Assembly: GCA_016874775.1 (NCBI GenBank) | Contig: VGTJ01000005.1 | Coordinates: 5,232 to 69,231, forward strand | Source of the DNA: Deltaproteobacteria bacterium | Lineage (GTDB): Bacteria; Desulfobacterota; Binatia; Bin18 | Length of the DNA stretch: 64,000 nt | Direction: 5' to 3' | Shown here: in pieces, positions 1 through 64,000 of the stretch | How the letters are laid out: each line of letters begins with the position of its first letter | How positions within the stretch are numbered: position 1 is the stretch's first letter | Translations under genes and position numbers: made by a program | The notes under the pieces: model-generated | Database searches by the model: none | Told to the model about the DNA's origin: nothing | What the model saw: only the letters and a program-made list of their open reading frames with translations

Positions 1-3000
1 TTCAAGCCCTGCAACGCTTGTGGCAGGGGAAGAGCCAGGCACTTGGTCTGATTCAATTGCCGGAAGGAGTGGTTGAAGAGGCGGCGCACTATCATATTCA
101 CCCGGTGTTACTTGACGCCTGCCTGCAAACCCTGCTGGTCACCTTCCCCGACAGCAGCAAGAACGAGACGTGGCTACCTATCGGATTGGAACGTTTCCAA
201 CTGTATCGCTCGCCCGGTACTCAGCTCTGGTGTCACGCGCGACTGCAGGTGGTCGAAGAAGCTGGTCAACCGCTCTTTCGGGCTGATCTGTGTCTGCTTG
301 ACGCGACTGGGGAGACAATTGCGGTGCTCGAGGGCCTCAGGGCGAAGAAGGCTGATCCAACGCTCCTCCTGGGCGACCAACCGGATCTTGAGAACTGGTT
401 GTACGGCGTTGAGTGGCGTCCGCAAGGACTGTGTCATCCGCGGGAAAACGCGCCCCGGTTGCCTGCTCCCTCTGAGCTGCAAGAGGAACTGCGGCGCGAG
501 ATGGCGGCATTGGCCAACCAATTCCAGCTCGACGACTACGGCAAAGCATTGGCTGAGCTCGACAAACTGTGTGTGCTTTACGTTGTAGCAGCGCTGGGCG
601 ACATGGGCCACGTGTTTCGTCTTCGTGAGCAGTTCTCGACCGCAGAGCTAGCGGCACGCCTTGGGGTCGTACCGACACATCAACAACTTTTTAACCGCCT
701 GTTAGCCATGTTAGTGGAGGAGGGGATCCTCCGTGCACACCAGACTGGTTGGGAAGTCCTTCGCGTGCCCGAAAGGCCTGCGCCGAAGCCCGTGTGGCAA
801 TCGTTACGTTCACGCTATCCACAGGTCGAGATAGAACTTGACCTTGTCCAGCGTTGCGCCGTTGCCCTGGCCGATGTCCTGCAGGGGCGCTGTGATCCGC
901 TGTCGCAATTGTTATTCCCTGGAGGGGACGGGTCGGCAGTGGCTGCATTATATCGGCAGACCCCTGCGGCTGAGGCCGTGCATGCCGTCCTGCGTCAAGG
1001 CCTGTTAACCGCGCTCAACCGGCTGCCTCAGCGAAGCGGTTTGCGGATTGTCGAAATCGGTGCGGGGACTGGGGGGACAACTGCAGCGTTGCTCCCGCAT
1101 CTGCCAGCGGCGCGGACTGAGTACGTCTTCACTGATATTTCCACCGCTTTTGCGACGCAAGCAGAAGCAACATTCGCAGACTATCCCTTCGTGCAGTACG
1201 CGACATTGGATATTGAAAAGGACCCGCACGCTCAAGGGTTTGCTCCCCAGGGTTACGACATCGTGGTCGCCGCCAACGTTCTCCATGCCACCGAGGATGT
1301 CGCGCAGACAGTGCAGCATATCCAGCGCTTACTCGCGCCTGGCGGCATGGTGCTCTTGCTCGAAGGAACAGCACCGCAGCGCTGGATCGACGTGGTGTTC
1401 GGCATGACGAGTGGCTGGTGGCGCTTTCGTGATACAGATCTGCGCCCCGCTCATCCTCTACTATCTGCGCCCCAGTGGTGCGAGGTCTTACGCACTCATG
1501 GTTTTCAACAAACTGTTAGCCTTGACTGTACGCCCATTCACCAGTCTGTGCTTGTGGCTCAGGCAGATAAGATACCCGACGAGCAACAGGAATCTGAGCA
1601 TTGGTTGATTTTCGCTGATGCGGGCGAGATAGGTCACGAACTGAGAGAGCAGGTACGTGCGCGCGGATCGAGGTGTACGCTTGTCCGTCCAGGAAGCCAC
1701 TACGAACCAACCACCGACGACGCCTTCACGATTGACCCCTATGAGCCTGCGCACTATCAGCAATTGTTCGCTGGTCTCGGCACTGCCACCTTACATCACT
1801 GTGTGTATCTCTGGGGTCTTGATACGACGCGGACCAGCGACACCACCGCTTCGCTGGTCGCTGCCGCGCGGATGGGCTGGGAGGGCACGCTACTTGTGGT
1901 GCAAGCCCTGGCGCACGCTCGTCTCGCTCCGCGACTCTCTATCGTTACTCGTGGAGCCATCTCGGTAGCAGGCGAAGCGCTGCCAGGAATAGCCCTGTCA
2001 CCTGTCTGGGGCATGGGCAAAAGTATCGCCTTGGAACACCCGGAGTTACATTGTCTACGCATCGATCTCGCTGCAGAGCCACAAGCGGATGAAGTCTCTG
2101 CACTCATGGCAGAGCTGTCGCAAGGTGTCTCACAACAGACAGAGGACCAAATCGCGTTGCGTGGTGAGTATCGCTATGTGGCTCGCCTCACGCGCTGCGA
2201 TGTTCCTACTGACAGGACCAATGCGGAGCTGCTCAAGCTGCCTCAGACCGAGTCGTATGGGTTAGGAATACCAGAGTGGGGCAAGATAGAAGCGGTTGAG
2301 TGGCGACCGACGCCGCAGCGTGCGCCAAAATCGGGAGAAGTAGAAATTATGGTGCGGGCTGCGGGGTTCAACTTCAAGGATGTGCTGATCGCGCTGGGCA
2401 TGGTGCCAGCATCTGGATCGATCCTGGGCGGCGAATGCGCTGGCGAAGTCATTCGCGTCGGGCCAGGCGTGACCAATGTGAAGGTCGGCGAAGCCGTGAT
2501 GGCGATGGCCCCAGGGAGTTTCGCCCGCTATGTGACAGTCCCGGCCACAGCGGTTGCACGGATCCCGATAGGGCTGAGTTTTGCTGCGGCGGCGACGCTG
2601 CCGATCGCGTTCTTAACCACGCTGTATGCCCTAGAAGAGATCGGACAGGTCCGCGCCGGAGAGCGCGTGTTGATCCATGCCGCATCAGGAGGCGTCGGAC
2701 AGGCAGCGATCCAGGTTGCACAGCGAGCTGGCGCGGAGGTGTGGGCAACCGCGAGTGAGACGAAGTGGGAGGCGCTGCGACGGTTAGGAGTCCGAGAGGT
2801 GCTGAACTCGCGGACGCCAGCCTTTGGCGCGGAGATTAAACGACGAACACACGGAGTGGGTGTCGATATCGTCCTCAACTCGTTACGCGGAGAGTTGACG
2901 ACGGAGAGTTTAAAACTCGTACGGGCAGGAGGGCGGTTTGTTGAGCTGGGGATACGAGATATTCGCTCGGCAGCAGAAGTCACAAGACTGGCACCAGGGG

Positions 3001-4430
3001 CACAATATACGACGCTCGATTTACTAGAGGAGTATACGAAACGCCCGCCGGTGATTGAACGGTTGATGAGCGAGATCGTGAGGCGAGTGGAGGCAGGAGA
3101 GCTTCATCCCTTACCGTACCGCGAGTATGGCGTGGAAGGGGTACGCGAGGCGTTACAGGTGTTGCTGCAAGCGACCCACACTGGCAAGCTCGTCCTCTCT
3201 TTCCCGCCACCCACTCGCCCGCAGTTTCGTAACGACGGGACCTATCTCATCACAGGCGGTTTAGGCGGGCTGGGCTTGTTGACGGCTGGCTGGATGGCCG
3301 AACACGGCGCAGGTCACCTGGTCTTGGCTAGTCGCCGCAGCCTCACGCCTGAAATTGAAGAACAGATTGCGACACTGAAACAGACTGGCACTGAGGTCAC
3401 TGTCTTCCAGACGGATGTGGCGAGTGGTAAGCAGGTTGGCCAACTCTTGACTACTATCGAACATTCACTGCCACCACTACGCGGTATTATTCATGCGGCG
3501 GGGATTCTCGACGACGGTATTCTCCTTGAACAAGATAGAGAACGGTTTAGAAAAGTGCTGGTGCCTAAGGTTGATGGGGCTTGGCATCTGCACCAGCAAA
3601 CGCACACCCTGCCTTTGGACTTCTTCCTGCTGTTCTCGTCAGCCACGTCATTGCTCGGAGCGGTTGGACAGTCGAACCACGTGAGTGCCAATGCGTTTCT
3701 TGACGCGCTCGCGTATCACCGCCGAGCCCAAGGCTTACCGGCTCTCAGCATCAATTGGGGCGCGTGGTCGGAAATTGGTTACGCTGCACAGGTGCAAGCA
3801 GAAGATTTTCTCAAAGCCCAGGGGGTGGGAAGTATCGCACCACGTTGGGGAGTGGCGGCGTTGGAGCGCATCTTCCATGCGAAACAAGCGCAGATCGGCG
3901 TTATTCAGATCGACTGGCCAACCTATCTGCAGCGGACAACGCCATCGTCCTATTTGTCTGATTTCCTGCCAGCGAAGTCCGTCCAACCAGAGCAGCGCGC
4001 GGAGTTCCGTCAGCTTCTTGAGACAACGCCAGCCGCGGAACAACGTGTGCTATTGGCTAACTACGTCACCTCCCAACTTGCAACCGTGTTACGATTCTCC
4101 GCTTCCACGCGTATCGATCCGAAACAGGGCTTTTCCGATATGGGGATGGATTCGCTGACTGCGGTCGAATTGCGCAACAGCCTGCAGACCGATTTAGGTT
4201 GTACGCTGCCATCGACCCTGATCTTCGACTTTCCTAACGTGGCAGCTGTCGTCGACTATGTCGCGACAGAAGTGCTGAAAATACATTCAATTGTCGGGTC
4301 TCCAACAGTGACAGAGAACGTTGGAATAACCGAAGACCTCCAGATACTGGAACGCCTCTCAGAAGCTGAGGCTGAGACCACTCTCCTCAGGGAACTAGAA
4401 GAGCTCGAGGAAAGGGGGTTGTCGTCATGA
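1..4430 (+). CDS. Type I PKS module, 5'-partial (runs off window start): DH(C-terminal half)-cMT-ER-KR-ACP with C-terminal docking tail
   Basis: The reading frame is open from nt 3; the ORF track's start at 18 is a TTG inside an open frame. The DH C-terminal half carries HPVLLDACLQ. The cMT carries the SAM motif VEIGAGTGGTT. The ER carries LIHAASGGVGQAAIQVAQ. The KR carries the Rossmann motif YLITGGLGGLGL and HAAG. The ACP carries GMDSLTAVEL. The tail ends LLRELEELEERGLSS, and the stop overlaps the next start (ATGA at 4427-4430). Confidence 0.93.
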   Translation, partial: QALQRLWQGKSQALGLIQLPEGVVEEAAHYHIHPVLLDACLQTLLVTFPDSSKNETWLPIGLERFQLYRSPGTQLWCHARLQVVEEAGQPLFRADLCLLDATGETIAVLEGLRAKKADPTLLLGDQPDLENWLYGVEWRPQGLCHPRENAPRLPAPSELQEELRREMAALANQFQLDDYGKALAELDKLCVLYVVAALGDMGHVFRLREQFSTAELAARLGVVPTHQQLFNRLLAMLVEEGILRAHQTGWEVLRVPERPAPKPVWQSLRSRYPQVEIELDLVQRCAVALADVLQGRCDPLSQLLFPGGDGSAVAALYRQTPAAEAVHAVLRQGLLTALNRLPQRSGLRIVEIGAGTGGTTAALLPHLPAARTEYVFTDISTAFATQAEATFADYPFVQYATLDIEKDPHAQGFAPQGYDIVVAANVLHATEDVAQTVQHIQRLLAPGGMVLLLEGTAPQRWIDVVFGMTSGWWRFRDTDLRPAHPLLSAPQWCEVLRTHGFQQTVSLDCTPIHQSVLVAQADKIPDEQQESEHWLIFADAGEIGHELREQVRARGSRCTLVRPGSHYEPTTDDAFTIDPYEPAHYQQLFAGLGTATLHHCVYLWGLDTTRTSDTTASLVAAARMGWEGTLLVVQALAHARLAPRLSIVTRGAISVAGEALPGIALSPVWGMGKSIALEHPELHCLRIDLAAEPQADEVSALMAELSQGVSQQTEDQIALRGEYRYVARLTRCDVPTDRTNAELLKLPQTESYGLGIPEWGKIEAVEWRPTPQRAPKSGEVEIMVRAAGFNFKDVLIALGMVPASGSILGGECAGEVIRVGPGVTNVKVGEAVMAMAPGSFARYVTVPATAVARIPIGLSFAAAATLPIAFLTTLYALEEIGQVRAGERVLIHAASGGVGQAAIQVAQRAGAEVWATASETKWEALRRLGVREVLNSRTPAFGAEIKRRTHGVGVDIVLNSLRGELTTESLKLVRAGGRFVELGIRDIRSAAEVTRLAPGAQYTTLDLLEEYTKRPPVIERLMSEIVRRVEAGELHPLPYREYGVEGVREALQVLLQATHTGKLVLSFPPPTRPQFRNDGTYLITGGLGGLGLLTAGWMAEHGAGHLVLASRRSLTPEIEEQIATLKQTGTEVTVFQTDVASGKQVGQLLTTIEHSLPPLRGIIHAAGILDDGILLEQDRERFRKVLVPKVDGAWHLHQQTHTLPLDFFLLFSSATSLLGAVGQSNHVSANAFLDALAYHRRAQGLPALSINWGAWSEIGYAAQVQAEDFLKAQGVGSIAPRWGVAALERIFHAKQAQIGVIQIDWPTYLQRTTPSSYLSDFLPAKSVQPEQRAEFRQLLETTPAAEQRVLLANYVTSQLATVLRFSASTRIDPKQGFSDMGMDSLTAVELRNSLQTDLGCTLPSTLIFDFPNVAAVVDYVATEVLKIHSIVGSPTVTENVGITEDLQILERLSEAEAETTLLRELEELEERGLSS
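405..1520 (+). other. C-methyltransferase (cMT) domain inside the reducing PKS module
   Basis: A domain of roughly 370 aa sits between the DH remnant and the ER. It carries the class I SAM glycine-rich motif IVEIGAGTGGTTAAL and an acidic motif II region (YDIVVAANVLHAT). Its position between DH and ER matches embedded PKS cMT domains. Confidence 0.7.
3240..3760 (+). other. KR domain in which the catalytic Tyr is replaced by His
   Basis: The Rossmann motif TYLITGGLGGLGLLTA, HAAGIL, the catalytic Lys (VPKVDGAWHL) and the Ser (LFSSATSL) are all present. The motif that normally reads N-Y-A-A-A-N-A-F-L-D reads N-H-V-S-A-N-A-F-L-D, with a CAC codon at 3678-3680. The two other intact KRs in the window have Tyr at this position. 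Confidence 0.8.
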
Positions 4431-7400
4431 GTGCTACCCCTTCCCAGCAACCTACACTGTCTCCCACCAAGAGAGCCTTACAGGCCCTACGGGCTGTACG
4501 CTCCAAGCTTGAAGCGCTTGAACAGGCACAAAAGGAGCCGATCGCTATCATTGGTATGGGGTGTCGTTTGCCCGGTGACATCGAGACCCCGGAAGCCTTC
4601 TGGGAACTGTTGCGCGAGGGGAGGGATGCCATTGCGGAGATTCCGGCGTCGCGCTGGGATGTGGGCCACTACTATGATCCCGATGTTGCCGTGCCGGGAA
4701 AGATGATCACACGCCAGGGCGGGTTCCTGCAGCGCATCGACGAATTCGACCCACATTTCTTTGGTATTGCGCCGCGTGAGGCGATGAGCATGGATCCTCA
4801 GCAACATCTGCTCTTGGAGGTGTGTTGGGAAGCGCTGGAAAATGCGGGCGTGGTTCCGGCTGACCTCAAAGGCAGTCGCACCGGTGTGTTTGTCGGAATT
4901 TGCAATCAGGATTATAGCACTCTCCTTATGTCCCGCGACGAAACCGCGATCGACGCCTATATGACCACCGGCCTGGCGCATAGTGTCGCCGCCGGACGGC
5001 TGGCCTACAGCCTGGGTTTGCAGGGGCCTTGTTTAGCAGTTGATACCGCCTGCTCTTCTTCCCTAGTGTCAGTGCACCTTGCCAGCCAAAGCCTGCGTAA
5101 CCGCGAGTGTGATTTTGCCATCGCCGGTGGAGTCAATCTGATTCTCTGTCCGGAGACCAGCATTAACTTCTCCAAGAATCGCATGCTCGCACCCGATGGC
5201 CGCTGTAAGACCTTTGCCGCTACAGCTAATGGCTTCGGCCGCGGTGAAGGGTGTGGTCTTATCGTGCTTAAGCGATTGTCGGACGTTGTGCCAAGTCAGG
5301 ATCAGGTGCTCGCTCTCATCCGTGGCTCAGCCATCAATCAAGATGGCGCGTCCAGCGGCCTGACGGTGCCCAATGGCCCGGCCCAGCAATCAGTCATTCG
5401 TGAGGCGCTGAAAAACGCGGGATTGAGTCCAGACCAGATCAACTACCTCGAAGCGCACGGGACAGGAACCAGTTTGGGCGACCCGATTGAAATGGGTGCG
5501 CTCAGTGCGGTCTTTGGGCCAACTCGTCAACCACAAGAGCCGTTGATTGTGGGGTCAGTGAAAACCAATCTTGGTCACCTGGAAGGAGCGGCGGGCATCA
5601 GTGGACTGATGAAGCTCGTCCTGGCGCTCAGGCATGAGGAGATTCCTGCTCACCTACATTTTACTGCGCCGAGTCCGCATATCCCGTGGGACACGATGCC
5701 GATCGTTGTCCCCAGTCAGGCACGGGCATGGCCCGCAGGCAGCAAGCCTCGCTTAGCCGGAGTGAGTTCGTTTGGCTTCAGTGGTACCAATGCGCATGTC
5801 ATCCTTGAAGAAGCACCGTGGGTGAGCAAGCGGGAGGCAAAGGCTGAACCTGTCGAGATCTACACCGAACCGGTGCTCGAACGCCCACTCCATATCCTCA
5901 CCCTCACTGCCCGTTCTCCTCAAGCGCTGCAAGCCCAGGCTGCGAGTTACGCTGCTCACCTTACCGACGCGACTCACGTGTCCCTCGCCGATGTTTGTTA
6001 TACCGCCAACACCACCCGCTCGGTGTTTGAGCAACGACTGGTTGTTGTTGCTAGTAACACTGAGGAGATGCGGAGCAAGCTCGAGCGCTTCAACGCGGGC
6101 CATCGCGAACAGTTAGTTGCCCAGGGTGATGTCCGTACCACTGAACAGCCGCGTGTGGCGTGGTTATTTAGTGGGCAAGGGTCACAATATCCTGGGATGG
6201 GCTCCAGTCTGTACCAGACACAACCAGTGTTCCGTCGGGCGTTTGATGAATGCGCCCGTATTCTTGACCCCTTGCTTGGCCGCTCTCTCTCCGCGCTGGT
6301 GTTTGACCAAACCTCGCCTGATCTACATCGGACAGCGTTTACCCAGCCGGCACTCTTTGCCCTCGAGTATGCCTTAGCCCAGATGTGGTTGTCATGGGGT
6401 GTTCGACCGGATGCGGTCATTGGCCATAGCGTGGGCGAGTACGTCGCCGCCTGTATCGCTGGGGTTTTCACTCTGGAAGATGCGCTCCGGTTGATTGCGA
6501 CACGTGGCCGTCTTATGCAGGCGCTCCCGCGCAATGGCGCGATGGTTGCCGTTTTTACTGGCCAGGAACAGGTCATTCGGGCCATCGTTACTCTCGGTAG
6601 TAATGTGTCGATCGCCGCTGTCAACAGCAGTACGGAAACGGTCGTTTCGGGCGAACGCACGGCTGTGCAAAGGCTGGTGGAGCACATAACAGCCATGGGG
6701 ATCCGCACGCAAGAACTGAGCGTGTCACATGCGTTCCACTCGGACCTAATGGAGCCGATGCTGGCTGAGTACGAACAGGTTGTTCGTGGCGTTTCGCTGT
6801 CTTTACCGCGCATCCGTCTGGTGTCTAATCTGACCGGAGAAGTTGTCTCGCAGCAGGTGACTGAGCCCACCTACTGGTGTCGTCATCTACGCAAGCCGGT
6901 GCTTTTCGCAGCAGGGCTCGCCACGCTCCGTCAACACGGCCTACAAGCGTTGGTGGAAATGGGGCCGCATCCCGTCCTGGTTGGCATGGCGCGATCACAG
7001 GTTCTCAACCAAGCATCTTCTCCAGCGTTGTATCTGCCGAGCCTGCGCAAGGGGCAGCAGGATTGGATGGTACTGGCACACAGCCTGACTGATCTCTATC
7101 TCGCTGGTGTACCAATTGACTGGACAGGTTTCGACGCGCCCTACCAACGACATCGCACAGCCCTGCCAACCTATCCTTTTCAGCGCAAACGCTATTGGTT
7201 TACTGAGAACGCAACCTCTCGACGGCAATCCTCTGTACCGACCTCTCCGCTGGTTTCTCTCCTGCAAGAAGGCGACGCCGAAGCTTTAGCCGGGCACCTG
7301 CAAGCTAGCGGAGAGCTAACGGCGGAAGAGGTGAAGTGTCTGCCAAAGCTGACCGAGCTGTTGATCCGCCAGCATCACCAGCAACCGCAGGAAGAACAGA

Positions 7401-9472
7401 ACGGCTTGTGCTACCGACTGACGTGGCAGAAAAAGGCGCGTAGCACCGAGCGGCGTGAGGACAAACGGTCTGCCGACCGTCGCACTGGTACTTGGTTGAT
7501 TGTAGCGCATCCTGACGCACTCGAACTCGCCGAGCCCCTGCGCGACGTCGGACGGTGTTCTTTCCGCGTTGTGCTGGGTAGTGCGGATCAACATGTGACT
7601 GCTAAGAAGCGGTTGATAAATTCCCTTGAGGCTGTTCCAACAGGCGAAACCGTGCTTCGACAAGCTCAGTACGAACGGGAAAAGCACAGCGACGGTGTAT
7701 CTTCTTCCGTTCACCCTGAGCTTGTCGAAGGGTGGATGGCGAATTTGTCAACAGCTTCTAACACCTGGATCATCGATGCGACCAACGAGGACGAGTATCA
7801 CCATGTGCTGGAAGAAGTCATGGCTAAGACCACGATTGAAGGCGTCGCTTACCTCTGGCCTGCAGAGGTCAGACCCGAGCAGCAATTGCACGGACTGGGG
7901 GAAGAGGGTCTCATGCCAGTGGTGCGACTCGCGCGCGCGCTTGCTCGGTTCACGTCTCCACCCCGCCTGTGGCTGATCACGCAAGCGGCCACCACGGCTG
8001 GGGATGCGGCGCCACTATCTCCCTTCCCGTCACTTCTGTGGGGCATGGGCCGGTCGCTCTTCCTGGAGCACCCCGCACTGAAGGGTGGGATCGTGGATGT
8101 GAGTTCACAGCCGAGTACAAGCGAAATTCAGGCGCTGTGCCAGGAGCTACTAGATTCACAAGGAGAGGACAACATTACGCTGCGCGCGGGCAAGCGCTAT
8201 GTCGCGCGTCTGCAAACATCACTTGATGTGACAACGACGATGCCCCGACTCAAGTCCGATGGTGCTTACCTTGTCACTGGTGGTTTGGGAGCACTAGGAC
8301 TACAGGTCGCCCGTTTCCTCGCGCAACACGGAGCTGGTCAGGTGGTGCTCATGGGTCGTCGCGAGGCAACCGCGCAGGCCAAAGAGCTCGTGGACTCCCT
8401 GCAAGACCTGAACACGCACGTGGTAGTGGCGCAAGCTGATTGTACCGCTGAAGCAGAGGTACATAGGGTTCTCGACGAGATCGCGGCCAGCGGGTTCACG
8501 CTCAAAGGGGTGATCCATGCCGCTGGGGTCCTAATCCCGCGATCCGTCAGTGAACTCGACCACGAGTGTTTGCGTACTGTGGTCGCTCCCAAAGTACAGG
8601 GAGCCTGGACGTTGCACCGCGTAACCCAACAACTCACGCTCGACTTTTTTGTCTGTTTCTCGTCGGTCTCCGCTGTTTTGGGTACGGCCTTTCAAGCGCA
8701 CTATACGGCAGCGAACGCCTTTTTAGACGGCTTGGCTGAGTACCGTCGCGGCCTTGGCTTGCCCGCCCTCAGTATCAACTGGGGGCTCTGGGAAGGACGG
8801 GGAATGGTAGATGACGAGTCGGCGCGACGTGTTACGGACACTGGTATTAAAGCACTGTCGTCGCATACGGCACTCGCTCTGTTTGGTCGCCTCCTCAGAA
8901 CAGATCAGTCTCGAGCCGTCGTGTTGAATGCAGATTGGCAGCGCCTCAAGAGCTTGTATGAAGTTCGCGGCAAGCAGCCTGTGCTCGAGTTTATGGGCAG
9001 CACGATGCAGGAGGAAACGACCGCAAAGGCCTCGGCTATCCTCGACCAATTACAAGCGATGACGGTCCGCGACCGGTTCGATTTCTTGGTTTCCTATCTG
9101 CAAGAGCAAGTCAGCGCGGTGCTGTATTTTGACGCGAATACTACGCCAGATTCTAAACACGGCTTCATTGATATCGGTCTCGATTCACTGACCGCCGTAG
9201 AACTGAAGGGTCGGGTTGAGACCGAATTAGGTTGTCCTCTGTCTCCGTCAGTGATGTTCGATTATCCCAATATCGAGGCGCTCACCAGCCATTTATTGGA
9301 GCAGCTTTCAGCGATGACGCCAGAGCGCGAGAGAAAAGCCCAGAACGATAAGGGAGCGGCGGTTGTTGTGGTAGAGGAAGCCGCCGTCCAGGCTGATGTC
9401 CGGCAACTTTCTGATACCGAAATCGCGGCGTTCATCGACAACGAGCTCGCGACGCTGACCGACGAAGGATAG
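4427..9472 (+). CDS. Type I PKS module: KS-AT-KR-ACP (malonyl-type AT, no DH, giving a beta-hydroxy unit)
   Basis: N-terminal docking coil, then EPIAIIGMGCRLPG. The KS carries DTACSSSLV and HGTGTSLGD. The AT carries GHSVGEY and VSHAFHSDLM (malonyl). The KR carries AYLVTGGLGALGL, HAAGVL and QAHYTAANAFLD with the catalytic Tyr intact. The ACP carries GLDSLTAVELK. The protein ends with a docking tail. Confidence 0.95.
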   Translation: MSATPSQQPTLSPTKRALQALRAVRSKLEALEQAQKEPIAIIGMGCRLPGDIETPEAFWELLREGRDAIAEIPASRWDVGHYYDPDVAVPGKMITRQGGFLQRIDEFDPHFFGIAPREAMSMDPQQHLLLEVCWEALENAGVVPADLKGSRTGVFVGICNQDYSTLLMSRDETAIDAYMTTGLAHSVAAGRLAYSLGLQGPCLAVDTACSSSLVSVHLASQSLRNRECDFAIAGGVNLILCPETSINFSKNRMLAPDGRCKTFAATANGFGRGEGCGLIVLKRLSDVVPSQDQVLALIRGSAINQDGASSGLTVPNGPAQQSVIREALKNAGLSPDQINYLEAHGTGTSLGDPIEMGALSAVFGPTRQPQEPLIVGSVKTNLGHLEGAAGISGLMKLVLALRHEEIPAHLHFTAPSPHIPWDTMPIVVPSQARAWPAGSKPRLAGVSSFGFSGTNAHVILEEAPWVSKREAKAEPVEIYTEPVLERPLHILTLTARSPQALQAQAASYAAHLTDATHVSLADVCYTANTTRSVFEQRLVVVASNTEEMRSKLERFNAGHREQLVAQGDVRTTEQPRVAWLFSGQGSQYPGMGSSLYQTQPVFRRAFDECARILDPLLGRSLSALVFDQTSPDLHRTAFTQPALFALEYALAQMWLSWGVRPDAVIGHSVGEYVAACIAGVFTLEDALRLIATRGRLMQALPRNGAMVAVFTGQEQVIRAIVTLGSNVSIAAVNSSTETVVSGERTAVQRLVEHITAMGIRTQELSVSHAFHSDLMEPMLAEYEQVVRGVSLSLPRIRLVSNLTGEVVSQQVTEPTYWCRHLRKPVLFAAGLATLRQHGLQALVEMGPHPVLVGMARSQVLNQASSPALYLPSLRKGQQDWMVLAHSLTDLYLAGVPIDWTGFDAPYQRHRTALPTYPFQRKRYWFTENATSRRQSSVPTSPLVSLLQEGDAEALAGHLQASGELTAEEVKCLPKLTELLIRQHHQQPQEEQNGLCYRLTWQKKARSTERREDKRSADRRTGTWLIVAHPDALELAEPLRDVGRCSFRVVLGSADQHVTAKKRLINSLEAVPTGETVLRQAQYEREKHSDGVSSSVHPELVEGWMANLSTASNTWIIDATNEDEYHHVLEEVMAKTTIEGVAYLWPAEVRPEQQLHGLGEEGLMPVVRLARALARFTSPPRLWLITQAATTAGDAAPLSPFPSLLWGMGRSLFLEHPALKGGIVDVSSQPSTSEIQALCQELLDSQGEDNITLRAGKRYVARLQTSLDVTTTMPRLKSDGAYLVTGGLGALGLQVARFLAQHGAGQVVLMGRREATAQAKELVDSLQDLNTHVVVAQADCTAEAEVHRVLDEIAASGFTLKGVIHAAGVLIPRSVSELDHECLRTVVAPKVQGAWTLHRVTQQLTLDFFVCFSSVSAVLGTAFQAHYTAANAFLDGLAEYRRGLGLPALSINWGLWEGRGMVDDESARRVTDTGIKALSSHTALALFGRLLRTDQSRAVVLNADWQRLKSLYEVRGKQPVLEFMGSTMQEETTAKASAILDQLQAMTVRDRFDFLVSYLQEQVSAVLYFDANTTPDSKHGFIDIGLDSLTAVELKGRVETELGCPLSPSVMFDYPNIEALTSHLLEQLSAMTPERERKAQNDKGAAVVVVEEAAVQADVRQLSDTEIAAFIDNELATLTDEG

Positions 9473-9476
9473 CAGC

Positions 9477-12400
9477 ATGGCAATGAAGGACTCTGGCGAA
9501 CTGACCCCCCTGCAGAAGGCGTTTGTTGCCATCAAGCAACTGCGTGGCAAGGTCGAACGTCTTGAACAGGCAGACACTGAGCCGATCGCGATTATCGGCA
9601 TGAGCTGTCGCGTGCCTGGGGCCAATGATCCAGAATCGTTTTGGCAGCTGATTCGCAACGGCGAGGATATGGTCACTACTGTCCCGCGTGAGCGCTGGGA
9701 TATTGAGGCCTATTATCACCCAGAACCCGGACGGCCTGGGAAGACATATACCCGGCATGGGGGATTCCTCAGTGGCGTGGACCGTTTCGATGCGGCGTTC
9801 TTTGGCATCTCCGCGCGCGAAGCTGAGGGCATGGACCCGCAACAACGCCTGCTCTTGGAAGTCGCCTGGGAAGCGCTCGAACATGCGGGATTGGTTCCCG
9901 CCCACCTCGCAGGAAGTGCCACAGGAGTCTTTGTTGGAGTCACTGCGGGCGACTACGCTATGCTGCAGGTCGAACAGGCAGATCAGAATCAGACCCATCC
10001 CTATTTCAATACCGGAACGCCCTTGAACGCTTGTGCAGGTCGGCTGTCCTATATCTTGGGTTTGCAGGGTCCCTGCATGGCGGTTGATACTGCCTGCTCT
10101 TCTTCGCTCTCCGCCATTCATCTGGCCTGTATGAGCCTACGCGCCGGGGAGTGCGATCAGGTGCTCGCCGGTGGGGTCAATCTCATCCTCACTCCCAGAG
10201 TCTTTGTCACGTTGTCAGCGGCTGGTATGATGGCGCCCGACGGGCGCTGCAAGACCTTCGACGCCACCGCCAACGGGTATGTCCGCGCTGAAGGCTGCGG
10301 TATTGTGGTGCTCAAGCGTTACAGCGATGCGCAAGCCGCAGGGGATCGTGTCCTCGCTTTGATTCGCGGTTCGGCGGTGAACCAGGATGGGGCGAGCAGC
10401 GGATTTACCGCGCCAAACGGCGTGGCCCAACAAAAATTGCTCTGCCAGGCTCTCGGCAAAGCGAAGGTCGCACCGGCAGAGATCGACTATGTGGAAGCGC
10501 ACGGGACGGGAACCGCGCTGGGTGATCTGATCGAGACCCAGGCATTGGGTACTGTCCTGGGACAAGCTGAAGCCAGACTGCACCCGCTGTTAGTGGGATC
10601 GGTCAAGTCTAATATCGGCCACCTGGAGTCGGCAGCGGGTGTCGCGGGCCTCATCAAACTGGTGCAGGCGTTGCGATATGAGGAGCTCCCGCCCACGCTT
10701 CATCTCACACAGCCAAACCCCGACGTCGCCTGGGAGACACTGCAGGTGAAGCCAGTGATTGAACTAACCCCGTGGCCTCGGGGTCAGAAACGCCGCGTGG
10801 CTGGGCTCAGTTCATTTGGTGCGACCGGCAGTAACGCACACCTGATTCTTGAAGAAGCCCCGCCGAGCCTGCCGCAGCGTCCAGAAGTCGACCGCCCCAT
10901 GCATATTTTGACGCTGTCAGCCAAGTCGCAATCGGCGTTGTTGGAGTTAGCCGGTGACTACGAACACTTGCTCGTGCAAGAGACATCGCCAGCGCTTGCC
11001 GATGTCTGTTTCACTGCCAATAGTAGTCGAACTCACTTTAAGTGGCGCGTCGCTCTGGGTGCTGCCGATAAGGAACAAGCACGCGCACAGCTTGCTGCCT
11101 TTAGTGCTGGCCGATCGGTTCCTGGACTGCTGCTTGGTGGTGAACCGCCAGCGAAACCTCTACGCCCTGCGTGGCTGTTCACCGGACAAGGTGCGCTCTA
11201 TCCCGGTATGGGACGTGAGCTATATGAAGTGCACTCTGGTTTTCGCCGCGCAATAGACGGCTGTGCGGAAATCCTCGAACCCCTGCTGGAAAAGCCGCTG
11301 CAGTCCGTTCTGTACCCAAGTGCGCATAGAGATGACAGCGCGGACCTCCTCCAGCAGGCGGTGTATGTCCAGCCTGCACTATTTGCGCTGCAATATGCTC
11401 TGGCCAGTTTGTGGCGCTCATGGGGTGTGGAACCCGAAGCGGTGGTCGGTCACAGTCTCGGTGAATACTGCGCGGCCTGTATCGCCGGGGTCTTCAGTCT
11501 TGAAGATGGCCTGAAGCTTGTGGTTGAGCGCGCCCGTCTGATGCAAACGCTGGCTGAGACCGGCAGTATGGTCGCCGTCATGACCAGCGAAGCCCGCGTG
11601 GCGCAGGCATTGGCTCCCCATCGTCAGGATGTGAGTATCGCGGCGGTGAATGGGCCGCAAAACGTGGTCGTGTCCGGTCGGACGCCGGTGGTGCAACAGC
11701 TTGTCAGTCAGTTTCGTACGGAAGGCATTGAGACCATCCCGCTACAGGTGACCCACGCGTTTCACTCGCCGGTCATGGATCCGCTGTTAGATGCGTTTGA
11801 ACGATTTGCTGAGCAGATCGATTTTCACGCGCCAACACTGCCCCTGATCTCAAACTTGACGGGCCAACCGCTAACGCCAGGAGTGGTTCCCGATGCTGAG
11901 TATTGGCGGCGGCACTGCCGTGAGCCCGTGCAGTTCATGCAGAGTCTGTCTACCCTATTGAATCGCAACCTCAGCCTCTTTATAGAAATCGGTCCTCACC
12001 CAGTGTTAAGTCATTTAGGCAAACGCCAAGAGCCGTCGGCTGTGTGGCTCCCGTCCCTGACACGCCACAAGAGCGATTGGTCGGTGTTGCTGAGCAGTGT
12101 CGCTGAAGCATACATCCGCGGGGCGAACATTGACTGGTCTGGCTTTGACGCGCCCTTCGCCCGCAATCGTGTGTCCGTGCCAACGTATGCCTTTCAACGC
12201 ACGCCCTATTGGATTGTCAGAAAAGAATCGATTATGAAAGACAGTCAAGCGAATTCCCAAACTCCCCAGTCTGCCCAAGATAATCGGCAAACTCAACGTG
12301 AAGCCATTTTGACGCATGCACTGCAGCTAATTGCCGGAATGCTCCACGTCCACCCCTCCGAGATTGATATTCATGCGTCGTTTCTGGAAATGGGGGCTGA

Positions 12401-15400
12401 CTCGCTCGTGTTAGTCGAAGGGGTACGCACGGTTGAAGATCATTTCGGCGTCAAACTTGAGATCCGCCAATTTTTTGAAGAGATTACCACGATCGCGACC
12501 CTGGTCGATTATCTGGTTGATCGCACAACCTTCGGACTCCCTCCGTCCTCACCGGCAGTGCAGCCGACACAAGTCGCACCTCAAGCTATCGCTCCCACCA
12601 TCATAGCTCCCATCAGCACAGCACCTGTCGTAGCGCATGGCGTGGCCGCGCTTCCTCAAGTCACAACGCGAACAGGTGGAACAGCCCTGGAGCAGATTGT
12701 CCTGGCGCAGATGCAGTTGATGAGCCAGCAATTGGCTGCCTTGCAGGGAACTGCACCTGCAGTTAGTGTGCCCGCGCAGATTGCCCACAGCAGCCTGGCA
12801 GAAAACGGCGACGCGCCTGAACGATCCGCTGTTGCAGTACTAGCGCCCGCGCAGCCCGCGGCTCCAACAGAACTGCGTCAGTCGCCGAAGGTTGCTGAAG
12901 ACCGTTCCTCGCCCTTGCGAGCACTGGCGAATCCGATCACCCCAGGCCCCAAAACCACGGACCCGCGCCAGAGTGCGCATCTGGCCGCGCTCATTGAACG
13001 CTACGAGAAAAAAACTCCGAAGTCCAAAGCCCTGGCGCAAGCGTGTCGTCCAGGGCTGGCCGACAGTCGCGCCAGCGTCGGCTTTCGCTTTTCCACCAAG
13101 GAGATCCTCTATCCAATCACCGGGAGTGAGTCGCTCGGTTCGCGCTTGCGTGATGTCGATGGCAACACCTATGTCGACTTGACCATGGGATTCGGCGTGC
13201 TGCTGTTTGGTAGCCGCCCCGAGTTTATGAACGGCGTCGTTGAAGCGGAAGTCCAGCGTGGGTTCCAACTCGGTCCACGGTCAGACGTGATGGCAGAGGT
13301 CACATCCCTGTTTACTGAGCTGACTGGGCACGACCGTGTCGCGTTTACCAACTCTGGCACTGAAGCCGTCATGATTGCCTTGCGACTGGCGCGCACTGCC
13401 ACTGGTCGCTCGAAGATTGCGTTGTTTGAGGGATCATACCATGGACACTCCGATGGCACCCTCGCCAAGACTGTGCGCGTGAACGGCGAACTGCGGTCCG
13501 AGCCGGTGGCACCCGGCATACCGCCCAACGTCGCCAAAGACGTTCTCGTGCTTGAATACGGTACGGCGGAAACGCTGGAGACTCTGCGCGCCCACGCCCA
13601 TGAACTCGCGGCGATTCTGGTGGAACCAGTGCAGAGTCGACGTCTGGACTTTCAACCGGTTGACTTCTTACGCCAACTGCGCGCGCTGACCGAGGAGTTG
13701 GGTACCGCGCTGATCTTTGACGAAATGATTTGCGGGTTCCGTGCCCACCAGGGCGGTGCTCAGGGTCTCTTTGGCATCCAGGCGGATATCGCGACCTACG
13801 GGAAGATCCTCGGCGGTGGCATGCCGATCGGCGCAGTGGCGGGAAAAGGTCGCTTCTTGGACGGCATCGATGGCGGCGTGTGGCAGTATGGTGATAACTC
13901 TTATCCACGCGCCACTCGCACCTATTTTGGTGGGACGTTCTGCCAGCATCCCTTTTCGATGGCAGCCTGCCGAGCCACACTGCGTTACCTCAAAGCGCAG
14001 GGCCCCGGCCTTCAAGAACGGCTCAATCAACGCACAGCCGAACTCGCTGAGACGCTCAATGCCTATTTCCTTACAGAGGAATTGCCCCTGCGCGTCTCTT
14101 ACTTTTCCTCTGCCTTTCGCTTTGAGTTTTCCGGTAACCTCGAATTGCTCTATTACCACCTGTTAGAGAAGGGAGTGTACATCTGGGAGTGGCGCAATTG
14201 TTTCCTGTCAACCGCTCACACCGATGAGGACATCGCACAGTTCATTCAGGCAGTGAAAGACAGCCTTGAGGAGATGCGGCACGGTGGGTTCCTACCTGAG
14301 CGACGTTCCAGGCATCAGCCTTCGGGGCCCGATGGCAATGGGCACCACGCGACGAACGGTGTAGGGGTGCGTCGGGGGCAGACAACACCGACCCCGCTCC
14401 ATAGCAAAACTGTACGTTCCGAAGACCCGCGCGGTTTCTGGTATCGACCCAATTCCAAACTGAGCCATCGTGAGACGGTTGTTGATCACCAACCGTTAGT
14501 GCGGCAAACTGGTCAACAGGGTCAACGAGCACTCACTTTTGGTATATCGTACTTCGGCCCGTACTCTGCATCCTTTAGCGACGATAAGTATGACCTGCTG
14601 CTGGAGAGCGCACGGTATGCGGACAGCGAGGGATTTGCTGCTCTCTGGGTGCCTGAGCGGCATTTCCACGAGTTTGGCGGCTTCTCGCCTAATCCTTCGG
14701 TGCTGGCCGCTGCGCTCGCTAGAGAAACCACACGTATCCACTTACGCGCGGGCAGCGTGGTGTTGCCGCTGCATCACCCGATTCGCGTGGCTGAGGAATG
14801 GGCACTAGTCGATAATCTGTCTGGCGGTCGCGCAGGCATCGCCTTCGCCTCTGGCTGGCATGCTAATGATTTTGTCTTTGCTCCCGAGGCGTATGGACAA
14901 CATCGCGAGTTGACGTTCCAGGGTGTAGAAACCGTGCGCCAGTTGTGGCGCGGAGAAACGATCACGCAGCGCGGCGGACAAGAAAGTAAAGTCGACGTCA
15001 GTATTTATCCCCGGCCCAAACAAGCCAGCCTCCCCGCTTGGCTCACCATCGTCAACAACCCCGATACCTATCGTAAAGCCGGTGAGCTGGGGGTTGGGGT
15101 GCTGACCAACCTGATGGGCCAATCGTTGGATGACCTGGCTGCCAATATCGCCGTGTACCGACGAGCCTTAGCCGAACATGGCCACGACCCAGCGGCAGGA
15201 CACGTGACTGTCCTGATCCATACCTATTTGGCGGCTGACGCTAGCGAGGCTATCGAGACCGCACGCCAGCCCATGTGTGACTATCTCTTGTCCAGTATCG
15301 GGCTCTTCCAGAAGATGGCACAGAGCGAGGGCAAGGCGCTCAATATCGACCGTTTGACCCAAGCGGACAAAACTTTCCTGGTACAAAGCGCGTATGAGAA

Positions 15401-18400
15401 ATACGTCGCATCGAGCGCACTTATCGGCTCGCCGCAAAGCTGCGCGCCGACTGTCGAGCGGCTCATTGATATCGGCGTCAACGAGCTCGCGTGCTTTGTC
15501 GATTTTGGCGTTGCGCGCGAAGCGGTGTTGGCAGGACTTCCGTATCTCAACACGCTCAGACAGCAGTACCAGACACACAGTGAGAGTTTATCCAAGCTCG
15601 CAGCCAACTCGCAGGAACCCGTCTCCATTCCCTTGAGTGAAGCCCAACAACAGTTGTGGATTTTGGCGCAGCTCAGTAAGGACGGGAGTCGTGCCTACAA
15701 CGACCCAGCGGCGTTGCTACTGCGCGGGTCGCTCGATCACGACGCCTTGCGGCATGCCTTGCAGCAGGTGGTTACCCGTCATGAGTCCCTGCGCACGACG
15801 TTCGACAAAAGCGGAGAACTGCAAGTGATTCATCCGCCGCAGGCGGTGGAATTAGCGTGTATTGATCTCTCGGCAGAGACAGAGCCTGAGGTTCGCCTTG
15901 GGGAATGGCTTGCAGAGCATACCCAGCAGGCTTTTGACTTTGAGAATGGGCCACTCTTTTCAGCTACTGTATTCAGGCTCGAAGCAGAACGACATGCGCT
16001 GGTCCTGTCAGCTCACCACATTGTCAGCGACGGTCCATCAATGGCGCTTATCCTCAACGAACTGCTGACGCTGTATGGCGCAGCGCGCGGTGGACAGGCT
16101 GCCGAACTGGCCACGCCGACTCAGTATCGCGATTTTCTTAGTTGGCAACAGGAACAAAGAGACACCGACGCTATGGCCGGACACGAGCGCTATTGGCACC
16201 AGCAATTCGCCAGTCCCATTCCAGCGTTGGATCTGCCGAGCGACCGCGTGCGTCCGCCGGTCATGACCTATAACGGTGCCCGTGCGTCGTGTGAGATCGA
16301 CTCCACCCTGCTGCAGGCGATACGAAAAGTGGGCGCTGCCCATGGCTGTACGCCGTACATGGTGTTTCTCGCTGCCTATTCTGCCCTCATGCACCGGCTC
16401 AGCGGTCAGGAACAAGTGGTGATTGGCGCGCCGTACACTGGCCGGGCATTGGCAGGAGGCAACTCGTTGGTCGGCTACTGCATTCACCTGCTGCCGATTG
16501 TCAGCACGGCAAATACGGAGGTCACGTTCGCCGACCACCTGCGCTATATCCGCGGTACCTTATTGAACGCGTACGAACATCAAGACTATCCCTTTGCGCG
16601 CTTGGTCAATACACTGAATATGAAGCGCGATAGCAGCCGTCCACCGCTGCTCAGCACTATTTTCAATCTCGAACGTCAGCCCGAGCTGCAAAAAACAGCC
16701 GGGCTGCAAGTTGAGGTCTATCCCCAGCCGATTAGCTTTACCCGTGTCGATCTCACCCTGACTGTCTTCTTGCAAGAGCGCAAGGCAAGGCTGGAATGCG
16801 ATTACAATACTGATTTGTTTGATGCAACGACGATTCAACGCTGGCTTGAGCACTATGTGACGTTACTAGCATCGGCTGCCGCTCAGCCGCAGCAAGCGGT
16901 GGCAACACTCCCGTTATTAACTGACGCGACACGTCGCCACCAGCTTGAGGAATGGAACGTCACTGACCCGGCGGCCTCAGCCGCCTGCTTCCACAAGCTG
17001 TGGGAAGCGCGGGTTGCCCAACATCCAGACCGAATCGCGCTCGAAGAGGACGGCGAACACGGCAGATGCTTCACTTATAGTGATCTGAACCAACGGGCCA
17101 ACCAACTGGCGCACTATCTGCGACGCATGGGAGTTGGACCCGATCAACGCGTCGGGGTGTGTCTGCAGCGCTCATGGCAACTCATGGTCGCGATGTTAGC
17201 CACGCTCAAAGCCGGTGGGGCTTATGTCCCGTTGGACCCCTCGTATCCGAGTGTACGTTTGAGCCTGATGCAGTCGGATGCGCGCATTACCGTTTTGCTC
17301 ACCCAAGAGACGTTCCTCGCGCAATTGACCGATCGCCCCAACCAGGTGTGTTGTCTCGATCGCGAGTGGGGGAAAATCGCGAGCGAATCAGCGGCCAATC
17401 CCGACATCAACGTCAGGCCCGCTAACCTCGCCTATGTGATCTACACCTCAGGTTCAACCGGCAAACCCAAGGGCGTGATGATTTCCCATCATGGCTTGGT
17501 GAACTACCTTACATGGGCCGTGCAGGCGTATGCGGTGCAAGAAGAAGAGGGTGCACCGGTGCTGGGTTCCATCGGCTTCGACGCCACAGTGACCAGTTTG
17601 TTCGTGCCGCTCCTGGCTGGCGGTAAGGTCATCTTGTTGACCGAGGGTGGAGAGCTTGAAGCGCTGGCCTCTCTGCACCGCTCGGCGCGTACGTTCAGTT
17701 TCATCAAACTCACTCCAGCTCATCTGGAGATTTTTAACACGATGGTACCAGGCCAACCGCCAGCCGATCTGACGCGCTTCTTAGTGCTTGGCGGCGAAGC
17801 CCTATCCGGGGCTGCCATACACCCGTGGCTTCAGCATGGCGCAACGCGGATCGTCAATGAATATGGTCCGACCGAAACAGTGGTGGGATGCTGCACGTAC
17901 GAGCCCGAACATCCTTGCTCCGGCATGGTGCCCATCGGTCGTCCGATCCGCGGCACCCGTTTGCATATTCTCGATAAACACTCACAGATCGTTCCTCCCG
18001 GAGTTCCTGGGGAACTCTACATCGGTGGGATCGGGTTGGCGCGTGGCTATCTCGACAAACCCGACCTCACCGCTGGTGTCTTTATACCGGACCCATTCGC
18101 CGGAACCGGCGACGGAGAGCCGGGCGCTCGTCTCTACAAAACCGGCGATCGCGCCTGTTACATGCCTGATGGTACCCTGGTCTTCCTGGGTCGCGTCGAC
18201 CGTCAGGTCAAACTCCACGGCTTTCGTATCGAGCTTGGAGAAATCGAGGCGACGCTGACCGCGCGACCGGAGGTGCACGAGGCTGTGGTGCTGCTCCGCG
18301 AGGACCAGCCTGGTCATCCGCGCTTGGTTGCCTATGTGCGTCCAGCCCATACTCCATCGGCGGAGAAGTTTGCCGTCGAGAAACTCCGCGCCGAACTCAA

Positions 18401-18878
18401 AAGTCTGCTGCCACACTATATGGTGCCAGCGGTCATTGTCCCTCTAGAGGAAATGCCGCTGACCACCAATGGTAAGATTGATCACCAGGCGTTACCGATC
18501 CCGGACCAGGTCCGCCCTGAGCAAGCAACCGCGTACGTAGCGCCGCGCACGAACGTTGAACAACAAATCGTTGGCGTCTGGCAAGAGGTGCTCAGTGTGG
18601 ACAAGGTGGGGATTCATGACAACTTTTTTGATCTGGGCGGTACCTCGCTTCTGTTGCTGCAAGCGGCAAACAAGCTTGAACGTCTCTTGCATCATGACGA
18701 TGGGGTGATCGAGATCTTCAAATACCCAACGATAGCATCCCTCGCTCACTACTTGAGCAGCGACAAGGGAGCAGCCCAACCCGAGTACAGCCAGATTCGC
18801 GACCGTATCGGCCAACAACAGGCGGCTGCTCGTATGCAGGCCCTGCGCAACAAAGCCCAACGTGGAATAGGGAGCTGA
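9477..18878 (+). CDS. Hybrid PKS/NRPS: KS-AT-ACP-aminotransferase(AMT)-luciferase-like monooxygenase(LLM)-C-A-PCP
   Basis: KS carries IAIIGMSCRVPG, DTACSSSLSAIHLA and HGTGTALGD. AT carries GHSLGEY and HAFHSPVM. ACP carries LEMGADSLVLVEG. The AMT is a class III PLP aminotransferase fold with YGKILGGGMPIGAVAG. The LLM carries FGISYFGP and ALWVPERHFHEFGG. The C domain carries HHIVSDG. The A domain carries YTSGSTGKPKGV, NEYGPTE, YKTGD and NGKIDHQAL. The PCP carries FFDLGGTSLL. Confidence 0.95.
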   Translation: MAMKDSGELTPLQKAFVAIKQLRGKVERLEQADTEPIAIIGMSCRVPGANDPESFWQLIRNGEDMVTTVPRERWDIEAYYHPEPGRPGKTYTRHGGFLSGVDRFDAAFFGISAREAEGMDPQQRLLLEVAWEALEHAGLVPAHLAGSATGVFVGVTAGDYAMLQVEQADQNQTHPYFNTGTPLNACAGRLSYILGLQGPCMAVDTACSSSLSAIHLACMSLRAGECDQVLAGGVNLILTPRVFVTLSAAGMMAPDGRCKTFDATANGYVRAEGCGIVVLKRYSDAQAAGDRVLALIRGSAVNQDGASSGFTAPNGVAQQKLLCQALGKAKVAPAEIDYVEAHGTGTALGDLIETQALGTVLGQAEARLHPLLVGSVKSNIGHLESAAGVAGLIKLVQALRYEELPPTLHLTQPNPDVAWETLQVKPVIELTPWPRGQKRRVAGLSSFGATGSNAHLILEEAPPSLPQRPEVDRPMHILTLSAKSQSALLELAGDYEHLLVQETSPALADVCFTANSSRTHFKWRVALGAADKEQARAQLAAFSAGRSVPGLLLGGEPPAKPLRPAWLFTGQGALYPGMGRELYEVHSGFRRAIDGCAEILEPLLEKPLQSVLYPSAHRDDSADLLQQAVYVQPALFALQYALASLWRSWGVEPEAVVGHSLGEYCAACIAGVFSLEDGLKLVVERARLMQTLAETGSMVAVMTSEARVAQALAPHRQDVSIAAVNGPQNVVVSGRTPVVQQLVSQFRTEGIETIPLQVTHAFHSPVMDPLLDAFERFAEQIDFHAPTLPLISNLTGQPLTPGVVPDAEYWRRHCREPVQFMQSLSTLLNRNLSLFIEIGPHPVLSHLGKRQEPSAVWLPSLTRHKSDWSVLLSSVAEAYIRGANIDWSGFDAPFARNRVSVPTYAFQRTPYWIVRKESIMKDSQANSQTPQSAQDNRQTQREAILTHALQLIAGMLHVHPSEIDIHASFLEMGADSLVLVEGVRTVEDHFGVKLEIRQFFEEITTIATLVDYLVDRTTFGLPPSSPAVQPTQVAPQAIAPTIIAPISTAPVVAHGVAALPQVTTRTGGTALEQIVLAQMQLMSQQLAALQGTAPAVSVPAQIAHSSLAENGDAPERSAVAVLAPAQPAAPTELRQSPKVAEDRSSPLRALANPITPGPKTTDPRQSAHLAALIERYEKKTPKSKALAQACRPGLADSRASVGFRFSTKEILYPITGSESLGSRLRDVDGNTYVDLTMGFGVLLFGSRPEFMNGVVEAEVQRGFQLGPRSDVMAEVTSLFTELTGHDRVAFTNSGTEAVMIALRLARTATGRSKIALFEGSYHGHSDGTLAKTVRVNGELRSEPVAPGIPPNVAKDVLVLEYGTAETLETLRAHAHELAAILVEPVQSRRLDFQPVDFLRQLRALTEELGTALIFDEMICGFRAHQGGAQGLFGIQADIATYGKILGGGMPIGAVAGKGRFLDGIDGGVWQYGDNSYPRATRTYFGGTFCQHPFSMAACRATLRYLKAQGPGLQERLNQRTAELAETLNAYFLTEELPLRVSYFSSAFRFEFSGNLELLYYHLLEKGVYIWEWRNCFLSTAHTDEDIAQFIQAVKDSLEEMRHGGFLPERRSRHQPSGPDGNGHHATNGVGVRRGQTTPTPLHSKTVRSEDPRGFWYRPNSKLSHRETVVDHQPLVRQTGQQGQRALTFGISYFGPYSASFSDDKYDLLLESARYADSEGFAALWVPERHFHEFGGFSPNPSVLAAALARETTRIHLRAGSVVLPLHHPIRVAEEWALVDNLSGGRAGIAFASGWHANDFVFAPEAYGQHRELTFQGVETVRQLWRGETITQRGGQESKVDVSIYPRPKQASLPAWLTIVNNPDTYRKAGELGVGVLTNLMGQSLDDLAANIAVYRRALAEHGHDPAAGHVTVLIHTYLAADASEAIETARQPMCDYLLSSIGLFQKMAQSEGKALNIDRLTQADKTFLVQSAYEKYVASSALIGSPQSCAPTVERLIDIGVNELACFVDFGVAREAVLAGLPYLNTLRQQYQTHSESLSKLAANSQEPVSIPLSEAQQQLWILAQLSKDGSRAYNDPAALLLRGSLDHDALRHALQQVVTRHESLRTTFDKSGELQVIHPPQAVELACIDLSAETEPEVRLGEWLAEHTQQAFDFENGPLFSATVFRLEAERHALVLSAHHIVSDGPSMALILNELLTLYGAARGGQAAELATPTQYRDFLSWQQEQRDTDAMAGHERYWHQQFASPIPALDLPSDRVRPPVMTYNGARASCEIDSTLLQAIRKVGAAHGCTPYMVFLAAYSALMHRLSGQEQVVIGAPYTGRALAGGNSLVGYCIHLLPIVSTANTEVTFADHLRYIRGTLLNAYEHQDYPFARLVNTLNMKRDSSRPPLLSTIFNLERQPELQKTAGLQVEVYPQPISFTRVDLTLTVFLQERKARLECDYNTDLFDATTIQRWLEHYVTLLASAAAQPQQAVATLPLLTDATRRHQLEEWNVTDPAASAACFHKLWEARVAQHPDRIALEEDGEHGRCFTYSDLNQRANQLAHYLRRMGVGPDQRVGVCLQRSWQLMVAMLATLKAGGAYVPLDPSYPSVRLSLMQSDARITVLLTQETFLAQLTDRPNQVCCLDREWGKIASESAANPDINVRPANLAYVIYTSGSTGKPKGVMISHHGLVNYLTWAVQAYAVQEEEGAPVLGSIGFDATVTSLFVPLLAGGKVILLTEGGELEALASLHRSARTFSFIKLTPAHLEIFNTMVPGQPPADLTRFLVLGGEALSGAAIHPWLQHGATRIVNEYGPTETVVGCCTYEPEHPCSGMVPIGRPIRGTRLHILDKHSQIVPPGVPGELYIGGIGLARGYLDKPDLTAGVFIPDPFAGTGDGEPGARLYKTGDRACYMPDGTLVFLGRVDRQVKLHGFRIELGEIEATLTARPEVHEAVVLLREDQPGHPRLVAYVRPAHTPSAEKFAVEKLRAELKSLLPHYMVPAVIVPLEEMPLTTNGKIDHQALPIPDQVRPEQATAYVAPRTNVEQQIVGVWQEVLSVDKVGIHDNFFDLGGTSLLLLQAANKLERLLHHDDGVIEIFKYPTIASLAHYLSSDKGAAQPEYSQIRDRIGQQQAAARMQALRNKAQRGIGS
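12530..12930 (+). other. Pro/Ala/Gln-rich low-complexity interdomain linker between the ACP and the AMT
   Basis: The translated stretch reads PPSSPAVQPTQVAPQAIAPTIIAPISTAPVVAHGVAALPQVTT...APAVSVPAQIAHSS...LAPAQPAAPTEL. It has no catalytic motifs. Confidence 0.5.
12950..14300 (+). other. Embedded PLP-dependent aminotransferase (AMT) domain, glutamate-1-semialdehyde aminomutase-like
   Basis: ILYPITGSESLGSRLRDVDGNTYVDLTMGFGVLLFG, FTNSGTEAVMIALRLAR and a PLP-lysine region DIATYGKILGGGMP. The domain sits directly after an ACP and before a C domain, as in the beta-amino-fatty-acid-forming modules of iturin/mycosubtilin and microginin-type synthetases. Confidence 0.85.
14520..15570 (+). other. Luciferase-like flavin monooxygenase (LLM) domain embedded between the AMT and the C domain
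   Basis: LTFGISYFGPYS...SEGFAALWVPERHFHEFGGFSPNP...GRAGIAFASGWHANDF are characteristic of the LLM / natural-product-associated luciferase-like monooxygenase fold. The domain is about 350 aa. Confidence 0.78.
15620..18760 (+). other. NRPS module C-A-PCP at the C-terminus of the hybrid protein (amino acid 1 of the peptide)
   Basis: The C domain carries PLSEAQQQLWIL and AHHIVSDGPS. The A domain carries LAYVIYTSGSTGKPKGV, FDATVTS (A4), NEYGPTE, GELYIGGIGLARGY, YKTGD, GRVDRQVKLHGFRIELGEIE and NGKIDHQALP. The PCP carries DNFFDLGGTSLL. Confidence 0.85.
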
Positions 18879-18882
18879 GGTT

Positions 18883-21800
18883 ATGAGTCATGAAGAGCCG
18901 CGAGTTGAACAAGACGCCATTGCCATTATCGGCATGGCCGCGCGTATGCCGGGCGCTGCGAACCTGGATGCCTTCTGGCGTAACCTGCGTGACGGCGTCG
19001 AATCGATCTCGCACTTCTCTGAAGAGGAGTTACTGGAATCGGGTCTCGACCTGGCGACGATCAGACAGCCCAATTTTATTCCAGCCAAAGGGATCATGGC
19101 GGACGTCGAGCAGTTCGATGCGTCGTTTTTTGGTATTGCTCCCAGGGAAGCTGAGATCATGGACCCACAGCACCGCTTACTCATGGAGTGTGCGTGGGAG
19201 GTGATGGAACACGCCGGGTATGATTCCGAGAGCTATGCTGGCCGCATCGCCGTCTATACCAGCACCGGCATGAATACCTATCTGCCGGTGAACATCCTCT
19301 CCAATCCAGGTCTGGCCGAGAGTGTCGGCGGCTTTCAACTGTCGATTTATAACGACAAGGATTTTGTTCCCACCCGCATCGCCTACAGCATGAATCTCAA
19401 AGGACCAGGGGTTGATATTGGCACCGCCTGTTCCTCGTCTCTGGTGAGCCTGCACTTTGCCTGTCAGAACCTGCTCACCTATCAGTGTGATATGGCGATT
19501 GTTGGTGCCGTGTCGGTCCATTTCCCCGTGAAGGTCGGGCATCTCTGTGAGGAAGGGGCAGCCTACTCGCCCGATGGTCACTGTCGTCCCTTCGACGCGA
19601 CCCGCAGTGGCTTGATTGATGGCAATGGCATGGGTGCGGTGGTACTCAAGCGCCTCTCGGACGCCCTTGCTGATGGCGACTATATTCACGCAGTGATTAA
19701 AGGGACAGCCATCAACAATGACGGCTCGTTGAAAGTCGGCTACGCGGCCCCCAGTATCGATGGACAAGCCAGAGTTATCATTGAGGCCCAGGCGCTGGCT
19801 GGGTGTCCGCCTGACACTATTAGTTATATCGAGGCCCATGGCACAGCCACACCGTTGGGTGATCCGATTGAAGTGAAAGCGTTGACCCAGGCGTTTCGCG
19901 TAGGCACGCAGCGCAAGGGATTCTGTGGCCTCGGTTCAGTCAAGTCCAATATTGGCCATGTCGATAAAGCCGCGGGGCTGGCCGGTCTGATCAAAACCAC
20001 GCTGGCACTTAAGCATGACGTGATTCCACCCAGTCTGCATTTCACCGCGCCGAATCCGAAGCTCAACCTGCCCGATAGCCCCTTCCACGTGGTCAACAAG
20101 TTGCAGCCCTGGCCCAAAAACGCCGACACGCCTCGGCGCGCGGGCATTAGTTCGTTTGGTGTCGGTGGCACCAATGCACATGCAGTGATAGAGGAAGCGC
20201 CGCCGGTGGCGCCGAGTTCGCCCTCCCGTCCGGTGCAGGTCCTGATGGTCTCAGCTAAAACCGAGGCCGCGGTGGAGGCTGCCACAGAGAATCTGGCAAC
20301 ATTCCTGGAACAAGCGCCGGACATGAACCTCAGCGATGTGTGCTACACCTTGCAGCAGGGCCGCCGCCCGTTTGTCTATCGACGAGCGGTCGTTTGCACC
20401 TCGGGGACCGAGGGTGTGAAGGCGCTGCGCGCAAGTCAATTCGCCCGTGTCGCCGATGCAACCAATCGCGGCGTGGTTTTTCTCTTCCCTGGTCAAGGCA
20501 GCCAGTATCCAGGCATGGGGCACGATCTCTACCGTCATGAGCCGGTCTTCCGCGACCAGGTGGATCAGTGTGCGCATTATCTAGAACCCGAGCTACAGTT
20601 GGATATCCGCACGCTGTTGTTCCCAGCCGCAGAAGAGTACGAAGAGGCGGCTACGCAATTAGCCCAGACCGCGTTGACGCAACCAGCCCTGTTCACCATT
20701 GAGTACGCCTTGGCGCAACTGTGGATGAGTTGGGGCGTGCAGCCGCGTGCGATGATCGGCCATAGCCTGGGAGAATATGTCGCCGCGTGCATCGCGGGCG
20801 TCTTTTCCTTGCAAGATGCGCTGACGTTGATTACCGCGCGCGGACGCATGATGCAGAAGCTACCATCGGGCGCGATGTTGGCGGTTCCCTTGGCCGAAAA
20901 AGAGCTACAGCCCTTGCTAGGAGCGAAAATTGACCTGGCCGCGGTGAACGGCCCACAACTCTGTGTCGTCTCTGGCCCCGAGCGAGAGATAGCTGCATTG
21001 GACGAGCGATTAACCAAGCAGGGACTCTCCTGTCGCCTTCTCCATACCTCCCATGCCTTTCATTCCGCCATGATGGAGCCGATGCTCCAACCCTTTACCA
21101 GCCTGGTGCGCAGCATCACGCTTAAGCCACCGCAAAGCCCCTATCTCTCGAATTTGACCGGGCAATGGATTACCGAAGCACAGGCCACCCAGCCAGAGTA
21201 TTGGGCCCAGCACCTGCGCCATACAGTGCGCTTCGCCGCTGGCATCTCTTGTCTACTCGATTCTGAGCCGTCGGTGCTGCTGGAGGTCGGGCCAGGACGC
21301 ACTTTGTGTGACCTGGCCTCTCAAGTGCAAAGCAAGCATCGTGCGCAGTGTTTGCCCAGCTTGCCGCACGCGCGGGAGAAACGCGGCGCGCAACAGTTCG
21401 TCTTGCAGGCTCTGGCCGAGTTATGGATGACCGGTGCGAATATGGATTGGGCAGGCTTTTACCAACACGAACGGCGTCAGCGCGTCCCCTTGCCGACCTA
21501 TCCTTTTCAGCGGCGCCGCTACTGGATTGATCCAGCCAAGCAGGTCACGATGGGAACGGCAGAAAGCACTGCAACCGGTAAGAAACCCGATGTCGCTGAC
21601 TGGTTCTACCTGCCCTCGTGGAAGGCAACGCTGACACCCGTGGCGCAGCTCGAAGCGATGCCCGCAGACACATGCTGGCTGGTCTTTGCTGACGAACATG
21701 GACTGGCTGCGGCGCTTGCGGCTGAACTGGTGCGTGTCGGTCACTCCGTGGTCAGCGTACGTAAGGGCGCTGGCTTTGCGCGCAAGGATGCACAGACCTA

Positions 21801-23568
21801 TACGGTGAACCCGACCGAGCCCGCTGATTTTGTGACTCTGTGTAAGGACCTGCACGATCGCCAAGTGCTGCCGCAACGGATTCTCTACTTGTGGGGCACC
21901 ACGAGCGACAACCGCACTGTGAGAGACCCGCACGATATCGGTGACTACTGTGGCGGTCTCTTGTCCATAGTCCAAGCGTTTACGCAGCAATCATCGGCGC
22001 AGCCGGTTGAGCTCCTCGTCGTCGCTAATCAGATGCGTGATGTCAGCGGGGAAACATCCATTGATCCAGCCAAGGCCGCCCTGCTTGGTCCGCTCAGCAC
22101 GATTCCTTGGGAGCATCCTGGTTTCACTTGTCGTGCGATCGACATTCCTTCGCCGGGCTTGCGAACCTGGCAGTTACCGAGTCTGGTCACTCGCCTGATG
22201 TCTGAACTCGGAGGACCTGCAGCGGAGCGGATTGTTGCTTTGCGGGCCGGTCAGCGTTGGATCGCCGATCTTGACCCGGTCCGCTTGGAAATCCCAAGCG
22301 CGGAAAAAAACCTACGAGGCTCCGGTCTGCTCCGCGACGGTGGGGTGTATGTGATTACTGGCGGTCTCTATACCATCGGGTTGCAGTTGGCCCGCCAGAT
22401 AGCGACTATGGTGCACGCCAAGCTGGTCCTGACCGCGTGCGGTCCAACGACCGGCAATGGATCGCAGCCGTCAGCCGCCGCGCTTGCTCCTATCGCGCCG
22501 CAGCTTCAGGAACTCGAATCGTTGGGCTGTGAGGTCCTACCGCTCCACCTTGAGCGCTTCGATACCCTTCACCTCGAAGACGCATTGCGTCACGCCGAAC
22601 GTCGCTTTGGCCGTATCTCTGGGGTGATTCATGCCGAGGACATGAGTAGTGCGCGCCTCTTCAGTTTCATTCAAGATCTCGATCCCACTGCCCGCGACCA
22701 CTACTGGAACGAGCAGCGCCAGACACTCGTCGCTCTCACAGAGTGTTTGCAAGAACGAGAGGTAAGTTTTTGCATGGTGATGTCTTCCCTCGCTTCTGAA
22801 GTCGGCGGGGTAGGGCAGGTCGCGCATACCACTGCCAGTGTGTATCTCGATGCGTTCACCCAGTGGCACCATCAACAGACGGCGTGCCCGTTGATGGTAG
22901 TGAACTGGGATATGTGGAACACCGAAGAAGACCGGGTACCGGCGCACTCGGGCCTCGCCACGCTCGCCATGACCCCCGCAGAAGGGGCTCACGCGTTCCA
23001 GCGCATGCTGTATGCCGGCACCTTCGCACGTATCCTTGTCTCCACCACCGATCCGCGCTTGCGCCACGAGGTGATCCGCACCATGCACGCAAAGCACGCG
23101 ACGCTCGGCCCGACGGAAGAGAGCAACGGACTGACTGGTGCCACGAGAGACCATGCACGTCCTGACCTACTGACTCCCTATGCGCAGCCGCGGAGCGACG
23201 ATGAGACCGTCATGGCTGAGCTGTGGCAAGAGTGTTTGGGCATAGACCGGATTGGCATTCACGACAATTTCTTTGATTTGGGCGGTCATTCCCTCCTAGC
23301 TACAAAACTTGTGTCACGCTTACAGCAGACCTTCCAGGTACGTATGGAATTGGACATTTTTTTCTCCAGTCCGACGATTGCCGAGTTGACCGAGGCGCTA
23401 CTGCATCAACAGTTAGAGCAGAATGGCGGAGATCAGATGACCCACTTACTCGACCGACTTGAAGAGCTAACCGAGGAAGAGGCCGAGGCTCTGCTGAACA
23501 GTAACAGCCTGCCCACGGACCTGCTTGCTGCTCTTGCCGACGAAATCAGTGACGACCGCAATCAGTAG
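18883..23568 (+). CDS. Type I PKS module accepting an aminoacyl chain from the upstream NRPS module: KS-AT-KR0(degenerate)-ACP
   Basis: The KS is a hybrid type (AIAIIGMAARMPGA, GTACSSSLVSLHFACQNL, HGTATPLGD). The AT carries GHSLGEY and HAFHSAMM. The KR-like region carries the Rossmann motif VYVITGGLYTIGLQLA but has lost its catalytic motifs. The ACP carries FFDLGGHSLLATKL. The protein ends with a docking tail. Confidence 0.93.
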   Translation: MSHEEPRVEQDAIAIIGMAARMPGAANLDAFWRNLRDGVESISHFSEEELLESGLDLATIRQPNFIPAKGIMADVEQFDASFFGIAPREAEIMDPQHRLLMECAWEVMEHAGYDSESYAGRIAVYTSTGMNTYLPVNILSNPGLAESVGGFQLSIYNDKDFVPTRIAYSMNLKGPGVDIGTACSSSLVSLHFACQNLLTYQCDMAIVGAVSVHFPVKVGHLCEEGAAYSPDGHCRPFDATRSGLIDGNGMGAVVLKRLSDALADGDYIHAVIKGTAINNDGSLKVGYAAPSIDGQARVIIEAQALAGCPPDTISYIEAHGTATPLGDPIEVKALTQAFRVGTQRKGFCGLGSVKSNIGHVDKAAGLAGLIKTTLALKHDVIPPSLHFTAPNPKLNLPDSPFHVVNKLQPWPKNADTPRRAGISSFGVGGTNAHAVIEEAPPVAPSSPSRPVQVLMVSAKTEAAVEAATENLATFLEQAPDMNLSDVCYTLQQGRRPFVYRRAVVCTSGTEGVKALRASQFARVADATNRGVVFLFPGQGSQYPGMGHDLYRHEPVFRDQVDQCAHYLEPELQLDIRTLLFPAAEEYEEAATQLAQTALTQPALFTIEYALAQLWMSWGVQPRAMIGHSLGEYVAACIAGVFSLQDALTLITARGRMMQKLPSGAMLAVPLAEKELQPLLGAKIDLAAVNGPQLCVVSGPEREIAALDERLTKQGLSCRLLHTSHAFHSAMMEPMLQPFTSLVRSITLKPPQSPYLSNLTGQWITEAQATQPEYWAQHLRHTVRFAAGISCLLDSEPSVLLEVGPGRTLCDLASQVQSKHRAQCLPSLPHAREKRGAQQFVLQALAELWMTGANMDWAGFYQHERRQRVPLPTYPFQRRRYWIDPAKQVTMGTAESTATGKKPDVADWFYLPSWKATLTPVAQLEAMPADTCWLVFADEHGLAAALAAELVRVGHSVVSVRKGAGFARKDAQTYTVNPTEPADFVTLCKDLHDRQVLPQRILYLWGTTSDNRTVRDPHDIGDYCGGLLSIVQAFTQQSSAQPVELLVVANQMRDVSGETSIDPAKAALLGPLSTIPWEHPGFTCRAIDIPSPGLRTWQLPSLVTRLMSELGGPAAERIVALRAGQRWIADLDPVRLEIPSAEKNLRGSGLLRDGGVYVITGGLYTIGLQLARQIATMVHAKLVLTACGPTTGNGSQPSAAALAPIAPQLQELESLGCEVLPLHLERFDTLHLEDALRHAERRFGRISGVIHAEDMSSARLFSFIQDLDPTARDHYWNEQRQTLVALTECLQEREVSFCMVMSSLASEVGGVGQVAHTTASVYLDAFTQWHHQQTACPLMVVNWDMWNTEEDRVPAHSGLATLAMTPAEGAHAFQRMLYAGTFARILVSTTDPRLRHEVIRTMHAKHATLGPTEESNGLTGATRDHARPDLLTPYAQPRSDDETVMAELWQECLGIDRIGIHDNFFDLGGHSLLATKLVSRLQQTFQVRMELDIFFSSPTIAELTEALLHQQLEQNGGDQMTHLLDRLEELTEEEAEALLNSNSLPTDLLAALADEISDDRNQ
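21560..22960 (+). other. Degenerate KR (KR0): structural fold retained, catalytic residues lost
   Basis: Compared with the intact homologous KR in the 36029-44842 protein (IHAAGS ... TAKVHGLYVL ... TAYSAANSFIDAF), this copy reads IHAEDMS ... NEQRQTLVAL ... VAHTTASVYLDAF. HAAG has become HAED, the Lys is Gln/Arg, the Tyr is His and the Asn is Ser. Confidence 0.7.
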
Positions 23569-23606
23569 GCCACAATGAACCTTGCTGCAAGAAGGAAGAC
23601 GAACAG

Positions 23607-26600
23607 ATGAAACACGTGGCAGAGCGTCTCGCTTCCCTGTCGCCCGCGAAACGGGCACTGCTAAAAAAGGTTCAACAGACCATCAGCCCTGAGTCCTTAG
23701 AGCAAGAACGCATTCCGCGCCGCACGTCAGGCGCAGCGCTGCCTCTCTCATTCCCGCAGCAGCGCTTGTGGTTCCTCGACCAGTTAGAAGGGCCGAGTGC
23801 AGTCTACAACATGCCTAATGGCATTCGCTTGGCGGGTCCGCTCAATTTCGCCGCTCTGCAGGCCGTCTTTCACGAGATCGTACGCCGCCACGAAGCCTTG
23901 CGCACTAATTTCATTGAGCAGAACGGTCGCCCCGTGCAAGTCATCCATCCAGAGGTTGCCTGTGCCCTCGCGGTTATCGATTTGCAACCATTGTCCGAGG
24001 CACCCCGGGAAGCCGAACTCCTTCGCCTGGCTACCCAAGAAGCCCGCCGCCCTTTTGATCTCGCCCGCGATCGTTTGTTACGGGTGAGTCTTGTCCGGCT
24101 TGCGCCCGACCTCCATGTGCTGCTCCTCAATCTGCATCATATAATTTCTGATGGCTGGTCGATTGGGAATGTGTTGCTGCGTGAAGTCACGACTCTCTAC
24201 CAGGCGTTCTCGCAGGGGAAGCCTTCGCCATTGCCTCCCCTGCCTGTCCAATATGCCGACTTCGCGTGTTGGCAGCGGGAATGGCTGAACGACCCACGCT
24301 TGACCAGTCAGTTAGCCTATTGGCAAAAGCACTTGGCTGATATTCCAGCGCTGCTCGAGCTGCCGACCGATCGCCCGCGACCCTCGGTGCGAACCTTTAC
24401 TGGCGCGACCCACTACTTCACCATTGAGCCTGCCCTCGTCGAGAGCCTCAAGACGCTGGGTCAGAGCTGTGGCGCGACCCTGTTCATGACGTTGTTGGCT
24501 GGCTATGGCGCCCTGCTTGCTCGCTATAGTCGGCAGGACACGGTGGTGGTGGGCTCGCCGATCGCTAACCGTCGCAGTAAAGAAGTCGAACCGCTGATCG
24601 GTTTTTTTGCCAACACGTTAGTACTGCGCTTGGACTTCGCCGAGAGCCCGAATGGGCGGGACCTGCTGGCTCAGGTGCGCCGCACCTGCTTGGATGCCTA
24701 CCGCCATCAAGACGCGCCGTTTGAACGCCTCGTCGAGCTTATTCACCCCGAACGTAACCTGAGCTTCTCTCCCCTCTTTCAGAGCATGTTCATTCTGCAA
24801 AATCAGAATGATCGTCGGGCTCATCTGCATCTTGGCGATCTGCAGATGTCAGCGATTCCACAAGACACAGCGGCCTCGATGTTTGATTTGACCCTCAAGC
24901 TGGAGGAAAGCGAGCAGGGACTCGCTGGGGAAGTTGAGTACAATACCGACTTGTTCGACGCTCCGACGATTGCACGCTTTGTGACCAGGTATCGGACGCT
25001 CTTAGCCGGATTGGCCGCTACGCCCGAGTGTCCGGTCGGACGTCTGCCGCTGCTTGATGATGCCGAACAGCAGCAATTACTGGTGGAGTGGAATGCGACG
25101 CAACGCACCTATCCTTTGGAGCAAACGGTCCACGCGCTCTTTACTCAACAGGCGCGACAATCCCCAGACAGGATCGCTCTGGTCCATGAAGACACCGTCA
25201 TCACTTACGGTGAGCTAGAGAGACGAGCGGCGCAGTTCGCGAGCTATTTGTCTGGCCTGGGAGTCGAGCCGGGCATGTTGGTTGGCCTGTGCGTCAACCG
25301 CTCGATTGAGATGGTCGTGAGCCTGCTGGGAATTCTCAAGGCAGGGGCAGCCTATGTGCCGCTTGATCCAGCCTATCCGAAGGACCGCTTGGCCTTCATG
25401 ATCGCGCATGCGCAGCTTTCGCTCGTCATTACGCAAGAGGCCACAGCCGAGGCGTTGCCAGAAGGGACGGTGCAGCGTATTTACCTCGACCGCGATTGGG
25501 CTACGATTGCGGAGACATCCCCGATTAGTCTTGCCGTCCCGTTGTACCCGACCTCTCTGGCCTATGTGATCTACACCTCTGGTTCGACCGGCACTCCTAA
25601 GGGCGTTGCTATTTCTCATGCGGCCTTGACCAATTTTCTGCTCGCCATGCGCGAGAAGCCAGGGCTCTCTGCCGACGAGACCCTGCTGGCGGTGACGACC
25701 ATCTCGTTTGATATCGCAGGGCTTGAGCTGTATTTACCGTTGATCGTGGGAGCGCGGATTGTCCTGGTTGCGCGGGACACGGCTGCAGACGGGTTCCAAT
25801 TGCTGGAAGTGCTGCGACAGACGGAAGCAACTGTCATGCAAGCCACGCCAGCGACGTGGCGACTGATGTTAGCTGCAGATTGGCATGGCCCACTGCCGCG
25901 CCGTATTTTTTGTGGTGGAGAGGCCTTGTCCGGAGACCTCGCCGCTCAGCTGCTAGCCACGAACGCTGAGGTCTGGAATCTCTATGGCCCGACTGAGACC
26001 ACGGTCTGGTCGACCGCAACGCAAGTTCACGCGCAGACCGACACACACGAAGTGAGAGACGGCAAGGAGTCGATCGGGCGGCCCATCAGTAATACCCACG
26101 TCTACATTCTCGACCGCTACTTCGAGCCAGTGCCAGGGGGCGTTCCTGGTGAGTTGTACATTGGTGGGACAGGGTTGAGCCAAGGGTATTTGCGCCAGCC
26201 AGCGATGACGGCTGAGCGTTTTCTACCTGATTCTTTTGGCACCGCGCCTGGTGCCCGTGTGTACAAAACTGGCGATGTGGCCCGCTTTCTTGCCGACGGA
26301 CAAATCGCCTTTCTCGGACGCGCTGATCACCAGGTCAAGATCCGCGGTTTTCGCATCGAGTTGGGAGAAATCGAGGCAGCCTTAGACCGTCACCCGGCGG
26401 TTCGCAATGCAGTCGTGGTCTGTCGCGAAGATCAGCCAGGACACCAACAGTTAGTGGCGTATCTAGAAGTTGATCCGTGCTGGCAAGGGAACGAGCACGA
26501 GTCTGCAGCCCTGGATGTGGCCCACACCGAGAAATGGCATACCGTCTGGGACCACACCTATCACGCGGCTGAGCCTGCGACCGACAGCGCTTTCGACACC

Positions 26601-29600
26601 AGCGGCTGGCTCAGCAGTTATACCGGGAAACCCATTCCCGCAGCGGAGATGCAGGCTTGGGTCGATGACACCGTCGCTCGTATCCTGGCGCTGCGGCCCA
26701 CGCGAATCTTGGAAATCGGCTGTGGAACCGGGTTGCTCCTTGCCCGTCTTGCGCCGCAGGTGCAGCACTATGTCGGCACTGACTTCTCGGCATCGGTCTT
26801 GGCCCGGTTGCAAAACCAGGTGGAACAGTCGGGAATGACTGGCGTTGAACTGTTCCGTCGCGCTGCCACTGAATTCGCGACTGAACATGTGCGCGCCTTT
26901 GACACCCTCATCTTGAATTCGGTCATTCAGTATTTCCCTGGGGTAGACTACTTCCTCGACGTGTTAGCAGGGGCGATCAATGCGGTGGCGGATGGCGGGC
27001 ATATCTTTTTGGGCGATCTGCGAGCATTGCCACTGCTCGAACTCCAACATGCGTCGGTCCAGTTCTACCAAGCTGCAGACGATTGTCCGCGCGAGGACCT
27101 GAGCCGTCGCGTGGCCAGTCAAACCGAGCGTGAAGAAGAGCTTGTCCTCGACCCACAGTTTTTTTCCACCCTGCAGGCACGCTTTCCCCGCATCAGCCAT
27201 ATCTCACTATTGGTGAAACGTGGACACTTCGCCAATGAAATGACTAAGTTTCGCTATGATGTGATCCTGCGCATCGGGTCCTCACCGCAGACTCCAGCGG
27301 TTGTGCCCGATGCCGCTTGTATTGACGCAAGCCACGCACTGACGCTGGAAGAGCTGCGGGAGCAAGTGACGCGCCGACTCGCCTCACAGCCTGACCTTTT
27401 CCTCATCCGCAATGTACTCAACCAGCGCGTCGCGGATGACATACGGGTGCTGGAATGGTTGGGAGGAGACTCGGGACCTCTCACTGTCGGGGACATGCGT
27501 GCGTGCCTGCGTGAAGAGCCGGGGGCAGGAATTGCGCCAGGGACGCTCTGGGCCCTGGGTGAATCTTTGGGCTACACGGTTGCGTGTGGTTGGGCAGCGC
27601 ACGAGCCTGGGCGCCGTTTTGACGCACTCTTCTATCGTAACAGTGAGGGTGGCAGTTGCACTGGAGTTCCCATCTGGCCCGCCAGCTCTGAAAGTGGCTT
27701 CTCTGCCACCCCGGCACAGTACGCCAACGACCCCGTCCAAAGCATTCGCACTCGTGTGCTGCTGAGCGAACTCCGCCCGCAGCTCGAAGCGCAGTTGCCT
27801 GTCTATATGCTTCCCTCAGCCTATATGTGCCTGGAGCAATTCCCGCTCACGCCCAACGGTAAAATCGACCGCCGCGCGTTACCCGCGCCCGCGATGGCTG
27901 GACGTGAGGTGCAGTACGAGGCTCCGCGTAACGCTACTGAGGAACGACTTTCCAAAGTGTGGGCTGAAATCCTCGGACTCGAAAATGTCGGTGTCAATGA
28001 TAATTTTTTCAACCTCGGCGGCCATTCCTTACTCGCCATCCAGCTTATTTCGCGGATTCGCGAGGCGTTCGCGGTCGAACTACCAATTAAGGCGCTCTTT
28101 GATGCGCCGACCATTCGCCGCCAGGCTGAGCGCCTCGCTGCACCTTCTGGGAACACCCGACCTGTGTTGCCTCCCGTCCCTGTGCTGTCCCCGCAGGAAC
28201 GGCAAACCGCGCTGTTATCCTTTGCCCAACAGCGACTGTGGTTCCTCGATCAACTCGAAGGCAATAGTGTCAACTATCATCTTTCCGGTGTGGTGCGCAT
28301 TGACGGACCTCTGGACGTCCCAGTCCTCACGCGCGTCTTGAGTGAAATCGTGCGGCGTCATGAAGTCCTGCGCACAACCTTTCCCGCACTGCACGGCGAT
28401 CCTTACCAAACGATCGCGCCAGCAACTCCGTTCCCCCTCCAGGTGCTGCGACTCGACACCTTGCCGCTCCACGCCCAGGAATACGAACTGCGTCATTGGC
28501 TCGCCACGGAAAACCAATGTCCCTTTCTTCTCGCTCGCGACCCGTCGATCCGCGCTACCTTGCTGCGTCTCGGGGAGGATTTGCATCTGTTGTCTGTGAC
28601 CCTGCACCACATCATCTCTGATGAATGGTCGATTGGACTGCTCTTCCAGGAAGTGACGGCTTTATATCGCGCCTTTAGCTACGGCCAGCCCTCGCCCTTG
28701 CCCGAACTGCCGATCCAATACGCGGATTATGCGCACTGGCAACGCCAGTGGCTGTCTGACGACGTGCTGCAAACGCAATTGCAGTACTGGACTGAGCAGC
28801 TAGCTGGTGCACCGGCAGTGTTGGAGTTGCCGGTCGACCGGCCCCGGCCACCAATGCAACGCTACCGCGGAAGCCGACAGTCTTTTCGCGTGGAGGCAGC
28901 GCTCACCTCCCAGGTCAAGCAGCTTGGCCAGAGCGCTGAGGCAACCCTGTTTATGACCTTGCTGGCTGCGTATGGCGTGTTGCTGGCGCGCTGCAGTCGG
29001 ACCAGCGATCTGGTGATTGGCTCACCGATCGCCAATCGCAACCAAGAGGCGCTGGAAGGGCTGATCGGGTTTTTCGTCAATACATTACCGCTACGGCTGG
29101 ATCTATCGAAAAACCTCACCGTGAGTGAATTACTCAGGCAGGTGCGACAAACAGCGCTGGCTGCCTATGACCATCAGGATGTTCCCTTCGAGCGCATCGT
29201 GGAAGAACTGCAGCCGGAACGTAGCCTGAGCTATGCGCCGCTCTTTCAGGTGATGTTTGTGCTGCAGAATGCGCCGGTGTCCGATCTGGAGATTGCAGGC
29301 CTGACGCTGGAGATGGTTGACCCCGAGTCTGTCACCGCCAAGTTCGATCTCACGCTCGTGATCGAGGAAAAGGACGGGGCACTCCTGGGCGTCATTGAGT
29401 ACAACACTGATCTGTTCGATGAGACGACGATCCTGCGCTTCATCGAACAGTACCGTGCTCTGCTGGCCAGCATGGTGGCCACCCCAGAAGCTCCAATCGT
29501 AGAGCTGCCGCTGTTGAGTGCCGTGGAACGACAGCAACTGCTGGTCACCTGGAACTCGACGACCGCCGCGGTTCCGCAACAGCGAACTATTGTCGAGCTG

Positions 29601-32600
29601 TTTGAGGCGCAAGTGGTGCAGTCGCCGGAGCATATTGCGCTCGTGCATGCGGGAGCGGCGCTCACGTATGCCGCCTTGAATCGCGAGGCGAATCGCGTCG
29701 CCCACCAACTGCGGAGGTTGGGTGTCGGCCCGGACGTGTTGGTCGGGCTCTATGTCGAGCCGTCCGTTGACATGCTGATTGGCCTCCTCGCCATTCTCAA
29801 GGCCGGTGGTGCGTATATTCCGCTGGTGCCACAGACGCCAGCCGCCCGCCTGGCGTTTATGCTGGAAGAGACCGCAGTCCCAATAGTCTTAACCCAAGAC
29901 TCATTGATCAATACCGTGCCAGCCACACGCGCACGGGTCTTGAGCATTGAGACGCTGCGGTGCGCAAGCGCACTAGAGAGCAATCTCGACCGGCAAACGC
30001 AGCCCGGCAATCTCGCCTATATCATCTACACCTCCGGTTCGACCGGCCAACCGAAGGGAGTGCAGGTGACGCATGAAAACTTGCTGTACTCGACTCATGC
30101 GCGGCTGACCCACTATCACGCGCCGTTCTCTGGTTTGCTCCTCCTCCAGCCCCTGGGCTTTGATGTTGCGACAGGCTGCATCTTTTGGACATTGTGTCAG
30201 GGGGCGTGTCTCTACGTAGAACCGCGCGACCTTGCCCAAGACCCACAGCAACTCTTGACTCGTATTGTCGAGAGCCAAATCTCTCACATTGTGCTGGTGC
30301 CGCTGTTGTATGGGCCCATGGTTGACCTGGCGACTGCCGAACAACTTGTGTCTCTCCAGGTGATCGTCATTGGTGGCGAACAGATGCCGGTGGAGTTGGC
30401 ACGGCAACACTGGGTCAAGGCGCCGCACGTTGCCTTGTTTAACGAGTATGGACCAACCGAAGCGACTATCTGGAGTAGTGTGTTTGCGGTTGAGAGCGAG
30501 ACGCAACGGCCGCTCATTCCCATTGGTAGACCGACACCGCACAGTCGCATCTATGCTCTCGATGAACGACGCAATCCGGTGCCAGTCGGCGTCGCGGCTG
30601 AGCTGTATATTGGCGGGAGACAAGTCACACGCGGTTATCTGTCCCATCCAGCCTTGACCGCCGAGAAATTTATTCCAGATCCGTTTGCCACTGAACCTGG
30701 TGCTCGGCTGTATCAAAGCGGTGACGTGGTTCGTTACCAGCGTGACGGCAATATTGACTTTCTCGGTCGGAGTGACCACCAAGTCAAGATTCGTGGCTTT
30801 CGCATTGAACTCGGGGAGATTGAGGCACTGCTCACGCAGCATCCCGCCATACGTGAGGCAGTCGTGATAGTGCACGAACGATCTGGTCGCACTGCAGGTG
30901 GGAAGCGCGTCGTCGCGTATGTCGTTCCCGCCACCGCTGCCGTACCCGCAAGCCAGGAATTGCGCGACTACCTGAAAGCTCAACTGCCCGACTATATGGT
31001 CCCGTCGGCGTTTATGTTCTTGCAAACGTTGCCGTTAACCGCCAATGGCAAGCTCGATAGACGCGCGTTGCCCGTACCGGACCGCGAGAGCCGAGAGTCG
31101 GCATACGTGGCGGCGCGCACACCGACGGAAACCCTGTTAGCTGCGATTTGGGAGGAAGTCTTAGGGATCGAGCAGGTCGGGGTTCACGACAATTTCTTCA
31201 CCTTGGGTGGCGATTCGATCCTCAGCATCCAAATCATCAGCCGGGCCAATCGGACCGGGTTCGGGCTGACGGTCAAACAGCTCTTCCAGCACCAGACCAT
31301 CGCCGAACTGGCTCAGGTTGCCCCTGAGCGACAAGTGGTCCATGCCGAGCAGGGGACACTCAGCGGTTCGGTGTCGCTAACCCCGATACAGACCTGGTTC
31401 TTTGACGGGTCACCAGCCGAGCCGTGGTATTTTAATCAGGCGGTGTTGTTGGAGATCATTGCTGGCCTCGATGCGGCGAAGGTGGAACGGGCAATCCATG
31501 CCCTGCTGATCCACCATGACATGCTGCGTGCCCGTTTCTCCTCGTGCAATGATCACGAAGGCGGGGTGGGGCGGTGGGCTGCTGAGGTGATTGGCAGCAG
31601 CGCCACGATTCCCTTCACTGTGCGTGACTACTCCACGCTGTCCGCCGCAGAGCGCAGTGCCGCGCTGTTGGCCGACGCCAAAGAGGCGCAGGCCAGTCTG
31701 AACTTGTCTGATGGGCCACTCCTACGGGTGGTGCTCTGCCGTATGGGCAGCGGCCAAGCGGATCGCCTCTTGTGGATCATTCACCATTTGGTCGTGGATG
31801 GCGTGTCGTGGCGTATCTTGCTGAGCGACCTTGCTACGGTCTTGACACAATTGCAACGCGCCACGCCGATCGCCTTACCGCCAAAAACCACCTCCTTTCA
31901 GTATTGGGCCGAGCGGCTGCAGACCTATGCCGGTTCGCCACAGGCTTCGGCTGAATTCGATTACTGGCTAGAACAGGCAGTGACTCCAACCAAGCGACTC
32001 TCTGTCGACCTCTCGTCTAGCATGGAGGAAAACACCCTGGCGTCTGCGGACCACGTCACCTTGTCGCTGTCCGCAGAGCTCACCCGCGCGCTGCTGCACG
32101 AGACCCCGCGCGCGTATCACACGCAAATCAATGACGTCTTACTGACCGCCCTGGTCCGCGCGTTCTCCGGCTGGACGGGTGATACCAGCTTGCGTGTCCT
32201 GTTAGAGGGCCACGGTCGCGAAGAATTGTTCTCTGAGGTTGACCTGTCGCGAACTGTGGGTTGGTTCACCACTGAGTTTCCGGTTGTCCTGCGCTGTGAC
32301 GATCAGGAAGGACCAGGCACGTCTCTCAAACGCATAAAAGAAACCCTACGGGCAATCCCCAACCGTGGTATTGGCTACGGACTGTTACGGTACCTCAGTC
32401 CAGATGCATCGCTACGCACGGCCTTGAGTGCAGCGCCCGAAGCCGAGGTTAGTTTCAACTATCTTGGCCGCTTTGACCAAGAAGCGCACAGTGAGATCCT
32501 TTTGGGGGAAGCGACGGAACCGACCGGTTCTGTGCAGAGCCCCGTGGGGAAGCGTCGTTTTGTCCTGGAGATCAATGGCCTGGTGCGCGACGGACAACTA

Positions 32601-35600
32601 CAGTTGACCTGGACTTATAGTGCCAACCTGCACACCCGGCGGACGGTCGAGCGCCTGGCTCAGGGGTTCTTTGCCGAGTTAGAAGACATTATTCGGCACT
32701 GCGGCTCAGCCGACGCTGGAGGATATACCGCTTCTGATTTTCCCCTGGCTACAGTGGATGATGCGACGTTGACTTCCCTGTTCCAACGCTGGGGGAACAA
32801 GATTGAGGATGCCTATCAGCTCTCGCCTATGCAGCAGGGCATGATGTTTCACAGTTTGTACGATCGTGGGTCTGGCGATTATGTGATCCAGATGGCGTGC
32901 ACGATGGACGGAGCATTTCAACCCGAGGCGTTTCGCCGCGCCTGGCAACGGGTCCTCGACCGGCATCCGAGCTTGCGTACGGTGTTTCTGCCCGAAGGCG
33001 GCATGGAGGCGCTGCAAGTTGTGCTCCCTGACGTCGCTCTCCCCTGGTACGAATTGGATTGGCGCGGACGCTCCTCTTCACGCGACCATCTCACAGAATT
33101 TCTCCGGGCAGACCGCAGGCAAGGGTTTGTGCTGGACACGTCGCCACTCATGCGTTGCACGCTGATTCGGCTGGAAGAACAGCGCTGGCAGTTTGTCTGG
33201 AGTCATCACCATCTGTTATCGGATGGATGGTGTCTGCCAATTCTGATGCGGGAAGTCTTGCACTGGTATACGGCCTTTATTGGCCATCAGGAGACAGATT
33301 TGCCGCGCCCACGCCCGTACCGCGATTACATAGCCTGGTTAGCGCAACAGGACGTGACGCAGGCCGAAGTCTTTTGGCGAGACACGCTGCGCGGCTTTCA
33401 CGCCCCCACTACCTTTGGCGTAGACCGACCGCCGACTCGCCAGGGGAGTGACACCACCGTACAAGTCGGCATTGGCGAGCCAGCGTCTGTCTATAAGGAG
33501 ATGACACTTGCCCTTGACCCGAGCCTTAGTCAGTCACTGCAGCAGCTCGCGCAGAGCCAACGACTAACACTCAGTGTGATTATTCAGGGAGTGTGGGCCG
33601 CACTCTTGAGTAGGTACAGTGGTGAGCATGACATCCTGTTCGGTGCGACGGTCTCAGGTCGCCCACCTGCGATTGCCGACGTTGACTCGATGGTCGGCTT
33701 GTTTATTAACACCCTGCCAGTGCGGGTGCAGCTCGATGTCACACACACCTGCCTGTCCTTTCTTGCAGCGTTGCAAGAGGCGCAAGTGGCGCGCGAGAGC
33801 TATACCTACACACCCTTGGTGGAGTTACATGCCTGGAGCGAGGTACCACCGCGCCAGCCCCTGTTCGAGAGCTTGGTGGTGTTCGAGAACTACCCAATGG
33901 ATGAGTCGTTGGAGGACCTGGCTGGGGTGCTGTCGATGCGCGACCTGCAACTCCGCGAGCAGACCAATTTTCCGCTCACCTTGACTGCTGCGGTCGCTCC
34001 CCGCATTCCACTCAAGATCGCTTATGACACCACGCGCTTTGATGAGACGGCCATCGCGCGGATGCTTGACCATCTCAAGAATATGCTCAGCGGCTTGGTC
34101 GCCGAGCCACAGCAAGCGCTTGCGACCTGGGCAGCGACGTCACTCATGGGCGAGAAAGAGCGGCTGCACGTGCTGGTGAGCCGCAACCAAACCCAGGTGA
34201 AACATCCCGACCATTGCAAGACGTTCCCAGAGTTGTTTGCGGTTCAGGTTGAGCGCACGCCGTCCCGCACTGCGGTGGTGTTCAGCGATCAGCACCTGAG
34301 CTATGAGCGGCTCAACCAACGGGCCAATCAGCTTGCGCATTACTTGCGTGCCTTAGGGATCGGCCCCGGCGTCTTGGTCGCCCTGTATATGGAGCGTTCT
34401 GTGGAAATGGTGATTGGCCTGCTGGGCATTCAAAAGGCGGGAGGCGCGTATGTGCCGCTGGATCCGACCTATCCGAGCGACCGCATCGCCTTCATGCTGG
34501 AGGATGCGCAGGTCGCGGTGGTCCTTACGCAACCGCAACTCCGTGACGCCTTACCCAAAACCGACGCACATCTAGTGTGCCTGAATGGCACTGGGGATGA
34601 AACAGTCGGTTACTGCGCAGAGAACCCTGTCCCGGTCTCGGGCCCCGATGACCTTGCCTATGTCCTCTACACCTCTGGTTCGACGGGAAGACCCAAGGGG
34701 GTACAAATTACGCAGCGTGCGTTGGTCAACTTTCTGCTATCGATGGCCAAAGCACCGGGACTCAGCGAGGCAGATGTCCTCCTCGGGGTGACAACGATCT
34801 CTTTCGACATTGCCGCGCTTGAACTGTATTTGCCCCTGTTGGTCGGGGCCAGGCTGGTGCTGGTGAGTCGCGACGTGGTCGCCGATGGTTTTCGCTTACT
34901 GACCGTTCTCGAAGAGGCTGGCGCTTCTGTCATGCAAGCCACGCCAGCGACGTGGCGCCTGTTACTAGAGGCAGGGTGGCAGGGGGCACCGCTGCGGCGG
35001 GCACTCTGCGGTGGAGAAAGTTTTGCCCGCGACCTGGCCGCGCAGATGGTAGACCGGCACGTCGAGGTCTGGAACATGTACGGTCCGACCGAGACCACGG
35101 TGTGGTCGTCGATCCATCCAGTCTCACGGCAAGTGAATGACGACGTATCCGAGCCGATTGGTCGTCCCATCGACAATACCCAACTGTACGTCGTCGATCG
35201 CTCTCAGCAACTGCTGCCGATCGGCGTACCTGGCGAATTGCTTATTGGTGGGACCGGCTTGGCCCTGGGCTATCTGGGCCGTCCCGCTCTGACGGCAGAT
35301 AAATTTGTTCCTGATCCATTTGCAACCACGCCCGGTGGTCGTGTGTATCGCACCGGAGATCTGGTCCGCTACCGCGACGATGGCCGCCTGATCTTCCTCA
35401 GTCGCCTTGACCACCAGGTCAAAATTCGCGGCTTCCGCATCGAACTGGGTGAAATAGAAGCAGTCCTCAACCAACGACCGGAAATCAAGCAGGCAGTGGT
35501 CACGACCTGGGAGGCGAGTGCCAACGATCAACGCCTGGCAGCCTACTTGCTCGCGGAGCCAGGCCACACGCTTGAGCAAGACACCGTCTGGACCTGGCTG

Positions 35601-36032
35601 CGGGCTAAGTTGCCAGCGTACATGGTTCCCTCGGAGTTGGTGTTTGTCGATACGCTTCCACTCACGCCGAACGGCAAGCTCGACCGTCGGGCGCTGCCTA
35701 CGCCTCATCGTCAGCAACAGATCGCTTATGTGGCCCCGCGTACGCCGACCGAGGAACACTTGACCCGCATTATGGCAGCGGTGCTGTCCGTGGAACGGGT
35801 CGGGATCACCGATGATTTCTTCGCGCTGGGTGGTCATTCACTCCTGGCCACGAAATTCATCGCGCGTATCAAACACGAGTTACGCATCACCGTGCCCTTG
35901 CCCTTGTTGTTTAGCGAACCGACGATCGACTGGCTGGCAAGTTATATTGACGTCACCCTGTGGGCCGCGCAGCAACACCGTATGGCGCCTGAGATCGCAT
36001 TACACGAAGATGAAGAGGAAATCCGCCTGTGA
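23607..36032 (+). CDS. Trimodular NRPS: C-A(embedded N-methyltransferase)-PCP / C-A-PCP-E / C(DCL)-A-PCP
   Basis: N-terminal docking helix. C1 carries [9 protein letters not shown]. A1 carries [19 protein letters not shown] and YKTGD, with an MT insertion between A8 and A9/A10. PCP1 carries [10 protein letters not shown]. C2 carries [9 protein letters not shown]. A2 carries [19 protein letters not shown] and YQSGD. PCP2 carries [10 protein letters not shown], the type that precedes an E domain. The E domain carries [10 protein letters not shown]. C3 begins [15 protein letters not shown] and carries [11 protein letters not shown], a DCL type. A3 carries [19 protein letters not shown] and YRTGD. 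PCP3 carries [10 protein letters not shown]. The stop overlaps the next start (GTGA). Confidence 0.95.
   Translation: [4141 protein letters not shown]
25831..25861 (+). repeat. 31-nt exact DNA repeat (copy 1) inside A domain 1
   Basis: ctgtcatgcaagccacgccagcgacgtggcg, encoding [10 protein letters not shown], is read identically at 34927-34957 in A domain 3. Confidence 0.8.
26460..27790 (+). other. N-methyltransferase domain inserted into A domain 1, between the A8 and A9/A10 motifs
   Basis: About 430 aa follow the A8 motif [20 protein letters not shown] and precede A10 [13 protein letters not shown]. The insert carries the SAM motif [20 protein letters not shown] and [15 protein letters not shown], matching the NELSxYRYxAV motif of NRPS N-MT domains. 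Confidence 0.8.
31340..32720 (+). other. Epimerisation (E) domain after module 2 PCP
   Basis: [23 protein letters not shown] (E-type HHxxxDG) and [10 protein letters not shown]. It is preceded by the GGDSI-type PCP and followed by a DCL-type C domain ([11 protein letters not shown]). Confidence 0.8.
34927..34957 (+). repeat. 31-nt exact DNA repeat (copy 2) inside A domain 3
   Basis: Identical to 25831-25861. A diverged version of the same block is in the A domain of the next gene (about 38341-38375). Confidence 0.8.
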
Positions 36033-39000
36033 GTTCCATTGACGCACTCATGTCTCAGTTGCGTGAGCTCAATATCACGCTCTGGGTCGACGGTGAGCAG
36101 TTGGGTTGTCGAGCTCCCAAGGGGACCTTGACCGCGCAGTTGACCAAAGAGTTATCCGCACGCAAGAGCGACATCGTGCGCTATCTGCAACAGGCGGAGG
36201 CGCTGACCGCAACCGCAGGCAGTAGCATCAAGCCTGTGCCGCGACATCAACCGCTCCTCCTCTCATTCGGACAACAACGCTTGTGGTTTCTCGATCGTCT
36301 TGAAGGCCCTTCACCAACCTATACGATGCCACTCGCTTTCCGACTCGACGGACCCGTGGATGCCAATGCGTTGCAGCGGGCATTGGTCGAGATCACCGCC
36401 CGCCATGAGGTGCTACGGACAAATTTCACTGTCCGTGATCAACACCCAATTGTGCAGATTCACCAGACGGCAGAAGGGTTCTTTACTGCTCGCGCATTGG
36501 ACGAGCCGTTATCGAGCGCTCGCGCTGAACAAGAGCTGGCGGTTCAGCGGCTGGTCCAGGAAGAAGCGCAGCGCTGTTTCGACCTCAGCGCGGATCGGCT
36601 GCTGCACGTGACTTTGGTGCGGCTGAGCGATAGCGCTCACCTGTTGTTACTCACCCTGCACCACATTGTTGCTGATGGCTGGTCTTTGGGGGTGTTCATC
36701 CGCGAACTTGCCAGTCTGTATGCGGCCTTCAGCCAAGGGCAGCCCTCTCCTCTGCCGCCACTGCCGCTTCAGTATGTCGATTATGCCCATTGGCAACGTG
36801 AGCGCTTACAAGGCGATTTCCTTGCTTCGCAACTCGCCTATTGGCGGACGCAACTGGCTGGAGTTCCCGAAGTGCTTGCGCTACCAACTGACCGCCCCCG
36901 GCCCCCGATCCAAACCTATCGCGGCTGCAGTCTGAGTGAGCTGCTGGACGCTGGATTAACGACTCGGCTGTACGCGCTCAGCCAGACTTCGGGAACAACG
37001 CTGTTCATGACCCTCGCTGCCGGGTTCGCGATCCTGTTGTCGCGCTACAGCAGCCAGCCCGATATTGTCATTGGTACGCCGATCGCAAATCGCAATCACC
37101 CAGACCTTGAGGGCTTGATTGGGCTGTTTATCAATACTCTGGTGCTGCGCTTCGATCTTTCCGGCGATCTGTCAATGCAGGATTTCCTCGCCCAAGTGCG
37201 GCAGACCTGTCTGCAAGCGTATGACCATCAGGATGTACCCTTCGAGCAACTCGTCGATGAACTGAAGCCACCCCGCACGCTCAGTCACTCGCCCCTCATC
37301 CAGGTCGCATTTGACCTGCAGAATACGCCGATGGACAAGGTCGAGATGGCTGGCTTGACCGTGCGATCTCTGACTCAGCCAGCGATTGCTTCAAAGTTCG
37401 ACCTGAGTTTGTCGATAGAGGAAACCGGTGCGCAACTCTCTGCACTGTTGACGTATAATCCCGATCTGTTCGATGAGGCGACCATCCGCCGCATGATGAG
37501 CCACTATCAGGTGCTCTTGGCAGGAATAGTCGCTGCTCCACAATCGCCTCTGTCCCACCTGCCCCTTTTGAGCGAGGAGGAACGACATCACAGTGTGTAT
37601 GCCTATAACGAGACAAAGACGACGTATCCGAGTGAGCAAACGGTGCTCACCCTGTTTGAAGCATGGGCAGGCCAGGTGCCGGACCGTGTGGCGCTGAGCT
37701 TTGCCGACCAGTCGCTGACTTATGGTCAGCTACGGCAACGGGTGAACCAAGTGGCCGCGTATTTACAGACTGTGGGTGTCGGTCCAGAAGTACTCGTAGC
37801 CTTATGCATGGAACGCTCACTGGACATGGTCATCGGGCTCTTAGGTATCCTAAAAGCCGGAGGAGCCTATATTCCGCTTGATCCAGCCTATCCGCAGGAA
37901 CGGCTCGCGCGCGTACTTGAGGACGCCCGCCCGGCGGTGATTCTCACCCAGGAATATCTGGAAAGCGGCTTACCGAGAAGCGCAGCCCAGGTGATTTGCC
38001 TCGACCGCGATTGGCCTGTCATTTCCGCTTTGGATCGAGGCTGTGTACGTCCGTCGCTCACACCCGACAACATCGCTTATGTGATCTATACCTCGGGCTC
38101 GACCGGGCGACCCAAGGGCGTGCAGGTCAACCATCGCGCCTTGCTGAACTTCCTCGTTTCCATGCGCGAGGAACCTGGGTTCACCGAACAAGATGTGATC
38201 CTCGCGATCACCACCATTTCCTTTGATATTGCTGCACTGGAAATCTATCTGCCCCTGACCGTGGGTGCGCATCTCGTCGTGGCCGGACGTGAGACTGTCC
38301 GCGATGGCCGACAGTTACAAGCTGTGCTGCAGAGCCGGAGTGTGACGTGCATGCAGGCGACGCCAGCTACGTGGCGCGTCCTGGTTGAAACAGGGTGGGA
38401 ACCGCTGTCGCCCTTCACTGCACTGTGCGGCGGGGAAGCATTACCTGTCGCGTTGGCTCAGCAACTCTTGCGCAAGGGCGTGCGACTGTGGAATCTCTAT
38501 GGTCCGACCGAGACCACGATCTGGTCGGCTGTCCGTGAGGTCAAAGACAAAGAGTCAGGGGACACTGATGGGCGTGTCACAGAGGGTGTCGAGCCGATCG
38601 GCCATCCGATTAACAATACGCAACTCTATATTGTAGATTTGCATACGCAGCCCCTGCCCATTGGTATCCCTGGAGAGTTGTATATCGGCGGCGACGGCCT
38701 TGCGCGTGGCTATCTGAACCAGCCCACACTGACAGCCACCAGCTATGTGCCAGACCCGTTCTCTACTGTTTCTGGGTCACGTCTGTATCGCACCGGCGAT
38801 CTCGTCCGCCGTGTCCCCGATGGGCGCATCGATTTTCTCGGACGGATCGACTTTCAAGTCAAGATTCGTGGCTACCGCATTGAATTGGGAGAGATTGAAA
38901 CGGGACTGAGCCAGCAGCCGGGTATCAAATATGCCGTTGTCTTAGCTCGGGAGGACACACCGGGTGACAAACGTTTGGTGGCCTATCTCCTTGCCTCGGA

Positions 39001-42000
39001 CGAGCCACCGCCTGCAATCGACCAACTCCGCGCGCGCCTGAAGGACATCCTCCCGGAATATATGGTTCCCGCCGCATTTGTCTTTCTCGACGCCATGCCG
39101 CTGACACCCAATGGCAAGGTTGATCGTAAAGCACTCCCTGCGCCAGACCAGGGTCGACCGGAGTTGCATGCGTCCTTTCTCGCGCCTCGCAGTGAGTTAG
39201 AACGGACGATCGCCGATATTTGGCGGCAGGTGCTCAAGGTCGAACACGTGGGTATTGACGATAACTTCTTTGATTTGGGCGGTCACTCGCTACGCATCAC
39301 CCAAGTGCATGAGGCCTTGCGTACGCAGGTCGCACAACCGTTGCCTTTGGTCACACTGTTTCAATACCCCACAATCCGCACTCTTGCCGGATGGTTGAGC
39401 CAAGAGGAGGCGAGCGCTCCTATTCACCTGCGACCGCGGGCACGCAGCATCAGCAACCAAACCCAGGAGATCGCCATTATTGGGCTTGCCGGTCGCTTTC
39501 CGGACGCAGACGATCTGCAGACCTACTGGCGCAACCTGCGTGAGGGCCGCGAGTCGATTCGCTTCTTCTCTGACCAGGAACTCCTTACTGCTGGTGTTGA
39601 ACCGGAGCTGATCTCCCAGCCGAATTACGTCCGTGCTAACGGCTGTTTGTCTGATATCGCCAGTTTTGATGCGGCCTTTTTTGGCTTCACGCCAGCCGAG
39701 GCCGAGGTGATGGACCCGCAGCATCGGCTCTTTCTGGAAAGCGCCTGGCATACCCTCGAACATGCCGGGTATGGGGTGACGCAGAACGGCACCAGGATCG
39801 GCGTTTTTGCCGGATGCAGCCATAACGGCTATCTGATACACAATCTGTTACCTCACCTATATTTGACTGAGCAACCCGGTATTTACCAGGTCATCCTCGG
39901 CAACGATAAAGACTTTCTCCCAACCCGCACCTCTTATGCCTTGGACCTGAAAGGACCGAGTGTCAACGTCCAGACTGCCTGCTCGACCTCACTGGTGGCT
40001 GTGCACTTGGCCTGCAAAAGCTTACTCGACGGCGAGTGCGAGATGGCGTTAGCTGGCGGCGTAGCGCTGAAGATTCCCCAAGTGTCTGGCTACGTCTATC
40101 AGGAGGGCATGATCCACTCACCCGATGGTCACTGTCGCGCCTTCGACGCCAACGCTCAGGGGACGACCTGGGGCAGTGGGGTCGGCATTGTCTTGTTGAA
40201 ACCACTTGCCGCCGCCCGTGCTGATCGTGACACCATTTATGCGGTGATCAAGGGCTCCGCGATCAATAACGATGGCGCAGTGAAAGTCGGGTTTACTGCG
40301 CCGGGAGTGCAAGGCCAGGCGGAAGTCATTGCCGAGGCGCAAGCGCGGGCTGGGGTAGACCCCGACAGTATCTCGTATATCGAAGCGCATGGCACCGGCA
40401 CGCCTATGGGCGATCCTATAGAAATCGCGGCCCTCACGCGGGCGTTTCAGGAGGGGACGCAGCAGCAACAGTTCTGCGCTGTGGGTACGGTCAAAACCAA
40501 TATCGGCCATCTCGACACGGCAGCCGGGATTGCCGGGCTGTGCAAAACCGTGCTGGCCCTCCAGCATCAGCAAATTCCCCCGACCCTCAACTTTCACCAC
40601 GCCAACCCGGAGATTGACTTCGCGCATAGCCCTTTTTACGTCAACGACCAGCTTCGCGCCTGGCCGGTCAATGGCACACCTCGACGGGCCGGCGTGAGTT
40701 CATTTGGCATCGGCGGAACCAATGCCCATCTGATCGTCGAGGAAGCTCCTGCACCGGAACCCTCTTCTTCCTCGCGACCGTGCCAGCTCCTCATCGTATC
40801 AGCGCGCAGCCAGACGGCAGAGAGCGATATGCGTAGCAATTTGTCGGCGCATCTTCGCAACCAACCTGGTCTGGCGATTGCCGACGTTGGTTACACCCTC
40901 GCAGTGGGGCGTCGGCAGTTCGCCCACCGGAGCGCAGTGGTGTGTCGTGATGGCGAAGATGCGGTGGTGGCTCTGCACGCGAGTGACCGCCTGCGGTCTG
41001 GCCAGGTACAAAAAGTAGGAACAGAACAAACGGTGATTTTCATGTTCCCCGGTCAAGGCGCGCAATATGCGGGCATGGGAGCGGAACTCTACCGTACGGA
41101 AGCGGTCTTCCGCCAGCAGATCGATCAGTGTGCAGAACTACTGCAGGAGGAGCTCGGGCTCGACCTCCGCCAGGTCCTGTATCCACAACCGCAAGACATG
41201 GCGGCTGCGACGGCGCAAATGGCACAAACGTGGCTGACCCAACCAGCGCTGTTTGTCACGGAGTACGCCTTGGCGCGTCTGTGGATAGCGTGGGGAGTGA
41301 CGCCACGCGCCATGATTGGCCACAGTCTGGGCGAGTACGTTGCTGCCTGTCTGGCTGGAGTGTTCGACTTGAAAACCGCGCTGCAGCTTGTCGCCCGCCG
41401 AGGGAGGCTGATGTGGGAACAACCACAAGGAGCGATGCTCGCGGTTTCCCTGTCAGCAGCGGATGTCCGCCCCTTACTCACAGACAGTGTCTCGATCGCT
41501 GCAGTCAACACACCTGGGGAGTGCGTGGTGTCCGGTCCGACTCCGGCGCTTGAGGCGCTGGCTGCGCGGCTCGAAAAGGACGGGGTTCCCTGCCGTTTCC
41601 TGCAGACCTCGCACGCTTTTCACTCGGCGATGATGGAGACGGTGGTCACGCCCTTCACCAAGATCTTGGAGAACGTACAACTAAATCCGCCGACATTGCC
41701 GTTTGTCTCCAACCTGACCGGCAGGTGGATTCGCGCCGATGAGGCCACTGACCCACACTATTGGGCACAGCACCTGCGCTGCACAGTCAACTTCGCAGCA
41801 GGGATCGCCACCATATTGGACCAGCCGAATCGACTCTTGCTGGAAGTTGGTCCGGGGACCACCCTGGGTGGCTTTGCGCGACGGCAACCCTTAGCCAAAA
41901 ATGGCCATACGGTACTCGCGTCTCTCCGGCGTCCGGACCCCAAGCGACACAGCGACGGACGTAGTGGAGAAACATGGACGCTCCTCGATAGTCTGGGGCA

Positions 42001-44842
42001 GTTGTGGACCGCAGGAGTCGAGGTTGATTGGTCGGCGTATTATGGGCACGAACGCCTGTCGCGCATTCCGTTGCCTGGCTATCCCTTTGAGCGACAGCGT
42101 TATTGGATCGACGCTCCTGATCTCGCAACGCTCACCCGTCAACACAACCCACACAAAAAGCAGCCGTTCGAGCAGTGGTTTTACCTCCCTGGTTGGAAGC
42201 CGACGCTCACTCCGCGTGCGATTGGCTCTGAAGATTTCGCGGGCGCGTCTCGCCTGTGGCTGGTACTGAGTGACAATACCGAACTGAGCCAGCGAACGAT
42301 CGCCAAACTGCAACACGAGGGCCAAGAGGTCATCACTGTTTTCCAGAGCAATCGTTGCGAGCGAAGCGGGCAGACGTTTTGGCTCCGACCCCTCGCGCCT
42401 GACGATTACGAGTTCATGATTCAAGCCATAGGTGAGCGCTCCATCTATAAGATCCTCCATTTGTGGAGTCTCTCGGTGAGTGATGAACAGGGGCCGGATT
42501 ATTTTGCCCGAGCTCAGGAAGGGGGCTATTACAGCCTCTTGTTCTTGGGGCGTGCCCTCGCCAAGCAGCAGTCGTGCCCAGGCACGACCATAGCGGTGAT
42601 TACCAACCATGTGCATGATGTGAACGGTCTTGGCGAAGTCTGTCCAGAGAAGGCGACGCTCCTCGGCCCGTGTTTGGTCATGCCCCAAGAAATGCCGCAA
42701 ATAACCTGTCGGTGCTTGGACATCGTACTTCCGCAGCAGGGGAGGGACGTACCAGCCAGTGATGTTGAGAGTCTCGTGGGTACTGTGCTCGCGGAACTTG
42801 AGGTTGGGCCTGGCGATCCGTTGGTTGCCTACCGAGGCCAGCGCCGACTGGTGCCGCGCTTCGACCGTGTGACGCTCGATGCCGAGGTGAGCCCTGTCAG
42901 ACGGCTGCGCCAGCAGGGAGTGTATGTCATCACTGGCGGTTTGGGAAATGTGAGCCTGAGGCTCGCGAGATATTTGGCTGAAACAGTACAGGCGCGGATT
43001 GTGCTTTTGGGCCGGTCATTTTTTCCCGCACCTTCGCAGTGGGATCCTTGGCTGCAATGTCATCCCGAGCACGATGAGCTCAGTTGCAAGATTCGCCTGA
43101 TGCGAGAGATTGAGGCGATGGGAGCTGAGGTACTCTTGGTGCGCGCTGATGTGGCCGACGAACAAGAGATGCGCGCCGCATTCGCAGAGGTGCACGACCG
43201 CTTTGGGGTGATTCATGGGGTTATTCATGCGGCTGGTAGTCTCGATGATTCCTCCTACGTCACCGCGTTCACGGACGTGGGGCAAAACGAATCGCAGGTG
43301 CAATTTACCGCCAAGGTGCACGGTCTGTATGTCCTGGAAAAGCTCTTGCAGGGACACGCCCTCGATTTTTGTCTGGTGACCTCGTCGAATTCCGCGGTGT
43401 TAGGCGGTGTGGGATTTACCGCGTATAGTGCCGCCAATAGTTTTATCGACGCCTTTGTTGCGAGACAGAACCGACAGGGAAGAACCCCGTGGCTCAGTGC
43501 CAACTGGGATGCCTGGCCTGCTGAGCAGCCTGCACAGATGTCGACTGCGACAGAGTTGTCCATGACACCGGTAGAATCCGTCAAGACGTTTCAGCGGCTG
43601 GTTTCTTGTGTCGCGGCTGGCCGCCTGATCATTGCCACCGGTGACCTCCAGGCGCGATTCGACTACTGGGTACGTCGTCAAGGTGATCTGGCAGGACACC
43701 GCACACCTGCGCCGGGTGCTGACCACGTACGGCCCGAACTGACCACGACCTACGCCGCCCCGACCGGCGAGGTGGCAAGTCAGCTCGCGGCGCTGTGGCA
43801 GCAGCTTTTGGGATTCGCCACCGTAGGCATCCACGACGACTTCTTTGAGTTGGGTGGCGACTCGTTGATGGCTATTCGACTCATGGCCATGATCAAAGAA
43901 CGCTTTGGCAAACGGTTACCGATTAGCGTGTTATTAGCGAACCCCACCATTCACCACTTGGTGGAAGTCTTGGAGGAGCCAGAAAGCGCATTTGCCTTCT
44001 CACCACTGGTGACGCTGCAAGCTAAAGGTACGCGCCAAGCGTTTTATTGTGTTCCCGGAACCGGGGGGAACGTCCTCTATTTTCATGAGTTCGCGCGCTG
44101 CCTGGCAGAATATGGCCATCCGTTTTACGGGTTCCAAGCCTTGGGACTTGACGGTCATATCCCACCACTGACCAGGATTGAGGAGATCGCCGCGCAAAAC
44201 ATCCACGCGCTGCAACAGGGGCAACCCCAAGGACCTTATTATCTGGGTGGACACTCGTTTGGCAGTTGGGTGGCGTTGGAGATGGCACGGCAATTACAAA
44301 CAAATGGTCACCAGGTCGCCATCGTCGCCATTCTCGACACCGGGGTGCCGTCGGTACGAGATCTCTCGGCGATGGGAGGATGGAATGACACGCGGTGGCT
44401 CATCGCGCTCGCCGATACGCTGAGCCGGATGTACGAAAACCCCGCCTCTTTGCACTATGACGACCTCGCTGCCCTGACCTGGACTGCGCAAATCGAAGTG
44501 CTCACTCGTACGATGGAAACGCTCGGTATTATCCAACCCGGGACTGACGCGAGCGAAATCCGTGGCTTTGTGGAAGTGTACAAAACCCAGGCGCAGATCC
44601 GCTATCATCCCGAACCCTCTCCTCGGGTCCGTGTGGCGTTGTTCCGCGCCCGCGAGCCGCACGCTGATTTTTTATCGGGCATGCCAGAATCCGTGAAGAA
44701 TGATGAAACCTGGGGCTGGCAGCGCTACAGCGACGGGCAACCGATCGTGGAATATGTTCCAGGCAATCATCTCACTATGATGAACCAGCCCCACGTGCGT
44801 CAGCTTGCGGAACGCTTACATGTGGTGTTGTCTGGGATATAG
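36029..44842 (+). CDS. Terminal hybrid NRPS-PKS: C-A-PCP-KS-AT-KR-ACP-TE
   Basis: GTG start overlapping the upstream stop; an alternative ATG lies at 36050. The C domain carries HHIVADGWS. The A domain carries YTSGSTGRPKGV, NLYGPTETT and YRTGD. The PCP carries GGHSLRITQV. The KS is a hybrid type (IAIIGLAGRFP, QTACSTSLVAVHLACKSL, HGTGTPMGD). The AT carries GHSLGEY and HAFHSAMM. The KR is intact (VYVITGGLGNVSL, HAAGSL, TAKVHG, TAYSAANSFIDAF). The ACP carries GGDSLMAIRL. The TE carries GGHSFG. Confidence 0.93.
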   Translation: MSSIDALMSQLRELNITLWVDGEQLGCRAPKGTLTAQLTKELSARKSDIVRYLQQAEALTATAGSSIKPVPRHQPLLLSFGQQRLWFLDRLEGPSPTYTMPLAFRLDGPVDANALQRALVEITARHEVLRTNFTVRDQHPIVQIHQTAEGFFTARALDEPLSSARAEQELAVQRLVQEEAQRCFDLSADRLLHVTLVRLSDSAHLLLLTLHHIVADGWSLGVFIRELASLYAAFSQGQPSPLPPLPLQYVDYAHWQRERLQGDFLASQLAYWRTQLAGVPEVLALPTDRPRPPIQTYRGCSLSELLDAGLTTRLYALSQTSGTTLFMTLAAGFAILLSRYSSQPDIVIGTPIANRNHPDLEGLIGLFINTLVLRFDLSGDLSMQDFLAQVRQTCLQAYDHQDVPFEQLVDELKPPRTLSHSPLIQVAFDLQNTPMDKVEMAGLTVRSLTQPAIASKFDLSLSIEETGAQLSALLTYNPDLFDEATIRRMMSHYQVLLAGIVAAPQSPLSHLPLLSEEERHHSVYAYNETKTTYPSEQTVLTLFEAWAGQVPDRVALSFADQSLTYGQLRQRVNQVAAYLQTVGVGPEVLVALCMERSLDMVIGLLGILKAGGAYIPLDPAYPQERLARVLEDARPAVILTQEYLESGLPRSAAQVICLDRDWPVISALDRGCVRPSLTPDNIAYVIYTSGSTGRPKGVQVNHRALLNFLVSMREEPGFTEQDVILAITTISFDIAALEIYLPLTVGAHLVVAGRETVRDGRQLQAVLQSRSVTCMQATPATWRVLVETGWEPLSPFTALCGGEALPVALAQQLLRKGVRLWNLYGPTETTIWSAVREVKDKESGDTDGRVTEGVEPIGHPINNTQLYIVDLHTQPLPIGIPGELYIGGDGLARGYLNQPTLTATSYVPDPFSTVSGSRLYRTGDLVRRVPDGRIDFLGRIDFQVKIRGYRIELGEIETGLSQQPGIKYAVVLAREDTPGDKRLVAYLLASDEPPPAIDQLRARLKDILPEYMVPAAFVFLDAMPLTPNGKVDRKALPAPDQGRPELHASFLAPRSELERTIADIWRQVLKVEHVGIDDNFFDLGGHSLRITQVHEALRTQVAQPLPLVTLFQYPTIRTLAGWLSQEEASAPIHLRPRARSISNQTQEIAIIGLAGRFPDADDLQTYWRNLREGRESIRFFSDQELLTAGVEPELISQPNYVRANGCLSDIASFDAAFFGFTPAEAEVMDPQHRLFLESAWHTLEHAGYGVTQNGTRIGVFAGCSHNGYLIHNLLPHLYLTEQPGIYQVILGNDKDFLPTRTSYALDLKGPSVNVQTACSTSLVAVHLACKSLLDGECEMALAGGVALKIPQVSGYVYQEGMIHSPDGHCRAFDANAQGTTWGSGVGIVLLKPLAAARADRDTIYAVIKGSAINNDGAVKVGFTAPGVQGQAEVIAEAQARAGVDPDSISYIEAHGTGTPMGDPIEIAALTRAFQEGTQQQQFCAVGTVKTNIGHLDTAAGIAGLCKTVLALQHQQIPPTLNFHHANPEIDFAHSPFYVNDQLRAWPVNGTPRRAGVSSFGIGGTNAHLIVEEAPAPEPSSSSRPCQLLIVSARSQTAESDMRSNLSAHLRNQPGLAIADVGYTLAVGRRQFAHRSAVVCRDGEDAVVALHASDRLRSGQVQKVGTEQTVIFMFPGQGAQYAGMGAELYRTEAVFRQQIDQCAELLQEELGLDLRQVLYPQPQDMAAATAQMAQTWLTQPALFVTEYALARLWIAWGVTPRAMIGHSLGEYVAACLAGVFDLKTALQLVARRGRLMWEQPQGAMLAVSLSAADVRPLLTDSVSIAAVNTPGECVVSGPTPALEALAARLEKDGVPCRFLQTSHAFHSAMMETVVTPFTKILENVQLNPPTLPFVSNLTGRWIRADEATDPHYWAQHLRCTVNFAAGIATILDQPNRLLLEVGPGTTLGGFARRQPLAKNGHTVLASLRRPDPKRHSDGRSGETWTLLDSLGQLWTAGVEVDWSAYYGHERLSRIPLPGYPFERQRYWIDAPDLATLTRQHNPHKKQPFEQWFYLPGWKPTLTPRAIGSEDFAGASRLWLVLSDNTELSQRTIAKLQHEGQEVITVFQSNRCERSGQTFWLRPLAPDDYEFMIQAIGERSIYKILHLWSLSVSDEQGPDYFARAQEGGYYSLLFLGRALAKQQSCPGTTIAVITNHVHDVNGLGEVCPEKATLLGPCLVMPQEMPQITCRCLDIVLPQQGRDVPASDVESLVGTVLAELEVGPGDPLVAYRGQRRLVPRFDRVTLDAEVSPVRRLRQQGVYVITGGLGNVSLRLARYLAETVQARIVLLGRSFFPAPSQWDPWLQCHPEHDELSCKIRLMREIEAMGAEVLLVRADVADEQEMRAAFAEVHDRFGVIHGVIHAAGSLDDSSYVTAFTDVGQNESQVQFTAKVHGLYVLEKLLQGHALDFCLVTSSNSAVLGGVGFTAYSAANSFIDAFVARQNRQGRTPWLSANWDAWPAEQPAQMSTATELSMTPVESVKTFQRLVSCVAAGRLIIATGDLQARFDYWVRRQGDLAGHRTPAPGADHVRPELTTTYAAPTGEVASQLAALWQQLLGFATVGIHDDFFELGGDSLMAIRLMAMIKERFGKRLPISVLLANPTIHHLVEVLEEPESAFAFSPLVTLQAKGTRQAFYCVPGTGGNVLYFHEFARCLAEYGHPFYGFQALGLDGHIPPLTRIEEIAAQNIHALQQGQPQGPYYLGGHSFGSWVALEMARQLQTNGHQVAIVAILDTGVPSVRDLSAMGGWNDTRWLIALADTLSRMYENPASLHYDDLAALTWTAQIEVLTRTMETLGIIQPGTDASEIRGFVEVYKTQAQIRYHPEPSPRVRVALFRAREPHADFLSGMPESVKNDETWGWQRYSDGQPIVEYVPGNHLTMMNQPHVRQLAERLHVVLSGI
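43985..44842 (+). other. C-terminal type I thioesterase (chain release / macrocyclisation) domain
   Basis: AFYCVPGTGGNVLYFHEF is an alpha/beta-hydrolase lid start. YYLGGHSFGSWVALEMA is the GxSxG nucleophile motif. This is the last domain before the convergent junction. Confidence 0.85.
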
Positions 44843-44930
44843 AGGGGCGCAGAATTCCCTACACTATTGTAGTATTAGGAGAGACGTGGATACCCTATCC
44901 CCGCTCCACGCCGGTCTTTTTCACATAGAG
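44843..44930. terminator. Convergent intergenic junction between the plus-strand and minus-strand operons; possible bidirectional terminator
   Basis: 88 nt lie between the stop of the TE-containing gene and the stop of the minus-strand MbtH-like gene. It contains a GC-rich segment followed by a T-run (ccgctccacgccggtcttttt) and is AT-richer than its flanks. No clean hairpin was verified by eye. Confidence 0.2.
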
Positions 44931-45542
44931 TTACTGCAATGGTAATCGCTCTTCCTCAACTACCTCAAGGTGCCCCTGTCCAGTCAGCGTGGTCAGATCG
45001 ATGTCGGCGATGCAGCGCACTTTCACGAAATTGAGGGTGACCCCGCCGACGAGGCGAGCTATGCCAGTTTGCTTGTCAAAGTCAGCGCGACTCAGATCAC
45101 TCGCCTGGGGATCAAGTCTCACTCCGAACTCTGTTCCCCCTTTGGTTGCGGGAAACTTTATTTGTACATATCCTCTGTCGATACATTGTTGCAGGATCTT
45201 GGCTGTTTTCTGCGGACGAAGACTCACTTCGACTGGGTGGCTTCCTGCAGCTAAGCGTTGCACCAGGTCATCCTTGGTACTTTCTTCGGTCGCCTTCCCA
45301 CCAGCATGGGGCTCGGGGCGGGGGGCGCGCGCGGCCTCTGCCATTTGTTTGCGCAGACTCAGTGGTCGCATGTCGGTCCATACAGTTTCGATGTGAGCCA
45401 AACATTCGGCTTTAAGCCCGCTTTTCCCGGCGTCTTTCCAACCTAGCGGGTTCTCACGATCGGCGGGAAGGATGGAGTATTGCTCTTCGTGATTCACTAC
45501 GACCTTGTAGATGGTGGTATCTTCTTGTTCTTCTCTTGGCAT
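44931..45542 (-). CDS. MbtH-like protein fused to a roughly 130-aa C-terminal domain of unknown function
   Basis: The N-terminal 70 aa read [58 protein letters not shown], matching the MbtH signature (N-x-E-x-Q-x-S-x-W-P ... P-x-G-W ... W-T-D-x-R-P). The remainder (GGKATEEST...[26 protein letters not shown]) has no motif I recognise. Confidence 0.85.
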
Positions 45543-45663
45543 GTGCTCCTCCTACTTGCTTGATCAAGGATGATGTGGATGGCAATCACTAACTGTTTAT
45601 GAGTTCTCTGAGTGTGACGAGTTGCGCTATGTCATATTTTCAGTCCGGCTGATACATCTCATT

Positions 45664-46485
45664 CTACGCCAATACGCTCGCAATCGATCGTAGCAGCACG
45701 TCGCGGTCTGAACGTAGGAAGAAATGATCTCCGGGAAACAGATGCAGTCTCGCGACTCCCGTCGTATGTTCTCTCCAGACCTCAACTTCTTGTGGCAACA
45801 CCTCGATATCTTGGCGACCGGCGTACAATATGAGGGGGCAATTGAGTGGTGATTCAGGAACAAAGCTGTAACGGTCGCACATGGTAAAATCCGCACGCAA
45901 CACCGGCAATGCGAGCTTGCGCAGTTCTGGATGTTCAAATACCCCGTCGGGAGTGCCGCCAAGACGACGCACTGCTCGGATGAATTCTCCATCAGGCAGA
46001 CCAGAGAGGGGTTGTCGACGTAACGGTAAATGCGCGGCCCGGTGAGCTGAGAGGAAGAGAGCGCGCGGCAAGGGACCGTCGTGTCGCCGCAAAGCCCTGG
46101 TCAGTTCGAACGCCAATAGCGCACCCATGCTGTGGCCGAACAGGGCGAATGGTTTCTCAGCGTAGGCGAGGATCTCGTGAGCAAGGCGCTCGGCTAACAC
46201 TCCGACATTGGTGTAGAGCGGTTCGCTCAGGCGATTCTCCCGTCCGGGAAGTTGTATTGGGCATACTTCGACCATCTGGGGAAGTGCTGGTCCCCAGGTG
46301 CGATAGATCGACGCAGCGCCCCCAGCAAAGGGGAGACAAAACAGCCGCACTTGAGCCGTTGGCTTGGGGAATGGACAGGTAATCCAAGCGTTGAATTTCG
46401 TCTGTCCCGGTGGTGAAGAGGTCCCTATAGTACGACCAAAAGAGGAATCGGGTAACAAGCGCGGATTTCGTGTGTGCTCTCCCAT
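45664..46485 (-). CDS. Type II (editing) thioesterase
   Basis: RLFCLPFAGGAASIYRTW and FALFGHSMGALLAFEL (GxSxG) are the alpha/beta-hydrolase TE-II pattern. The start is placed at the ATG at 46485-46483, 4 nt after the TGA of the upstream megasynthase (TGAACCGATG). The ORF track's longer 332-aa version would overlap the upstream gene. Confidence 0.85.
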   Translation of the reverse strand: MGEHTRNPRLLPDSSFGRTIGTSSPPGQTKFNAWITCPFPKPTAQVRLFCLPFAGGAASIYRTWGPALPQMVEVCPIQLPGRENRLSEPLYTNVGVLAERLAHEILAYAEKPFALFGHSMGALLAFELTRALRRHDGPLPRALFLSAHRAAHLPLRRQPLSGLPDGEFIRAVRRLGGTPDGVFEHPELRKLALPVLRADFTMCDRYSFVPESPLNCPLILYAGRQDIEVLPQEVEVWREHTTGVARLHLFPGDHFFLRSDRDVLLRSIASVLA

Positions 46486-46489
46486 CGGT

Positions 46490-49400
46490 TCAGGCCTCGT
46501 CACTGAGAAGTTCGTTGAGCTCCGCCAACAGCGCTTGCGCAGTAGCGAGCGGAGAGTTGTTACTGGGTTCGGGTTGCACGGGATTGCGCGGCGGTGAGGT
46601 CGCTGGCTCAATGTCGGCGAAGAATTCACCCAATTGTGTCTCGACGTAATTGACGATGTCATTCACAGTTGGATAGTTAAACACCAGACTCACCGGCAAA
46701 GGCCGTTGCAGGTCGCTGGCAATGGCATTGCGCATTTGTACTGCCATCAAGGAGTCCAAGCCTTGATCGATCAGCGGTTTAGTGAGATCCAACGGCTGGG
46801 AGTCAGAGACACCCAGAACCCGCCGTACGGTATTGTGCACGAAAGTGCTCAGAATATGTTTGCGGTTTTCTGGCAGGGCGAACCTGAGAGGGCCCAGTAT
46901 GTCTGGTGAGCCGGTGCCATTGGTCGTAACCGTCGCTGATACGACGGTACTCAAGCTATGATGGCGATTTTCTGGCAGGGGGTGCTTGAGCTGGCCGAGT
47001 ATCTCCGGTGAGCCGTTTCCGTTGGTTTCGCTCACGACTAATCGAGACGTGCGCATCAGCTCTGCAAACAGGCTGTGTGGCTCAGTGAGTTGACTGAGAT
47101 AGGTTTGCCAATTCCAATTCATGGCGATGACCTGCGTCACGTCACCGGTTACAATCTTCCCCAACAGCGCAAGCCCATCACCAGGTTTGATACCAACAAA
47201 GCCCTGGCGGCTCATGCGCTGCTGAATAGCGGGGTCAGACATCGCTATGCCGATCTGAGCCCACGGTCCCCAGTTGATACTGGTGGCGACCAATCCTTTT
47301 GATCTCCGATAGTGGGCTAGCTCATCGAGAAACGCGTTGGCAGCGGCATAGTTTCCCTGGCCCTGATTGCCCAGCACGGAAGCAGCCGATGAAAACAAGA
47401 CAAAAAAATCTAAGTCAAGGTTCTGAGTATGCTCGTGGAGCAACCAGGCCCCATCGACTTTCGCCGGCAGGACGCGCTGGAAGCGTTGCCAGCTTTGTTC
47501 GATGAGCATACCGTCTTCAATGCCTCCGGCACAGTGAATGACTCCACGTAAACTTGGCAGGCTCTTATGGATCTTGCCGAAGACCTCGGTCATGGCATCG
47601 CGATCGGAGACGTCAGCCTGAACGACATGGACCTTAACCCCCGTCTGTTCCATATCCTTGATGGCTTCTCTCGCTATTTGTGAAATCTGGCGACGAGCCA
47701 CGAGGATCAGGTTTCGCGCCCCCTGTGTTACCAGCCATCCCGCTGTGCGGAGTCCTAAGCCACCCGTACCACCGGTGATGAGGTAACTGGCATCCGCGCG
47801 GACAACTGTCTGATTGCCGCTCGCGAGTTCAGGCTGCTGGAGCAAGCGGGTGACATAGCGAACGCCCTGGCGCCACGCTATCTGCGCCCCTTCATCAGCA
47901 GCGTTGAGGGTTGCCAACAGGTCAGTAGCATCAGGTGCACTCGCTGTCGGGTCGAGGTCGACACAGGTGCACTGTAGTTCAGGGTGTTCAAGCCTCACAA
48001 CTTGACCGAGTCCCCATAACGGTGCCTGCTGCAGGTGGGGGAGGGCAGGTTCAGTGCCCACCGACTGTCCACCACGGGAGATCAACCACAGCCGTGGTTG
48101 GTGAGCCCAGTTCGCCTTGACTAGAGCTTGGACCAGATACAAGGTGCTTGCACACGTGAGAGTTTGGCCTTGGAAGCGCCAATCCTCACACTCGAGGCTC
48201 GATTCGTCTACGCTCCACAAATGCACCACGCCGTCATACGCCCTCGCCTTGCCAACACTCTCTACGAGTAATCGCGTAAAATCCTGCGGCTGCGTTGGGT
48301 TAATACAATAGTCATCGAGCGCATTCACGGAATAGATCTGGCCTGGAGCCACAAGCACGCAACGTGCGCCTTGCGCTCGCAACTGTTGCGCCAGCTGATA
48401 AGCGGTTCCCTGCTGGTCCGCGAAAATCAACCACTGCCCTGGCTTATCAGTAAGTCGGCGTGGATGGTCAACGGCTATCGGCAGCCAGGATCTCTGGTAC
48501 AAGCGGTCATCGGCCGTGACAGGCAGATGTCGCAGGACGGCGTCATGCTTGGCAGGCCGTGCTTCCAAGCCAACGAACTCCAGCGTCGCCTGCCCATGCT
48601 GATCGTATATCCGCACATCGGCAACGAGACGGCGTGTTTCTCCGGCATCACGCAAAGTGACGTGCGCCCACGATTGCGTAGGATCCGGCTCTTGGTGCAC
48701 GCGCACTTCCTCAATGCGGAAGGGGAGCCAGGTCTCACCCTCTGCCAGATCCGCAGTGACCAGTGCTAAGCTCAAGCAAGCATCGAGAAAACCTGGATGG
48801 AGCAGCTTCGCATCGAGCCCTCCCAATGATTCGGGAACGCGGAGCCTGCAGACCGCCTCTCGCTCTCCCCGTCGCAGGCCCTCGAACCAGCGATAACTCG
48901 GGCCTAGGTCGATATGACGAGCGGCCTGGGTAGCGAAGAACGTGTCAACCGAGACATCTTGCTGACAGCGTTGCCAGACGACCTGCTGCGCCTCGACATT
49001 GGCGCGAGTGACTTGATGTCCCCAATGGACGACAGCTTCGACGTGGGTGGACACGCTGGGCTCGGCTTCATATGTTGCCTCGGCAAAGCTCACGAGTTGC
49101 AAGGTCGTGGTTTCTCCTGCTGGCGTGAGTATCACTTGCACAGTCCGTGACTGCCCTTCAGGAATAATGAGCGGTTGCAGGAAGTAGATATCTTTCACCG
49201 CATACGCGCCGTGACCGCGGGTTTGTGAGATGGCCGCCAGGAGCATTGCAATATAGCTGGTGCCAGACACGAGCGTTTTACCGAACACACGGTGATCTTG
49301 CAAGAAAGGTAAAGCCTGTGTACTGAAGTGATTTTCGTAAATCGTGATCTTCAGTGTTGGCAGATGCAGCTTCGTACCCAGGAGTGAGTTTGTGCTGATG

Positions 49401-52400
49401 TGGCTCTGGGAAGAGATATGTACTTCACGGTCTGCGCTGGCCGGTCGATCAAGCCAGTAGCGCTGGCGCTCGAATGGATAGGTCGGTAGTGGGACCCGAC
49501 GGCGCTGATAATCACTGTCGAAACCTGTCCAGTCTACCGGGGCGCACACGGCCAAGCGGCCCAAGCTAAACAAAAGTTGCTGCCAATCCGACTGTCCCTG
49601 ACGCAGACTCGGAAGCCAGACAGCCGTATCCGACTCTACACAGCGCGCCCCCATGCCGAGTAACGTGGGCTTTGGTCCAATCTCGATAAACGTTTGGTAT
49701 CCCCGTTGAGCAAGAGTCTCCATACCAGACCGGAATTGGACAGGCTGCCGGATATGGCGACACCAGTACTCAGGGGAGGCAATCTCGTCGGCTATGACCT
49801 CACCAGTGAGGTTGGACACGATCTCGATCTGTGGCGCCGCATATGCGATCTGTGCAGCAACGCGAGCGAAGTCATTGAGCATGGGCGCCATTAGCGGCGA
49901 GTGGAAGGCATGCGAAGTATTCACTTTCTGTGTTGTAACCCCGGCCTCATGCAATCGACTGCGAATGCTTGCCACTGCCTCGGTGCGACCGGAAATCACA
50001 GTATGGTCAGGACCGTTCTCGGCGGCAATGGCAACCTGACTGCTAAAAGGAGCGAGACATGGCTGAACCTGGGCTTTACTTGCAAACACAACGAGCATCT
50101 CGCCGTCGTGCGGCAATGCCTGCATCAGGCGAGCTCGGTGCGTCACCAACGTGAGTCCGTTCTCCAGGCTGAATACTCCAGCAATACAGGCGGCAACATA
50201 TTCACCGAGACTGTGTCCCATAACGATGGAGGGGGTAATGCCCCACGACTTCCATAGTTGGGCCAGCGCATATTCCAGCGCGAAGAGTGCGGGTTGGGTG
50301 TAGGCAGTTTCGTTGAGGGGTGAGGTACTGGGGTCCGCCGGATACAAGACGTCGAGTAACTGCACGTCGAGCATGGGCCGCAAGATTTCCGCACAGTGGT
50401 CGAGGTGTTGGCGAAAGATGGGCTGGGTCTCATAGAGTTGGCGTCCCATTCCCACACACTGTGATCCCTGGCCGGTAAAGAGAAACGCGATCCGATCGTG
50501 CGCTTGGGTGGTTGCCTGGCCTCGTATCGCGCGGCTCTCGCCGCTGGCTAGTCGGCTGAGGTCGTCGCGCAGTTGTGCAACGGACTCGGCAACCACTGCC
50601 AAACGGTGCTCAAAGAGCTTGCGACCGGTATTGGCGGTGAAACAGATATCCGCCAGTGAGGTTTCGGGGTGATCCGTGAGAAACCGAACGTAGCGGCTGG
50701 CCAACTCCGACAAGGCCGTCTCCGTACGTGCGGACAGCACCAGGATGTGCTGCGGACGTTCTACCGTATTTTCCACCGCCGCCATGGGTGGCGCTTCCTC
50801 AAGAATGACGTGGCTGTTGGTGCCACCAATACCCAACGAGTTCACCCCAGCACGCCGCGGGGAACTTGTCGCTTTCCATGGCGTGGGCGTCGTGGCAACG
50901 TAAAATGGACTGTTCTCGAAGTCGATGCCAGGATTGGGTTTTTGAAAGTGGAGGGTTGGCGGGATCATCTGGTGTTGGAGCGCAAGGACAGTCTTAATGA
51001 AACCGACCATTCCTGACGCGATCTGCAGATGGCCGACATTGGTTTTGACTGAGCCAAGGGCGCAAAATCCGCTTTCCGTGGTGTGCGCGCGAAACGCCTG
51101 GGCCAGAGCATTCACTTCGATCGGGTCGCCCATCTCAGTGCCAGTACCGTGAGCCTCAACAAAGCCTATGGTATCGGGGGCGACATCAGCGATTGCCATC
51201 GCCTCGGCGACAACAGTCGCCTGCCCCTCGGCGCTGGGCGCCATATACCCGACCTTCATCCCACCATCATTGTTGACGGCAGAACCTTTGATGACCGCAA
51301 AGATGTGGTCGCGGTCGCGCACCGCATCTTCTAATCTTTTGAGTAACACCACGCCAACACCACTGCCGAAGATCGTTCCTTTGGCCTGTGCGTCAAAGGC
51401 GCGACAGTGGCCGTCGGGAGAAACAATCATGCCGTCCTGAAACAGATGGCCTGCGCGATGCGGCACTTGCACAGACGATCCAGCCGCGAGGAACATATCG
51501 CCTTCGCCACTGAGGAGCGACTGGCAGGCAAGGTGGATCGCGACCAAGCCGGTGGAACAAGCAGTTTGCACATTGATGCTCGGACCGCGCAGATTGAGTT
51601 TGTAGGAGAGTCGCGTTGTCAGGTAGTCCTTGTCATTGGCGACCATGAGTTGGAAGCCGCCCATCGAGTCCAGGGTCGTTACCCGCAGGCTATCGTGTGT
51701 ATCCAGGGTGTCGCGGTTGGGGTAGACATTGTTGAGTAGGTAGGTGTTCATGCTCGCCCCGGCGTACACACCAATTGCTCCTGGATAGGTAAGCGGGTTG
51801 TAGCCTGCAGTTTCGAGCGTTTCCCAGGCGCACTCAAGTAACAGTCGGTGCTGTGGGTCCATCAATGTGGCTTCGCGGGCGGTATAGCCAAAAAAACCAG
51901 CGTCAAAGCTTTCGACATCCGACAAGAGGGGACTCGCCGGCACATAGTTCGGATGGCGGGCGACGGCCGGATCAATTCCTGAGCCGAGGAGTTCATCCTC
52001 GCTAAAGAACGTAATCGACTCGACTCCTGTAGCGAGATTACGCCAGAAGTCATCCAGGGTGTCGGCTCCGGGAAAGCGACAAGCCATGCCAACCACCGCG
52101 ATCATGCCTTTGTCCTCGGAGACGCGGAAGCGGTTGCGCGCTTGCGCGCGTTCCATCCCGCGTTGTGGTGCTGTGTCTTGAGAGCCGCCATTGCTCAGCA
52201 GTTGGACGAGTGAGTGGATGGTCGGACATTTGAAGAGATCGACCAACGTGAGTTGCGAGCCAAACATCTGCGTGAGCCGAGTGTGGGCCTGGACCAGAAG
52301 CAGCGAATGGCCGCCGAGTTCAAAAAAGTTGTCATGGACCCCAACCTCGGGCACCTCCAGAATGTCCTGCCATACCTTAGCGATCTGCAGCTCCATCTCA

Positions 52401-55400
52401 GACACCGGCACCTGGCGCGCTGCCGCTTCCGGCTCCTGCCCCTGTGCAAGTCTCTGCAACCGATGCACATCGATCTGGCCGGCTGCGGTGAGCGGCATCT
52501 CAGGCAGATGCTGTAGCGCACTATCAGGACGACAGCCGGGATGACGTCCGAACTCGTCCTCGCTAAACAGGCGCTCGTAAAAGGGGTGCTGTTTGTAACG
52601 CTGCTGATGGTGGTACGAACCATGAGTAAAGTCGCGGCGCTCACCGTTGGTGCGGACGAGGGTGCCGTTGATGACAAAGTCGGGATTGAGCCCATTGTCG
52701 CACACCGTCCGCGTAATCTTCGCCGTGATGCGGTCACCCGGAGTGACGTCGATGCCAGGACAGAACACGGGCATATACACTGGCAGCCAACTGTACTCAT
52801 GTTCAATGATGTCGATGACTTCGCAGTCGATGGTCTGCAGGTTCAACCACACGAGGAACCCGTCAAATCGCGACGCCTGATCAATGACCAACTCAATCTC
52901 GTGCTGTTGCGCAAGCGGAATCGTCTGACTGAAGTCCAAATCCTCGAAGACTGCCGAGTTAGAGAGCAGATGGGTGTGCGGGAACTTCTTGATACAGACC
53001 CTGAGATCGAAGGGATAGCCGATCTGGGCAAAGATCTTTTCGGTGTACGTTCCCGGCACCCGATAGAAGCCCGGGTGGGACAACAAAGCATCGGGCAAAC
53101 TGACCGCGGCGATGCGTGTGACACTGCGACTCGGAATCATAACTCCGCCGGGGCGCAGGAAGCGCTGGGCGTCGTTAATCACCACAGCGGCACCTTCGCA
53201 ACCGCCAATCGGTCCGACGATTTCTGAGACACACACATCAACCAACTCGGGCAGTTCGACTGCAGCCGAGTTGCCGTGGAGCATGGTTATGCGATCATCA
53301 AGACCCAATTGTTGAATATAGCTTGAGGCTTGGGCGAACGCCTCGTCGCCCATTTCTATGGCGTAGACCTTGCGCGCTCCGGTCTCAACAGCGAGCCTGG
53401 CTAAAATCGCCTCCTTGCCAGTGCCGATGTCGAGCACGACTTTATCCCGCACGGTTTTTTCCAGCGCGACGCGATATTTACGATTGCGGCGTTCGTCATT
53501 GGCCAAGGCATAGTAGATAAGATCGTCGTAGACATAGTACTCCGCTACTGATGGCCACAGCTCGATCTGCTCACTGCCCGCGCTCTCAGGTTCGCGCATC
53601 TGCACGTACTCATAGTGAGCAACTGCACCGTAGCGATCGACCAGCGGGAGTGCACCCAACTGCTCGCGGGAGACTGATCGATGAGCGGTAAAGAAGAGCG
53701 AGGTCTTCCGTAGCTCCAGCGGACCAGCGAACATCCGAGCCCGGAGGAGTGGGCTGTCGCCATCGAGACCAACCACCAACCGCGCTTCACCGAGTTGCAG
53801 GCCAACGATAATGGAATTGACAATGCGACGTACTGCAACAGGAAGCTGCGCATGGGCAGAGTCGTGCGTATGTGCGGGAGCATTAACGAGGTCGTCCAAC
53901 GCGGCCACGCTCAACCCGTAGACGTGTAGATTACCGCGTTTCTCAAGATGTGAGATGAGTCGATCTTGGAACGCAGAGCTAGCCGCCACCGCGCACCGTC
54001 CACCGGCGTCGAGTACGTGGGCGGCTGAGGACACGGTAATGAATACGCTGCCCCGCTGCTTCCGCAGAAGCTCGACAAGCGACCACACACCTGCCACTTC
54101 TGGAACGAACGTGGTGGCGAGAGTGTCCTTACTCTCCTCGAGCAGCGACCGTTGGGATGGACTTGCCGCGAGGTGAATGGCCCCGTCCAGCGTGGCTCCC
54201 CACTGAGCCAGAGGGCCGTCAAGCGCGCGCTGTAGCGCCTCTGCATCTTGGATGTCGACCGCAGCATAGACACAGTTGCCCGACAGTTGTCGCAGGCGGT
54301 GATATATCGCCTGCCGCTCGTCGGTTGTGCCCTGGTCAGCATGCTCGTCCGTCGGCAACGGCTCTTTTCCTAAGAGGACGAGGCGAGCCTTGAACCGTGT
54401 GAGTAGAAACTCTGCGACATGCGGTCCGATTCCTTCTAGGCCATTGTTCACGAGATAAACACCATGCCGTTGGAAGGGGAGATCGCGGCTCTGTTGGTTT
54501 GTTGACGTAGCGACGGGGACTTGTTGCAGACCCGACACCCAACGTTGGTTTCCTCGATAGGCAACTTCGCGATCGGCTAGCGCTCCCAGGACCTCCCGGG
54601 TAATGGCCGGCGCGTAGGTGTCATACGCTTCTGCAGGACAGTCAATGTGCAGGCAACGTAACCATGAGAGTTCCTCACTCACGGTGTGAAGGAGGCCCGG
54701 AAGTGTCGCCTTGGCGTAGGCGCTCGCCTCGTGAGCCAGGATGGCTTGAGCATTACTGGAAACCGCTAGCAATCGCACGGGCGTATGGGACGCGAGGGCG
54801 GCGAGAGCCTGCACCAAGAAGAGCATGCTGTAGAAGCCCTGCTGCTGTGTGCGCTCAATTCCCTCCCGACTTTCGCTCATTTGCAGATCGGCGTCATAGC
54901 TGAAGAGGTGGACAACGGAGCCTATCTGGACCCCTGAGTCTCTCAGTGTCTCTAACACGATGTGATAGTGCCGTGGGTCCTCGGGTCGGATGGAAAAGTG
55001 AGTTGCGCCGCGCTGGGCAAAGGTCTCGCTAGCCTCAACGACCACGCACGTAACGCCGCGGGCGGTGAGTTCCGCAACCATCTGCTGTCCAAGGCCAAGA
55101 CGATCAAGCAAGACTAGACAGGCTCCTTGCTGCTTCTGCGGTGCTCCCACCAGGTCCTTGCGGTGCCATACCTGCTTGTAGAACCACTCAGGAAGAGTGT
55201 GCTCATTCGCCGCGAACAGATCGAGGCGCTCAAGAATGTCCTGAAACACACCCTGATAGAACTGCTCGACGAGTTTTTTGCGCTGGAGTTTGCCGATCGC
55301 CGTCTTGGGGATGGCATCGCGGTCAAGCGGGATCAAGAAATCCGCTTTGATGCCAAGCTGCTTTGTCAATCGCAACTGAATGGCGCGTAGAAGCTTGCGC

Positions 55401-57514
55401 AGGAACCCGTCGTCCCCATACGGCGTATGGAAGAACACGGCCAACTTCTGCGCGTCACTGTCTGGCGGCCGTACTGCGCAGGCCACGGTAAACGATGCAG
55501 CGACACCGTCGACTTGCTCAACCACCGCTTCAATCTCGTTATTGTAGAAGTTCGCGCCGTTGATAATGATGCCAGCATCCGCTCGTCCGGTGAGCATCAA
55601 CTCGCCACCGGAAATAAAGCCCACGTCCCCTGTGTCGAACCATCCGTTAGCCAGGAACACTTTGTTCGCCTCGGGGTTGTTGTAGTAGCCGGACGATAGG
55701 GCGTCGCCTTTGAGCTGCAGGCGTCCAGTCGTCCCCTCGGGAACGACGCGTTGCTCCTCGTCAACAATGCGCATGGAGACCCCTGGGATGACCGGCCCCA
55801 AGCTGGCAAAGGCGACGCACGTGCTTGCCTCGGGATCGGCGGGTTGGAGCGCGCCACCGAGGGTGTTGCGGTCAATATAATGAAAGGTCAAAGACTTCCC
55901 AGCAGCCGGTTGATGATACGTCACCCCAGAGCCAACCTCGGCCATGCCAAAAGCGGTCTGCAGCACCGAGAGTTGCAGGCCATACGGCGCGAGACTGTCG
56001 AGAAATTCGCTGGTCGTGGTCCGCGTGATTGATTCACCAGCAGTGAGGAGCATTTTGACGCAGGACAGATCCCACTCGCGTTGCCGCTCACCCTTGAGGG
56101 CAGCGCTGACCAGCGAATAGGCAAAATTCGGCGCCCAACTATGCGTGATGCGGTGACGATGGATGAGATCCAGCCAGCGCAGCGGGCTCCCCAACACATA
56201 TTCTTTTGGCGCATAGATCAGCGTGCAACCGAGTACGATACAGCGCAGATGCCAGTCGGAGATGCTGCCAATGTGGTCGAACGGCAGCCAATTGAAGATC
56301 ACCGCTTCGGCAGACTGCTGACACAACAGATTGGTCCCACGCGCGCGCGCCAGGATGCTGCGGTGCGTGAGCATGACTGCCTTTGGTAGCCCGGTGCTGC
56401 CCGAAGACAGGGTGTAAAAAGCAATATCATCGGGCACGGCGCTGTGGATGTTCATATCCGGCGGGTTGTCGCGCAGTTCCTCAAGTGCAGCGAGGCGGGC
56501 GTGAGCCCGTAGGGGAGGTGGCAGCGCCTTGCGGATATCTTCGACTCGGTCCCGAACGGTAAGGAGTAGGGGGCGGTCGAACAGGGTCCAAATGTGATTG
56601 AGATGGTCAAGTGCTCGGCTCTCGCCGTCGTAGGTGAGTGGCATTGGGACAATGACGGGCTCGAATCCCCCAAGCAAACAGCCCCAGAACGCAGGCAGGA
56701 TGTCGTCGTTGCAGTCGAGCTGAAAGATAACTTTGTCGCCAGGCTTGAGGCCATGCTGGCGCAGCCCGCCAAGAACGCGCCGCGCTTCCTGGAGCAACGC
56801 GCCGTAGCTCGTGACCCGCTCGGAACCCTCGCGGTCAATGTAAATGATACAGGCGCTTTCCGGCGCTGCGCACAGCACGGCAGGAAGGACCTGGGGCGCA
56901 TCCGCATGTTGCGGTATGGATTGCCCGTGGCAGAGGGCGGCAGGAACATCGCCTGCACTCTGTGTTATCACAGGAGTCACCGCGAACGCTGCTTCTGCGC
57001 GCTGCGGGACTGGTGCAGGAGGGGACGACTCACGCAACAGCTTGGCAATGTGAACATGTCGCGGCGTATCCGCCCAGTAGCCTGAGACACTAACTACTCG
57101 GTCGATCTCTGGGAGAGCAGCAACCTGTGCTTCCCATGCCGATGCCAGGTCCGCTGACCAAACGGGAACGCGCGCTAGCGCCGCTGCATCGATCGCTCCG
57201 TCCTCAGTCACCGGCAGGTACGCAACTGGCACAACCGCCGAGATGAGTTCTCCAGCGCGCTCGCGAAGCCGAGGCTCAATCTGGTCGAAGTTCTGCTCAG
57301 TCACGATAACGTAGGCCACCAGGTCCCACGTGCCTGGTTGTACCTCTCGCTTGACGACTACGCATTCCTTGACTGATGAGTCACTGAGCAGCGCGGTGGT
57401 AATGGCCTCCAGGTCAACACCGTCACCGGTGACTGGCAGGGCCTCTACTGTTGTCGTTCTCTCCATCTGTACTTGGACGGGCTTGTTGGTATTGACCGAC
57501 TCACGCATCTTCAT
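46490..57514 (-). CDS. Initiation megasynthase: [A-subdomain-like remnant]-FAAL-like acyl-activating domain-KR0-like-PRMT-fold MT-A10-like+carrier protein-KS-AT-DH-KR-ACP
   Basis: ATG at 57514 with GAAGGA just upstream. The acyl-activating domain carries [24 protein letters not shown] and [20 protein letters not shown] (FAAL/FACL type). The carrier protein carries [10 protein letters not shown]. The KS carries [26 protein letters not shown] and HGTGTEMGD. The AT carries GHSLGEY and HAFHSPLM. The DH carries [14 protein letters not shown]. The KR is intact ([29 protein letters not shown]). The ACP carries [10 protein letters not shown]. The protein ends with a docking tail. Confidence 0.93.
   Translation of the reverse strand: [3674 protein letters not shown]
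46610..52108 (-). other. First extension module KS-AT-DH-KR-ACP (KS about 50780-52108; AT about 49535-50497; DH about 48515-49417; KR about 47255-48427; ACP about 46610-46822)
   Basis: The motifs are listed under the CDS. The AT carries the malonyl-type HAFHS. The DH carries HxxxGxxxxS. The KR is fully intact. There is no ER, so the predicted output is an alpha,beta-unsaturated acyl intermediate. Confidence 0.85.
46820..47023 (-). repeat. In-frame tandem duplication (2 x 102 nt, 2 x 34 aa) in the linker just upstream of the module-1 ACP
   Basis: The protein copies are [34 protein letters not shown] and [34 protein letters not shown]. The DNA reads gcgattttctggcag at 46964-46978 and gcggttttctggcag at 46862-46876, 102 nt apart. 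The second copy runs into the ACP helix-I region. Confidence 0.8.
52190..52417 (-). other. A10-like motif plus carrier protein (PCP/ACP) of the loading region
   Basis: [20 protein letters not shown] resembles A10 [14 protein letters not shown]. It is followed by [35 protein letters not shown], a PCP of the kind that follows an A domain. Confidence 0.8.
52535..53617 (-). other. Protein-arginine-methyltransferase (PRMT)-fold SAM methyltransferase domain embedded in the loading region
   Basis: [30 protein letters not shown]...[84 protein letters not shown]. Class I PRMTs read H..ML.D..R...Y ... VLDVGCGTGILS.FAA.AGA.KVYAVE ... V.LP.KVDIIISEWMGY. The layout of the post-I motif, the D/E-rich second motif and the SE..G double-E-like loop matches. 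About 200 aa follow with the size of a beta-barrel subdomain. Confidence 0.65.
53885..55192 (-). other. KR-like (psi-KR plus Rossmann) domain lacking catalytic Lys/Tyr, inserted after the FAAL core
   Basis: It begins [14 protein letters not shown], homologous to WFYLPSWK / WFYLPGWK at the start of the KR regions in the 18883 and 36029 proteins. The Rossmann motif reads [21 protein letters not shown]. At the positions of the catalytic K and Y of the intact paralogue it reads VAGVWSL and [12 protein letters not shown], so neither K nor Y is present. Confidence 0.6.
55280..56917 (-). other. Fatty-acyl-AMP/CoA-ligase-like (FAAL-type) starter-activating domain
   Basis: [40 protein letters not shown] (FAAL LPxxHDMGL-like) and [20 protein letters not shown] (FAAL GRxKDxIIxxGxNxYPxDIE-like) are present. 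NRPS-type A8 would be GRxDxQVKIRGxRIE. The domain lacks the aa-activating A4/A5 patterns. Confidence 0.8.
57155..57397 (-). other. N-terminal extension resembling an adenylation-domain C-terminal subdomain (A8-A10 region) with no preceding A core
   Basis: [26 protein letters not shown] resembles the post-A8 pattern [30 protein letters not shown] resembles A9/A10 (MVPxxFVxLxxLPLTxNGKxDRxAL). It lies upstream of the FAAL-like core. Its translation is supported by the RBS at the ATG at 57514. Confidence 0.45.
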
Positions 57515-57624
57515 ATCCTTCAGACAGGTGTACTTTCGTCACGTGTTGTAAAACCGCCGACGCAAGAAGAGGAGCGAGCGGAGGGGGGACGGCGTTGACG
57601 TTCGCAAACAAAAAGTGCCAAGAG
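57515..57624 (-). promoter_or_regulatory. Short intergenic region with a ribosome-binding site for the initiation megasynthase; possibly an internal promoter
   Basis: 110 nt lie between the amidohydrolase stop and the ATG at 57514. GAAGGA lies immediately 5' of the ATG on the minus strand. No -35/-10 was confidently identified. Confidence 0.3.
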
Positions 57625-58785
57625 CTAATGCTGCGCGGGCAGTAACCACTCAGCATTGGTTACAAAAAATTTCTCTGCAGCCGTTTCCCCAAGCCGACTA
57701 ATATGTTCAACAAATTCTTGGAGAGGCCTAGTCCCTCCCTCGGGGTGAGGAAAGTCGCTGGAATAGCAGTAGCATTCTTCGAATCCGTACCGATCAATGT
57801 AGTCGGCAACCGGTTCAAAGCGATAGGGCGTGACACGGACGTTACGGCGGACATAGTCAGAAGGCTTCAGGGAGAGCACTGGAGCCAGACGACCCTTGTA
57901 AATGGCTGCGGTTTGATCGAGGCGTTCGGCCATTGGAGCTAACCAGATAGCTCCCAACTCGATAACCCCGAAGCGAAGTCGAGGAAAACGCTCAAAGACT
58001 CCACCCAGAATAACAGTGGAAAGAAAATTCTGCGGAGCATAGTGAAAAGAGGAGAAGATGTACGTGTTGACCTGCTCGCTTTCTGAGGTCATGTCCATCG
58101 GTTGAAAATTGAGATGATCGACGCCTATCGCCCAGGACTCACTCCCCAGGAAACCCCTTTCTCCTCCGGCGTGCAGGAGGGCAGCGGCGTTCGCTTCCTG
58201 GAGCAAACTCCACAACCTATCCATCTTTTTATGCGCCGGGGACATATTGCCCGGGGGAACTGCGCTGGCCATGACAAAAGCACGGCCACCGGCTTTGAGC
58301 ACCCGCTCTGCCTCGGCTGTGGCGATGTCTATGTCATGGGTATTCAGCAACGCGGCTGCACGGAGGCGCTTTGGATTGTGTTTGCCAAAACCGACCACAA
58401 AGTCATTCCAGTGACGCATCGTTCTGAGTCCGAGCTCATCGTTGGCAAACGTCGCCGCCTGAATCCCTGGGTCGGCGAAGATCAAAGCACGCTCGACCCC
58501 CATGTGGTCAAGGGTTTTCAAGCGGCCGTCGGGACTAAACGCACCTGGAGCGATGCAGCCCTTCAACTGCCATACCGTTTCGTCGGTAAAGACTGAAGAC
58601 TCTCCAGCAGTGAGTTCACTGACTTTTTTTGCTTCTGCTTCGGTCATGGTCTCCATCATCTGATGGAGCATGTTGGTAAAGTGCTTACCCACCTCTCCAG
58701 CCGCGATCTCATACGTTCGTGGACAAGGTTGGATGTGAGAATCGAGATCGTTCAAACGCCCATGAAATCGGCTCATGTCCAGCAT
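57625..58785 (-). CDS. Amidohydrolase-2 family metal-dependent hydrolase/decarboxylase (ACMSD / LigW-like fold)
   Basis: 386 aa. The N-terminal motif is NDLDSHIQ; the second His of the canonical HxH is Gln here. The C-terminal motif YCYSSDFPHPEG matches the family DxPH.E signature. The overall length is right for a TIM-barrel. Confidence 0.7.
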   Translation of the reverse strand: MLDMSRFHGRLNDLDSHIQPCPRTYEIAAGEVGKHFTNMLHQMMETMTEAEAKKVSELTAGESSVFTDETVWQLKGCIAPGAFSPDGRLKTLDHMGVERALIFADPGIQAATFANDELGLRTMRHWNDFVVGFGKHNPKRLRAAALLNTHDIDIATAEAERVLKAGGRAFVMASAVPPGNMSPAHKKMDRLWSLLQEANAAALLHAGGERGFLGSESWAIGVDHLNFQPMDMTSESEQVNTYIFSSFHYAPQNFLSTVILGGVFERFPRLRFGVIELGAIWLAPMAERLDQTAAIYKGRLAPVLSLKPSDYVRRNVRVTPYRFEPVADYIDRYGFEECYCYSSDFPHPEGGTRPLQEFVEHISRLGETAAEKFFVTNAEWLLPAQH

Positions 58786-58806
58786 TGGTTGGCTCTCCGT
58801 TGTGAA

Positions 58807-59850
58807 CTACTGCGTTCGTGGTACAGACCCCAAACCGCGACTTTCATCCACTTGATATTCAAAATTTTTCAGGATGCTCGGATCTCTCTTCTGTAATTCC
58901 TGCACCGTCGCTTCAGCGAGTGGAGGAACGACCACGCCTCCAGCGTTGCCAGTGTCCCCAGCAGGAGTACTGAGAATCAATGGCAGCCCGGAGCCATTGC
59001 CCATGACAACCACTTTACTGTTTGCTGACTTGGCCAACTCCAGAGTTGCCTCAATCCCTTTGAACTTCAGGTAGTTCTCGGAAAGTCTTGCTCCGAGAAT
59101 GTCTTGGAACGCTTTAATGCCTTGTGCTTCAATGCGTTTTCTTTCCACTTCTTTTCGTTCACGCTCGATGCGAAAGTCATAGAGGAGCACCATTTGTTCC
59201 TCTTGGTGCTTCTGTTGGACAACCTGCTGCACCCGTTCGGGGAGTATGAGCCGCATGATGCTCAGATCTGCGACTTCGATATAGTGTCGACCAATGTCGT
59301 CTTTGGCACGCTCGAACAAACTGCGCTCAAAGAGATCGGTCTCTCCTACATTGAGCGAATGCTGAGCATACATTGTTTCTGCGTCGAGGGCACTGAGAAT
59401 ATTTCGCGCCGCAGCATCGAGCGTTGGCACAATGAGTGTCTCGATATATTTCGGACCAACTTGTTGGTGCAACGCGCCAACATGATCCTTGCGCACGCGG
59501 TACATCAACCCCATATCCGCCTGGATCTCTAGACCACCGCGGGTGAGGGCGCTGACGCGCCGGGTCAGAATTTGATACCGCAGATTATAAATATACATGA
59601 TGTCGACCGGGAGAATGACGTGAAGGCCTTCGAAATACACATCGCTCGCAGCAGTCATGGTGCCAGAAAATCGCTTCCAGCGTACACCTGCCTGGCCTGA
59701 ATGAATCGAGATAAAAATACGAGGAGCAAAATAGACGAGGAAAAATGCCAGTATTAGTACGGCAAACGTCAGGCCAAAGGAGTGATACGTCAGCCAATCA
59801 CGTATCCAGATCCACGGTCTGCGCCCCCACTGTCTCAGCTTTGCGAACAT
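58807..59850 (-). CDS. SPFH / band-7 (prohibitin/HflC-like) membrane protein
   Basis: An N-terminal TM helix (FGLTFAVLILAFFLVYF) is followed by GQAGVRWKRFSG...YFEGLHVILPVD...YNLRYQILT, the SPFH core. A long charged coiled-coil follows (QKHQEEQMVLLYDFRIERERKEVERKRIEAQ). Confidence 0.8.
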   Translation of the reverse strand: MFAKLRQWGRRPWIWIRDWLTYHSFGLTFAVLILAFFLVYFAPRIFISIHSGQAGVRWKRFSGTMTAASDVYFEGLHVILPVDIMYIYNLRYQILTRRVSALTRGGLEIQADMGLMYRVRKDHVGALHQQVGPKYIETLIVPTLDAAARNILSALDAETMYAQHSLNVGETDLFERSLFERAKDDIGRHYIEVADLSIMRLILPERVQQVVQQKHQEEQMVLLYDFRIERERKEVERKRIEAQGIKAFQDILGARLSENYLKFKGIEATLELAKSANSKVVVMGNGSGLPLILSTPAGDTGNAGGVVVPPLAEATVQELQKRDPSILKNFEYQVDESRGLGSVPRTQ

Positions 59851-59894
59851 GTAAACCTATCTCTTTTCCTTTGATTCGTTGCTCAGTTTGACCG

Positions 59895-61523
59895 CTACAT
59901 GGTGACGAATTTCCCACTTTCCATTTTCAAAACGCGATCCGCGACATGAAAATAGCGATCATCATGAGTGGCCACGATAATCGTTTTACCTTGCCGCTTC
60001 ATATCCAACAAAATGTGCTCATAAAAATAGCGACGAAAGATCGGATCTTGATCGGCAGCCCATTCGTCGAATACTTGAATAGGCCGATCTTCAAGGAGCG
60101 TCACCAGCAACGCCAGTCGTTTCCGCTGGCCGCTGGATAGTTCCTGATTGACGAATCGACCATCAACGAAGCTCGTCTTGTCCTGAATCTCCAGGAACTG
60201 GAGGAGGTGCTCCACGCGCGTCGGGTCCACATCCGGTAAACCATAGAGTCGATCAAAAAGATGAAAATCGGAAAAGATAATCGAAAAGAGGTTGCGATAC
60301 CGGGCATAGGTGTCCGTAGTCAGTGGAGCCCCGTCGAGTTGGATCTGTCCGGCAGGCGGATAGTACAGGGTGGTCAGAAGTTTTAAGAAGGTGGACTTTC
60401 CGCTGCCGTTACCGCCAACAATAAAAACCGTTTCACCGGACTGAATGTGAAGATCCAACGGACCTACGGTAAATAATGGAAATCCCTGCCGATCCGTATA
60501 TTGAAACGTCACCCCCGAGAAGTCGATGCACTCAAACGCTTTTACCAAACTCACAGCTGGAGACTCCCCATTCTGGCCTGCTCGTGCATCGACATACGAG
60601 TCAAGTTGTCTCTCTAATTCGTAAATGCGTTCAATCGCCACGCCCGCCTGCCCAAACAGCGGGAGGGTGCCGATCAAATTGGTCAACGGACCAATGATAA
60701 ATAGTATCGTGGCGGTGGCTTTCATAACCACGCTCGAGTACGTGGCACTGAGCTGTGGCACGAGGAACACAATTCCTCCCACGACCAGGTAAAAGATCGT
60801 TTGCGATATAGCAAAGTCATTCGCAAAGCGGGTACCTATGGAAATCTTGAGATCTGCGACTGCGGCAGAGGCGTCTTGCACGTGAAGAGCGAGGTCGCGA
60901 CTGCGCGACTCATGCATTTTCACTTCCTTGAACCCATCGAGGATATGTGTGAGCGCTTCAAAGAAACGATTATCTCGGACGAACGCTTCCTTCAGGGAAT
61001 CCGACATCTCTCGCATTCTGTGAAAGTGAATCGACAAACCAACCGCGGTTAACACCAGCATCAACAGCAACGCAATCAGTGATATGTAGCCAAGATACAC
61101 AAGACTAAACAACACGAGACACGCAGCCTGACACGCATGAATCATTGGTTGCGTTGTCTGAGAGATTGCTTGAATTTCCGTGTTGACGCTGGCATAGATT
61201 CGCGCTCTGCCAATACCTTCCAATGGCAGCAGCTCAGCATAGCGAATTTTATTGGTGAGCCGCTCGCGAAGATCCTTGAGAATGGTTTCCACTAAGGTTG
61301 TAGAGGACACCAACAGTGATTTCTCCGCTAATATATACATTGCGAGTGCAATAGCGAAGAGGAACAGAAACCGAGTGGTACTTTGCTGATCCTCCACGCT
61401 GGCAGCAGCGACATTAATAATCGCAAGCAGTACAACACTCATTATTCCCGAAAGGACCGCCATGCCTCCCAAACTGTAAAGAGAGGCGTTCGATTCTTTC
61501 AAGAGAAAACGAATCAGCACCAT
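59895..61523 (-). CDS. ABC exporter, fused permease-ATPase, cyclic-peptide-transporter type (SyrD / SbmA-BacA-like)
   Basis: An N-terminal transmembrane domain of about 300 aa is followed by a nucleotide-binding domain with Walker A GGNGSGKST, signature LSSGQRKRLALL, Walker B IQVFDEW and H-loop ATHD. The LSSGQ and DEW variants are typical of the NRPS-associated cyclic peptide transporter family. Confidence 0.88.
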   Translation of the reverse strand: MVLIRFLLKESNASLYSLGGMAVLSGIMSVVLLAIINVAAASVEDQQSTTRFLFLFAIALAMYILAEKSLLVSSTTLVETILKDLRERLTNKIRYAELLPLEGIGRARIYASVNTEIQAISQTTQPMIHACQAACLVLFSLVYLGYISLIALLLMLVLTAVGLSIHFHRMREMSDSLKEAFVRDNRFFEALTHILDGFKEVKMHESRSRDLALHVQDASAAVADLKISIGTRFANDFAISQTIFYLVVGGIVFLVPQLSATYSSVVMKATATILFIIGPLTNLIGTLPLFGQAGVAIERIYELERQLDSYVDARAGQNGESPAVSLVKAFECIDFSGVTFQYTDRQGFPLFTVGPLDLHIQSGETVFIVGGNGSGKSTFLKLLTTLYYPPAGQIQLDGAPLTTDTYARYRNLFSIIFSDFHLFDRLYGLPDVDPTRVEHLLQFLEIQDKTSFVDGRFVNQELSSGQRKRLALLVTLLEDRPIQVFDEWAADQDPIFRRYFYEHILLDMKRQGKTIIVATHDDRYFHVADRVLKMESGKFVTM

Positions 61524-61735
61524 AGCGGATACTTATCGGCGGCGCAGAGCATGTTCTACAGCTTCCACCACAGAGGTTGATACGCCCGATGGAAAGCGTC
61601 GGCGAACTTCCCCTCTCGACTCTTCCATCAGTCGTCGTAACATCCCGTCACTTACGCATCGAACGAGGCAAGAGATTTCATAGCACATCCCCTCTATGTT
61701 GCCACTGCAATTGGAAGAACGGGCATACCAGCAAC

Positions 61736-62239
61736 TCACGCTTTCGCGGCGTTTGCTTCAGCCTCTGGCTTTTCGGGACTTCTGTTTTTCATCTGCGCGG
61801 CCAGCGTTTTTCCCGCCTCAAACTCTTGCTTGAAATGTGCGCGCATTTTCGCAGGTTCGAAATCAAGCAGCGTGCCGCCTGACTCAAAATGCTGGATAAA
61901 CACTTTCCCTACGGCGTAGGTCGAAGCGCCAGCAAAAATCGGCAGCCCTACCATGCCAGCGAACTGTCCCACACCAGGGATAACCTTCAACAACGATCCT
62001 ATGGGCCCGTAAGCGAACGCGCCGGGCGCAACAGAACCTATCAATGTACTAACAATTAATTTCACTCGGTTCTTCGCAAATGGAATAGCATAGTGATCGG
62101 CGAGATCTTTGGCCATTTTCAGCTGTATCCCGGTGAGCAGGACAAGATCCCACACCGGCACGGGAACCAGTCCTGCTCCCATGGACAACCACATATACTT
62201 CGTGACCATGCGCCGGGCTGCACTTTCTTTCTCTTCCAT
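61736..62239 (-). CDS. Small membrane protein, DUF697 (YcjF C-terminal domain)-like
   Basis: 167 aa. GAGLVPVPVWDLVLLTGIQLKMAKDLADHYAIP...IGSVAPGAFAYGPIGSLLKVIPGVG resembles the DUF697 hydrophobic hairpin region. The C-terminus is charged and Lys/Glu-rich. The family assignment is tentative. Confidence 0.5.
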   Translation of the reverse strand: MEEKESAARRMVTKYMWLSMGAGLVPVPVWDLVLLTGIQLKMAKDLADHYAIPFAKNRVKLIVSTLIGSVAPGAFAYGPIGSLLKVIPGVGQFAGMVGLPIFAGASTYAVGKVFIQHFESGGTLLDFEPAKMRAHFKQEFEAGKTLAAQMKNRSPEKPEAEANAAKA

Positions 62240-62538
62240 AGTCGTTATGGTCTCCCTTCCTTAACCTTGTTAGTCTGGGCACTTTCATGAGCAAGTTGAC
62301 CCATTTCCCCTTCCTGCTCACGACGACGAACAGGTCGCAAGATCGTCTGGTTGGATGGATTAGGAATACCTGGCCGGGACGGTAACTCCACAGGTAGCCC
62401 CCTTCTGTGAAGACCGGAGTACAGTTGCATCTATAAGATTGTAGAAAATTGTACCATTCACTATTTGTTTATGTCAAGTCACAGTCTTTCACGTTGAGTT
62501 TTCTCTTTGCTGAATCTTCACGCGTCGTGCCTTTTGAC

Positions 62539-63765
62539 TTACCGGGCAGGAACCGTAATGGGTATGTCATTATTGGAGATATCAGTCACTGTCATTTGGT
62601 ACAGGCCGGAGAGCAAGATGAAGGCGAGCGTATCCCAGGGGTTATTGGGAATAGAGTAGTATTTCCCTTCATAGGTAATGCTGAGCGCTGCATCCGAGGG
62701 GCGAGAATTGGTGACGTTAACCGCGAGCGTTCGTGCGGGATTTTGTAAGGCACCGCCCGTCTGCGGATCTTTTCCGACCTGATTGTCTGGATTCTGACTC
62801 ATCATAGCGGCAATAGAATGGAGGATTGCTTGAAAACTGCGGAATTTGATCGCCCCAAAGATCGGGAGCTCTCCACCAGGATGATTAGGGCGAACATCAA
62901 TCAGGAGATAATTGATTGCATTGGCCTCGGCAAGCGCATTTAAAGTTTTACGCTCCTCATTCGCAAGCGCCCGGGCTTGATAATTAGAGAGCAGCGCTCG
63001 ACCAGTTTTCGCGAAAGTAAATTCATCCTTGTCACCCAGGTGTCGCTGCTGATAGCCTTTTTCTGCTGCGGCTGCCATTTCCATCACCGAGAACGGCGTA
63101 GCCGCTGGTCGCTGAAATGTCTCGTTGTAGGAAAGAGTCTCGATAAACAGATTAGGCTCCGCCGGATTATACAAGCCGGCCAGGTGCGCCGCTATGCGAC
63201 GAAACTCCTCATAGTCTTGGGGGTCGGCGGGAGAGTTTAAGATAAATCTTTGGGGTTTTCCGGTGCTACGATCCTGAACCTCAATTCCGTCAACCATCAT
63301 ATGAAGAACCATGTCCATGGGCAGGCGTTGGAACACGAGAAAAGTAAATTTGCTGACATCCATAGGCGTCAAGATTCTTCGAGTAAACTCCTCTCCCTGA
63401 ATGGGCACGATACTGAGCGTTGGGAGTTCCGCGACCGTGGCTCCCACTCCAAAAGTATAAGTATTACTTGCAGGGAAGGCTTTTCTGAATGTGGTTTCGA
63501 AGATGTTCCCTCCAAAGCTTGCCGTAGCGCCATAATTAAAAGCCGCCACGATACTTGACGTCCCAGTAAAGTGCGTCGGTCGATTTAGATGCACACGAGC
63601 GATATTGGTTAAGATGATCTCTCGATCCAGTTGACTGATCGTTTCATCATAGCTCAACACCGCTTTATGAAGCGCCAAGGGGCCAAAACAGCCAGGCAAA
63701 AGACAGGAGCATAGGACCAATAGTAAAAGCGCTAATGCGCGCATAGTTTTTCCCCATAAAGACAT
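62539..63765 (-). CDS. Putative secreted lipoprotein of unknown function
   Basis: The preferred start is the ATG at 63765, giving MSLWGKTMRALALLLLVLCSCLLPGCFG, a signal peptide plus a lipobox-like LLPGC. The ORF track's 63948 start would add 61 aa with no features. The mature protein is Asn/Thr/Phe-rich and I do not recognise a family. Confidence 0.6.
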   Translation of the reverse strand: MSLWGKTMRALALLLLVLCSCLLPGCFGPLALHKAVLSYDETISQLDREIILTNIARVHLNRPTHFTGTSSIVAAFNYGATASFGGNIFETTFRKAFPASNTYTFGVGATVAELPTLSIVPIQGEEFTRRILTPMDVSKFTFLVFQRLPMDMVLHMMVDGIEVQDRSTGKPQRFILNSPADPQDYEEFRRIAAHLAGLYNPAEPNLFIETLSYNETFQRPAATPFSVMEMAAAAEKGYQQRHLGDKDEFTFAKTGRALLSNYQARALANEERKTLNALAEANAINYLLIDVRPNHPGGELPIFGAIKFRSFQAILHSIAAMMSQNPDNQVGKDPQTGGALQNPARTLAVNVTNSRPSDAALSITYEGKYYSIPNNPWDTLAFILLSGLYQMTVTDISNNDIPITVPAR

Positions 63766-64000
63766 TGTCTCTTGACCTCTATAGATTTCGTCATGCTGCC
63801 CCCGCCGTCCGCAGGCGTACCCACCCAGGCTAAAACCACAGGGTGCGTATTCCCAAGAATGGCCATGACAGTCTTGGGCATTTAGGAACCTGAAGACTAT
63901 CCTATTAACTTTGTGAGGTCGCTTTCTCGGATTTTGTTTCTGACCCACCCCTACACACTTTTCTTCCTTGGCGCATGTGAGCGGAAGGATCCTCCACGGT

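Follow-up and report, generated by a model that had tools for sequence, protein, structure and literature searches.

Microsclerodermins and the related pedeins, cyclic hexapeptides found in sponges and in a small number of myxobacteria, have potent antifungal and cytotoxic activity. To our knowledge, the described gene clusters of this kind are myxobacterial only, and AMMTD-like side-chain chemistry has so far come from lithistid sponges only (microsclerodermins A/B). The 23-membered microsclerodermin ring contains a β-amino acid, a pyrrolidinone, Sar, Trp, Gly, and GABOB (PMC5132153). As far as a review outlines them, the msc genes comprise PKS genes, AMT and MOX domains, an Asn unit, the amidohydrolase MscE, a type II thioesterase (TEII), and a terminal NRPS/PKS hybrid; for the loading region, its figure legend gives an ACL and an ACP only, with neither KR nor MT (PMC6163206).

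We analyzed a stretch of 64,000 nt (the window) from an uncultured 'Deltaproteobacteria' genome, in which domain strings were derived from Pfam profiles and phmmer mapping of each domain copy. Seven megasynthase genes (A–G, Table 1) encoded six KS-containing PKS modules, five NRPS modules, and one terminal TE, all of which the original prediction had listed. The Cys-His-His residues were kept in all six KS domains, and GHSxGE ... HAFHS was read in all six AT domains, in agreement with the malonyl-type ATs expected. The plus- and minus-strand blocks converged at an 88-nt gap (44843–44930), and a terminator scan of this gap gave no convincing site. The order of action was G→A→B→C→D→E→F, and the predicted order of units, including the β-amino/α-hydroxy unit, the retained keto ketide, the N-methyl residue, the D-residue, and the hydroxy-ketide/TE end, matched the domain mapping. 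Because the module order and the amino acid specificities matched those of the microsclerodermins and pedeins and the starter module was unusual, the locus represents a known cluster type in variant form rather than a lipopeptide pathway without precedent. In the original prediction, no named cluster could be matched to the domain string; the A-domain codes (Asn, Gly, ?, Gly, Gly) and the string itself fit the microsclerodermin ring, and a 70%-identical MscE homologue was present. Probably, the window holds one self-contained msc-type assembly line, complete except for 3.3 kb at the 5′ end of gene A.

Table 1. Positions of genes and domains in the window
Feature	Position (nt)	Strand	Basis or remark
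Gene A (window part)	1–4430	+	ORF open at window start
A, DH remainder	3–353	+	domain mapping
A, cMT	1002–1508	+	domain mapping
A, ER	2331–3197	+	domain mapping
A, KR	3237–3773	+	domain mapping
A, ACP	4062–4262	+	domain mapping
Gene B	4427–9472	+	ORF
B, KS	4535–5662	+	domain mapping
B, AT	6161–7081	+	domain mapping
B, KR	8261–8794	+	domain mapping
B, ACP	9095–9295	+	domain mapping
Gene C	9477–18878	+	ORF
C, ACP	12321–12515	+	domain mapping
C, aminotransferase (AMT)	13116–14249	+	domain mapping
C, luciferase-like monooxygenase (MOX)	14583–15482	+	domain mapping
C, A domain	17004–18476	+	code DATKVGEVGK, Asn
Gene D	18883–23568	+	ORF
D, KR0	22342–22920	+	without Lys/Tyr/Asn, NADPH motif altered
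Gene E	23607–36032	+	ORF
E, N-MT insert	26649–27026	+	inside module 1 A domain
E, epimerization domain	31374–32756	+	motifs, TIGR01720
Gene F	36029–44842	+	ORF
F, TE	44045–44821	+	GHSFG
MbtH-like protein	44931–45542	-	residues 2–52 match; ~150-aa C-terminal extension
Type II thioesterase	45664–46485	-	Pfam; likely start
Gene G, initiation protein	46490–57514	-	ORF
G, C-terminal docking tail	46493–46630	-	domain mapping
G, ACP	46631–46852	-	domain mapping
G, KR	47258–47788	-	domain mapping
G, DH	48539–49384	-	domain mapping
G, AT	49562–50485	-	domain mapping
G, KS	50945–52102	-	domain mapping
G, loading ACP	52196–52384	-	domain mapping
G, PRMT-like methyltransferase	52556–53566	-	domain mapping
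G, ψKR+KR0 (loading)	53870–55117	-	domain mapping
G, StsA/McyG-type A domain	55295–56863	-	domain mapping
G, pseudo-Asub-like N-terminus	57110–57514	-	domain mapping
MscE homologue (PF04909)	57625–58785	-	Pfam, homology
Cyclic-peptide export ABC transporter	59895–61523	-	Pfam, TIGR01194

The plus-strand series started mid-module, as had been noted, with the DH of gene A cut at the window start. Contigs L082 and L081 supplied the remainder: full-length gene A encoded 2585 aa, its start lay 3,327 nt upstream of position 1, and the missing part was the first 1110 codons (KS-AT-half DH). L082 showed no mismatch to the window over 19,472 nt. The inter-assembly SNPs, 6 synonymous and 7 non-synonymous, were too few to judge selection. 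The full protein had the order KS-AT-DH-cMT-ψKR-ER-KR-ACP, with a docking helix at the N-terminus followed by the KS. The only features 5′ of gene A were a 90-aa DUF6072 ORF and an rve/DDE IS transposase, and no further synthase was found in the 2.2 kb readable upstream of it. These results indicated that the partner of G is gene A. The original prediction had G hand off to a partner encoded upstream of position 1; a partner gene does begin there, but it is gene A itself, and the several pathway genes thought to lie outside the window came down to its 5′ end. An independent loading module for the plus-strand genes was likewise not found in the 2.2 kb before gene A. Gene A would add a C-methylated unit, nominally fully reduced.

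The convergent orientation and the IS element at the left border could also be taken to mean that the two strands carry unrelated clusters placed tail to tail, with the G, TEII, MbtH-like, and amidohydrolase (AH, the MscE homologue) genes of the minus-strand block belonging to another pathway than the plus-strand genes. This explanation is scarcely credible, since G was the sole loader and the sole ACP-terminated protein without a partner, A was the sole KS-first protein without a donor, and the MscE homologue, the TEII, and an MbtH-like gene usable by the plus-strand NRPSs were all on the minus strand. In addition, contigs L085/L086, attributed to Methylobacter tundripaludum, carried E-like, F-like, MscE-like, and G-like genes adjacent and co-directional, with 66% identity to the window for F (over 2939 aa), 63% for G (over 3356 aa), and 73% for the MscE-like protein. 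A single convergently arranged assembly line, with initiation confined to the minus strand, was thereby borne out.

Gene G encoded [N-terminal pseudo-Asub-like]-A-ψKR-KR-MT-ACP-KS-AT-DH-ψKR-KR-ACP and ended, as predicted, in a docking tail (...LATAQALLAELNELLSDEA). When the loader A domain was compared with known structures, keto-acid-selecting StsA (6ULX) scored E=9e-121 and phenylpropanoid-loading McyG (4R0M) E=9e-109, whereas fatty-acyl-AMP ligases (FAALs) scored 6e-46 or weaker. Keto-acid-selecting A domains are characterized by a hydrophobic side chain in place of Asp235 and by Gly-Met within A5 (PMC11253843). The loader A domain read PFDHIGS, with Ile at the Asp235 position aligned with StsA I306, and AFGMAE, with the Gly-Met of A5 aligned with StsA G414-M415. 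Its pocket by alignment (I, G, S, W, L, A, A, S, G, K) was McyG-like and held no acidic residue. The loading KR read NNGLEGIG, PEVAG, and CAVAASS, without Lys, Tyr, and Asn, as in the L085 ortholog, and with the glycine-rich motif gone; in this motif check it did not resemble the functional ketoreductase that makes an α-hydroxy acid in StsA-type modules. The loading MT kept a PRMT-like double-E loop (SEIVGPIGGCEG). Judged from these scores and motifs, the loader consists of a StsA/McyG-type A domain followed by a dead KR, a PRMT-like MT, and an ACP, and includes no FAAL module; the FAAL-type loading and the fatty tail of the original prediction were abandoned.

Two known systems come closest to the loader. 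The A-KR-T modules of the StsA/CesA type (6ULW/6ULX), which gave the best structural homologue, share the Ile at Asp235, the Gly-Met, a KR inserted before the carrier, and a pseudo-Asub-like N-terminal region; the window differs in the motifs lost from its KR, in the inserted PRMT-like MT, and in a downstream partner that is a KS instead of a C domain. The McyG loading didomain of microcystin synthetase, a close homologue in its A domain, has a hydrophobic residue in place of Asp235, shares the pocket Trp, AFGM, and Ser, and initiates a polyketide with an aryl terminus and, at its other end, a β-amino acid made by an AMT, whereas the KR remnant and the methyltransferase between A and carrier are absent in McyG. 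A search with the G loading region had ~40%-identical cyanobacterial A-KR-ACP proteins among its matches; this search was non-exhaustive and missed the 63%-identical Methylobacter-attributed ortholog, which was reached later via the MscE homologue. G would load a carboxylic acid that is no amino acid, an aryl-substituted α-keto or phenylpropanoid-type acid being the likeliest, and then add one malonate to give an enoyl unit. The McyG/StsA-like A domain is compatible with an aryl acid; for an msc-type cluster, the expected loading is that of a phenylacetate-type starter by an acyl-CoA ligase (ACL). A guanidino starter, an idea raised by the double-E loop, was set aside because the A pocket was McyG-like without an acidic residue and because the single precedent located among assembly lines for such an MT presumably O-methylates the phenol of Tyr (PMC10127204).

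These data also bear on whether the locus is a FAAL-primed β-amino fatty-acid lipopeptide synthetase of the puwainaphycin/iturin/microginin kind with early modules encoded upstream of the window. The KS-AT-ACP-AMT-MOX-C-A-PCP string of gene C, giving a 3-amino-2-hydroxy acyl unit, is common to puwainaphycin/minutissamide-type and other AMT-MOX synthetases (cyanobacterial loci L006–L013), and the loader A domain lies in the broad FAAL-like branch of the ANL superfamily, with a GxNxYxxEIE motif and an insertion after A5. Such a synthetase is nevertheless very improbable in view of the far weaker FAAL scores, the Ile/Gly-Met hallmarks, the KR remnant and MT, all of them foreign to a FAAL-ACP pair, and the 2.2 kb free of synthase genes before gene A. 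The peptide half had microsclerodermin specificities and an Asn/keto-ketide/N-Me-Gly motif, and this motif is absent from the cyanobacterial loci; synthetases of the puwainaphycin/minutissamide type also differ in FAAL priming with fatty acids and in longer peptide parts unlike those of the window.

For the msc-type line, gene B (KS-AT-KR-ACP) would add a β-hydroxy unit corresponding to the C5 hydroxyl of the β-amino acid. A hidden DH, which might have opened a 4,5-diol route, was not detected by Pfam in the 394-aa AT-KR linker of gene B. Gene C matched TIGR04020 with 508 bits and corresponds to fused MscD and MscF. It is predicted to add the last ketide, whose β-keto group the AMT domain would transaminate, the flavin monooxygenase domain probably hydroxylating the α-carbon, and then to condense Asn. 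In gene D (KS-AT-ψKR-KR-ACP), Pfam detected a KR fold despite the loss of Lys, Tyr, and Asn, and on account of this loss the earlier reading of a retained β-keto group was right. Modules of the D type in relatives had His or Asp at the KR Tyr position (L001, L002, and L039) or no KR at all (L003, L004, L005, and L014). Gene D would thus extend Asn by an unreduced malonate, so that the side-chain amide of Asn could cyclize onto the ketone and give the pyrrolidinone.

Gene E encoded C-A(nMT)-PCP-C-A-PCP-E-C-A-PCP. The codes of modules 1 (DILQFGLVWK, with N-MT) and 3 (DILQLGMVWK) were those of Gly; together with the Asn code of gene C and the Gly code of gene F (DILQLGLIWK), four of the five A-domain codes could be assigned. 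The code of module 2, DVGVVGEIWK, gave no assignment to Trp or any other residue; by analogy with microsclerodermin, the D-residue aa3 may be Trp. The epimerization domain showed HHLVVDG, AYHTQIND, EGHGR, and FNYLG. Gene E would therefore be expected to add sarcosine, a D-amino acid, and Gly. A sequence search with a 1550-aa piece of gene E gave, among the matches listed, generic two-module NRPSs only; PuwG was among them. Gene F encoded TubC-type dock-C-A-PCP-KS-AT-ψKR-KR-ACP-TE, and its KR had intact active motifs with LDD. It is predicted to add Gly and a reduced malonate as the GABOB unit, after which the TE would close the ring onto the β-amino group by macrolactamization. The predicted ring atoms, 4+5+3+3+3+5=23, equal those of the microsclerodermin ring (PMC5132153).

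Two positions departed from the canonical motifs: His replaced the catalytic Tyr in the gene A KR (codon 3678–3680), and the C2 domain of gene E read HHIISDE (HHxxxDE). Some steps of the line may accordingly run in another way or fail altogether. Taken with the IS transposase 1 kb upstream of gene A and a GC content of 57–61% in the cluster versus 50–52% in the adjacent flank, they might point to an msc-type cluster that is decaying or silent and yields no product or a shunt product. We consider this unlikely, as reading frames were intact over all 57 kb, the KS, AT, carrier Ser, C, E, and TE motifs were canonical apart from these two cases, and two independent assemblies lay 0 and 13 nt from the window over 19.5 kb. 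The dead KRs of G and D were kept in relatives and are in keeping with the chemistry.

Among the accessory genes, the MbtH-like protein was 60% identical over 121 aa to that of a Nostoc locus (L006). The TEII ORF as listed (45664–46662) was over-extended; the likely ATG is at 46485, 4 nt past the G stop. The ABC transporter matched TIGR01194 with 373 bits (cut-off 286) and is the probable exporter of the product; together with the TEII and the MbtH-like protein it would serve the assembly line. The MscE homologue was 70% identical over 99% of its length to V5UVQ4 of Jahnella sp. MSr9139 and 69% identical to the copy beside the AMT-MOX gene of Sorangium So ce1128. MscE is counted among the amidohydrolase-related dinuclear oxygenases, and AROs are recognized by a PF04909 fold, an N-terminal D-x-H, and a C-terminal D-x-P-H-x-[D/E] >200 residues in (PMC13154177). 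The homologue showed DSH at residues 15–17 and DFPHPE at residues 344–349 and is an ARO by this definition. A MscE-like dinuclear oxygenase could plausibly add a further hydroxyl at C4, and its motifs offer a testable answer on the source of the extra β-amino-acid hydroxyls.

The putative orthology to MscA–D and MscF–I is drawn from architecture, A codes, and the partial Sorangium So ce1128 locus (L016), whose AMT-MOX was only 53% identical to that of the window and whose Asn code was DATKIGEVCK. The window and the msc clusters share a PKS-made β-amino acid formed with AMT and MOX domains, an Asn-malonate segment giving the pyrrolidinone, N-Me-Gly, a D-residue, and Gly followed by a Gly+malonate(KR)-TE terminal hybrid, an MscE homologue with a TEII, and a cluster size of ~62 kb. 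As the figure legend of the review gives ACL and ACP only for msc loading (PMC6163206), against A(StsA/McyG-type)-KR0-PRMT-like MT-ACP in the window, the PKS half differs. Further differences are the DH-cMT-ER-KR module, the fusion of the last PKS module and AMT-MOX-C-A-PCP in one protein, the placement of the MscE gene elsewhere, the loader operon convergent to the remaining genes, the absence from the window of a halogenase, an Fe/2OG oxygenase, a separate methyltransferase, and an MFS gene, and a host that is no cultured myxobacterium. Both the variant starter module and the cMT module point to side-chain chemistry of a new kind.

The Methylobacter-attributed cluster resembled the window in a G loader with the same dead KR and PRMT-like MT, in the Gly code of F, and in the E-tail/F-dock sequences; it differed in that its AH-G block was co-directional with E-F instead of convergent. 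A literature search found no publication combining 'Methylobacter' and 'microsclerodermin', and no product has been reported for this cluster. Tentatively, and with more doubt than confidence, the two loci could be read together as one clade encoding a subfamily of microsclerodermins whose side chain, with a C6-methyl and an O-methyl-aryl group, would be of the AMMTD-like kind, with new loading logic and an MscE-type C-H hydroxylase. For such a subfamily, the starter would be built by the keto-acid/McyG-type A domain, the vestigial KR, and the PRMT-like MT, the last serving as an aryl O-methyltransferase on the carrier-bound starter, and the MscE-type 'amidohydrolase' may be the missing C-H hydroxylase for the trihydroxy β-amino acid, not a pyrrolidinone cyclase. 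M. tundripaludum, a named species to which contigs with the same cluster type are attributed, offers a direct route to the product. Relatives of the window locus occurred in Alpha- and Gammaproteobacteria, Acidobacteriota, and Actinomycetota, which indicated that the scaffold is encoded far more widely than in the known producers.

Seven very long ORFs fill positions 1–57514 of the window, six on the plus strand (genes A–F) and one on the minus strand (gene G). Domain strings were assigned with Pfam and by phmmer searches in which domains of the window itself served as seeds to locate each copy. As originally predicted, there is one loading region, and the modules number six with a KS and five of the NRPS type. 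The Cys/His/His residues were kept in all KS domains and the catalytic His and Asp in both DH domains; the predicted malonyl specificity was borne out by HAFHS in every AT of the window. Plus-strand genes overlap or are separated by gaps of 4–38 nt, and 88 nt separate the converging plus and minus blocks. The minus-strand block, with a PF04909 ("amidohydrolase") gene first, then G, a type II thioesterase (TEII) gene, and an MbtH-like gene, is apparently a single operon. The TEII ORF as mechanically listed (45664–46662) overlaps the 3' end of G by 173 nt; because the thioesterase domain begins only at residue 106 and an ATG lies 4 nt after the G stop codon, this ATG (46485) is the likely start. 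The MbtH-like protein has a C-terminal extension of ~150 residues, with only a weak, CBF_beta-like Pfam match; a Nostoc locus (L006) encodes a 60% identical stretch of 121 aa.

Genes of the assembly line and its right flank
Feature	Position	Strand	Domain string or remark
Gene A	open at 1, to 4430	+	(KS-AT-)DH-cMT-psiKR-ER-KR-ACP
Gene B		+	KS-AT-KR-ACP
Gene C		+	KS-AT-ACP-aminotransferase-luciferase-like monooxygenase-C-A-PCP
Gene D		+	KS-AT-psiKR-KR-ACP
Gene E		+	C-A(N-MT)-PCP-C-A-PCP-E-C-A-PCP
Gene F	to 44842	+	TubC-type docking domain-C-A-PCP-KS-AT-psiKR-KR-ACP-TE
MbtH-like gene	44931–45542	-	last of minus-strand block
TEII	45664–46485	-	start 4 nt past G stop
Gene G	46490–57514	-	N-terminal region-A-psiKR-KR-MT-ACP-KS-AT-DH-psiKR-KR-ACP
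PF04909 protein (MscE homologue)	57625–58785	-	first gene of minus-strand block
Flank genes	58000–64000		prohibitin/Band 7 gene, ABC exporter, DUF697 gene, 469-aa ORF without family match

The exact gene B protein was present in two public assemblies, of which one (L082) was identical to the window across the whole 19,472-nt overlap and the other (L081) differed at 13 positions. In both, the start of gene A lies 3,327 nt before position 1, and the full product is 2585 aa long, with a short, helical N-terminus followed by the KS and the complete string KS-AT-DH-cMT-psiKR-ER-KR-ACP. The sole genes before gene A are an rve/DDE transposase gene and a 90-aa DUF6072 ORF; the upstream sequence could be read for 2.2 kb and contained neither a loading module nor a further synthase. 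G was the sole protein with loading logic and the sole ACP-terminated protein without a downstream partner, and A was the sole KS-first protein without a donor, which indicated the order G→A→B→C→D→E→F and a complete assembly line. The partner of G does begin upstream of position 1, as had been predicted, and is gene A itself; the accompanying claim of several further pathway genes beyond the window was not supported. The left border of the cluster, ~1–3 kb upstream of gene A, is marked by the IS240/IS66-like transposase gene and the DUF6072 ORF (L081 520–1722; L082 80–1283), and the Logan contig L082 terminates at this IS element.

The loading region of G had been read as FAAL-type, giving a fatty tail. 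Its adenylation domain matched the structures of StsA (E=9e-121) and McyG (E=9e-109), versus 6e-46 or weaker for fatty-acyl-AMP ligases. StsA is an alpha-ketoisocaproate-selecting A-KR-T initiation module, and McyG is the phenylpropanoid/Phe-binding microcystin synthetase loader (PMC11253843). The Ile of PFDHIGS in G aligned with StsA I306 and McyG V227 at the Asp235 position, and AFGMAE aligned with the Gly414-Met415 motif of StsA. Both features are hallmarks of A domains taking acids without an alpha-amino group, and neither a FAAL nor a fatty tail was supported. The loading KR lacked the Tyr, Lys, Asn, and glycine-rich motif. Between this KR and the ACP lies a ~340-residue methyltransferase. 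Among solved structures it most resembles protein arginine methyltransferases (PRMT6, E~1e-15), and it aligned closely with P0013 and P0015, the other two A-KR-MT proteins that were retrieved. The only precedent found for a PRMT-like methyltransferase within an assembly line was LynB3, with presumed tyrosine phenol O-methylation (PMC10127204). Since the A-domain pocket is McyG-like, with no acidic residue, the starter is best predicted as an aryl-bearing keto or phenylpropanoid acid, possibly O-methylated.

No named cluster had been matched to this domain string. The 23-membered microsclerodermin macrocycle contains a polyhydroxylated beta-amino acid, pyrrolidinone, sarcosine, a tryptophan derivative, glycine, and gamma-amino-beta-hydroxybutyrate (PMC5132153), and the product predicted for the window has 23 backbone atoms arranged in this order. 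As published, the Jahnella and Sorangium msc clusters hold PKS genes, an AMT/MOX NRPS adding Asn, a PKS, a trimodular NRPS, a terminal NRPS/PKS hybrid, the "amidohydrolase" MscE, and a type II thioesterase (PMC6163206). The window PF04909 protein showed 70% identity over the whole length with a Jahnella sp. MSr9139 protein (UniProt V5UVQ4) and 69–70% with copies from Sorangium strains; in So ce1128 the MscE-like gene lies directly upstream of an AMT-MOX-C-A(Asn) gene. From ring order, gene inventory, and MscE identity, the string fits microsclerodermin/pedein logic, the Msc megasynthases being compared by description. The peptide half follows the same logic. Differences lie in how the genes are arranged, in module C being fused, and in the cMT/ER and loading modules.

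A-domain codes were extracted by alignment to a GrsA-PheA fragment, which returned its own canonical code DAWTIAAICK. The codes were DATKVGEVGK (Asn) for the first residue (aa1), DILQFGLVWK (Gly) for aa2, where an N-MT inserted within the A domain gives sarcosine, DVGVVGEIWK for aa3, DILQLGMVWK (Gly) for aa4, and DILQLGLIWK (Gly) for aa5. A canonical epimerization domain follows aa3 (HHLVVDG, AYHTQIND, EGHGR, FNYLG; TIGR01720 match). The KR of gene D lacked the catalytic Lys, Tyr, and Asn and had an altered nucleotide motif; in the equivalent modules it was likewise dead in L001, L002, and L039 and absent in L003, L004, L005, and L014. The retained keto group following Asn is therefore a conserved feature of the design. 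Gene F has an intact KR. For the peptide half, this predicts beta-amino acid, Asn plus keto-ketide, Sar, D-Xaa, Gly, and Gly plus hydroxy-ketide, with TE release. The second C domain of E (28215–29531) has HHIISDE in place of HHxxxDG and is the only C or E domain with a non-canonical motif.

For the beta-amino acid, the lack of a KR in module C would leave the beta-keto group directly open to the aminotransferase domain. The flavin monooxygenase domain of gene C (TIGR04020 match), which reportedly oxidizes a beta-hydroxyl in the published msc proposal, would then more simply be an alpha-hydroxylase, in line with the original prediction. The MscE homologue carries D-S-H at residues 15–17 and D-F-P-H-P-E at 344–349, both signatures of amidohydrolase-related dinuclear oxygenases, among which a 2026 survey counts MscE itself (PMC13154177). 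It is therefore a candidate C4 hydroxylase, a role that would replace or add to that of pyrrolidinone cyclase. The position of the gene A cMT corresponds precisely to the step forming C6 of the beta-amino acid. Sponge microsclerodermins A/B feature a C6-methyl and a p-methoxyphenyl terminus. Collinear counting (aryl-C2 starter plus four extensions) would give a C10 rather than a C12 chain. In the KR of gene A (3237–3773), His (GQSNHVSAN, CAC at 3678–3680) occupies the catalytic Tyr position, with the NADPH motif, Lys, Ser, and Asn intact. The codon was the same in all three assemblies; orthologous modules have Tyr in L003, L004, L005, and L014, and a Nodularia module (L013) also has His. Were this KR inactive, C7 would remain a ketone and the DH and ER of gene A would be idle.

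In two Methylobacter-attributed contigs (L085/L086), E-like, F-like, MscE-like, and G-like genes are adjacent and co-directional, which indicated that the PF04909-G block belongs with E and F. Their MscE homologue was 73% identical to that of the window, and a near-identical form is named Methylobacter tundripaludum in NCBI. The F-like protein showed 66% identity with F over 2939 aa, with the same Gly code and docking sequences, and the G-like protein 63% with G over 3356 aa, sharing the dead loading KR and PRMT-like methyltransferase. Relative to this arrangement, the convergent layout in the window is an inversion. Within the literature library searched, no paper connected Methylobacter with microsclerodermin.

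A wider family, sharing the AMT-MOX-C-A(Asn) gene, a KR-less or KR-dead module, and then a Gly/N-MT module, occurs in genomes of Rhodospirillum sp., Niveispirillum, Pyrinomonadaceae, Acidimicrobiia, and Vicinamibacterales. The exact window proteins are MBM4254542–MBM4254550 in NCBI, from a 69,483-nt contig of a MAG labelled "Deltaproteobacteria bacterium", with generic names only; in species-representative genomes there was nothing closer than 68% identity. Window G+C is ~58% up to ~58 kb and ~50% beyond (cluster, 57–61%; flank, 50–52%), a drop that suggests horizontal acquisition of the cluster. MscE-like proteins with 55–73% identity are common in metagenomes and also occur in genomes labelled Methylobacter, Endothiovibrio, Orrella, Alcaligenaceae, Cyanobium, and Congregibacter, msc-like context having been examined only in the Methylobacter-attributed contigs. 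In a closely related ENA contig with an 80% identical MscE homologue (L083), the synthase genes are split differently: the MscE gene is followed by that of an 818-aa stand-alone AMP-binding protein, and PKS genes on the opposite strand flank that of a 374-aa ER-ACP protein.

Follow-up and report, generated by a model that had tools for sequence, protein, structure and literature searches.

The active-site tyrosine of polyketide synthase (PKS) ketoreductases (KRs) is "sometimes replaced by histidine", as one sentence of a 2020 review puts it (PMC7327777, citing Keatinge-Clay 2012); the His variant is already noted in the literature. Beyond that review sentence, the literature searched gave no explicit account of His-type KRs or of a link between His and C-methyltransferase (cMT) domains. 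A described counterpart of the module treated here is PuwB of the puwainaphycin/minutissamide synthetases (PMC4219810), a KS-AT-DH-cMT-ER-KR-ACP protein with the same domain order. The PuwB KRs (P0008, P0012 and P0022) read N-H-A-A-A-N, and in that pathway PuwB is followed by a PKS module with an aminotransferase and a monooxygenase fused to an NRPS. The carbon that PuwB contributes to puwainaphycin is saturated, the gene-to-product assignment being bioinformatic (PMC4219810). Characterised examples were also sought among the cluster members of ten cyanobacterial homologs, which carry generic names only. CurJ (curacin synthase) is not known to have an ER, unlike the module described here. Its cMT (5THY) is a close homolog (323 bits) in which the catalytic His and Glu are kept, and it is embedded between DH and KR as it is here.

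The window analysed is a stretch of 64,000 nucleotides from a Deltaproteobacteria bacterium, and its first gene enters it as a fragment on the forward strand (3-4430). Pfam resolves the part within the window as DH-cMT-psiKR-ER-KR-ACP, and the full gene, encoding 2585 residues, as KS-AT-DH-cMT-ER-KR-ACP (Table 1). The fragment is 44-45% identical to PuwB, with about 60% identity in the KR, and the two share N-H-x-x-A-N at the KR active site. The likeness extends downstream, where the 9477-18878 protein has the same make-up as the aminotransferase- and monooxygenase-bearing protein of the PuwB pathway; here, an extra KS-AT-KR-ACP module (4427-9472) lies in between. Loading differs as well, with A-KR0-ACP-KS-AT-DH-KR-ACP here versus FAAL plus ACP in the PuwB pathway. 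We put the probability at roughly 0.8 that His is native to the catalytic site of a distinct and widespread subtype of type I PKS KRs, nearly always found with an active-looking SAM-dependent cMT. The 3237-3773 KR then most likely belongs to a working module, judged by its sequence, and the finding is an ordinary one.

Table 1. Features of the first module and of the degenerate KR further downstream (positions in the window).
Feature	Position	Strand	Basis or remark
DH, C-terminal part	3..407	+	Pfam PS-DH; N-terminal part upstream of window
cMT	474..1526	+	323 bits to CurJ cMT structure 5THY; Pfam Methyltransf_12
Structural (pseudo) KR subdomain	1602..2072	+	Pfam PF21394 Beta-ketacyl_N, residues 534-690
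ER	2331..3197	+	Pfam ADH_N, ADH_zinc_N, ADH_zinc_N_2
Catalytic KR subdomain	3237..3773	+	Pfam KR 223.5 bits, full model length; PDB alignments
NADPH-binding motif TGGLGGLG	3252..3275	+	Translation
Arg for 2'-phosphate	3333-3335	+	Translation
LDD motif (ILDDG)	3507..3515	+	Marks B-type KRs; D-hydroxy product feeds DH
Catalytic Lys (AAG)	3567..3569	+	Aligned to solved KRs
Catalytic Ser (TCG)	3636..3638	+	Aligned to solved KRs
His codon CAC, canonical catalytic Tyr site	3678..3680	+	Translation, PDB alignment, two assemblies
Catalytic Asn (AAT) of x-x-x-N motif	3690..3692	+	Aligned to solved KRs
Lid position, +34 from His, Tyr here	3780..3782	+	Strongest co-variation with His vs Tyr
ACP	4062..4262	+	Pfam PP-binding; phosphopantetheine Ser 4152-4154 in GMDSL
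Degenerate KR (KR0), 18883 protein	22342..22920	+	Pfam KR only 82 bits; alignments

The KR reads GQSNHVSANAFLD, and the stretch around its His in the translation of the fragment is LLGAVGQSNHVSANAFLDALAYH. This His, residue 1226 of the fragment and 2336 of the full protein, falls in the column of the catalytic Tyr when the domain is aligned pairwise by HMMER with KRs of known structure (mycocerosic acid synthase 9d2z and 5bp4, Lsd14 7s6b, AmphB 3mjv). All five best-matching PDB chains carry Tyr there and none carries His. The sequence-only reading of this DNA had placed a His at the catalytic Tyr site and described the remaining catalytic and NADPH-binding residues as intact; both observations stand, each residue having been located in the translation. 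The domain is B-type by its LDD motif, with Gln at -3 and an intact HAAG; of the features expected of a competent B-type KR, the Gly-rich motif, Arg, Lys, Ser, Asn and LDD are all present, and the Y-x-x-x-N pattern has His in its first position. Canonical B-type KRs (MAS 5bp4/9d2z, Lsd14 KR 7s6b, EryKR1 2fr0) are of the same fold family (140-163 bit matches) and share the NADPH motif, Arg, Lys, Ser, Asn and LDD, but differ in having the catalytic Tyr and in the lid position, which is not Met here. C-type KRs, such as the KR0 of the 18883 protein and PikKR3 (3qp9), likewise have no canonical Tyr. However, they lose NADPH-binding residues and Asn, all of which the 3237-3773 KR keeps, and assignment to this inactive class was rejected on the intact NADPH site, Asn and Lys. 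The features that operationally define the His-type subtype are found together here: GQSNHVSAN, an intact cMT in the module and a residue other than Met at lid +34.

The motifs of the other domains are intact as well. The DH has its catalytic Asp motif (HPVLLDACLQ) and, upstream of the window in the full gene, its catalytic His in DHRVFQRAILP; the His and Pro of the motif are kept in 110-111 of 114 homologs. The SAM motif of the cMT, EIGAGTGG, is intact (ExGxG, Glu 1053-1055), and its catalytic pair, His 1284-1286 (NVLHAT) and Glu 1362-1364 (LLLEGT), aligns to 5THY. The ER carries the NADPH motif HAASGGVG, and the AT has the motif HAFH, consistent with malonyl as the extender.

Only one base separates CAC from TAC, and a sequencing or assembly error hiding a true TAC codon had been proposed. 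The CAC is present in two independent metagenome assemblies, so His is no sequencing error: over 19,472 b, the SRR7053297 assembly matches the window at every position, and that of ERR14789947 differs from it at 13 positions while keeping the codon. Homologs also carry His at this site, and the chance that the true codon is TAC is practically negligible. The comparison of homologs for Tyr or His suggested in the sequence-only reading was made: the seven closest relatives (54-65% protein identity) all have His, as do 116 of the 121 KRs of the 120 best homologous modules (40-80% identical). Both of its codons are used across lineages, with CAC 18 times and CAT 13 times in other genomes.

The breadth of this conservation also bears on a recent inactivation, in which KR activity would have been lost lately, leaving DH and ER idle and releasing an alpha-methyl-beta-keto unit. 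The canonical acid is Tyr, and that reading starts from its absence. Rule-based predictors would score a KR without Tyr as inactive. Yet His appears to be ancestral to a clade of at least eight phyla. The KR belongs to the most strongly conserved domains of the protein, at 65-80% identity to the seven closest relatives versus 46-69% for DH and 53-58% for ER. Its other catalytic and NADPH-binding residues, like the DH, cMT and ER motifs of the module, are all intact. Across 148 His-type KRs, the Gly-rich motif, Arg36, Asp63, Lys, Ser, Asn, the LDD Asp and Gln(-3) are kept in 145-148. Individually, the catalytic Lys is found in 148, Ser in 147 and Asn in 145; the second Asp of LDD and Gln at -3 in all 148; and Asn at -1 in 145. 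Within the Gly-rich motif, Gly 1, 2 and 4 are kept in 146-148 sequences and Gly 3 in 113. This pattern indicates a domain under purifying selection, and recent inactivation is extremely improbable. The consequence drawn from it earlier, an inactive KR with useless DH and ER and an alpha-methyl-beta-keto unit, finds no support either, given a clade-wide His and a PuwB product reduced at the matching carbon. The suggestion that the KR tolerates His pointed the right way but understated the case, since His is the standard residue of its clade and no tolerated lesion. Likewise, N-Y-A-A-A-N, given as the pattern of active KRs, describes the Tyr-type majority but not the His-type KRs.

Conservation could also be read as retention of a clade that is reductase-dead as a whole and serves some other purpose, structural or not, with reduction occurring in trans or not at all. 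The searchable literature yielded no biochemical assay of any His-type KR, which counts in favour of this reading. It is nonetheless very unlikely: near-invariance of the Gly motif, Arg, Asp, Lys, Ser and Asn is unexpected for a purely structural domain, and the true KR0 domains in the window show what decay looks like. Moreover, the conserved DH and ER downstream of His-type KRs need a KR product, and puwainaphycin is saturated at the carbon concerned. Catalytic competence of the 3237-3773 KR is thus suggested by the signs of purifying selection together with puwainaphycin, the product of the PuwB homolog.

The His residue appears, in the sequences compared, to track the cMT and not the ER. 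Across 83 loci drawn from many phyla, the KRs of cMT-bearing modules number 26 with His and 5 with Tyr, against 7 with His and 114 with Tyr where the module has no cMT (Fisher p = 4e-18, a value that overstates a functional link between His and cMT because related sequences are not independent). Among 150 unrelated giant PKSs, the non-cMT modules hold 439 Tyr and 5 His, and the cMT modules 3 His and no Tyr. Together the samples give 29 His to 5 Tyr with a cMT versus 12 His to 553 Tyr without, counts made with domain HMMs that were built from the His-KR clade and may miss divergent cMTs. A link between His and the ER, implied by the earlier "fully reducing" framing, was rejected because DH-ER modules without a cMT hold no His among 98 KRs (0 His and 29 Tyr in the 83 loci). 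In all 142 His-KR modules that have a cMT, its His, Glu and SAM motif are intact. An obligatory His in cMT modules was rejected as well, because a Tyr KR accompanies an intact cMT in seven modules. The lid position at +34 follows the same division: 76 of the 124 Tyr-type KRs have Met there and others Leu, and all 148 His-type KRs lack Met (Ala 96, Glu 20, Ser 17, Tyr 10). On these counts, His co-varies with loss of the lid Met.

Two explanations of the association were considered. His could be a near-neutral lineage marker that has nothing in particular to do with methylation: it would have been fixed a single time in the ancestor of a DH-cMT-psiKR-(ER)-KR cassette, then carried further as modules were duplicated and transferred. 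The seven Tyr-bearing modules with intact cMTs fit this explanation, as do at least four or five genuine His-KRs in non-cMT modules, two of which adjoin a cMT module in the same protein. His and Tyr also interchange between close relatives, which counts equally for His as a native residue: the Tyr-bearing P0034 and P0040, which share the architecture, are 76% and 74% identical to the His-type P0031 and P0067 but only 60% identical to any Tyr-type KR. Less easily accommodated by a neutral marker are the skew of the pooled module counts, the replacement of the lid Met by Ala, Glu, Ser or Tyr alongside His, and two Tyr-type Burkholderiales modules in which the pseudo-MT is degenerate. On balance, we give the lineage marker an even chance. 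The second explanation is that His-type KRs are a mechanistically specialised subfamily co-evolved with the cMT. His and the lost lid Met would then slow or re-tune the KR such that reduction comes only after alpha-methylation, or such that 2-methyl-3-ketoacyl-ACP is preferred, enforcing a methylate-then-reduce order. This specialisation is put forward tentatively and is rather improbable.

With His as a native catalytic-site residue, the module may operate as follows. KS-AT would extend the chain with malonate, and the cMT would methylate the alpha carbon of the beta-ketoacyl-ACP. The B-type His KR would then use NADPH to reduce the 2-methyl-3-ketoacyl-ACP, His probably serving as proton donor in place of Tyr beside the conserved Ser, Lys and Asn. 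DH and ER would complete the reduction to an alpha-methyl, fully saturated unit. The prediction for this module (module A) is therefore an alpha-methyl saturated unit rather than an alpha-methyl-beta-keto one, which changes what this new PKS/NRPS cluster, of the alpha-hydroxy-beta-amino-acid type, is expected to make. Lack of the canonical Tyr does not by itself mean that a KR is dead. In many phyla, KRs next to a cMT are normally of the His type, and structure predictions that call them inactive would therefore be wrong. If His-type KRs form a specialised subfamily, rule-based "inactive KR" calls for such modules are systematically wrong, and the pair of His and lid residue predicts and controls methylation fidelity. 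Mutagenesis would be an inexpensive test of the association with the cMT and of the lid residue, both of which could aid the engineering of methylated polyketides.

A second His at a KR Tyr site lies in the 18883 protein, where the sequence-only reading saw the same change recurring in a clearly dead domain. The His is there (22825-22827), and "clearly dead" is right because Lys, Asn, Arg and a proper Gly motif are gone: Lys is replaced by Thr (22687-22689), Asn by Ser (22837-22839), Arg is absent and the Gly-rich motif is degenerate. The Pfam KR score is 82 bits, versus 223 bits for the 3237-3773 KR. The supposed link between the two, in turn, is coincidental. A common origin of His in the 18883 KR and the 3237-3773 KR was rejected: the two domains share about 30% identity, and the 18883 KR, similarly distant from the rest of the His clade (about 30%), falls outside it in the neighbour-joining tree (no support values). 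NADPH-binding and catalytic residues have also been lost in the KR-like domain of the loading module.

The ketoreductase (KR) of gene A, the polyketide synthase (PKS) gene at the left edge of the window, carries His in place of the catalytic Tyr, as the sequence-only reading had stated. Pfam matches in the encoded part of this protein, which extends beyond that edge, are the C-terminal part of a DH, a C-methyltransferase (cMT), a structural KR subdomain, an ER, a KR (223.5 bits, full model length) and an ACP. The KR contains ...GAVGQSNHVSANAFLDA..., and HMMER alignments to solved KR structures (mycocerosic acid synthase 9d2z and 5bp4, Lsd14 7s6b, AmphB 3mjv) place its His, encoded by CAC, in the catalytic Tyr column, where all five best structure matches have Tyr. 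The Gly-rich NADPH motif, Arg, HAAG, LDD, Lys, Ser and Asn are retained, and the earlier description of Lys, Ser, Asn, the NADPH motif and HAAG as intact is accurate. Read from L001, a metagenome contig covering the same locus, the complete gene encodes a KS-AT-DH-cMT-ER-KR-ACP protein of 2585 aa. Catalytic Cys and His residues are present in its KS and His and Asp in its DH, its ER keeps the NADPH motif, and its ACP has the Ser. Its AT is of the malonyl type (HAFH), and the cMT encoded in the window matches the CurJ cMT structure at 323 bits with both catalytic residues aligned.

A sequencing error, one of the explanations first considered, is rejected because CAC is found in two independent public runs. 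Contigs from both also carry the neighboring protein (4427-9472). L002 (SRR7053297) matches the window without a difference across 19,472 bases, and L001 (ERR14789947) shows 13 differences across the same span; both encode the His with CAC.

The second explanation was a recently inactivated module. A search with the whole gene A fragment found 120 proteins of the same architecture, whose 121 KR matches have His (116) or Tyr (5) in this column. His is present in all seven closest relatives (54-65% identical), in three PuwB proteins of puwainaphycin/minutissamide synthetases, and in PKSs of Moorena, Crocosphaera, Trichodesmium, Chloroflexi, Entotheonellaceae and others in this set. Judging from the codons in other genomes (CAC 18 times, CAT 13 times), the residue is kept while its codon drifts. 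The catalytic subdomain of the KR is 65-80% identical to its closest relatives, at least as conserved as the cMT and ACP and clearly more so than the DH and ER. Among 148 His-type KRs, Arg36, Asp63, Lys, the second Asp of LDD and Gln at position -3 occur in all 148, the first, second and fourth Gly of the NADPH motif in 146-148, Ser in 147 and Asn in 145. At the level of sequence, such a pattern marks a functional NADPH-dependent enzyme. A dead module is thus rejected, since His is the rule among homologs and the catalytic and cofactor residues are near-invariant. The remaining explanation, a KR that tolerates His, is supported by homolog conservation and the PuwB product, and generalizes to a subtype: the gene A KR is a further member of a known, under-characterized group. 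In Pelatocladus maniniholoensis (L079), a His-clade KR in a DH-cMT module (ORF position 1556) shows Ala in the catalytic column (GQANAAAANA) beside an intact cMT, and is a better candidate for true inactivation than the KR of the window.

Evidence that His-type KRs work comes from the PuwB proteins, whose KR active site reads GQANHAAAN. In the puwainaphycin residue concerned (PMC4219810), the carbon that the PuwB module reduces bears no oxygen. A fully reduced product, proposed earlier as the sign of a tolerated His, is therefore found for this homolog by way of bioinformatic gene assignment, which together with the product structure indirectly indicates that a His-type KR works in the PuwB pathway.

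The distribution of His was followed with HMMs for KS, AT, DH, cMT, ER, KR and ACP built from the homologs. The first sample comprised 157 KRs from 80 genome loci, found by a KR profile whose seed pattern permitted His or Tyr, plus the window, L001 and L002. KRs in cMT modules were 26 His and 5 Tyr, against 7 His and 114 Tyr in modules lacking a cMT (Fisher p = 4e-18, a statistic that ignores kinship); four or five of the 7 have truncated context and one is the degenerate KR (KR0) of the window. DH-ER modules without a cMT had 0 His and 29 Tyr. In the 15 loci with both types, a cMT accompanies 14 of 17 His-type KRs and is missing from the modules of 17 of 19 Tyr-type KRs, and the window shows the same split. 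His-type loci span Cyanobacteria, Acidobacteria, Gemmatimonadota, Chloroflexi, Actinomycetota, Latescibacterota, Desulfobacterales and Gammaproteobacteria. The second sample, 150 representatives of giant multimodular PKSs collected by an index-free HMMER search, contained 456 KRs whose context was complete: 439 Tyr and 5 His without a cMT, and 3 His and 0 Tyr with one. On these counts, His tracks the cMT and not the ER.

The pairing is not absolute in either direction. Seven modules combine a Tyr KR with an intact cMT, and at least four bona fide His-type KRs occur in KS-AT-DH-KR, KS-DH-KR or KS-AT-KR modules lacking a cMT (P0273 residue 5157, P0401 residue 2552, P0333 residue 1780, P0324 residue 4930). 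The module preceding that of P0401 is DH-cMT-ER-KR, and that of P0333, a protein cut off upstream, ends in ER-KR, which suggests cassette duplication with cMT loss in these two. The cMT catalytic His and Glu and the SAM motif are intact in 142 of 142 His-KR modules with a cMT. DH-cMT-ER-KR modules of Ralstonia sp. (L075) and Cupriavidus sp. (L082) have Tyr-type KRs and a degenerate pseudo-MT that has lost the SAM motif, has Arg for the catalytic His and reaches an HMM score of 34-43 against about 270.

Why His is kept can be read in two ways. One is that it came along with the cMT cassette as a near-neutral marker; both kinds of exception to the pairing would favor this. Swaps between relatives point the same way: the Tyr-bearing P0034 and P0040 share the gene A architecture and are 76% and 74% identical to His-type neighbors but only 60% to any other Tyr-type KR (pairwise; neighbor-joining tree without support values), so His and Tyr have been exchanged between close relatives. 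Alternatively, His may be an adaptation by which the KR waits for or prefers a methylated substrate, in line with the strength of the cMT association and with co-variation elsewhere in the domain. The two types are best separated at a site 34 residues C-terminal of the His, within the W-G-x-W-x-x-x-G-[M] segment, which we take to be the lid over the active site. Tyr-type KRs have Met (76 of 124) or Leu there, whereas Met is absent from the 148 His-type KRs (Ala 96, Glu 20, Ser 17, Tyr 10). Tyr occupies the site in the window, L001, L002 and near relatives including P0001 and P0006. In gene A, malonyl extension would most likely be followed by SAM-dependent alpha-methylation of the beta-keto intermediate, reduction by the B-type KR with NADPH, dehydration and enoyl reduction; His would presumably donate the proton, next to Ser, Lys and Asn.

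The variant itself is already known, as a review notes that the KR active-site Tyr is "sometimes replaced by histidine" (PMC7327777). No description of the His-cMT association or of a His-type KR assay was found among the open papers searched, which is weak evidence of novelty. Common rule-based predictors of KR activity require Tyr and would label His-type KRs inactive.

Two decayed KRs in the window provide a contrast. The KR of the 18883 protein had been called dead, and it has indeed lost Lys (to Thr), Asn (to Ser), Arg and an intact Gly motif. The proposed link to gene A through a shared His did not hold: identity of this domain to the His clade is about 30%, which makes the common His look coincidental. 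The KR-like domain of the loading module (residues about 990-1200) is decayed in much the same way, with NNGLEGIG, PEV for PKV and CAVAASS for x-Y-x-x-x-N. This A-(KR-like)-ACP arrangement is similar to that of the initiation module for tychonamide, in which the KR is likewise reported as predicted to be inactive (PMC13252402).

Features of the hybrid PKS/NRPS cluster and its flank (window positions)
Feature	Position	Strand	Remark
KS-AT-DH-cMT-ER-KR(His)-ACP (gene A)	3-4430	+	C-terminal 1475 residues; starts upstream of window
His codon, gene A KR	3678-3680	+	CAC
+34 lid-site codon, gene A KR	3780-3782	+	Tyr
KS-AT-KR-ACP	4427-9472		
KS-AT-ACP-aminotransferase-monooxygenase-C-A-PCP	9477-18878	+	luciferase-like monooxygenase
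KS-AT-KR0-ACP (18883 protein)	18883-23568	+	
KR0 of 18883 protein	22342-22920	+	82 bits (Pfam)
Lys to Thr, KR0	22687-22689	+	
His at Tyr site, KR0	22825-22827	+	
Asn to Ser, KR0	22837-22839	+	
Three-module NRPS	23607-36032		
C-A-PCP-KS-AT-KR-ACP-TE	36029-44842		
A-KR0-ACP-KS-AT-DH-KR-ACP	46490-57514	-	loading module at start
Flanking genes	57625-63948	-	

The cluster also encodes a type II thioesterase and an MbtH-like protein. Its aminotransferase-monooxygenase module is PuwE-like and follows the logic of alpha-hydroxy-beta-amino acid units in puwainaphycins, nostophycin and related peptides (PMC4219810, PMC13252402); here an extra KS-AT-KR-ACP module precedes it. With its PuwE-like module, the cluster probably assembles a residue of the alpha-hydroxy-beta-amino acyl kind known from puwainaphycin, nostophycin and tychonamide-type peptides. 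Its product is likely to be new, since the best gene A homolog is only 65% identical.

Successive megasynthase genes overlap by four bases at stop and start (4427-4430, 36029-36032), which suggests translational coupling. Beyond the window, immediately upstream of gene A, this edge of the cluster is marked by an IS-type transposase (rve/DDE_Tnp_IS240) and a DUF6072 gene (L001 520-1722, L002 80-1283). The opposite flank encodes an amidohydrolase, an SPFH/Band 7 protein, an ABC transporter ATPase, a DUF697 protein and a 469-aa protein without a Pfam match; relatives of the SPFH protein above 40% identity are metagenome proteins only.

Follow-up and report, generated by a model that had tools for sequence, protein, structure and literature searches.

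The pairing of an aminotransferase (AMT) with a luciferase-like monooxygenase (LLM) is already known and widespread for 3-amino-2-hydroxy acids. PuwE of the Cylindrospermum alatosporum puwainaphycin synthetase comprises one PKS module, an aminotransferase, a monooxygenase and one NRPS module (PMC4219810), RmyA, the ralsolamycin/ralstonin synthetase of the Ralstonia solanacearum megaplasmid, carries an aminotransferase and an LLM in a PKS/NRPS (PMC4989320), with two AMT-LLM pairs described (ISME J paper), and an LLM domain is annotated in micD of the mic cluster (PMC9594780). The msc cluster (Hoffmann et al. 2013) of Jahnella sp. MSr9139 as well as of Sorangium cellulosum So ce38 is summarised in the review PMC6163206, in whose account the original proposal derives the hydroxyls from hydroxymalonate extender units, and the microsclerodermin ring follows the order Sar, D-Trp, Gly, GABOB and then TE (PMC12559470). 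Among the relatives that have been assayed, MupA alpha-hydroxylates beta-keto acyl-ACP, accepts neither the beta-hydroxy analogue nor a free pantetheine substrate and required added flavin reductase, and OocM is likewise reported to be an alpha-hydroxylase (PMC10952193).

The window, which is the whole stretch of 64,000 nucleotides analysed here, contains an AMT-LLM pair within one hybrid PKS/NRPS gene, with the following features.

9477..18878, + strand: hybrid PKS/NRPS gene, 3133 aa, KS-AT-ACP-AMT-LLM-C-A(presumed Asn)-PCP
9579..10706, + strand: KS domain, DTACSS cysteine and both His motifs
11172..12083, + strand: AT domain, GHSLGE and HAFH motifs, pointing to malonyl-CoA
12321..12515, + strand: ACP, attachment Ser976 in GADSL (nt 12402-12404)
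12684..12749, + strand: ACP-to-AMT linker motif ALEQIVLAQMQLMSQQLAALQG, helix-like and conserved, in an Ala/Pro-rich linker
12993..14300, + strand: AMT, MycA-type class-III (PLP) aminotransferase, by MycA homology
14301..14537, + strand: AMT-to-LLM linker, Arg/Gly/Ser/Pro-rich, about 80-90 aa
14538..15560, + strand: LLM, FMN-dependent, MupA/Atu3671 family (TIGR04020; closest solved relative the PuwE Ox domain)
15627..16940, + strand: condensation domain, canonical HHIVSDG motif (nt 16014-16034)
17004..18485, + strand: adenylation domain, specificity code DATKVGEVGK
18636..18653, + strand: PCP attachment motif GGTS(3057)LL, from Pfam PP-binding and the motif

The gene is read in a single frame without interruption or frame disruption, and Pfam locates in its product KS (aa 35-410), AT (566-869), ACP (949-1013), Aminotran_3 (1214-1591, E=2e-46), Bac_luciferase (1703-2002, E=5e-49), Condensation (2051-2488), AMP-binding (2510-2859) and a second PP-binding domain, which bears out the order KS-AT-ACP-AMT-LLM-C-A-PCP proposed in an earlier note on this DNA; the interval 12950-15570 named there brackets AMT and LLM exactly. 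Contigs of four independent data sets encode this same 3133-aa protein without any difference (JGI 3300020193, SRR7990526, SRR7053297 and ERR14789947), indicating that it is no assembly chimera. The KS keeps its cysteine and both His motifs and is therefore an elongating KS, and the AT is malonyl-specific, so that C2 is unsubstituted on chain entry. No KR was detected by Pfam between the AT and the ACP, where the gap is only about 80 residues, and the tethered chain therefore stays in the 3-oxo state. Sorangium and the proteobacterial, acidobacterial, cyanobacterial and Chloroflexota loci retain the ALEQIVLAQMQLMSQQLAALQG motif; in the two Streptomyces loci its retention is only weak. The code of the adenylation domain was read as Asn, which we take to be its substrate.

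The AMT matches the crystallised MycA AMT structures 6KFM, 6KFR and 6KFU (E=1.4e-144 for 6KFM), keeps 123 of the 125 family-conserved columns and carries the motifs FDEMICGFR and YGK(1443)ILGGG, which align with the MycA sequence; Lys1443 is presumably the PLP lysine, assigned from the glutamate-1-semialdehyde aminomutase motif, the alignment showing motif conservation alone. Its placement after the ACP of a KR-less KS-AT-ACP module and before the C domain agrees with the MycA-type ACP-AMT-C logic that had been invoked, and by homology it is an intact member of the MycA-type PKS/NRPS aminotransferase family. The LLM, in the HMM search for its subfamily that the earlier note had suggested, scored 507.7 bits against the natural-product-associated family TIGR04020 over model positions 1-341 of 341 (curated cut-off 244.45 bits), and it shares 59% identity over 345 residues with the PuwE monooxygenase domain 6KET (E=2.6e-146, 490 bits). 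The AMT and LLM matches do not arise by chance, since their E values against solved structures are 1e-144 and 3e-146. With the 77 columns conserved to 95% or more in 76 relatives as a proxy for cofactor and active site, the LLM keeps 75 and deviates at domain positions 151 (G to E) and 271 (D to N); the absence of conserved cofactor residues, raised beforehand as an objection, is thus not observed, and in these respects the domain is an intact TIGR04020 member. In the tree it groups with AMT-associated LLMs of 3-amino-2-hydroxy acid pathways, which favours the alpha-hydroxylation role suggested previously, and by analogy it would be a C2 hydroxylase.

It appears likely that AMT and LLM form a cis-acting tailoring unit which would turn an ACP-bound 3-oxoacyl polyketide into a 3-amino-2-hydroxyacyl thioester, the LLM acting first, in a microsclerodermin-type line. 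The KS-AT-ACP part would make a 3-oxo chain with unsubstituted C2 on Ser976; the LLM would hydroxylate C2 with FMNH2 and O2 while the 3-keto group activates that carbon; the PLP-dependent AMT would then transaminate C3 from 3-oxo to 3-amino; the C domain would join the resulting carboxyl thioester to Asn-S-PCP, and the free 3-amino group would be retained for a final TE-catalysed macrolactamisation. As MupA suggests by analogy, hydroxylation would probably come before transamination, so that the reactions would run against the order of the domains. FMNH2 would be supplied by a flavin reductase encoded elsewhere, no such gene being seen within the 64-kb window. The assignment of the LLM draws, by analogy, on product correlation and on the trans-acting relatives MupA and OocM, and no biochemical assay of any in-line AMT-associated LLM domain was found in the literature examined. 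Since all ATs in the cluster carry HAFH motifs, an oxygenated extender unit would not explain a 2-hydroxyl. In a close relative, L043, the LLM alone is missing from the module, which fits the LLM as an optional tailoring domain.

Reaction in the order of the domains, in which the AMT would first give 3-aminoacyl-S-ACP and the LLM would then hydroxylate C2 of the beta-amino thioester, is unlikely but draws on the AMT of L043, which is 78% identical to that of the window and sits in the LLM-less module; as it works there without an LLM, this AMT type therefore accepts a non-hydroxylated 3-oxo substrate. Against this order, MupA, also of TIGR04020, depends on the beta-keto group and leaves the beta-hydroxy analogue unconverted (PMC10952193), which fits an enolisable C2 attacking the flavin hydroperoxide, and a beta-ammonium thioester would be far less activated at C2. 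That the LLM is a catalytically dead structural spacer is very improbable, as the two changed columns and the functioning of the L043 homologue without an LLM stand against the 75 columns kept, the fully matched model at twice the cut-off and the undisrupted frame. Re-oxidation of a 3-hydroxyl to the 3-ketone feeding the AMT, the role that the review PMC6163206 relays for the AMT and MOX domains of the microsclerodermin synthetase, is hardly credible here: it is unneeded because the KR-less module already leaves a 3-oxo group, the Sorangium MscD-like protein (899 aa) likewise has no KR match, MupA and OocM, the assayed TIGR04020 members that the MupA paper names, are hydroxylases (PMC10952193), and MycA-type modules transaminate without any LLM (PMC4219810). 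Insertion of oxygen by a Baeyer-Villiger reaction, or oxidative shortening of the chain, the alternative entertained by the earlier note and proposed for the LLMs CalD and MndB of trans-AT PKSs as alpha-hydroxylation with Baeyer-Villiger-type oxidation (PMC8739492), can practically be set aside, because it would destroy the AMT substrate at the 3-ketone, yet AMT and LLM co-occur in most related loci, characterised AMT-LLM modules yield products with an intact 3-amino-2-hydroxy carbon chain, and the LLM scores just 32 bits against 3,6-diketocamphane monooxygenase, an LLM-type Baeyer-Villiger enzyme, besides its placement in the tree and its far higher score against PuwE.

The remaining cluster genes, with which the proposed LLM-first unit would operate, are as follows.

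18..4430, + strand: DH-cMT-ER-KR-ACP, C-terminal part of a 2585-aa KS-AT-DH-cMT-ER-KR-ACP PKS
4427..9472, + strand: preceding PKS module KS-AT(malonyl)-KR-ACP, from domain search and motifs
18883..23568, + strand: KS-AT-KR-ACP, MscG-like, from domains and Sorangium synteny
23607..36032, + strand: trimodular NRPS, C-A(Gly-like code)+N-MT-PCP, C-A(DVGLVGEIWK)-PCP-E, C-A(Gly-like)-PCP, from domains and codes
36029..44842, + strand: C-A(Gly-like)-PCP-KS-AT-KR-ACP-TE, MscI-like, from domains, codes and motifs
44931..45542, - strand: MbtH-like protein with C-terminal extension, from domain search
45664..46662, - strand: type II thioesterase, from domain search
46490..57514, - strand: loader and first PKS module, acyl-AMP ligase-KR-MT-ACP-KS-AT-DH-KR-ACP, from domain search
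57625..58785, - strand: amidohydrolase (PF04909), sharing 70% identity with V5UVQ4 of Jahnella sp. MSr9139
59895..61523, - strand: ABC exporter, NCBI name 'cyclic peptide export ABC transporter'

The source is a MAG labelled 'Deltaproteobacteria bacterium', from an uncultured lake (freshwater) bacterium, and the G+C content is 58%. Judged from its modules, the cluster is of the microsclerodermin type, with the msc hallmarks of an AMT/MOX module with Asn code, the PKS module 18883..23568 behind it and an MscE-like amidohydrolase; the putative amidohydrolase V5UVQ4 is here taken as MscE. The PKS at 18..4430 is predicted to give the 6-methyl, 7-methylene portion of the chain, the KR of 4427..9472 to supply the future C5-hydroxyl of the beta-amino acid, 18883..23568 to extend Asn by one malonate towards an aminopyrrolidone precursor, and 36029..44842 to make a GABOB-type unit and release the product by cyclisation, so that the line would run from a 3-amino-2,5-dihydroxy-6-methyl polyketide acid through Asn + C2 (aminopyrrolidone), Sar, a D-residue, Gly and Gly + C2 (GABOB) to ring closure. 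The window's module order parallels the published ring (PMC12559470) with a Gly-like A+N-MT, A(DVGLVGEIWK)-PCP-E, a Gly-like A and a Gly-like A+KS-AT-KR-ACP-TE, the code at the Trp position having no assignment. The 3-amino-2-hydroxy part of the acid foreseen by the earlier note is upheld by inference, and the place of its fatty acid is taken by a polyketide chain that is reduced and methyl-branched.

The modules predict 2-OH (LLM), 3-NH2 (AMT), 5-OH (KR) and 6-methyl (cMT), and the microsclerodermin acid is an omega-aromatic 3-amino-2,4,5-trihydroxy acid; no source of a 4-OH was found among the cluster modules. A single LLM hydroxylating both ketone-flanking carbons, C2 and C4, before the AMT acts is a doubtful conjecture, under which the window would encode a new 6-methyl microsclerodermin congener of an uncultured freshwater bacterium; it fits in that all cluster ATs are malonyl-type and no other oxygenase domain was matched in the 64-kb window, nor does the list of genes called over 2.2 kb upstream of ORF1 in locus L084 contain an oxygenase. 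If true, it would explain how the microsclerodermin acid comes by its 2,4-dihydroxy pattern without hydroxymalonate extenders.

Compared with known systems, the arrangement is known and not new, because PuwE has the same eight-domain order and the core KS-AT-(ACP)-AMT-LLM-C-A order recurred, across at least six phyla, in about 65 of the 80 related loci taken from reference genomes. MupA (mupirocin) and OocM (oocydin), compared through membership of the TIGR04020 HMM family, are stand-alone enzymes recruited to trans-AT PKS bimodules with KS0, whereas the window LLM is fused beside an aminotransferase; MupA acts, as proposed here, at the alpha carbon of a carrier-bound beta-keto thioester with FMNH2 from a separate reductase. 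The LLM of RmyA is 58-59% identical to that of the window, but RmyA is FAAL-initiated and gives a lipopeptide. MycA (mycosubtilin/iturin) has the same AMT fold, placed between an upstream ACP and a downstream C domain, and couples a beta-amino acyl chain to Asn, but it has no LLM and iturins have no 2-hydroxyl (PMC4219810). PuwE, like the window, carries KS-AT-ACP-AmT-Ox-C-A-PCP in a single protein behind a module that also C-methylates to give a methyl-branched chain, but its substrate is a FAAL-activated fatty acid, which is extended and joined to Val, in a cyanobacterium, whereas the window, from the 'Deltaproteobacteria bacterium' MAG, uses a multi-module polyketide chain and Asn; the puwainaphycin-type arrangement put forward before holds, the cluster itself being of neither microginin nor puwainaphycin type. 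In Sorangium (L019) the syntenic module is divided between two proteins, KS-AT and ACP-AMT-LLM-C-A-PCP, whose genes flank that of the amidohydrolase, and its LLM is just 57% identical; in the window a single protein of 3133 aa holds the whole module, the amidohydrolase is encoded elsewhere, and this protein corresponds to a fusion of the Sorangium MscD-like and MscF-like proteins. Unlike the microsclerodermin synthetase (MscD/MscF) in this comparison, the window cluster shows no halogenase; both share the AMT/MOX module extending with Asn, then KS-AT-KR-ACP and, as predicted for the window, Sar, D-residue, Gly and Gly + PKS with TE, as well as the amidohydrolase and a type II TE, while a cMT-ER module and an AL-KR-MT-ACP loader are extra in the window cluster.

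A single, uninterrupted open reading frame (9477..18878, plus strand) encodes a hybrid PKS/NRPS of 3133 aa (NCBI entry MBM4254541.1, from a 69.5-kb contig of a MAG labelled 'Deltaproteobacteria bacterium'), in which an aminotransferase domain (AMT) and a luciferase-like monooxygenase domain (LLM) are arranged in tandem.

Domains of the 3133-aa protein (aa ranges from Pfam; nucleotide ranges are window positions)
aa 35-410, KS
aa 566-869, AT
aa 949-1013, ACP
aa 1214-1591, Aminotran_3
aa 1703-2002, Bac_luciferase
aa 2051-2488, Condensation
aa 2510-2859, AMP-binding, followed by the PCP
12993-14300 (+), AMT homology, from the match to the MycA aminotransferase structures
14538-15560 (+), LLM, from the match to TIGR04020

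The Pfam placement confirmed the order KS-AT-ACP-AMT-LLM-C-A-PCP given in the earlier note, whose interval of 12950-15570 for the tandem pair was likewise correct. Both carrier domains, ACP and PCP, have their serine, the KS has its catalytic residues and the C domain its HHxxxDG motif, and no internal similarity between AMT and LLM was detected by BLASTP. The identical protein sequence is encoded on contigs of four independent data sets, which rules out an assembly artefact as the origin of the fusion. The otherwise low-complexity linker between ACP and AMT contains a conserved helix-like motif, ALEQIVLAQMQLMSQQLAALQG, at window positions 12684-12749, which recurs in the aligned proteobacterial, acidobacterial, cyanobacterial, Chloroflexota and Sorangium loci, weakly in two Streptomyces loci, and could be a docking or dimerisation element.

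The LLM matched NCBIfam TIGR04020 ('MupA/Atu3671 family FMN-dependent luciferase-like monooxygenase') over all 341 model positions with 507.7 bits against a cut-off of 244, which answers the family search suggested in the earlier note, and its nearest solved structure is PDB 6KET, deposited as 'PuwE' (E=2.6e-146, 59% identity over 345 residues). It scored about 61 bits against an ordinary luciferase and 32 bits against 3,6-diketocamphane monooxygenase, an LLM-type Baeyer-Villiger enzyme. The nearest structures of the AMT are those of the aminotransferase domain of mycosubtilin synthase MycA (6KFM, 6KFR and 6KFU; E=1.4e-144), with whose sequence its YGK-ILGGG and FDE-x-x-x-GFR motifs align. Both domains were aligned with homologues obtained by translating the fetched genome loci. 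Of the columns conserved at 95% or more, 123 of 125 were kept in the AMT and 75 of 77 in the LLM, family conservation serving here as a proxy for the cofactor-binding and active-site residues. As nearly all conserved columns are retained, both domains look functional.

A close relative of the module occurs in a Niveispirillum sp. MAG (NZ_JAGOGJ010000022.1, positions 6554-14668), where it is encoded as one protein of 2705 aa with KS and AMT each 78% identical to those of the window's protein and with an identical Asn code. This protein cleanly lacks the LLM together with its linkers (aa ~1621-2047 of the window's protein), and the flanks align residue for residue; in this comparison the LLM behaves as an optional tailoring insert. 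The Niveispirillum protein represents a natural control and a ready LLM-minus comparison for experiments.

No KR, DH or ER was found by Pfam in the AMT-LLM module, where the gap between AT and ACP is only about 80 residues, and the GHSLGE and HAFH motifs of its AT indicate malonyl-CoA specificity; malonyl-indicating motifs of the HAFH type are also found in every other AT of the cluster. The chain on the ACP is therefore a 3-oxoacyl thioester with no extender-derived substituent at C2, so that any 2-hydroxyl must be a later addition. Hydroxymalonate or methoxymalonate was rejected as its source, all ATs being of the HAFH type and no gene for extender-unit biosynthesis being present among the Pfam matches. 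The malonyl-only ATs argue that the 2-hydroxyl of microsclerodermin-type compounds derives from the LLM and not from hydroxymalonate.

MupA, the name-giver of TIGR04020, hydroxylated the alpha-carbon of a beta-keto thioester in vitro only on its cognate ACP and was inactive on the beta-hydroxy analogue and on a free pantetheine substrate, with FMNH2 provided by an added reductase (Fre), as the mupirocin cluster encodes no reductase; OocM is described as an alpha-hydroxylase in the same paper (PMC10952193). By analogy, MupA is the best mechanistic model for the window's LLM, which on this model would hydroxylate the alpha-carbon of the ACP-bound beta-keto thioester, and it suggests that hydroxylation precedes transamination by the AMT, in the reverse of the domain order. 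We infer the hydroxylase chemistry from product correlation together with MupA and OocM. The interpretation in the earlier note, namely ACP-AMT-LLM-C logic with an alpha-hydroxylating LLM and a 3-amino-2-hydroxy acid product, is supported, and the same comparison has already been published for AMT-LLM synthetases. Transamination before the action of the LLM is an unlikely order, for which the LLM-less Niveispirillum relative speaks, since its AMT shows that the type accepts a non-hydroxylated ketone. Re-oxidation of a 3-hydroxyl by the LLM, an older proposal for the microsclerodermin synthetase (msc) cluster relayed in PMC6163206, is unnecessary in a module without KR. A Baeyer-Villiger or chain-shortening activity, as proposed for CalD and MndB (PMC8739492), would remove the ketone needed by the AMT and is at odds with the products characterised so far, all of which keep an intact carbon chain; the conservation of the domain speaks against a dead LLM. 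The fused one-protein version and its LLM-less Niveispirillum twin provide convenient material for testing biochemically how an in-line AMT-LLM pair works and which of its two steps comes first.

A protein search with the window's protein returned 1924 relatives at E<=1e-10, the top matches mostly carrying PF00202 and PF00296 and many also PF00668. The scan of one genome per species (GTDB representatives) gave 174 relatives, from which 80 loci were kept; the best locus was 68% identical, the window's own genome being absent from that set. About 65 of the 80 read KS-AT-(CP)-AMT-LLM-C-A and span Proteobacteria, Acidobacteriota, Actinomycetota (about 45 Streptomyces or Kitasatospora loci), Cyanobacteria, Myxococcota and Chloroflexota; the arrangement is already described and very common. 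Bestatin- or amastatin-like dipeptides were considered as products of the Streptomyces clade, and evidence was found neither way.

The neighbour-joining tree of LLMs comprised PuwE, of the puwainaphycin synthetase, and 75 LLMs from the fetched loci, including those of Floridaenema and Sorangium. The nearest neighbours of the window's LLM were two proteobacterial loci (L004 and L005), followed by an acidobacterial and Acidimicrobiia set, and this group falls inside the AMT-associated clade together with the PuwE and Floridaenema domains. The phylogeny outlined in the earlier note is thereby answered in part: the grouping with PuwE was recovered, the comparators being PuwE and the 75 locus LLMs only. 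TIGR04020-type LLMs lacking an adjacent AMT were also observed, as KS-AT-LLM-C-A or C-LLM-C, in nine loci, of which L076-L081 (Pyrinomonadaceae, Cystobacter, Archangium) form a separate branch, and the three from Micromonospora (L075, L082, L083) sit within the AMT-associated actinomycete clade.

The first gene of the plus-strand operon in its full length encodes KS-AT-DH-cMT-ER-KR-ACP (2585 aa), the second encodes KS-AT-KR-ACP, and a minus-strand PKS gene encodes an acyl-AMP ligase-KR-MT-ACP loader followed by a KS-AT-DH-KR-ACP module. From this module content, the acid reaching the C domain is predicted to be a 3-amino-2,5-dihydroxy-6-methyl acid with a 7-methylene and an 8,9-double bond; no source for the 4-hydroxyl, a microsclerodermin feature, was found in the cluster. 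The loading region (window 52115-57514, minus strand) is unusual in composition and points to no particular starter acid.

Loading region of the minus-strand PKS
aa 218-611, acyl-AMP ligase
aa 814-1195, KR
aa 1325-1465, class-I methyltransferase, with weak PRMT5-like matches
aa 1711-1773, ACP

Several features of the neighbouring genes were also observed. The MbtH-like protein (44931-45542, minus strand) has a C-terminal extension of about 150 aa with a weak match to PF02312 (CBF_beta; E=6e-6), and a Nostoc locus (L009) matches the MbtH and extension parts separately, in two hits on one strand with about 400 nt between them. As listed, the ORF of the type II thioesterase (45664-46662, minus strand) shares 173 nt with the end of the PKS gene upstream of it (46490-57514, minus strand) and its Pfam match starts only at residue 106, so its true start codon is probably further downstream. 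An SPFH/Band-7 protein and the cyclic-peptide ABC exporter lie side by side (together 58807-61523, minus strand); a Band7 protein and an ABC transporter are also listed in the figure legend of the palmerolide cluster (PMC8739492). The G+C content is about 0.58 in the cluster and drops to about 0.50 past 58 kb (58000-64000), and about 1 kb separates the first PKS gene from the end of an IS-type transposase gene upstream of it (positions 520-1197 of L084, a contig reaching further upstream), both being possible signs of horizontal acquisition.

The adenylation domains gave the following codes, and the Asn module directly precedes a separate KS-AT-KR-ACP protein.

Adenylation-domain codes
DATKVGEVGK, A domain after the LLM, read as the classical Asn code
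DILAFGLVW-, A domain with embedded methyltransferase, Gly-like with N-methylation, giving sarcosine
DVGLVGEIWK, A domain followed by an epimerisation domain
DILALGMVWK, A domain, Gly-like
DILALGLI-K, A domain in the module fused to KS-AT-KR-ACP-TE, Gly-like

These codes, with the PKS module after Asn, lead to the predicted order beta-amino acid, Asn+C2, Sar, D-residue, Gly, Gly+C2 (reduced) and ring closure. The 23-membered ring of the microsclerodermins is built from Gly, modified Trp, Sar, 3-aminopyrrolidone-4-acetic acid, an omega-aromatic 3-amino-2,4,5-trihydroxy acid and GABOB (PMC12559470), a position-by-position match to the predicted order in which DVGLVGEIWK, at the D-residue, gave no amino-acid call. 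The PF04909 amidohydrolase (57625..58785, minus strand) shares 70% identity with a Jahnella sp. MSr9139 protein entered in UniProt as V5UVQ4, 'putative amidohydrolase', and 69-70% with proteins from two Sorangium strains; as MSr9139 is one of the strains in which the msc cluster was identified (review PMC6163206), V5UVQ4 is taken to be MscE. The metagenomic 60-kb cluster is placed in the antifungal microsclerodermin family.

The Asn code and following PKS module are common to eight loci (L004, L005, L006, L007, L008, L016, L019 and L025). Microsclerodermin-like modules (AMT-LLM, Asn code, then KS-AT-KR) were observed in Alphaproteobacteria, Acidobacteriota and one Acidimicrobiia MAG with a JGI Ga019412x identifier in its record name, similar to that of the window's sample, and MscE-like amidohydrolases, 72-73% identical, in Methylobacter tundripaludum (P0145-P0149 being proteins noted alongside these loci). 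Its relatives in these four groups show that the pathway type extends well beyond the myxobacteria.

Among published systems, PuwE has an aminotransferase and a monooxygenase between a single PKS module and a single NRPS module, and iturin-family synthetases have an AMT and give products without the 2-hydroxyl (PMC4219810); the Ralstonia protein RmyA couples AMT domains to LLMs (PMC4989320), its LLM being 58-59% identical to the window's by tblastn; the annotation of micD in the microginin cluster includes an LLM (PMC9594780); and in msc the first NRPS module, which adds asparagine, contains an aminotransferase and a monooxygenase domain (review PMC6163206). Publications on puwainaphycins, microginins, ralsolamycin, microsclerodermins and the tychonamide and floridanemamide pathways already describe the pairing, which is frequent and adds little to the enzymology. 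In Sorangium sp. So ce1128 (L019), the gene order is KS-AT-KR-ACP, a KS-AT protein (899 aa), the amidohydrolase, ACP-AMT-LLM-C-A(Asn code)-PCP (2281 aa) and KS-AT-KR-ACP, which fits the published mscC-D-E-F-G nomenclature. The MscD-like and MscF-like proteins are separate there, whereas both are fused in one protein in the window, and only this representative is new: a microsclerodermin-type version in fused form, from a lake bacterium that has not been cultured.

Follow-up and report, generated by a model that had tools for sequence, protein, structure and literature searches.

The gene under study occupies positions 44931..45542 on the minus strand of the window, the stretch of 64,000 nucleotides that was analysed as a whole. 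It encodes a protein of 203 aa which starts with ATG and ends at a stop codon at 44931..44933 (-), and a Shine-Dalgarno sequence (AGGAGG, 45548..45553, minus strand) was read 5 nt ahead of the ATG. The gene is the final one of a minus-strand operon and lies 121 bp downstream of the gene for a type II thioesterase (TE-II; 45664..46485, minus strand, called at 273 aa; Pfam Thioesterase, E 1.4e-46). Upstream of both, in the same operon, lies the gene for a hybrid megasynthase of 3674 aa (46490..57514, minus strand), which according to Pfam and the motif scan begins with a FAAL-like AMP-binding loading domain. The gene is convergent with the plus-strand NRPS/PKS genes, the last of which ends at 44842, and a scan for the A3 core motif places all five canonical A domains of the window on these plus-strand genes. 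The extent of the reading frame, its place after the TE-II and the number of A domains are the same as in the preliminary description of this locus. An identical 203-aa protein is encoded on 11 contigs, among them contigs from three different samples (a freshwater metagenome of JGI and two sequencing runs made independently), so that the reading frame is not an accident of sequencing or assembly, and full-length homologues at 62-91% identity are abundant. A scan for promoters and terminators around the gene gave no signal above shuffle expectation. A set of genes encoding DUF697, SPFH/Band_7, ABC transporter and TE-II proteins is common to the window (57625..62239, minus strand) and to an unrelated contig (L091, 6480..12336), which suggests a conserved export or membrane-associated module of these clusters. 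At the upstream end of the minus-strand block lies an ORF of 469 aa (62539..63948, minus strand) without a Pfam match at E up to 1e-3.

MbtH-like proteins are activating chaperones, which dock 1:1 on the A domains of NRPSs and stabilise or activate them, improving their solubility or adenylation activity. Residues 1-72 of the window protein (45327..45542, minus strand), comprising three strands and two helices, are a clear member of this family (PA2412 of Pseudomonas aeruginosa, YbdZ, MbtH), as judged from the HMM, the match to PA2412 and the predicted β-sheet-plus-helix structure. This agrees with the MbtH domain originally placed at the N-terminus. The Pfam family PF03621 is matched at E 5e-20 (71.1 bits, where the cut-off is 27, with model positions 2-52 of 53 aligned), the best PDB matches include PA2412 (E 7e-23 for residues 8-71, and 68% identity by Foldseek), and pLDDT is about 90 across residues 11-50 of the full-length AF2 model. 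The location of the gene in an NRPS cluster, beside a TE-II, is likewise shared with the family. In contrast to the classical members, which are stand-alone proteins of about 70 aa (60-80 aa), the window protein has 203 aa and a second folded domain. It also departs from them in the signature NxExQxSxWP...PxGW...L...WTDxRP with its three invariant Trp, which had been described as complete: every position is present but the first Trp, which is replaced by Leu (W25L; codon 25, CTT, 45468..45470, minus strand, aligned to PA2412). The motif YSIWP (W25 in PA2412 numbering) consequently reads YSILP. This Trp is invariant in all 77 MbtH domains of related loci (40 fused and 37 stand-alone), and among the 25 full-length relatives aligned Leu25 is otherwise found only in the closest, P0001, which is 91% identical. 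In MbtH/A-domain crystal structures (SlgN1, EntF-YbdZ), Trp25 is one of the two Trp forming the cleft that contacts the A domain, and the replacement could therefore weaken classical A-domain docking of the window protein. An MbtH domain at the N-terminus of a larger polypeptide is also known from the SlgN1 (PDB 4GR4/4GR5)/NikP1 type, and the MbtH part of SlgN1 is a weak homologue of the domain found here (E 2e-3). In that type, however, the fusion partner is the A domain itself, whereas the C-terminal part of the window protein lacks an AMP-binding match and is, as described below, CBFβ-like.

The MbtH-like domain is followed by a Pro/Ala-rich linker, residues 73-90 (45273..45326, minus strand), which is unconserved and carries indels in the alignment of the 25 relatives and has a pLDDT below 50 in the AF2 model. 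Beyond it, residues 91-197 (44952..45272, minus strand) are strongly conserved in the same alignment and form a domain of a helix, a strand, a helix and five strands. Its conserved motifs are DLVxRL, HPVE, T-x-G-G-T-E-L-G (133-140), LTLN[YF]VKVRC (168-177) and GxGxLE (188-193). The C-terminal domain has a pLDDT of 82-95 in the full-length AF2 model, and when modelled by itself it reaches a mean pLDDT of 87.3 and a pTM of 0.75. The pTM of the full-length model is 0.50, which indicates, at the level of the model, no confidently fixed packing of the two domains against each other.

The preliminary description, whose quoted C-terminal sequence corresponds to residues 104-203, found no motif there that it could place. 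The region does match Pfam CBF_beta (PF02312), marginally, over residues 118-198 (26.5 bits against a gathering score of 25; model positions 45-130 of 167). A Nitrospirales homologue (L001) matches the same model at 34.9 bits, while several stand-alone members of the family score under its cut-off. A profile built from 48 stand-alone bacterial members and the window domain, when searched against PDB sequences, retrieved 13 distinct CBFβ sequences at E around 1e-5 (best E 8e-6), the next match being at E around 1. BLASTP against human CBFβ gave 31% identity over 95 residues; region 39-132 of the human sequence used was confirmed by the alignment from the profile search. The structural comparison points the same way. 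With the domain-only model, Foldseek against the PDB returned 38 matches at E<0.01, all of them CBFβ chains, the top one being 3wts_G (E 2.9e-6, TMq 0.71, 26% identity), and with the full-length model the matches below E 1e-3 were CBFβ and MbtH structures only. Pfam, profile, BLASTP and Foldseek searches thus agree in identifying the C-terminal domain as remotely homologous to core-binding factor β of eukaryotes, and this identity is well supported. A match of the window protein to Glyco_hydro_49N (Pfam E 0.015) is under the cut-off of that model and was regarded as noise. No enzyme family was matched by the CBFβ-like domain in Pfam, NCBIfam or PADLOC; NCBIfam gave no family for the fusion protein or the stand-alone CBFβ-like proteins, and PADLOC gave no defence-system match.

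The relationship to CBFβ (CBFβ/PEBP2β; PF02312; PDB 1E50, 1H9D, 3WTS, 4N9F) is one of homology rather than identity. The folds are alike, a partly open β-barrel with helices as caps (TMq 0.71, rmsd about 3 Å over about 112 columns), homology is detectable at the sequence level (24-31% identity, profile E 8e-6), both domains are small and non-catalytic, and both share an N or D equivalent to N104 of CBFβ as well as a C-terminal GxGxLE. The bacterial family, however, with its approximately 107 residues, matches only residues 40-133 or thereabouts of CBFβ and is without most of the N-terminal segment, the C-terminal helix and the tail. Furthermore, the partner of CBFβ is RUNX, with which it forms a heterodimer and whose DNA binding it enhances, whereas the conserved genomic partners of the bacterial family are MbtH, in NRPS clusters, and a small protein termed X below. 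Among those window proteins that were scanned, there was no match to a Runt domain. The RUNX partnership by which CBFβ is defined is not established for the bacterial domain, and the scores lie close to the Pfam cut-off; we therefore treat the domain as a distinct sister family, neither an orthologue of CBFβ nor CBFβ proper, and claim homology alone.

The family is large. When 1.84 billion cluster representatives were searched exhaustively by HMMER, residues 86-203 serving as the query, 366 clusters were obtained at E up to 1e-3, and a profile search of a 90%-identity database gave 3933 proteins. Among the best 150 of the 366 clusters (50%-identity cluster representatives), 59 are complete stand-alone proteins of about 105-125 aa, which start exactly at the domain boundary (M-x-[DE]-L-V-x-R-L), showing that the CBFβ-like domain is autonomous. 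Another 24 of these 150 are MbtH fusions, with MbtH at the N-terminus every time, and the remainder are fragments or rarer architectures. As read from the source names of the database proteins, cyanobacteria of the heterocystous and pleurocapsalean groups commonly have stand-alone members, which are present in Chloroflexota and Gammaproteobacteria as well, while fused members are found in Tectomicrobia, KSB1, Methylomonas albis, Nitrospirales and others. The preliminary description had noted that the extension would be a disordered tail if it had neither homologues nor a predicted structure; it has thousands of homologues and a confidently predicted fold.

The names given to these proteins in databases differ. 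Stand-alone proteins of 108 aa are labelled 'MbtH domain protein' by NCBI (P0273, P0284, P0286, P0302, P0314 and others) although PF02312 alone matches, a name probably spread by transfer from fused proteins, and JGI sometimes labels stand-alone members 'Core binding factor beta subunit'. A full-text search of the literature for MbtH or NRPS together with CBFβ or core binding factor, for 'MbtH domain protein', for MbtH fusions and for protein X gave nothing relevant. The bare domain tag is already present in domain databases, and what is new is an MbtH-type NRPS accessory system with a putative extra conserved CBFβ-like subunit.

In some members of the family the architecture departs from both common forms. 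Six of them (P0125, P0164, P0184, P0197, P0226 and P0229) carry N-termini that resemble signal peptides or membrane anchors and are without an MbtH domain, and, going by these sequences, the CBFβ-like fold may have further uses, beyond the cytoplasm and beyond NRPS systems. In one of the six, P0184 (217 aa), a segment resembling an acyl carrier protein appears to be inserted in a β-hairpin of the CBFβ-like domain; it may be genuinely nested there, or the sequence may be a chimera of metagenomic origin. One possible role for the fold would be that of a container, the β-barrel binding a substrate, an intermediate or the final product of the synthetase for delivery or self-protection. An extracytoplasmic ligand binder would fit the signal-peptide-like N-termini, the barrel is partly open, and the second tier of Foldseek matches consists of lipocalins and siderocalins. 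These matches are, however, non-significant (E about 0.09, probability at most 0.25, TM about 0.25), we know of no ligand pocket in CBFβ, and a binder of small molecules would leave the strict coupling to MbtH unexplained. We therefore regard this role as very improbable.

The coupling to MbtH is apparent from the genomic neighbourhoods. Three genomes of cyanobacteria, complete or nearly so, have the stand-alone gene 44-117 bp upstream of a gene for an MbtH protein of 73-77 aa, on the same strand and inside NRPS/PKS clusters. The stand-alone proteins of Calothrix sp. PCC 7716, Nostocales HT-58-2 and Egbenema bharatensis are 58-73% identical to residues 91-203 of the window protein, and their genes always adjoin an MbtH gene in such clusters. 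The stand-alone form is a separate gene of 108-116 aa, usually upstream of MbtH and usually after the gene for X, whereas in the window the two domains are fused and X is absent. A broader view was obtained from 80 metagenome loci, a sample which, owing to the alignment used, favours relatives that share at least 62% identity with the cyanobacterial type. The domain is fused to an N-terminal MbtH in 40 of these loci. In 26 loci the two are split and MbtH follows downstream, on the same strand and at a distance of less than 600 bp, and in four loci the MbtH gene lies 9-150 bp upstream on the same strand, so that MbtH is fused or within 600 bp in 70 of the 80. In one further locus it is found 1068 bp downstream, and none was found in the remaining nine; in seven of these nine the flank on one side is shorter than 1 kb, leaving only two to three well-flanked loci without MbtH. 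Of the 34 loci that span 8 kb or more, 26 have a megasynthase ORF within 6 kb. A TE-II gene is found nearby in 28 loci, and the gene lies in an NRPS cluster both in the window and in the Nitrospirales MAG L001.

The recurrence of the fusion bears directly on the possibility that the gene at 44931..45542 is an artefact, either a domain with a disordered tail or the product of a frameshift or an assembly error that joined two genes. No support for this was found, the sole related observation being that the pair also exists as two genes elsewhere. It is refuted by the identical protein on 11 contigs, by the same domain order in the 40 fused loci, which were sampled independently, and by the pLDDT of 82-95 in the C-terminal domain. 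Moreover, the linker keeps the reading frame and differs in length between relatives, as it should in a real fusion, and we give the artefact virtually no credence. The fusion of MbtH to an additional domain that was first pointed out is hence genuine and structured, and other fusions of the kind exist in numbers; it is not unusual, being one state of a widespread pair which is also found split.

An NJ tree of the CBFβ-like domains mixes fused with split forms, and the pair has accordingly been kept together through several events of fusion or fission. The usual order of the split genes, with the CBFβ-like gene ahead of MbtH, is the reverse of that in the fused proteins, and the fusion is therefore no simple read-through of the common pair. 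The rare split loci in fusion order, L043 (9-bp gap), L069 and L072 (47-bp gaps) and L037 (150-bp gap), nest among the fused forms on the tree and look like recent fission or near-fusion events. Two of the four fused genes that were checked on long contigs, L005 (10001..10606, 5.4-Mb contig) and L090 (10001..10615, 1.0-Mb contig), have no NRPS gene within 10 kb. They resemble the orphan MbtH genes of other bacteria and may, as orphan copies, serve clusters located at a distance. The neighbour of the fused gene in L090 is a regulator of 1009 aa (Trans_reg_C/AAA_16/TPR) on the opposite strand.

One explanation for the tight linkage to MbtH, raised already in the preliminary description, is that the CBFβ-like domain is a docking device which recognises one A domain, or another domain of the synthetase, and steers MbtH to a chosen module while stabilising nothing. 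A flexible linker of 18 residues would suit such a tether, and in a cluster with five A domains and a FAAL-like loader the choice could matter. The domain nevertheless retains 58-73% identity between clusters that differ widely in synthetase and phylum, which speaks against the recognition of a particular module, and the copies that lie far from any NRPS, together with the frequent association with X, which points to a partner outside the synthetase, weigh in the same direction. Steering of this kind appears unlikely.

Protein X emerged from clustering of the neighbouring ORFs as a family of approximately 100-135 aa with the motif MGKYCKAY...LYLQENYVVTDGIF.DENIIFD.VTPEW..FC...L.FE.P. The gene directly adjoins the CBFβ-like gene on the same strand in 49 loci (for example L008 11399..11755, L009 9580..9927, L011 5626..5982 and L071 6272..7057, with 45 further loci). 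When the count is confined to loci flanked by 700 bp or more on each side, 24 of 28 split loci have X, as against 13 of 34 fused ones. Longer versions of the protein carry N-terminal ankyrin repeats, and in P0199 X is itself fused to the CBFβ-like domain. Searches for matches to X in Pfam, NCBIfam and PDB sequences found none, and all of its 1205 database relatives are unnamed or named 'hypothetical protein'. Another cluster of neighbours, comprising 59 ORFs, was discarded as antisense ORFs overlapping the conserved gene.

The constant proximity of these genes could also be understood if the CBFβ-like domain regulated MbtH by capping it. The domain would then bind MbtH, in cis or as a separate subunit, and control its availability, acting as an anti-MbtH or as a stabiliser of free MbtH and possibly being released by X. 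By Rosetta-stone reasoning, the simplest expectation for fused or adjacent partners is that MbtH and the CBFβ-like domain contact each other directly, and the adjacency of X in 49 loci and its fusion to the domain in P0199 likewise speak for a cap. Still, AF2 gives no confident inter-domain packing (pTM 0.50), and the MbtH domain is a typical PA2412-like one at 68% identity in the Foldseek match, PA2412 itself being a stand-alone protein of 72 residues. A cap therefore seems to us rather improbable.

The pattern of conservation within the domain offers a more specific lead. CBFβ is a non-catalytic β-barrel subunit whose partners, the Runt domain of RUNX and also HIV Vif, are bound and stabilised by it. 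The most conserved motif of the bacterial family, T-x-G-G-T-E-L-G, aligns with residues A59-L66 of CBFβ, a segment that includes G61, a residue also reported at the RUNX interface. In the BLASTP and profile alignments N171 of the window protein (codon 45030..45032, minus strand) is aligned with N104 of CBFβ, and the position is occupied by N or D in 87 of 87 sampled loci and in 49 of 49 distant members of the family (136 in total). In CBFβ, N104 is needed for RUNX binding (PMC10866659, PMC13121600). Taken together, the role of CBFβ in animals and the conservation at N104/N171 lead to the proposal that the bacterial domain would likewise be a partner-binding, stabilising subunit, with the reservation that the conserved motifs could also be structural, as parts of β-turns, and not an interface.

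According to this proposal the gene would encode a two-domain NRPS accessory protein, the CBFβ-like part being a partner-binding subunit which works together with MbtH; we favour this reading, with a confidence that stays somewhat short of even. The N-terminal MbtH domain, to go by its family, would dock on A domains and stabilise or activate them, and the CBFβ-like domain would be a second non-catalytic subunit which binds and stabilises a partner, held by the flexible linker at 1:1 stoichiometry with MbtH. The face bearing the T-x-GGTELG and LTL(N/D)Y motifs, the counterpart of the RUNX-binding face of CBFβ, would clamp a component of the assembly line, which could be MbtH itself, a segment of the synthetase beside the MbtH site or, where the genome has it, protein X. 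The CBFβ-like domain and MbtH, and X where present, would thereby work in one complex on the synthetase. We infer the physical complex, the surface used and the identity of the partner from the observed domain identities, fold, conservation and genomic coupling. Several observations count against the partner-binding subunit. The full-length model with its pTM of 0.50 and disordered linker gives it no fixed arrangement, two fused genes lie more than 10 kb from any NRPS (although orphan MbtH genes are known), the signal-peptide-like N-termini of some members suggest a fold not restricted to cytoplasmic NRPS work, and W25L may weaken A-domain docking in the window protein. An extra binding or tethering function which the extension would confer on MbtH is, in our analysis, the most plausible class of explanation, as had been suggested at the outset.

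A wider extension of the partner-binding reading is possible, if on balance doubtful. MbtH, the CBFβ-like protein and, in part of the genomes, X would form a conserved NRPS accessory complex of two or three subunits, in which the barrel clamps its partner as CBFβ does RUNX or Vif. Many synthetases of cyanobacteria and of uncultured phyla would need the whole set for folding or activity, and animal CBFβ would be descended from the bacterial family or share its origin. Co-expression of MbtH-like proteins is a routine means of rescuing NRPS A domains that are insoluble or inactive, with MbtH assumed to be the sole small helper. The present data show that a second conserved, non-catalytic protein accompanies MbtH, fused to it or as a neighbour, in sequences that number in the thousands and come from cyanobacteria, Nitrospirota, Tectomicrobia, KSB1, Chloroflexota and Gammaproteobacteria; often X is the third of the group. 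If these proteins are functional partners, their omission could explain failures in the heterologous expression of NRPS clusters from cyanobacteria and metagenomes, and the CBFβ-like protein and X would be simple additions to expression toolkits. A large bacterial sister family of CBFβ is also unexpected in its own right, CBFβ being known as the cofactor of RUNX and studied in leukaemia and in the biology of HIV Vif. The bacterial family offers a possible evolutionary origin for the CBFβ fold and a simple system in which the stabilisation of a partner by this fold may be studied.
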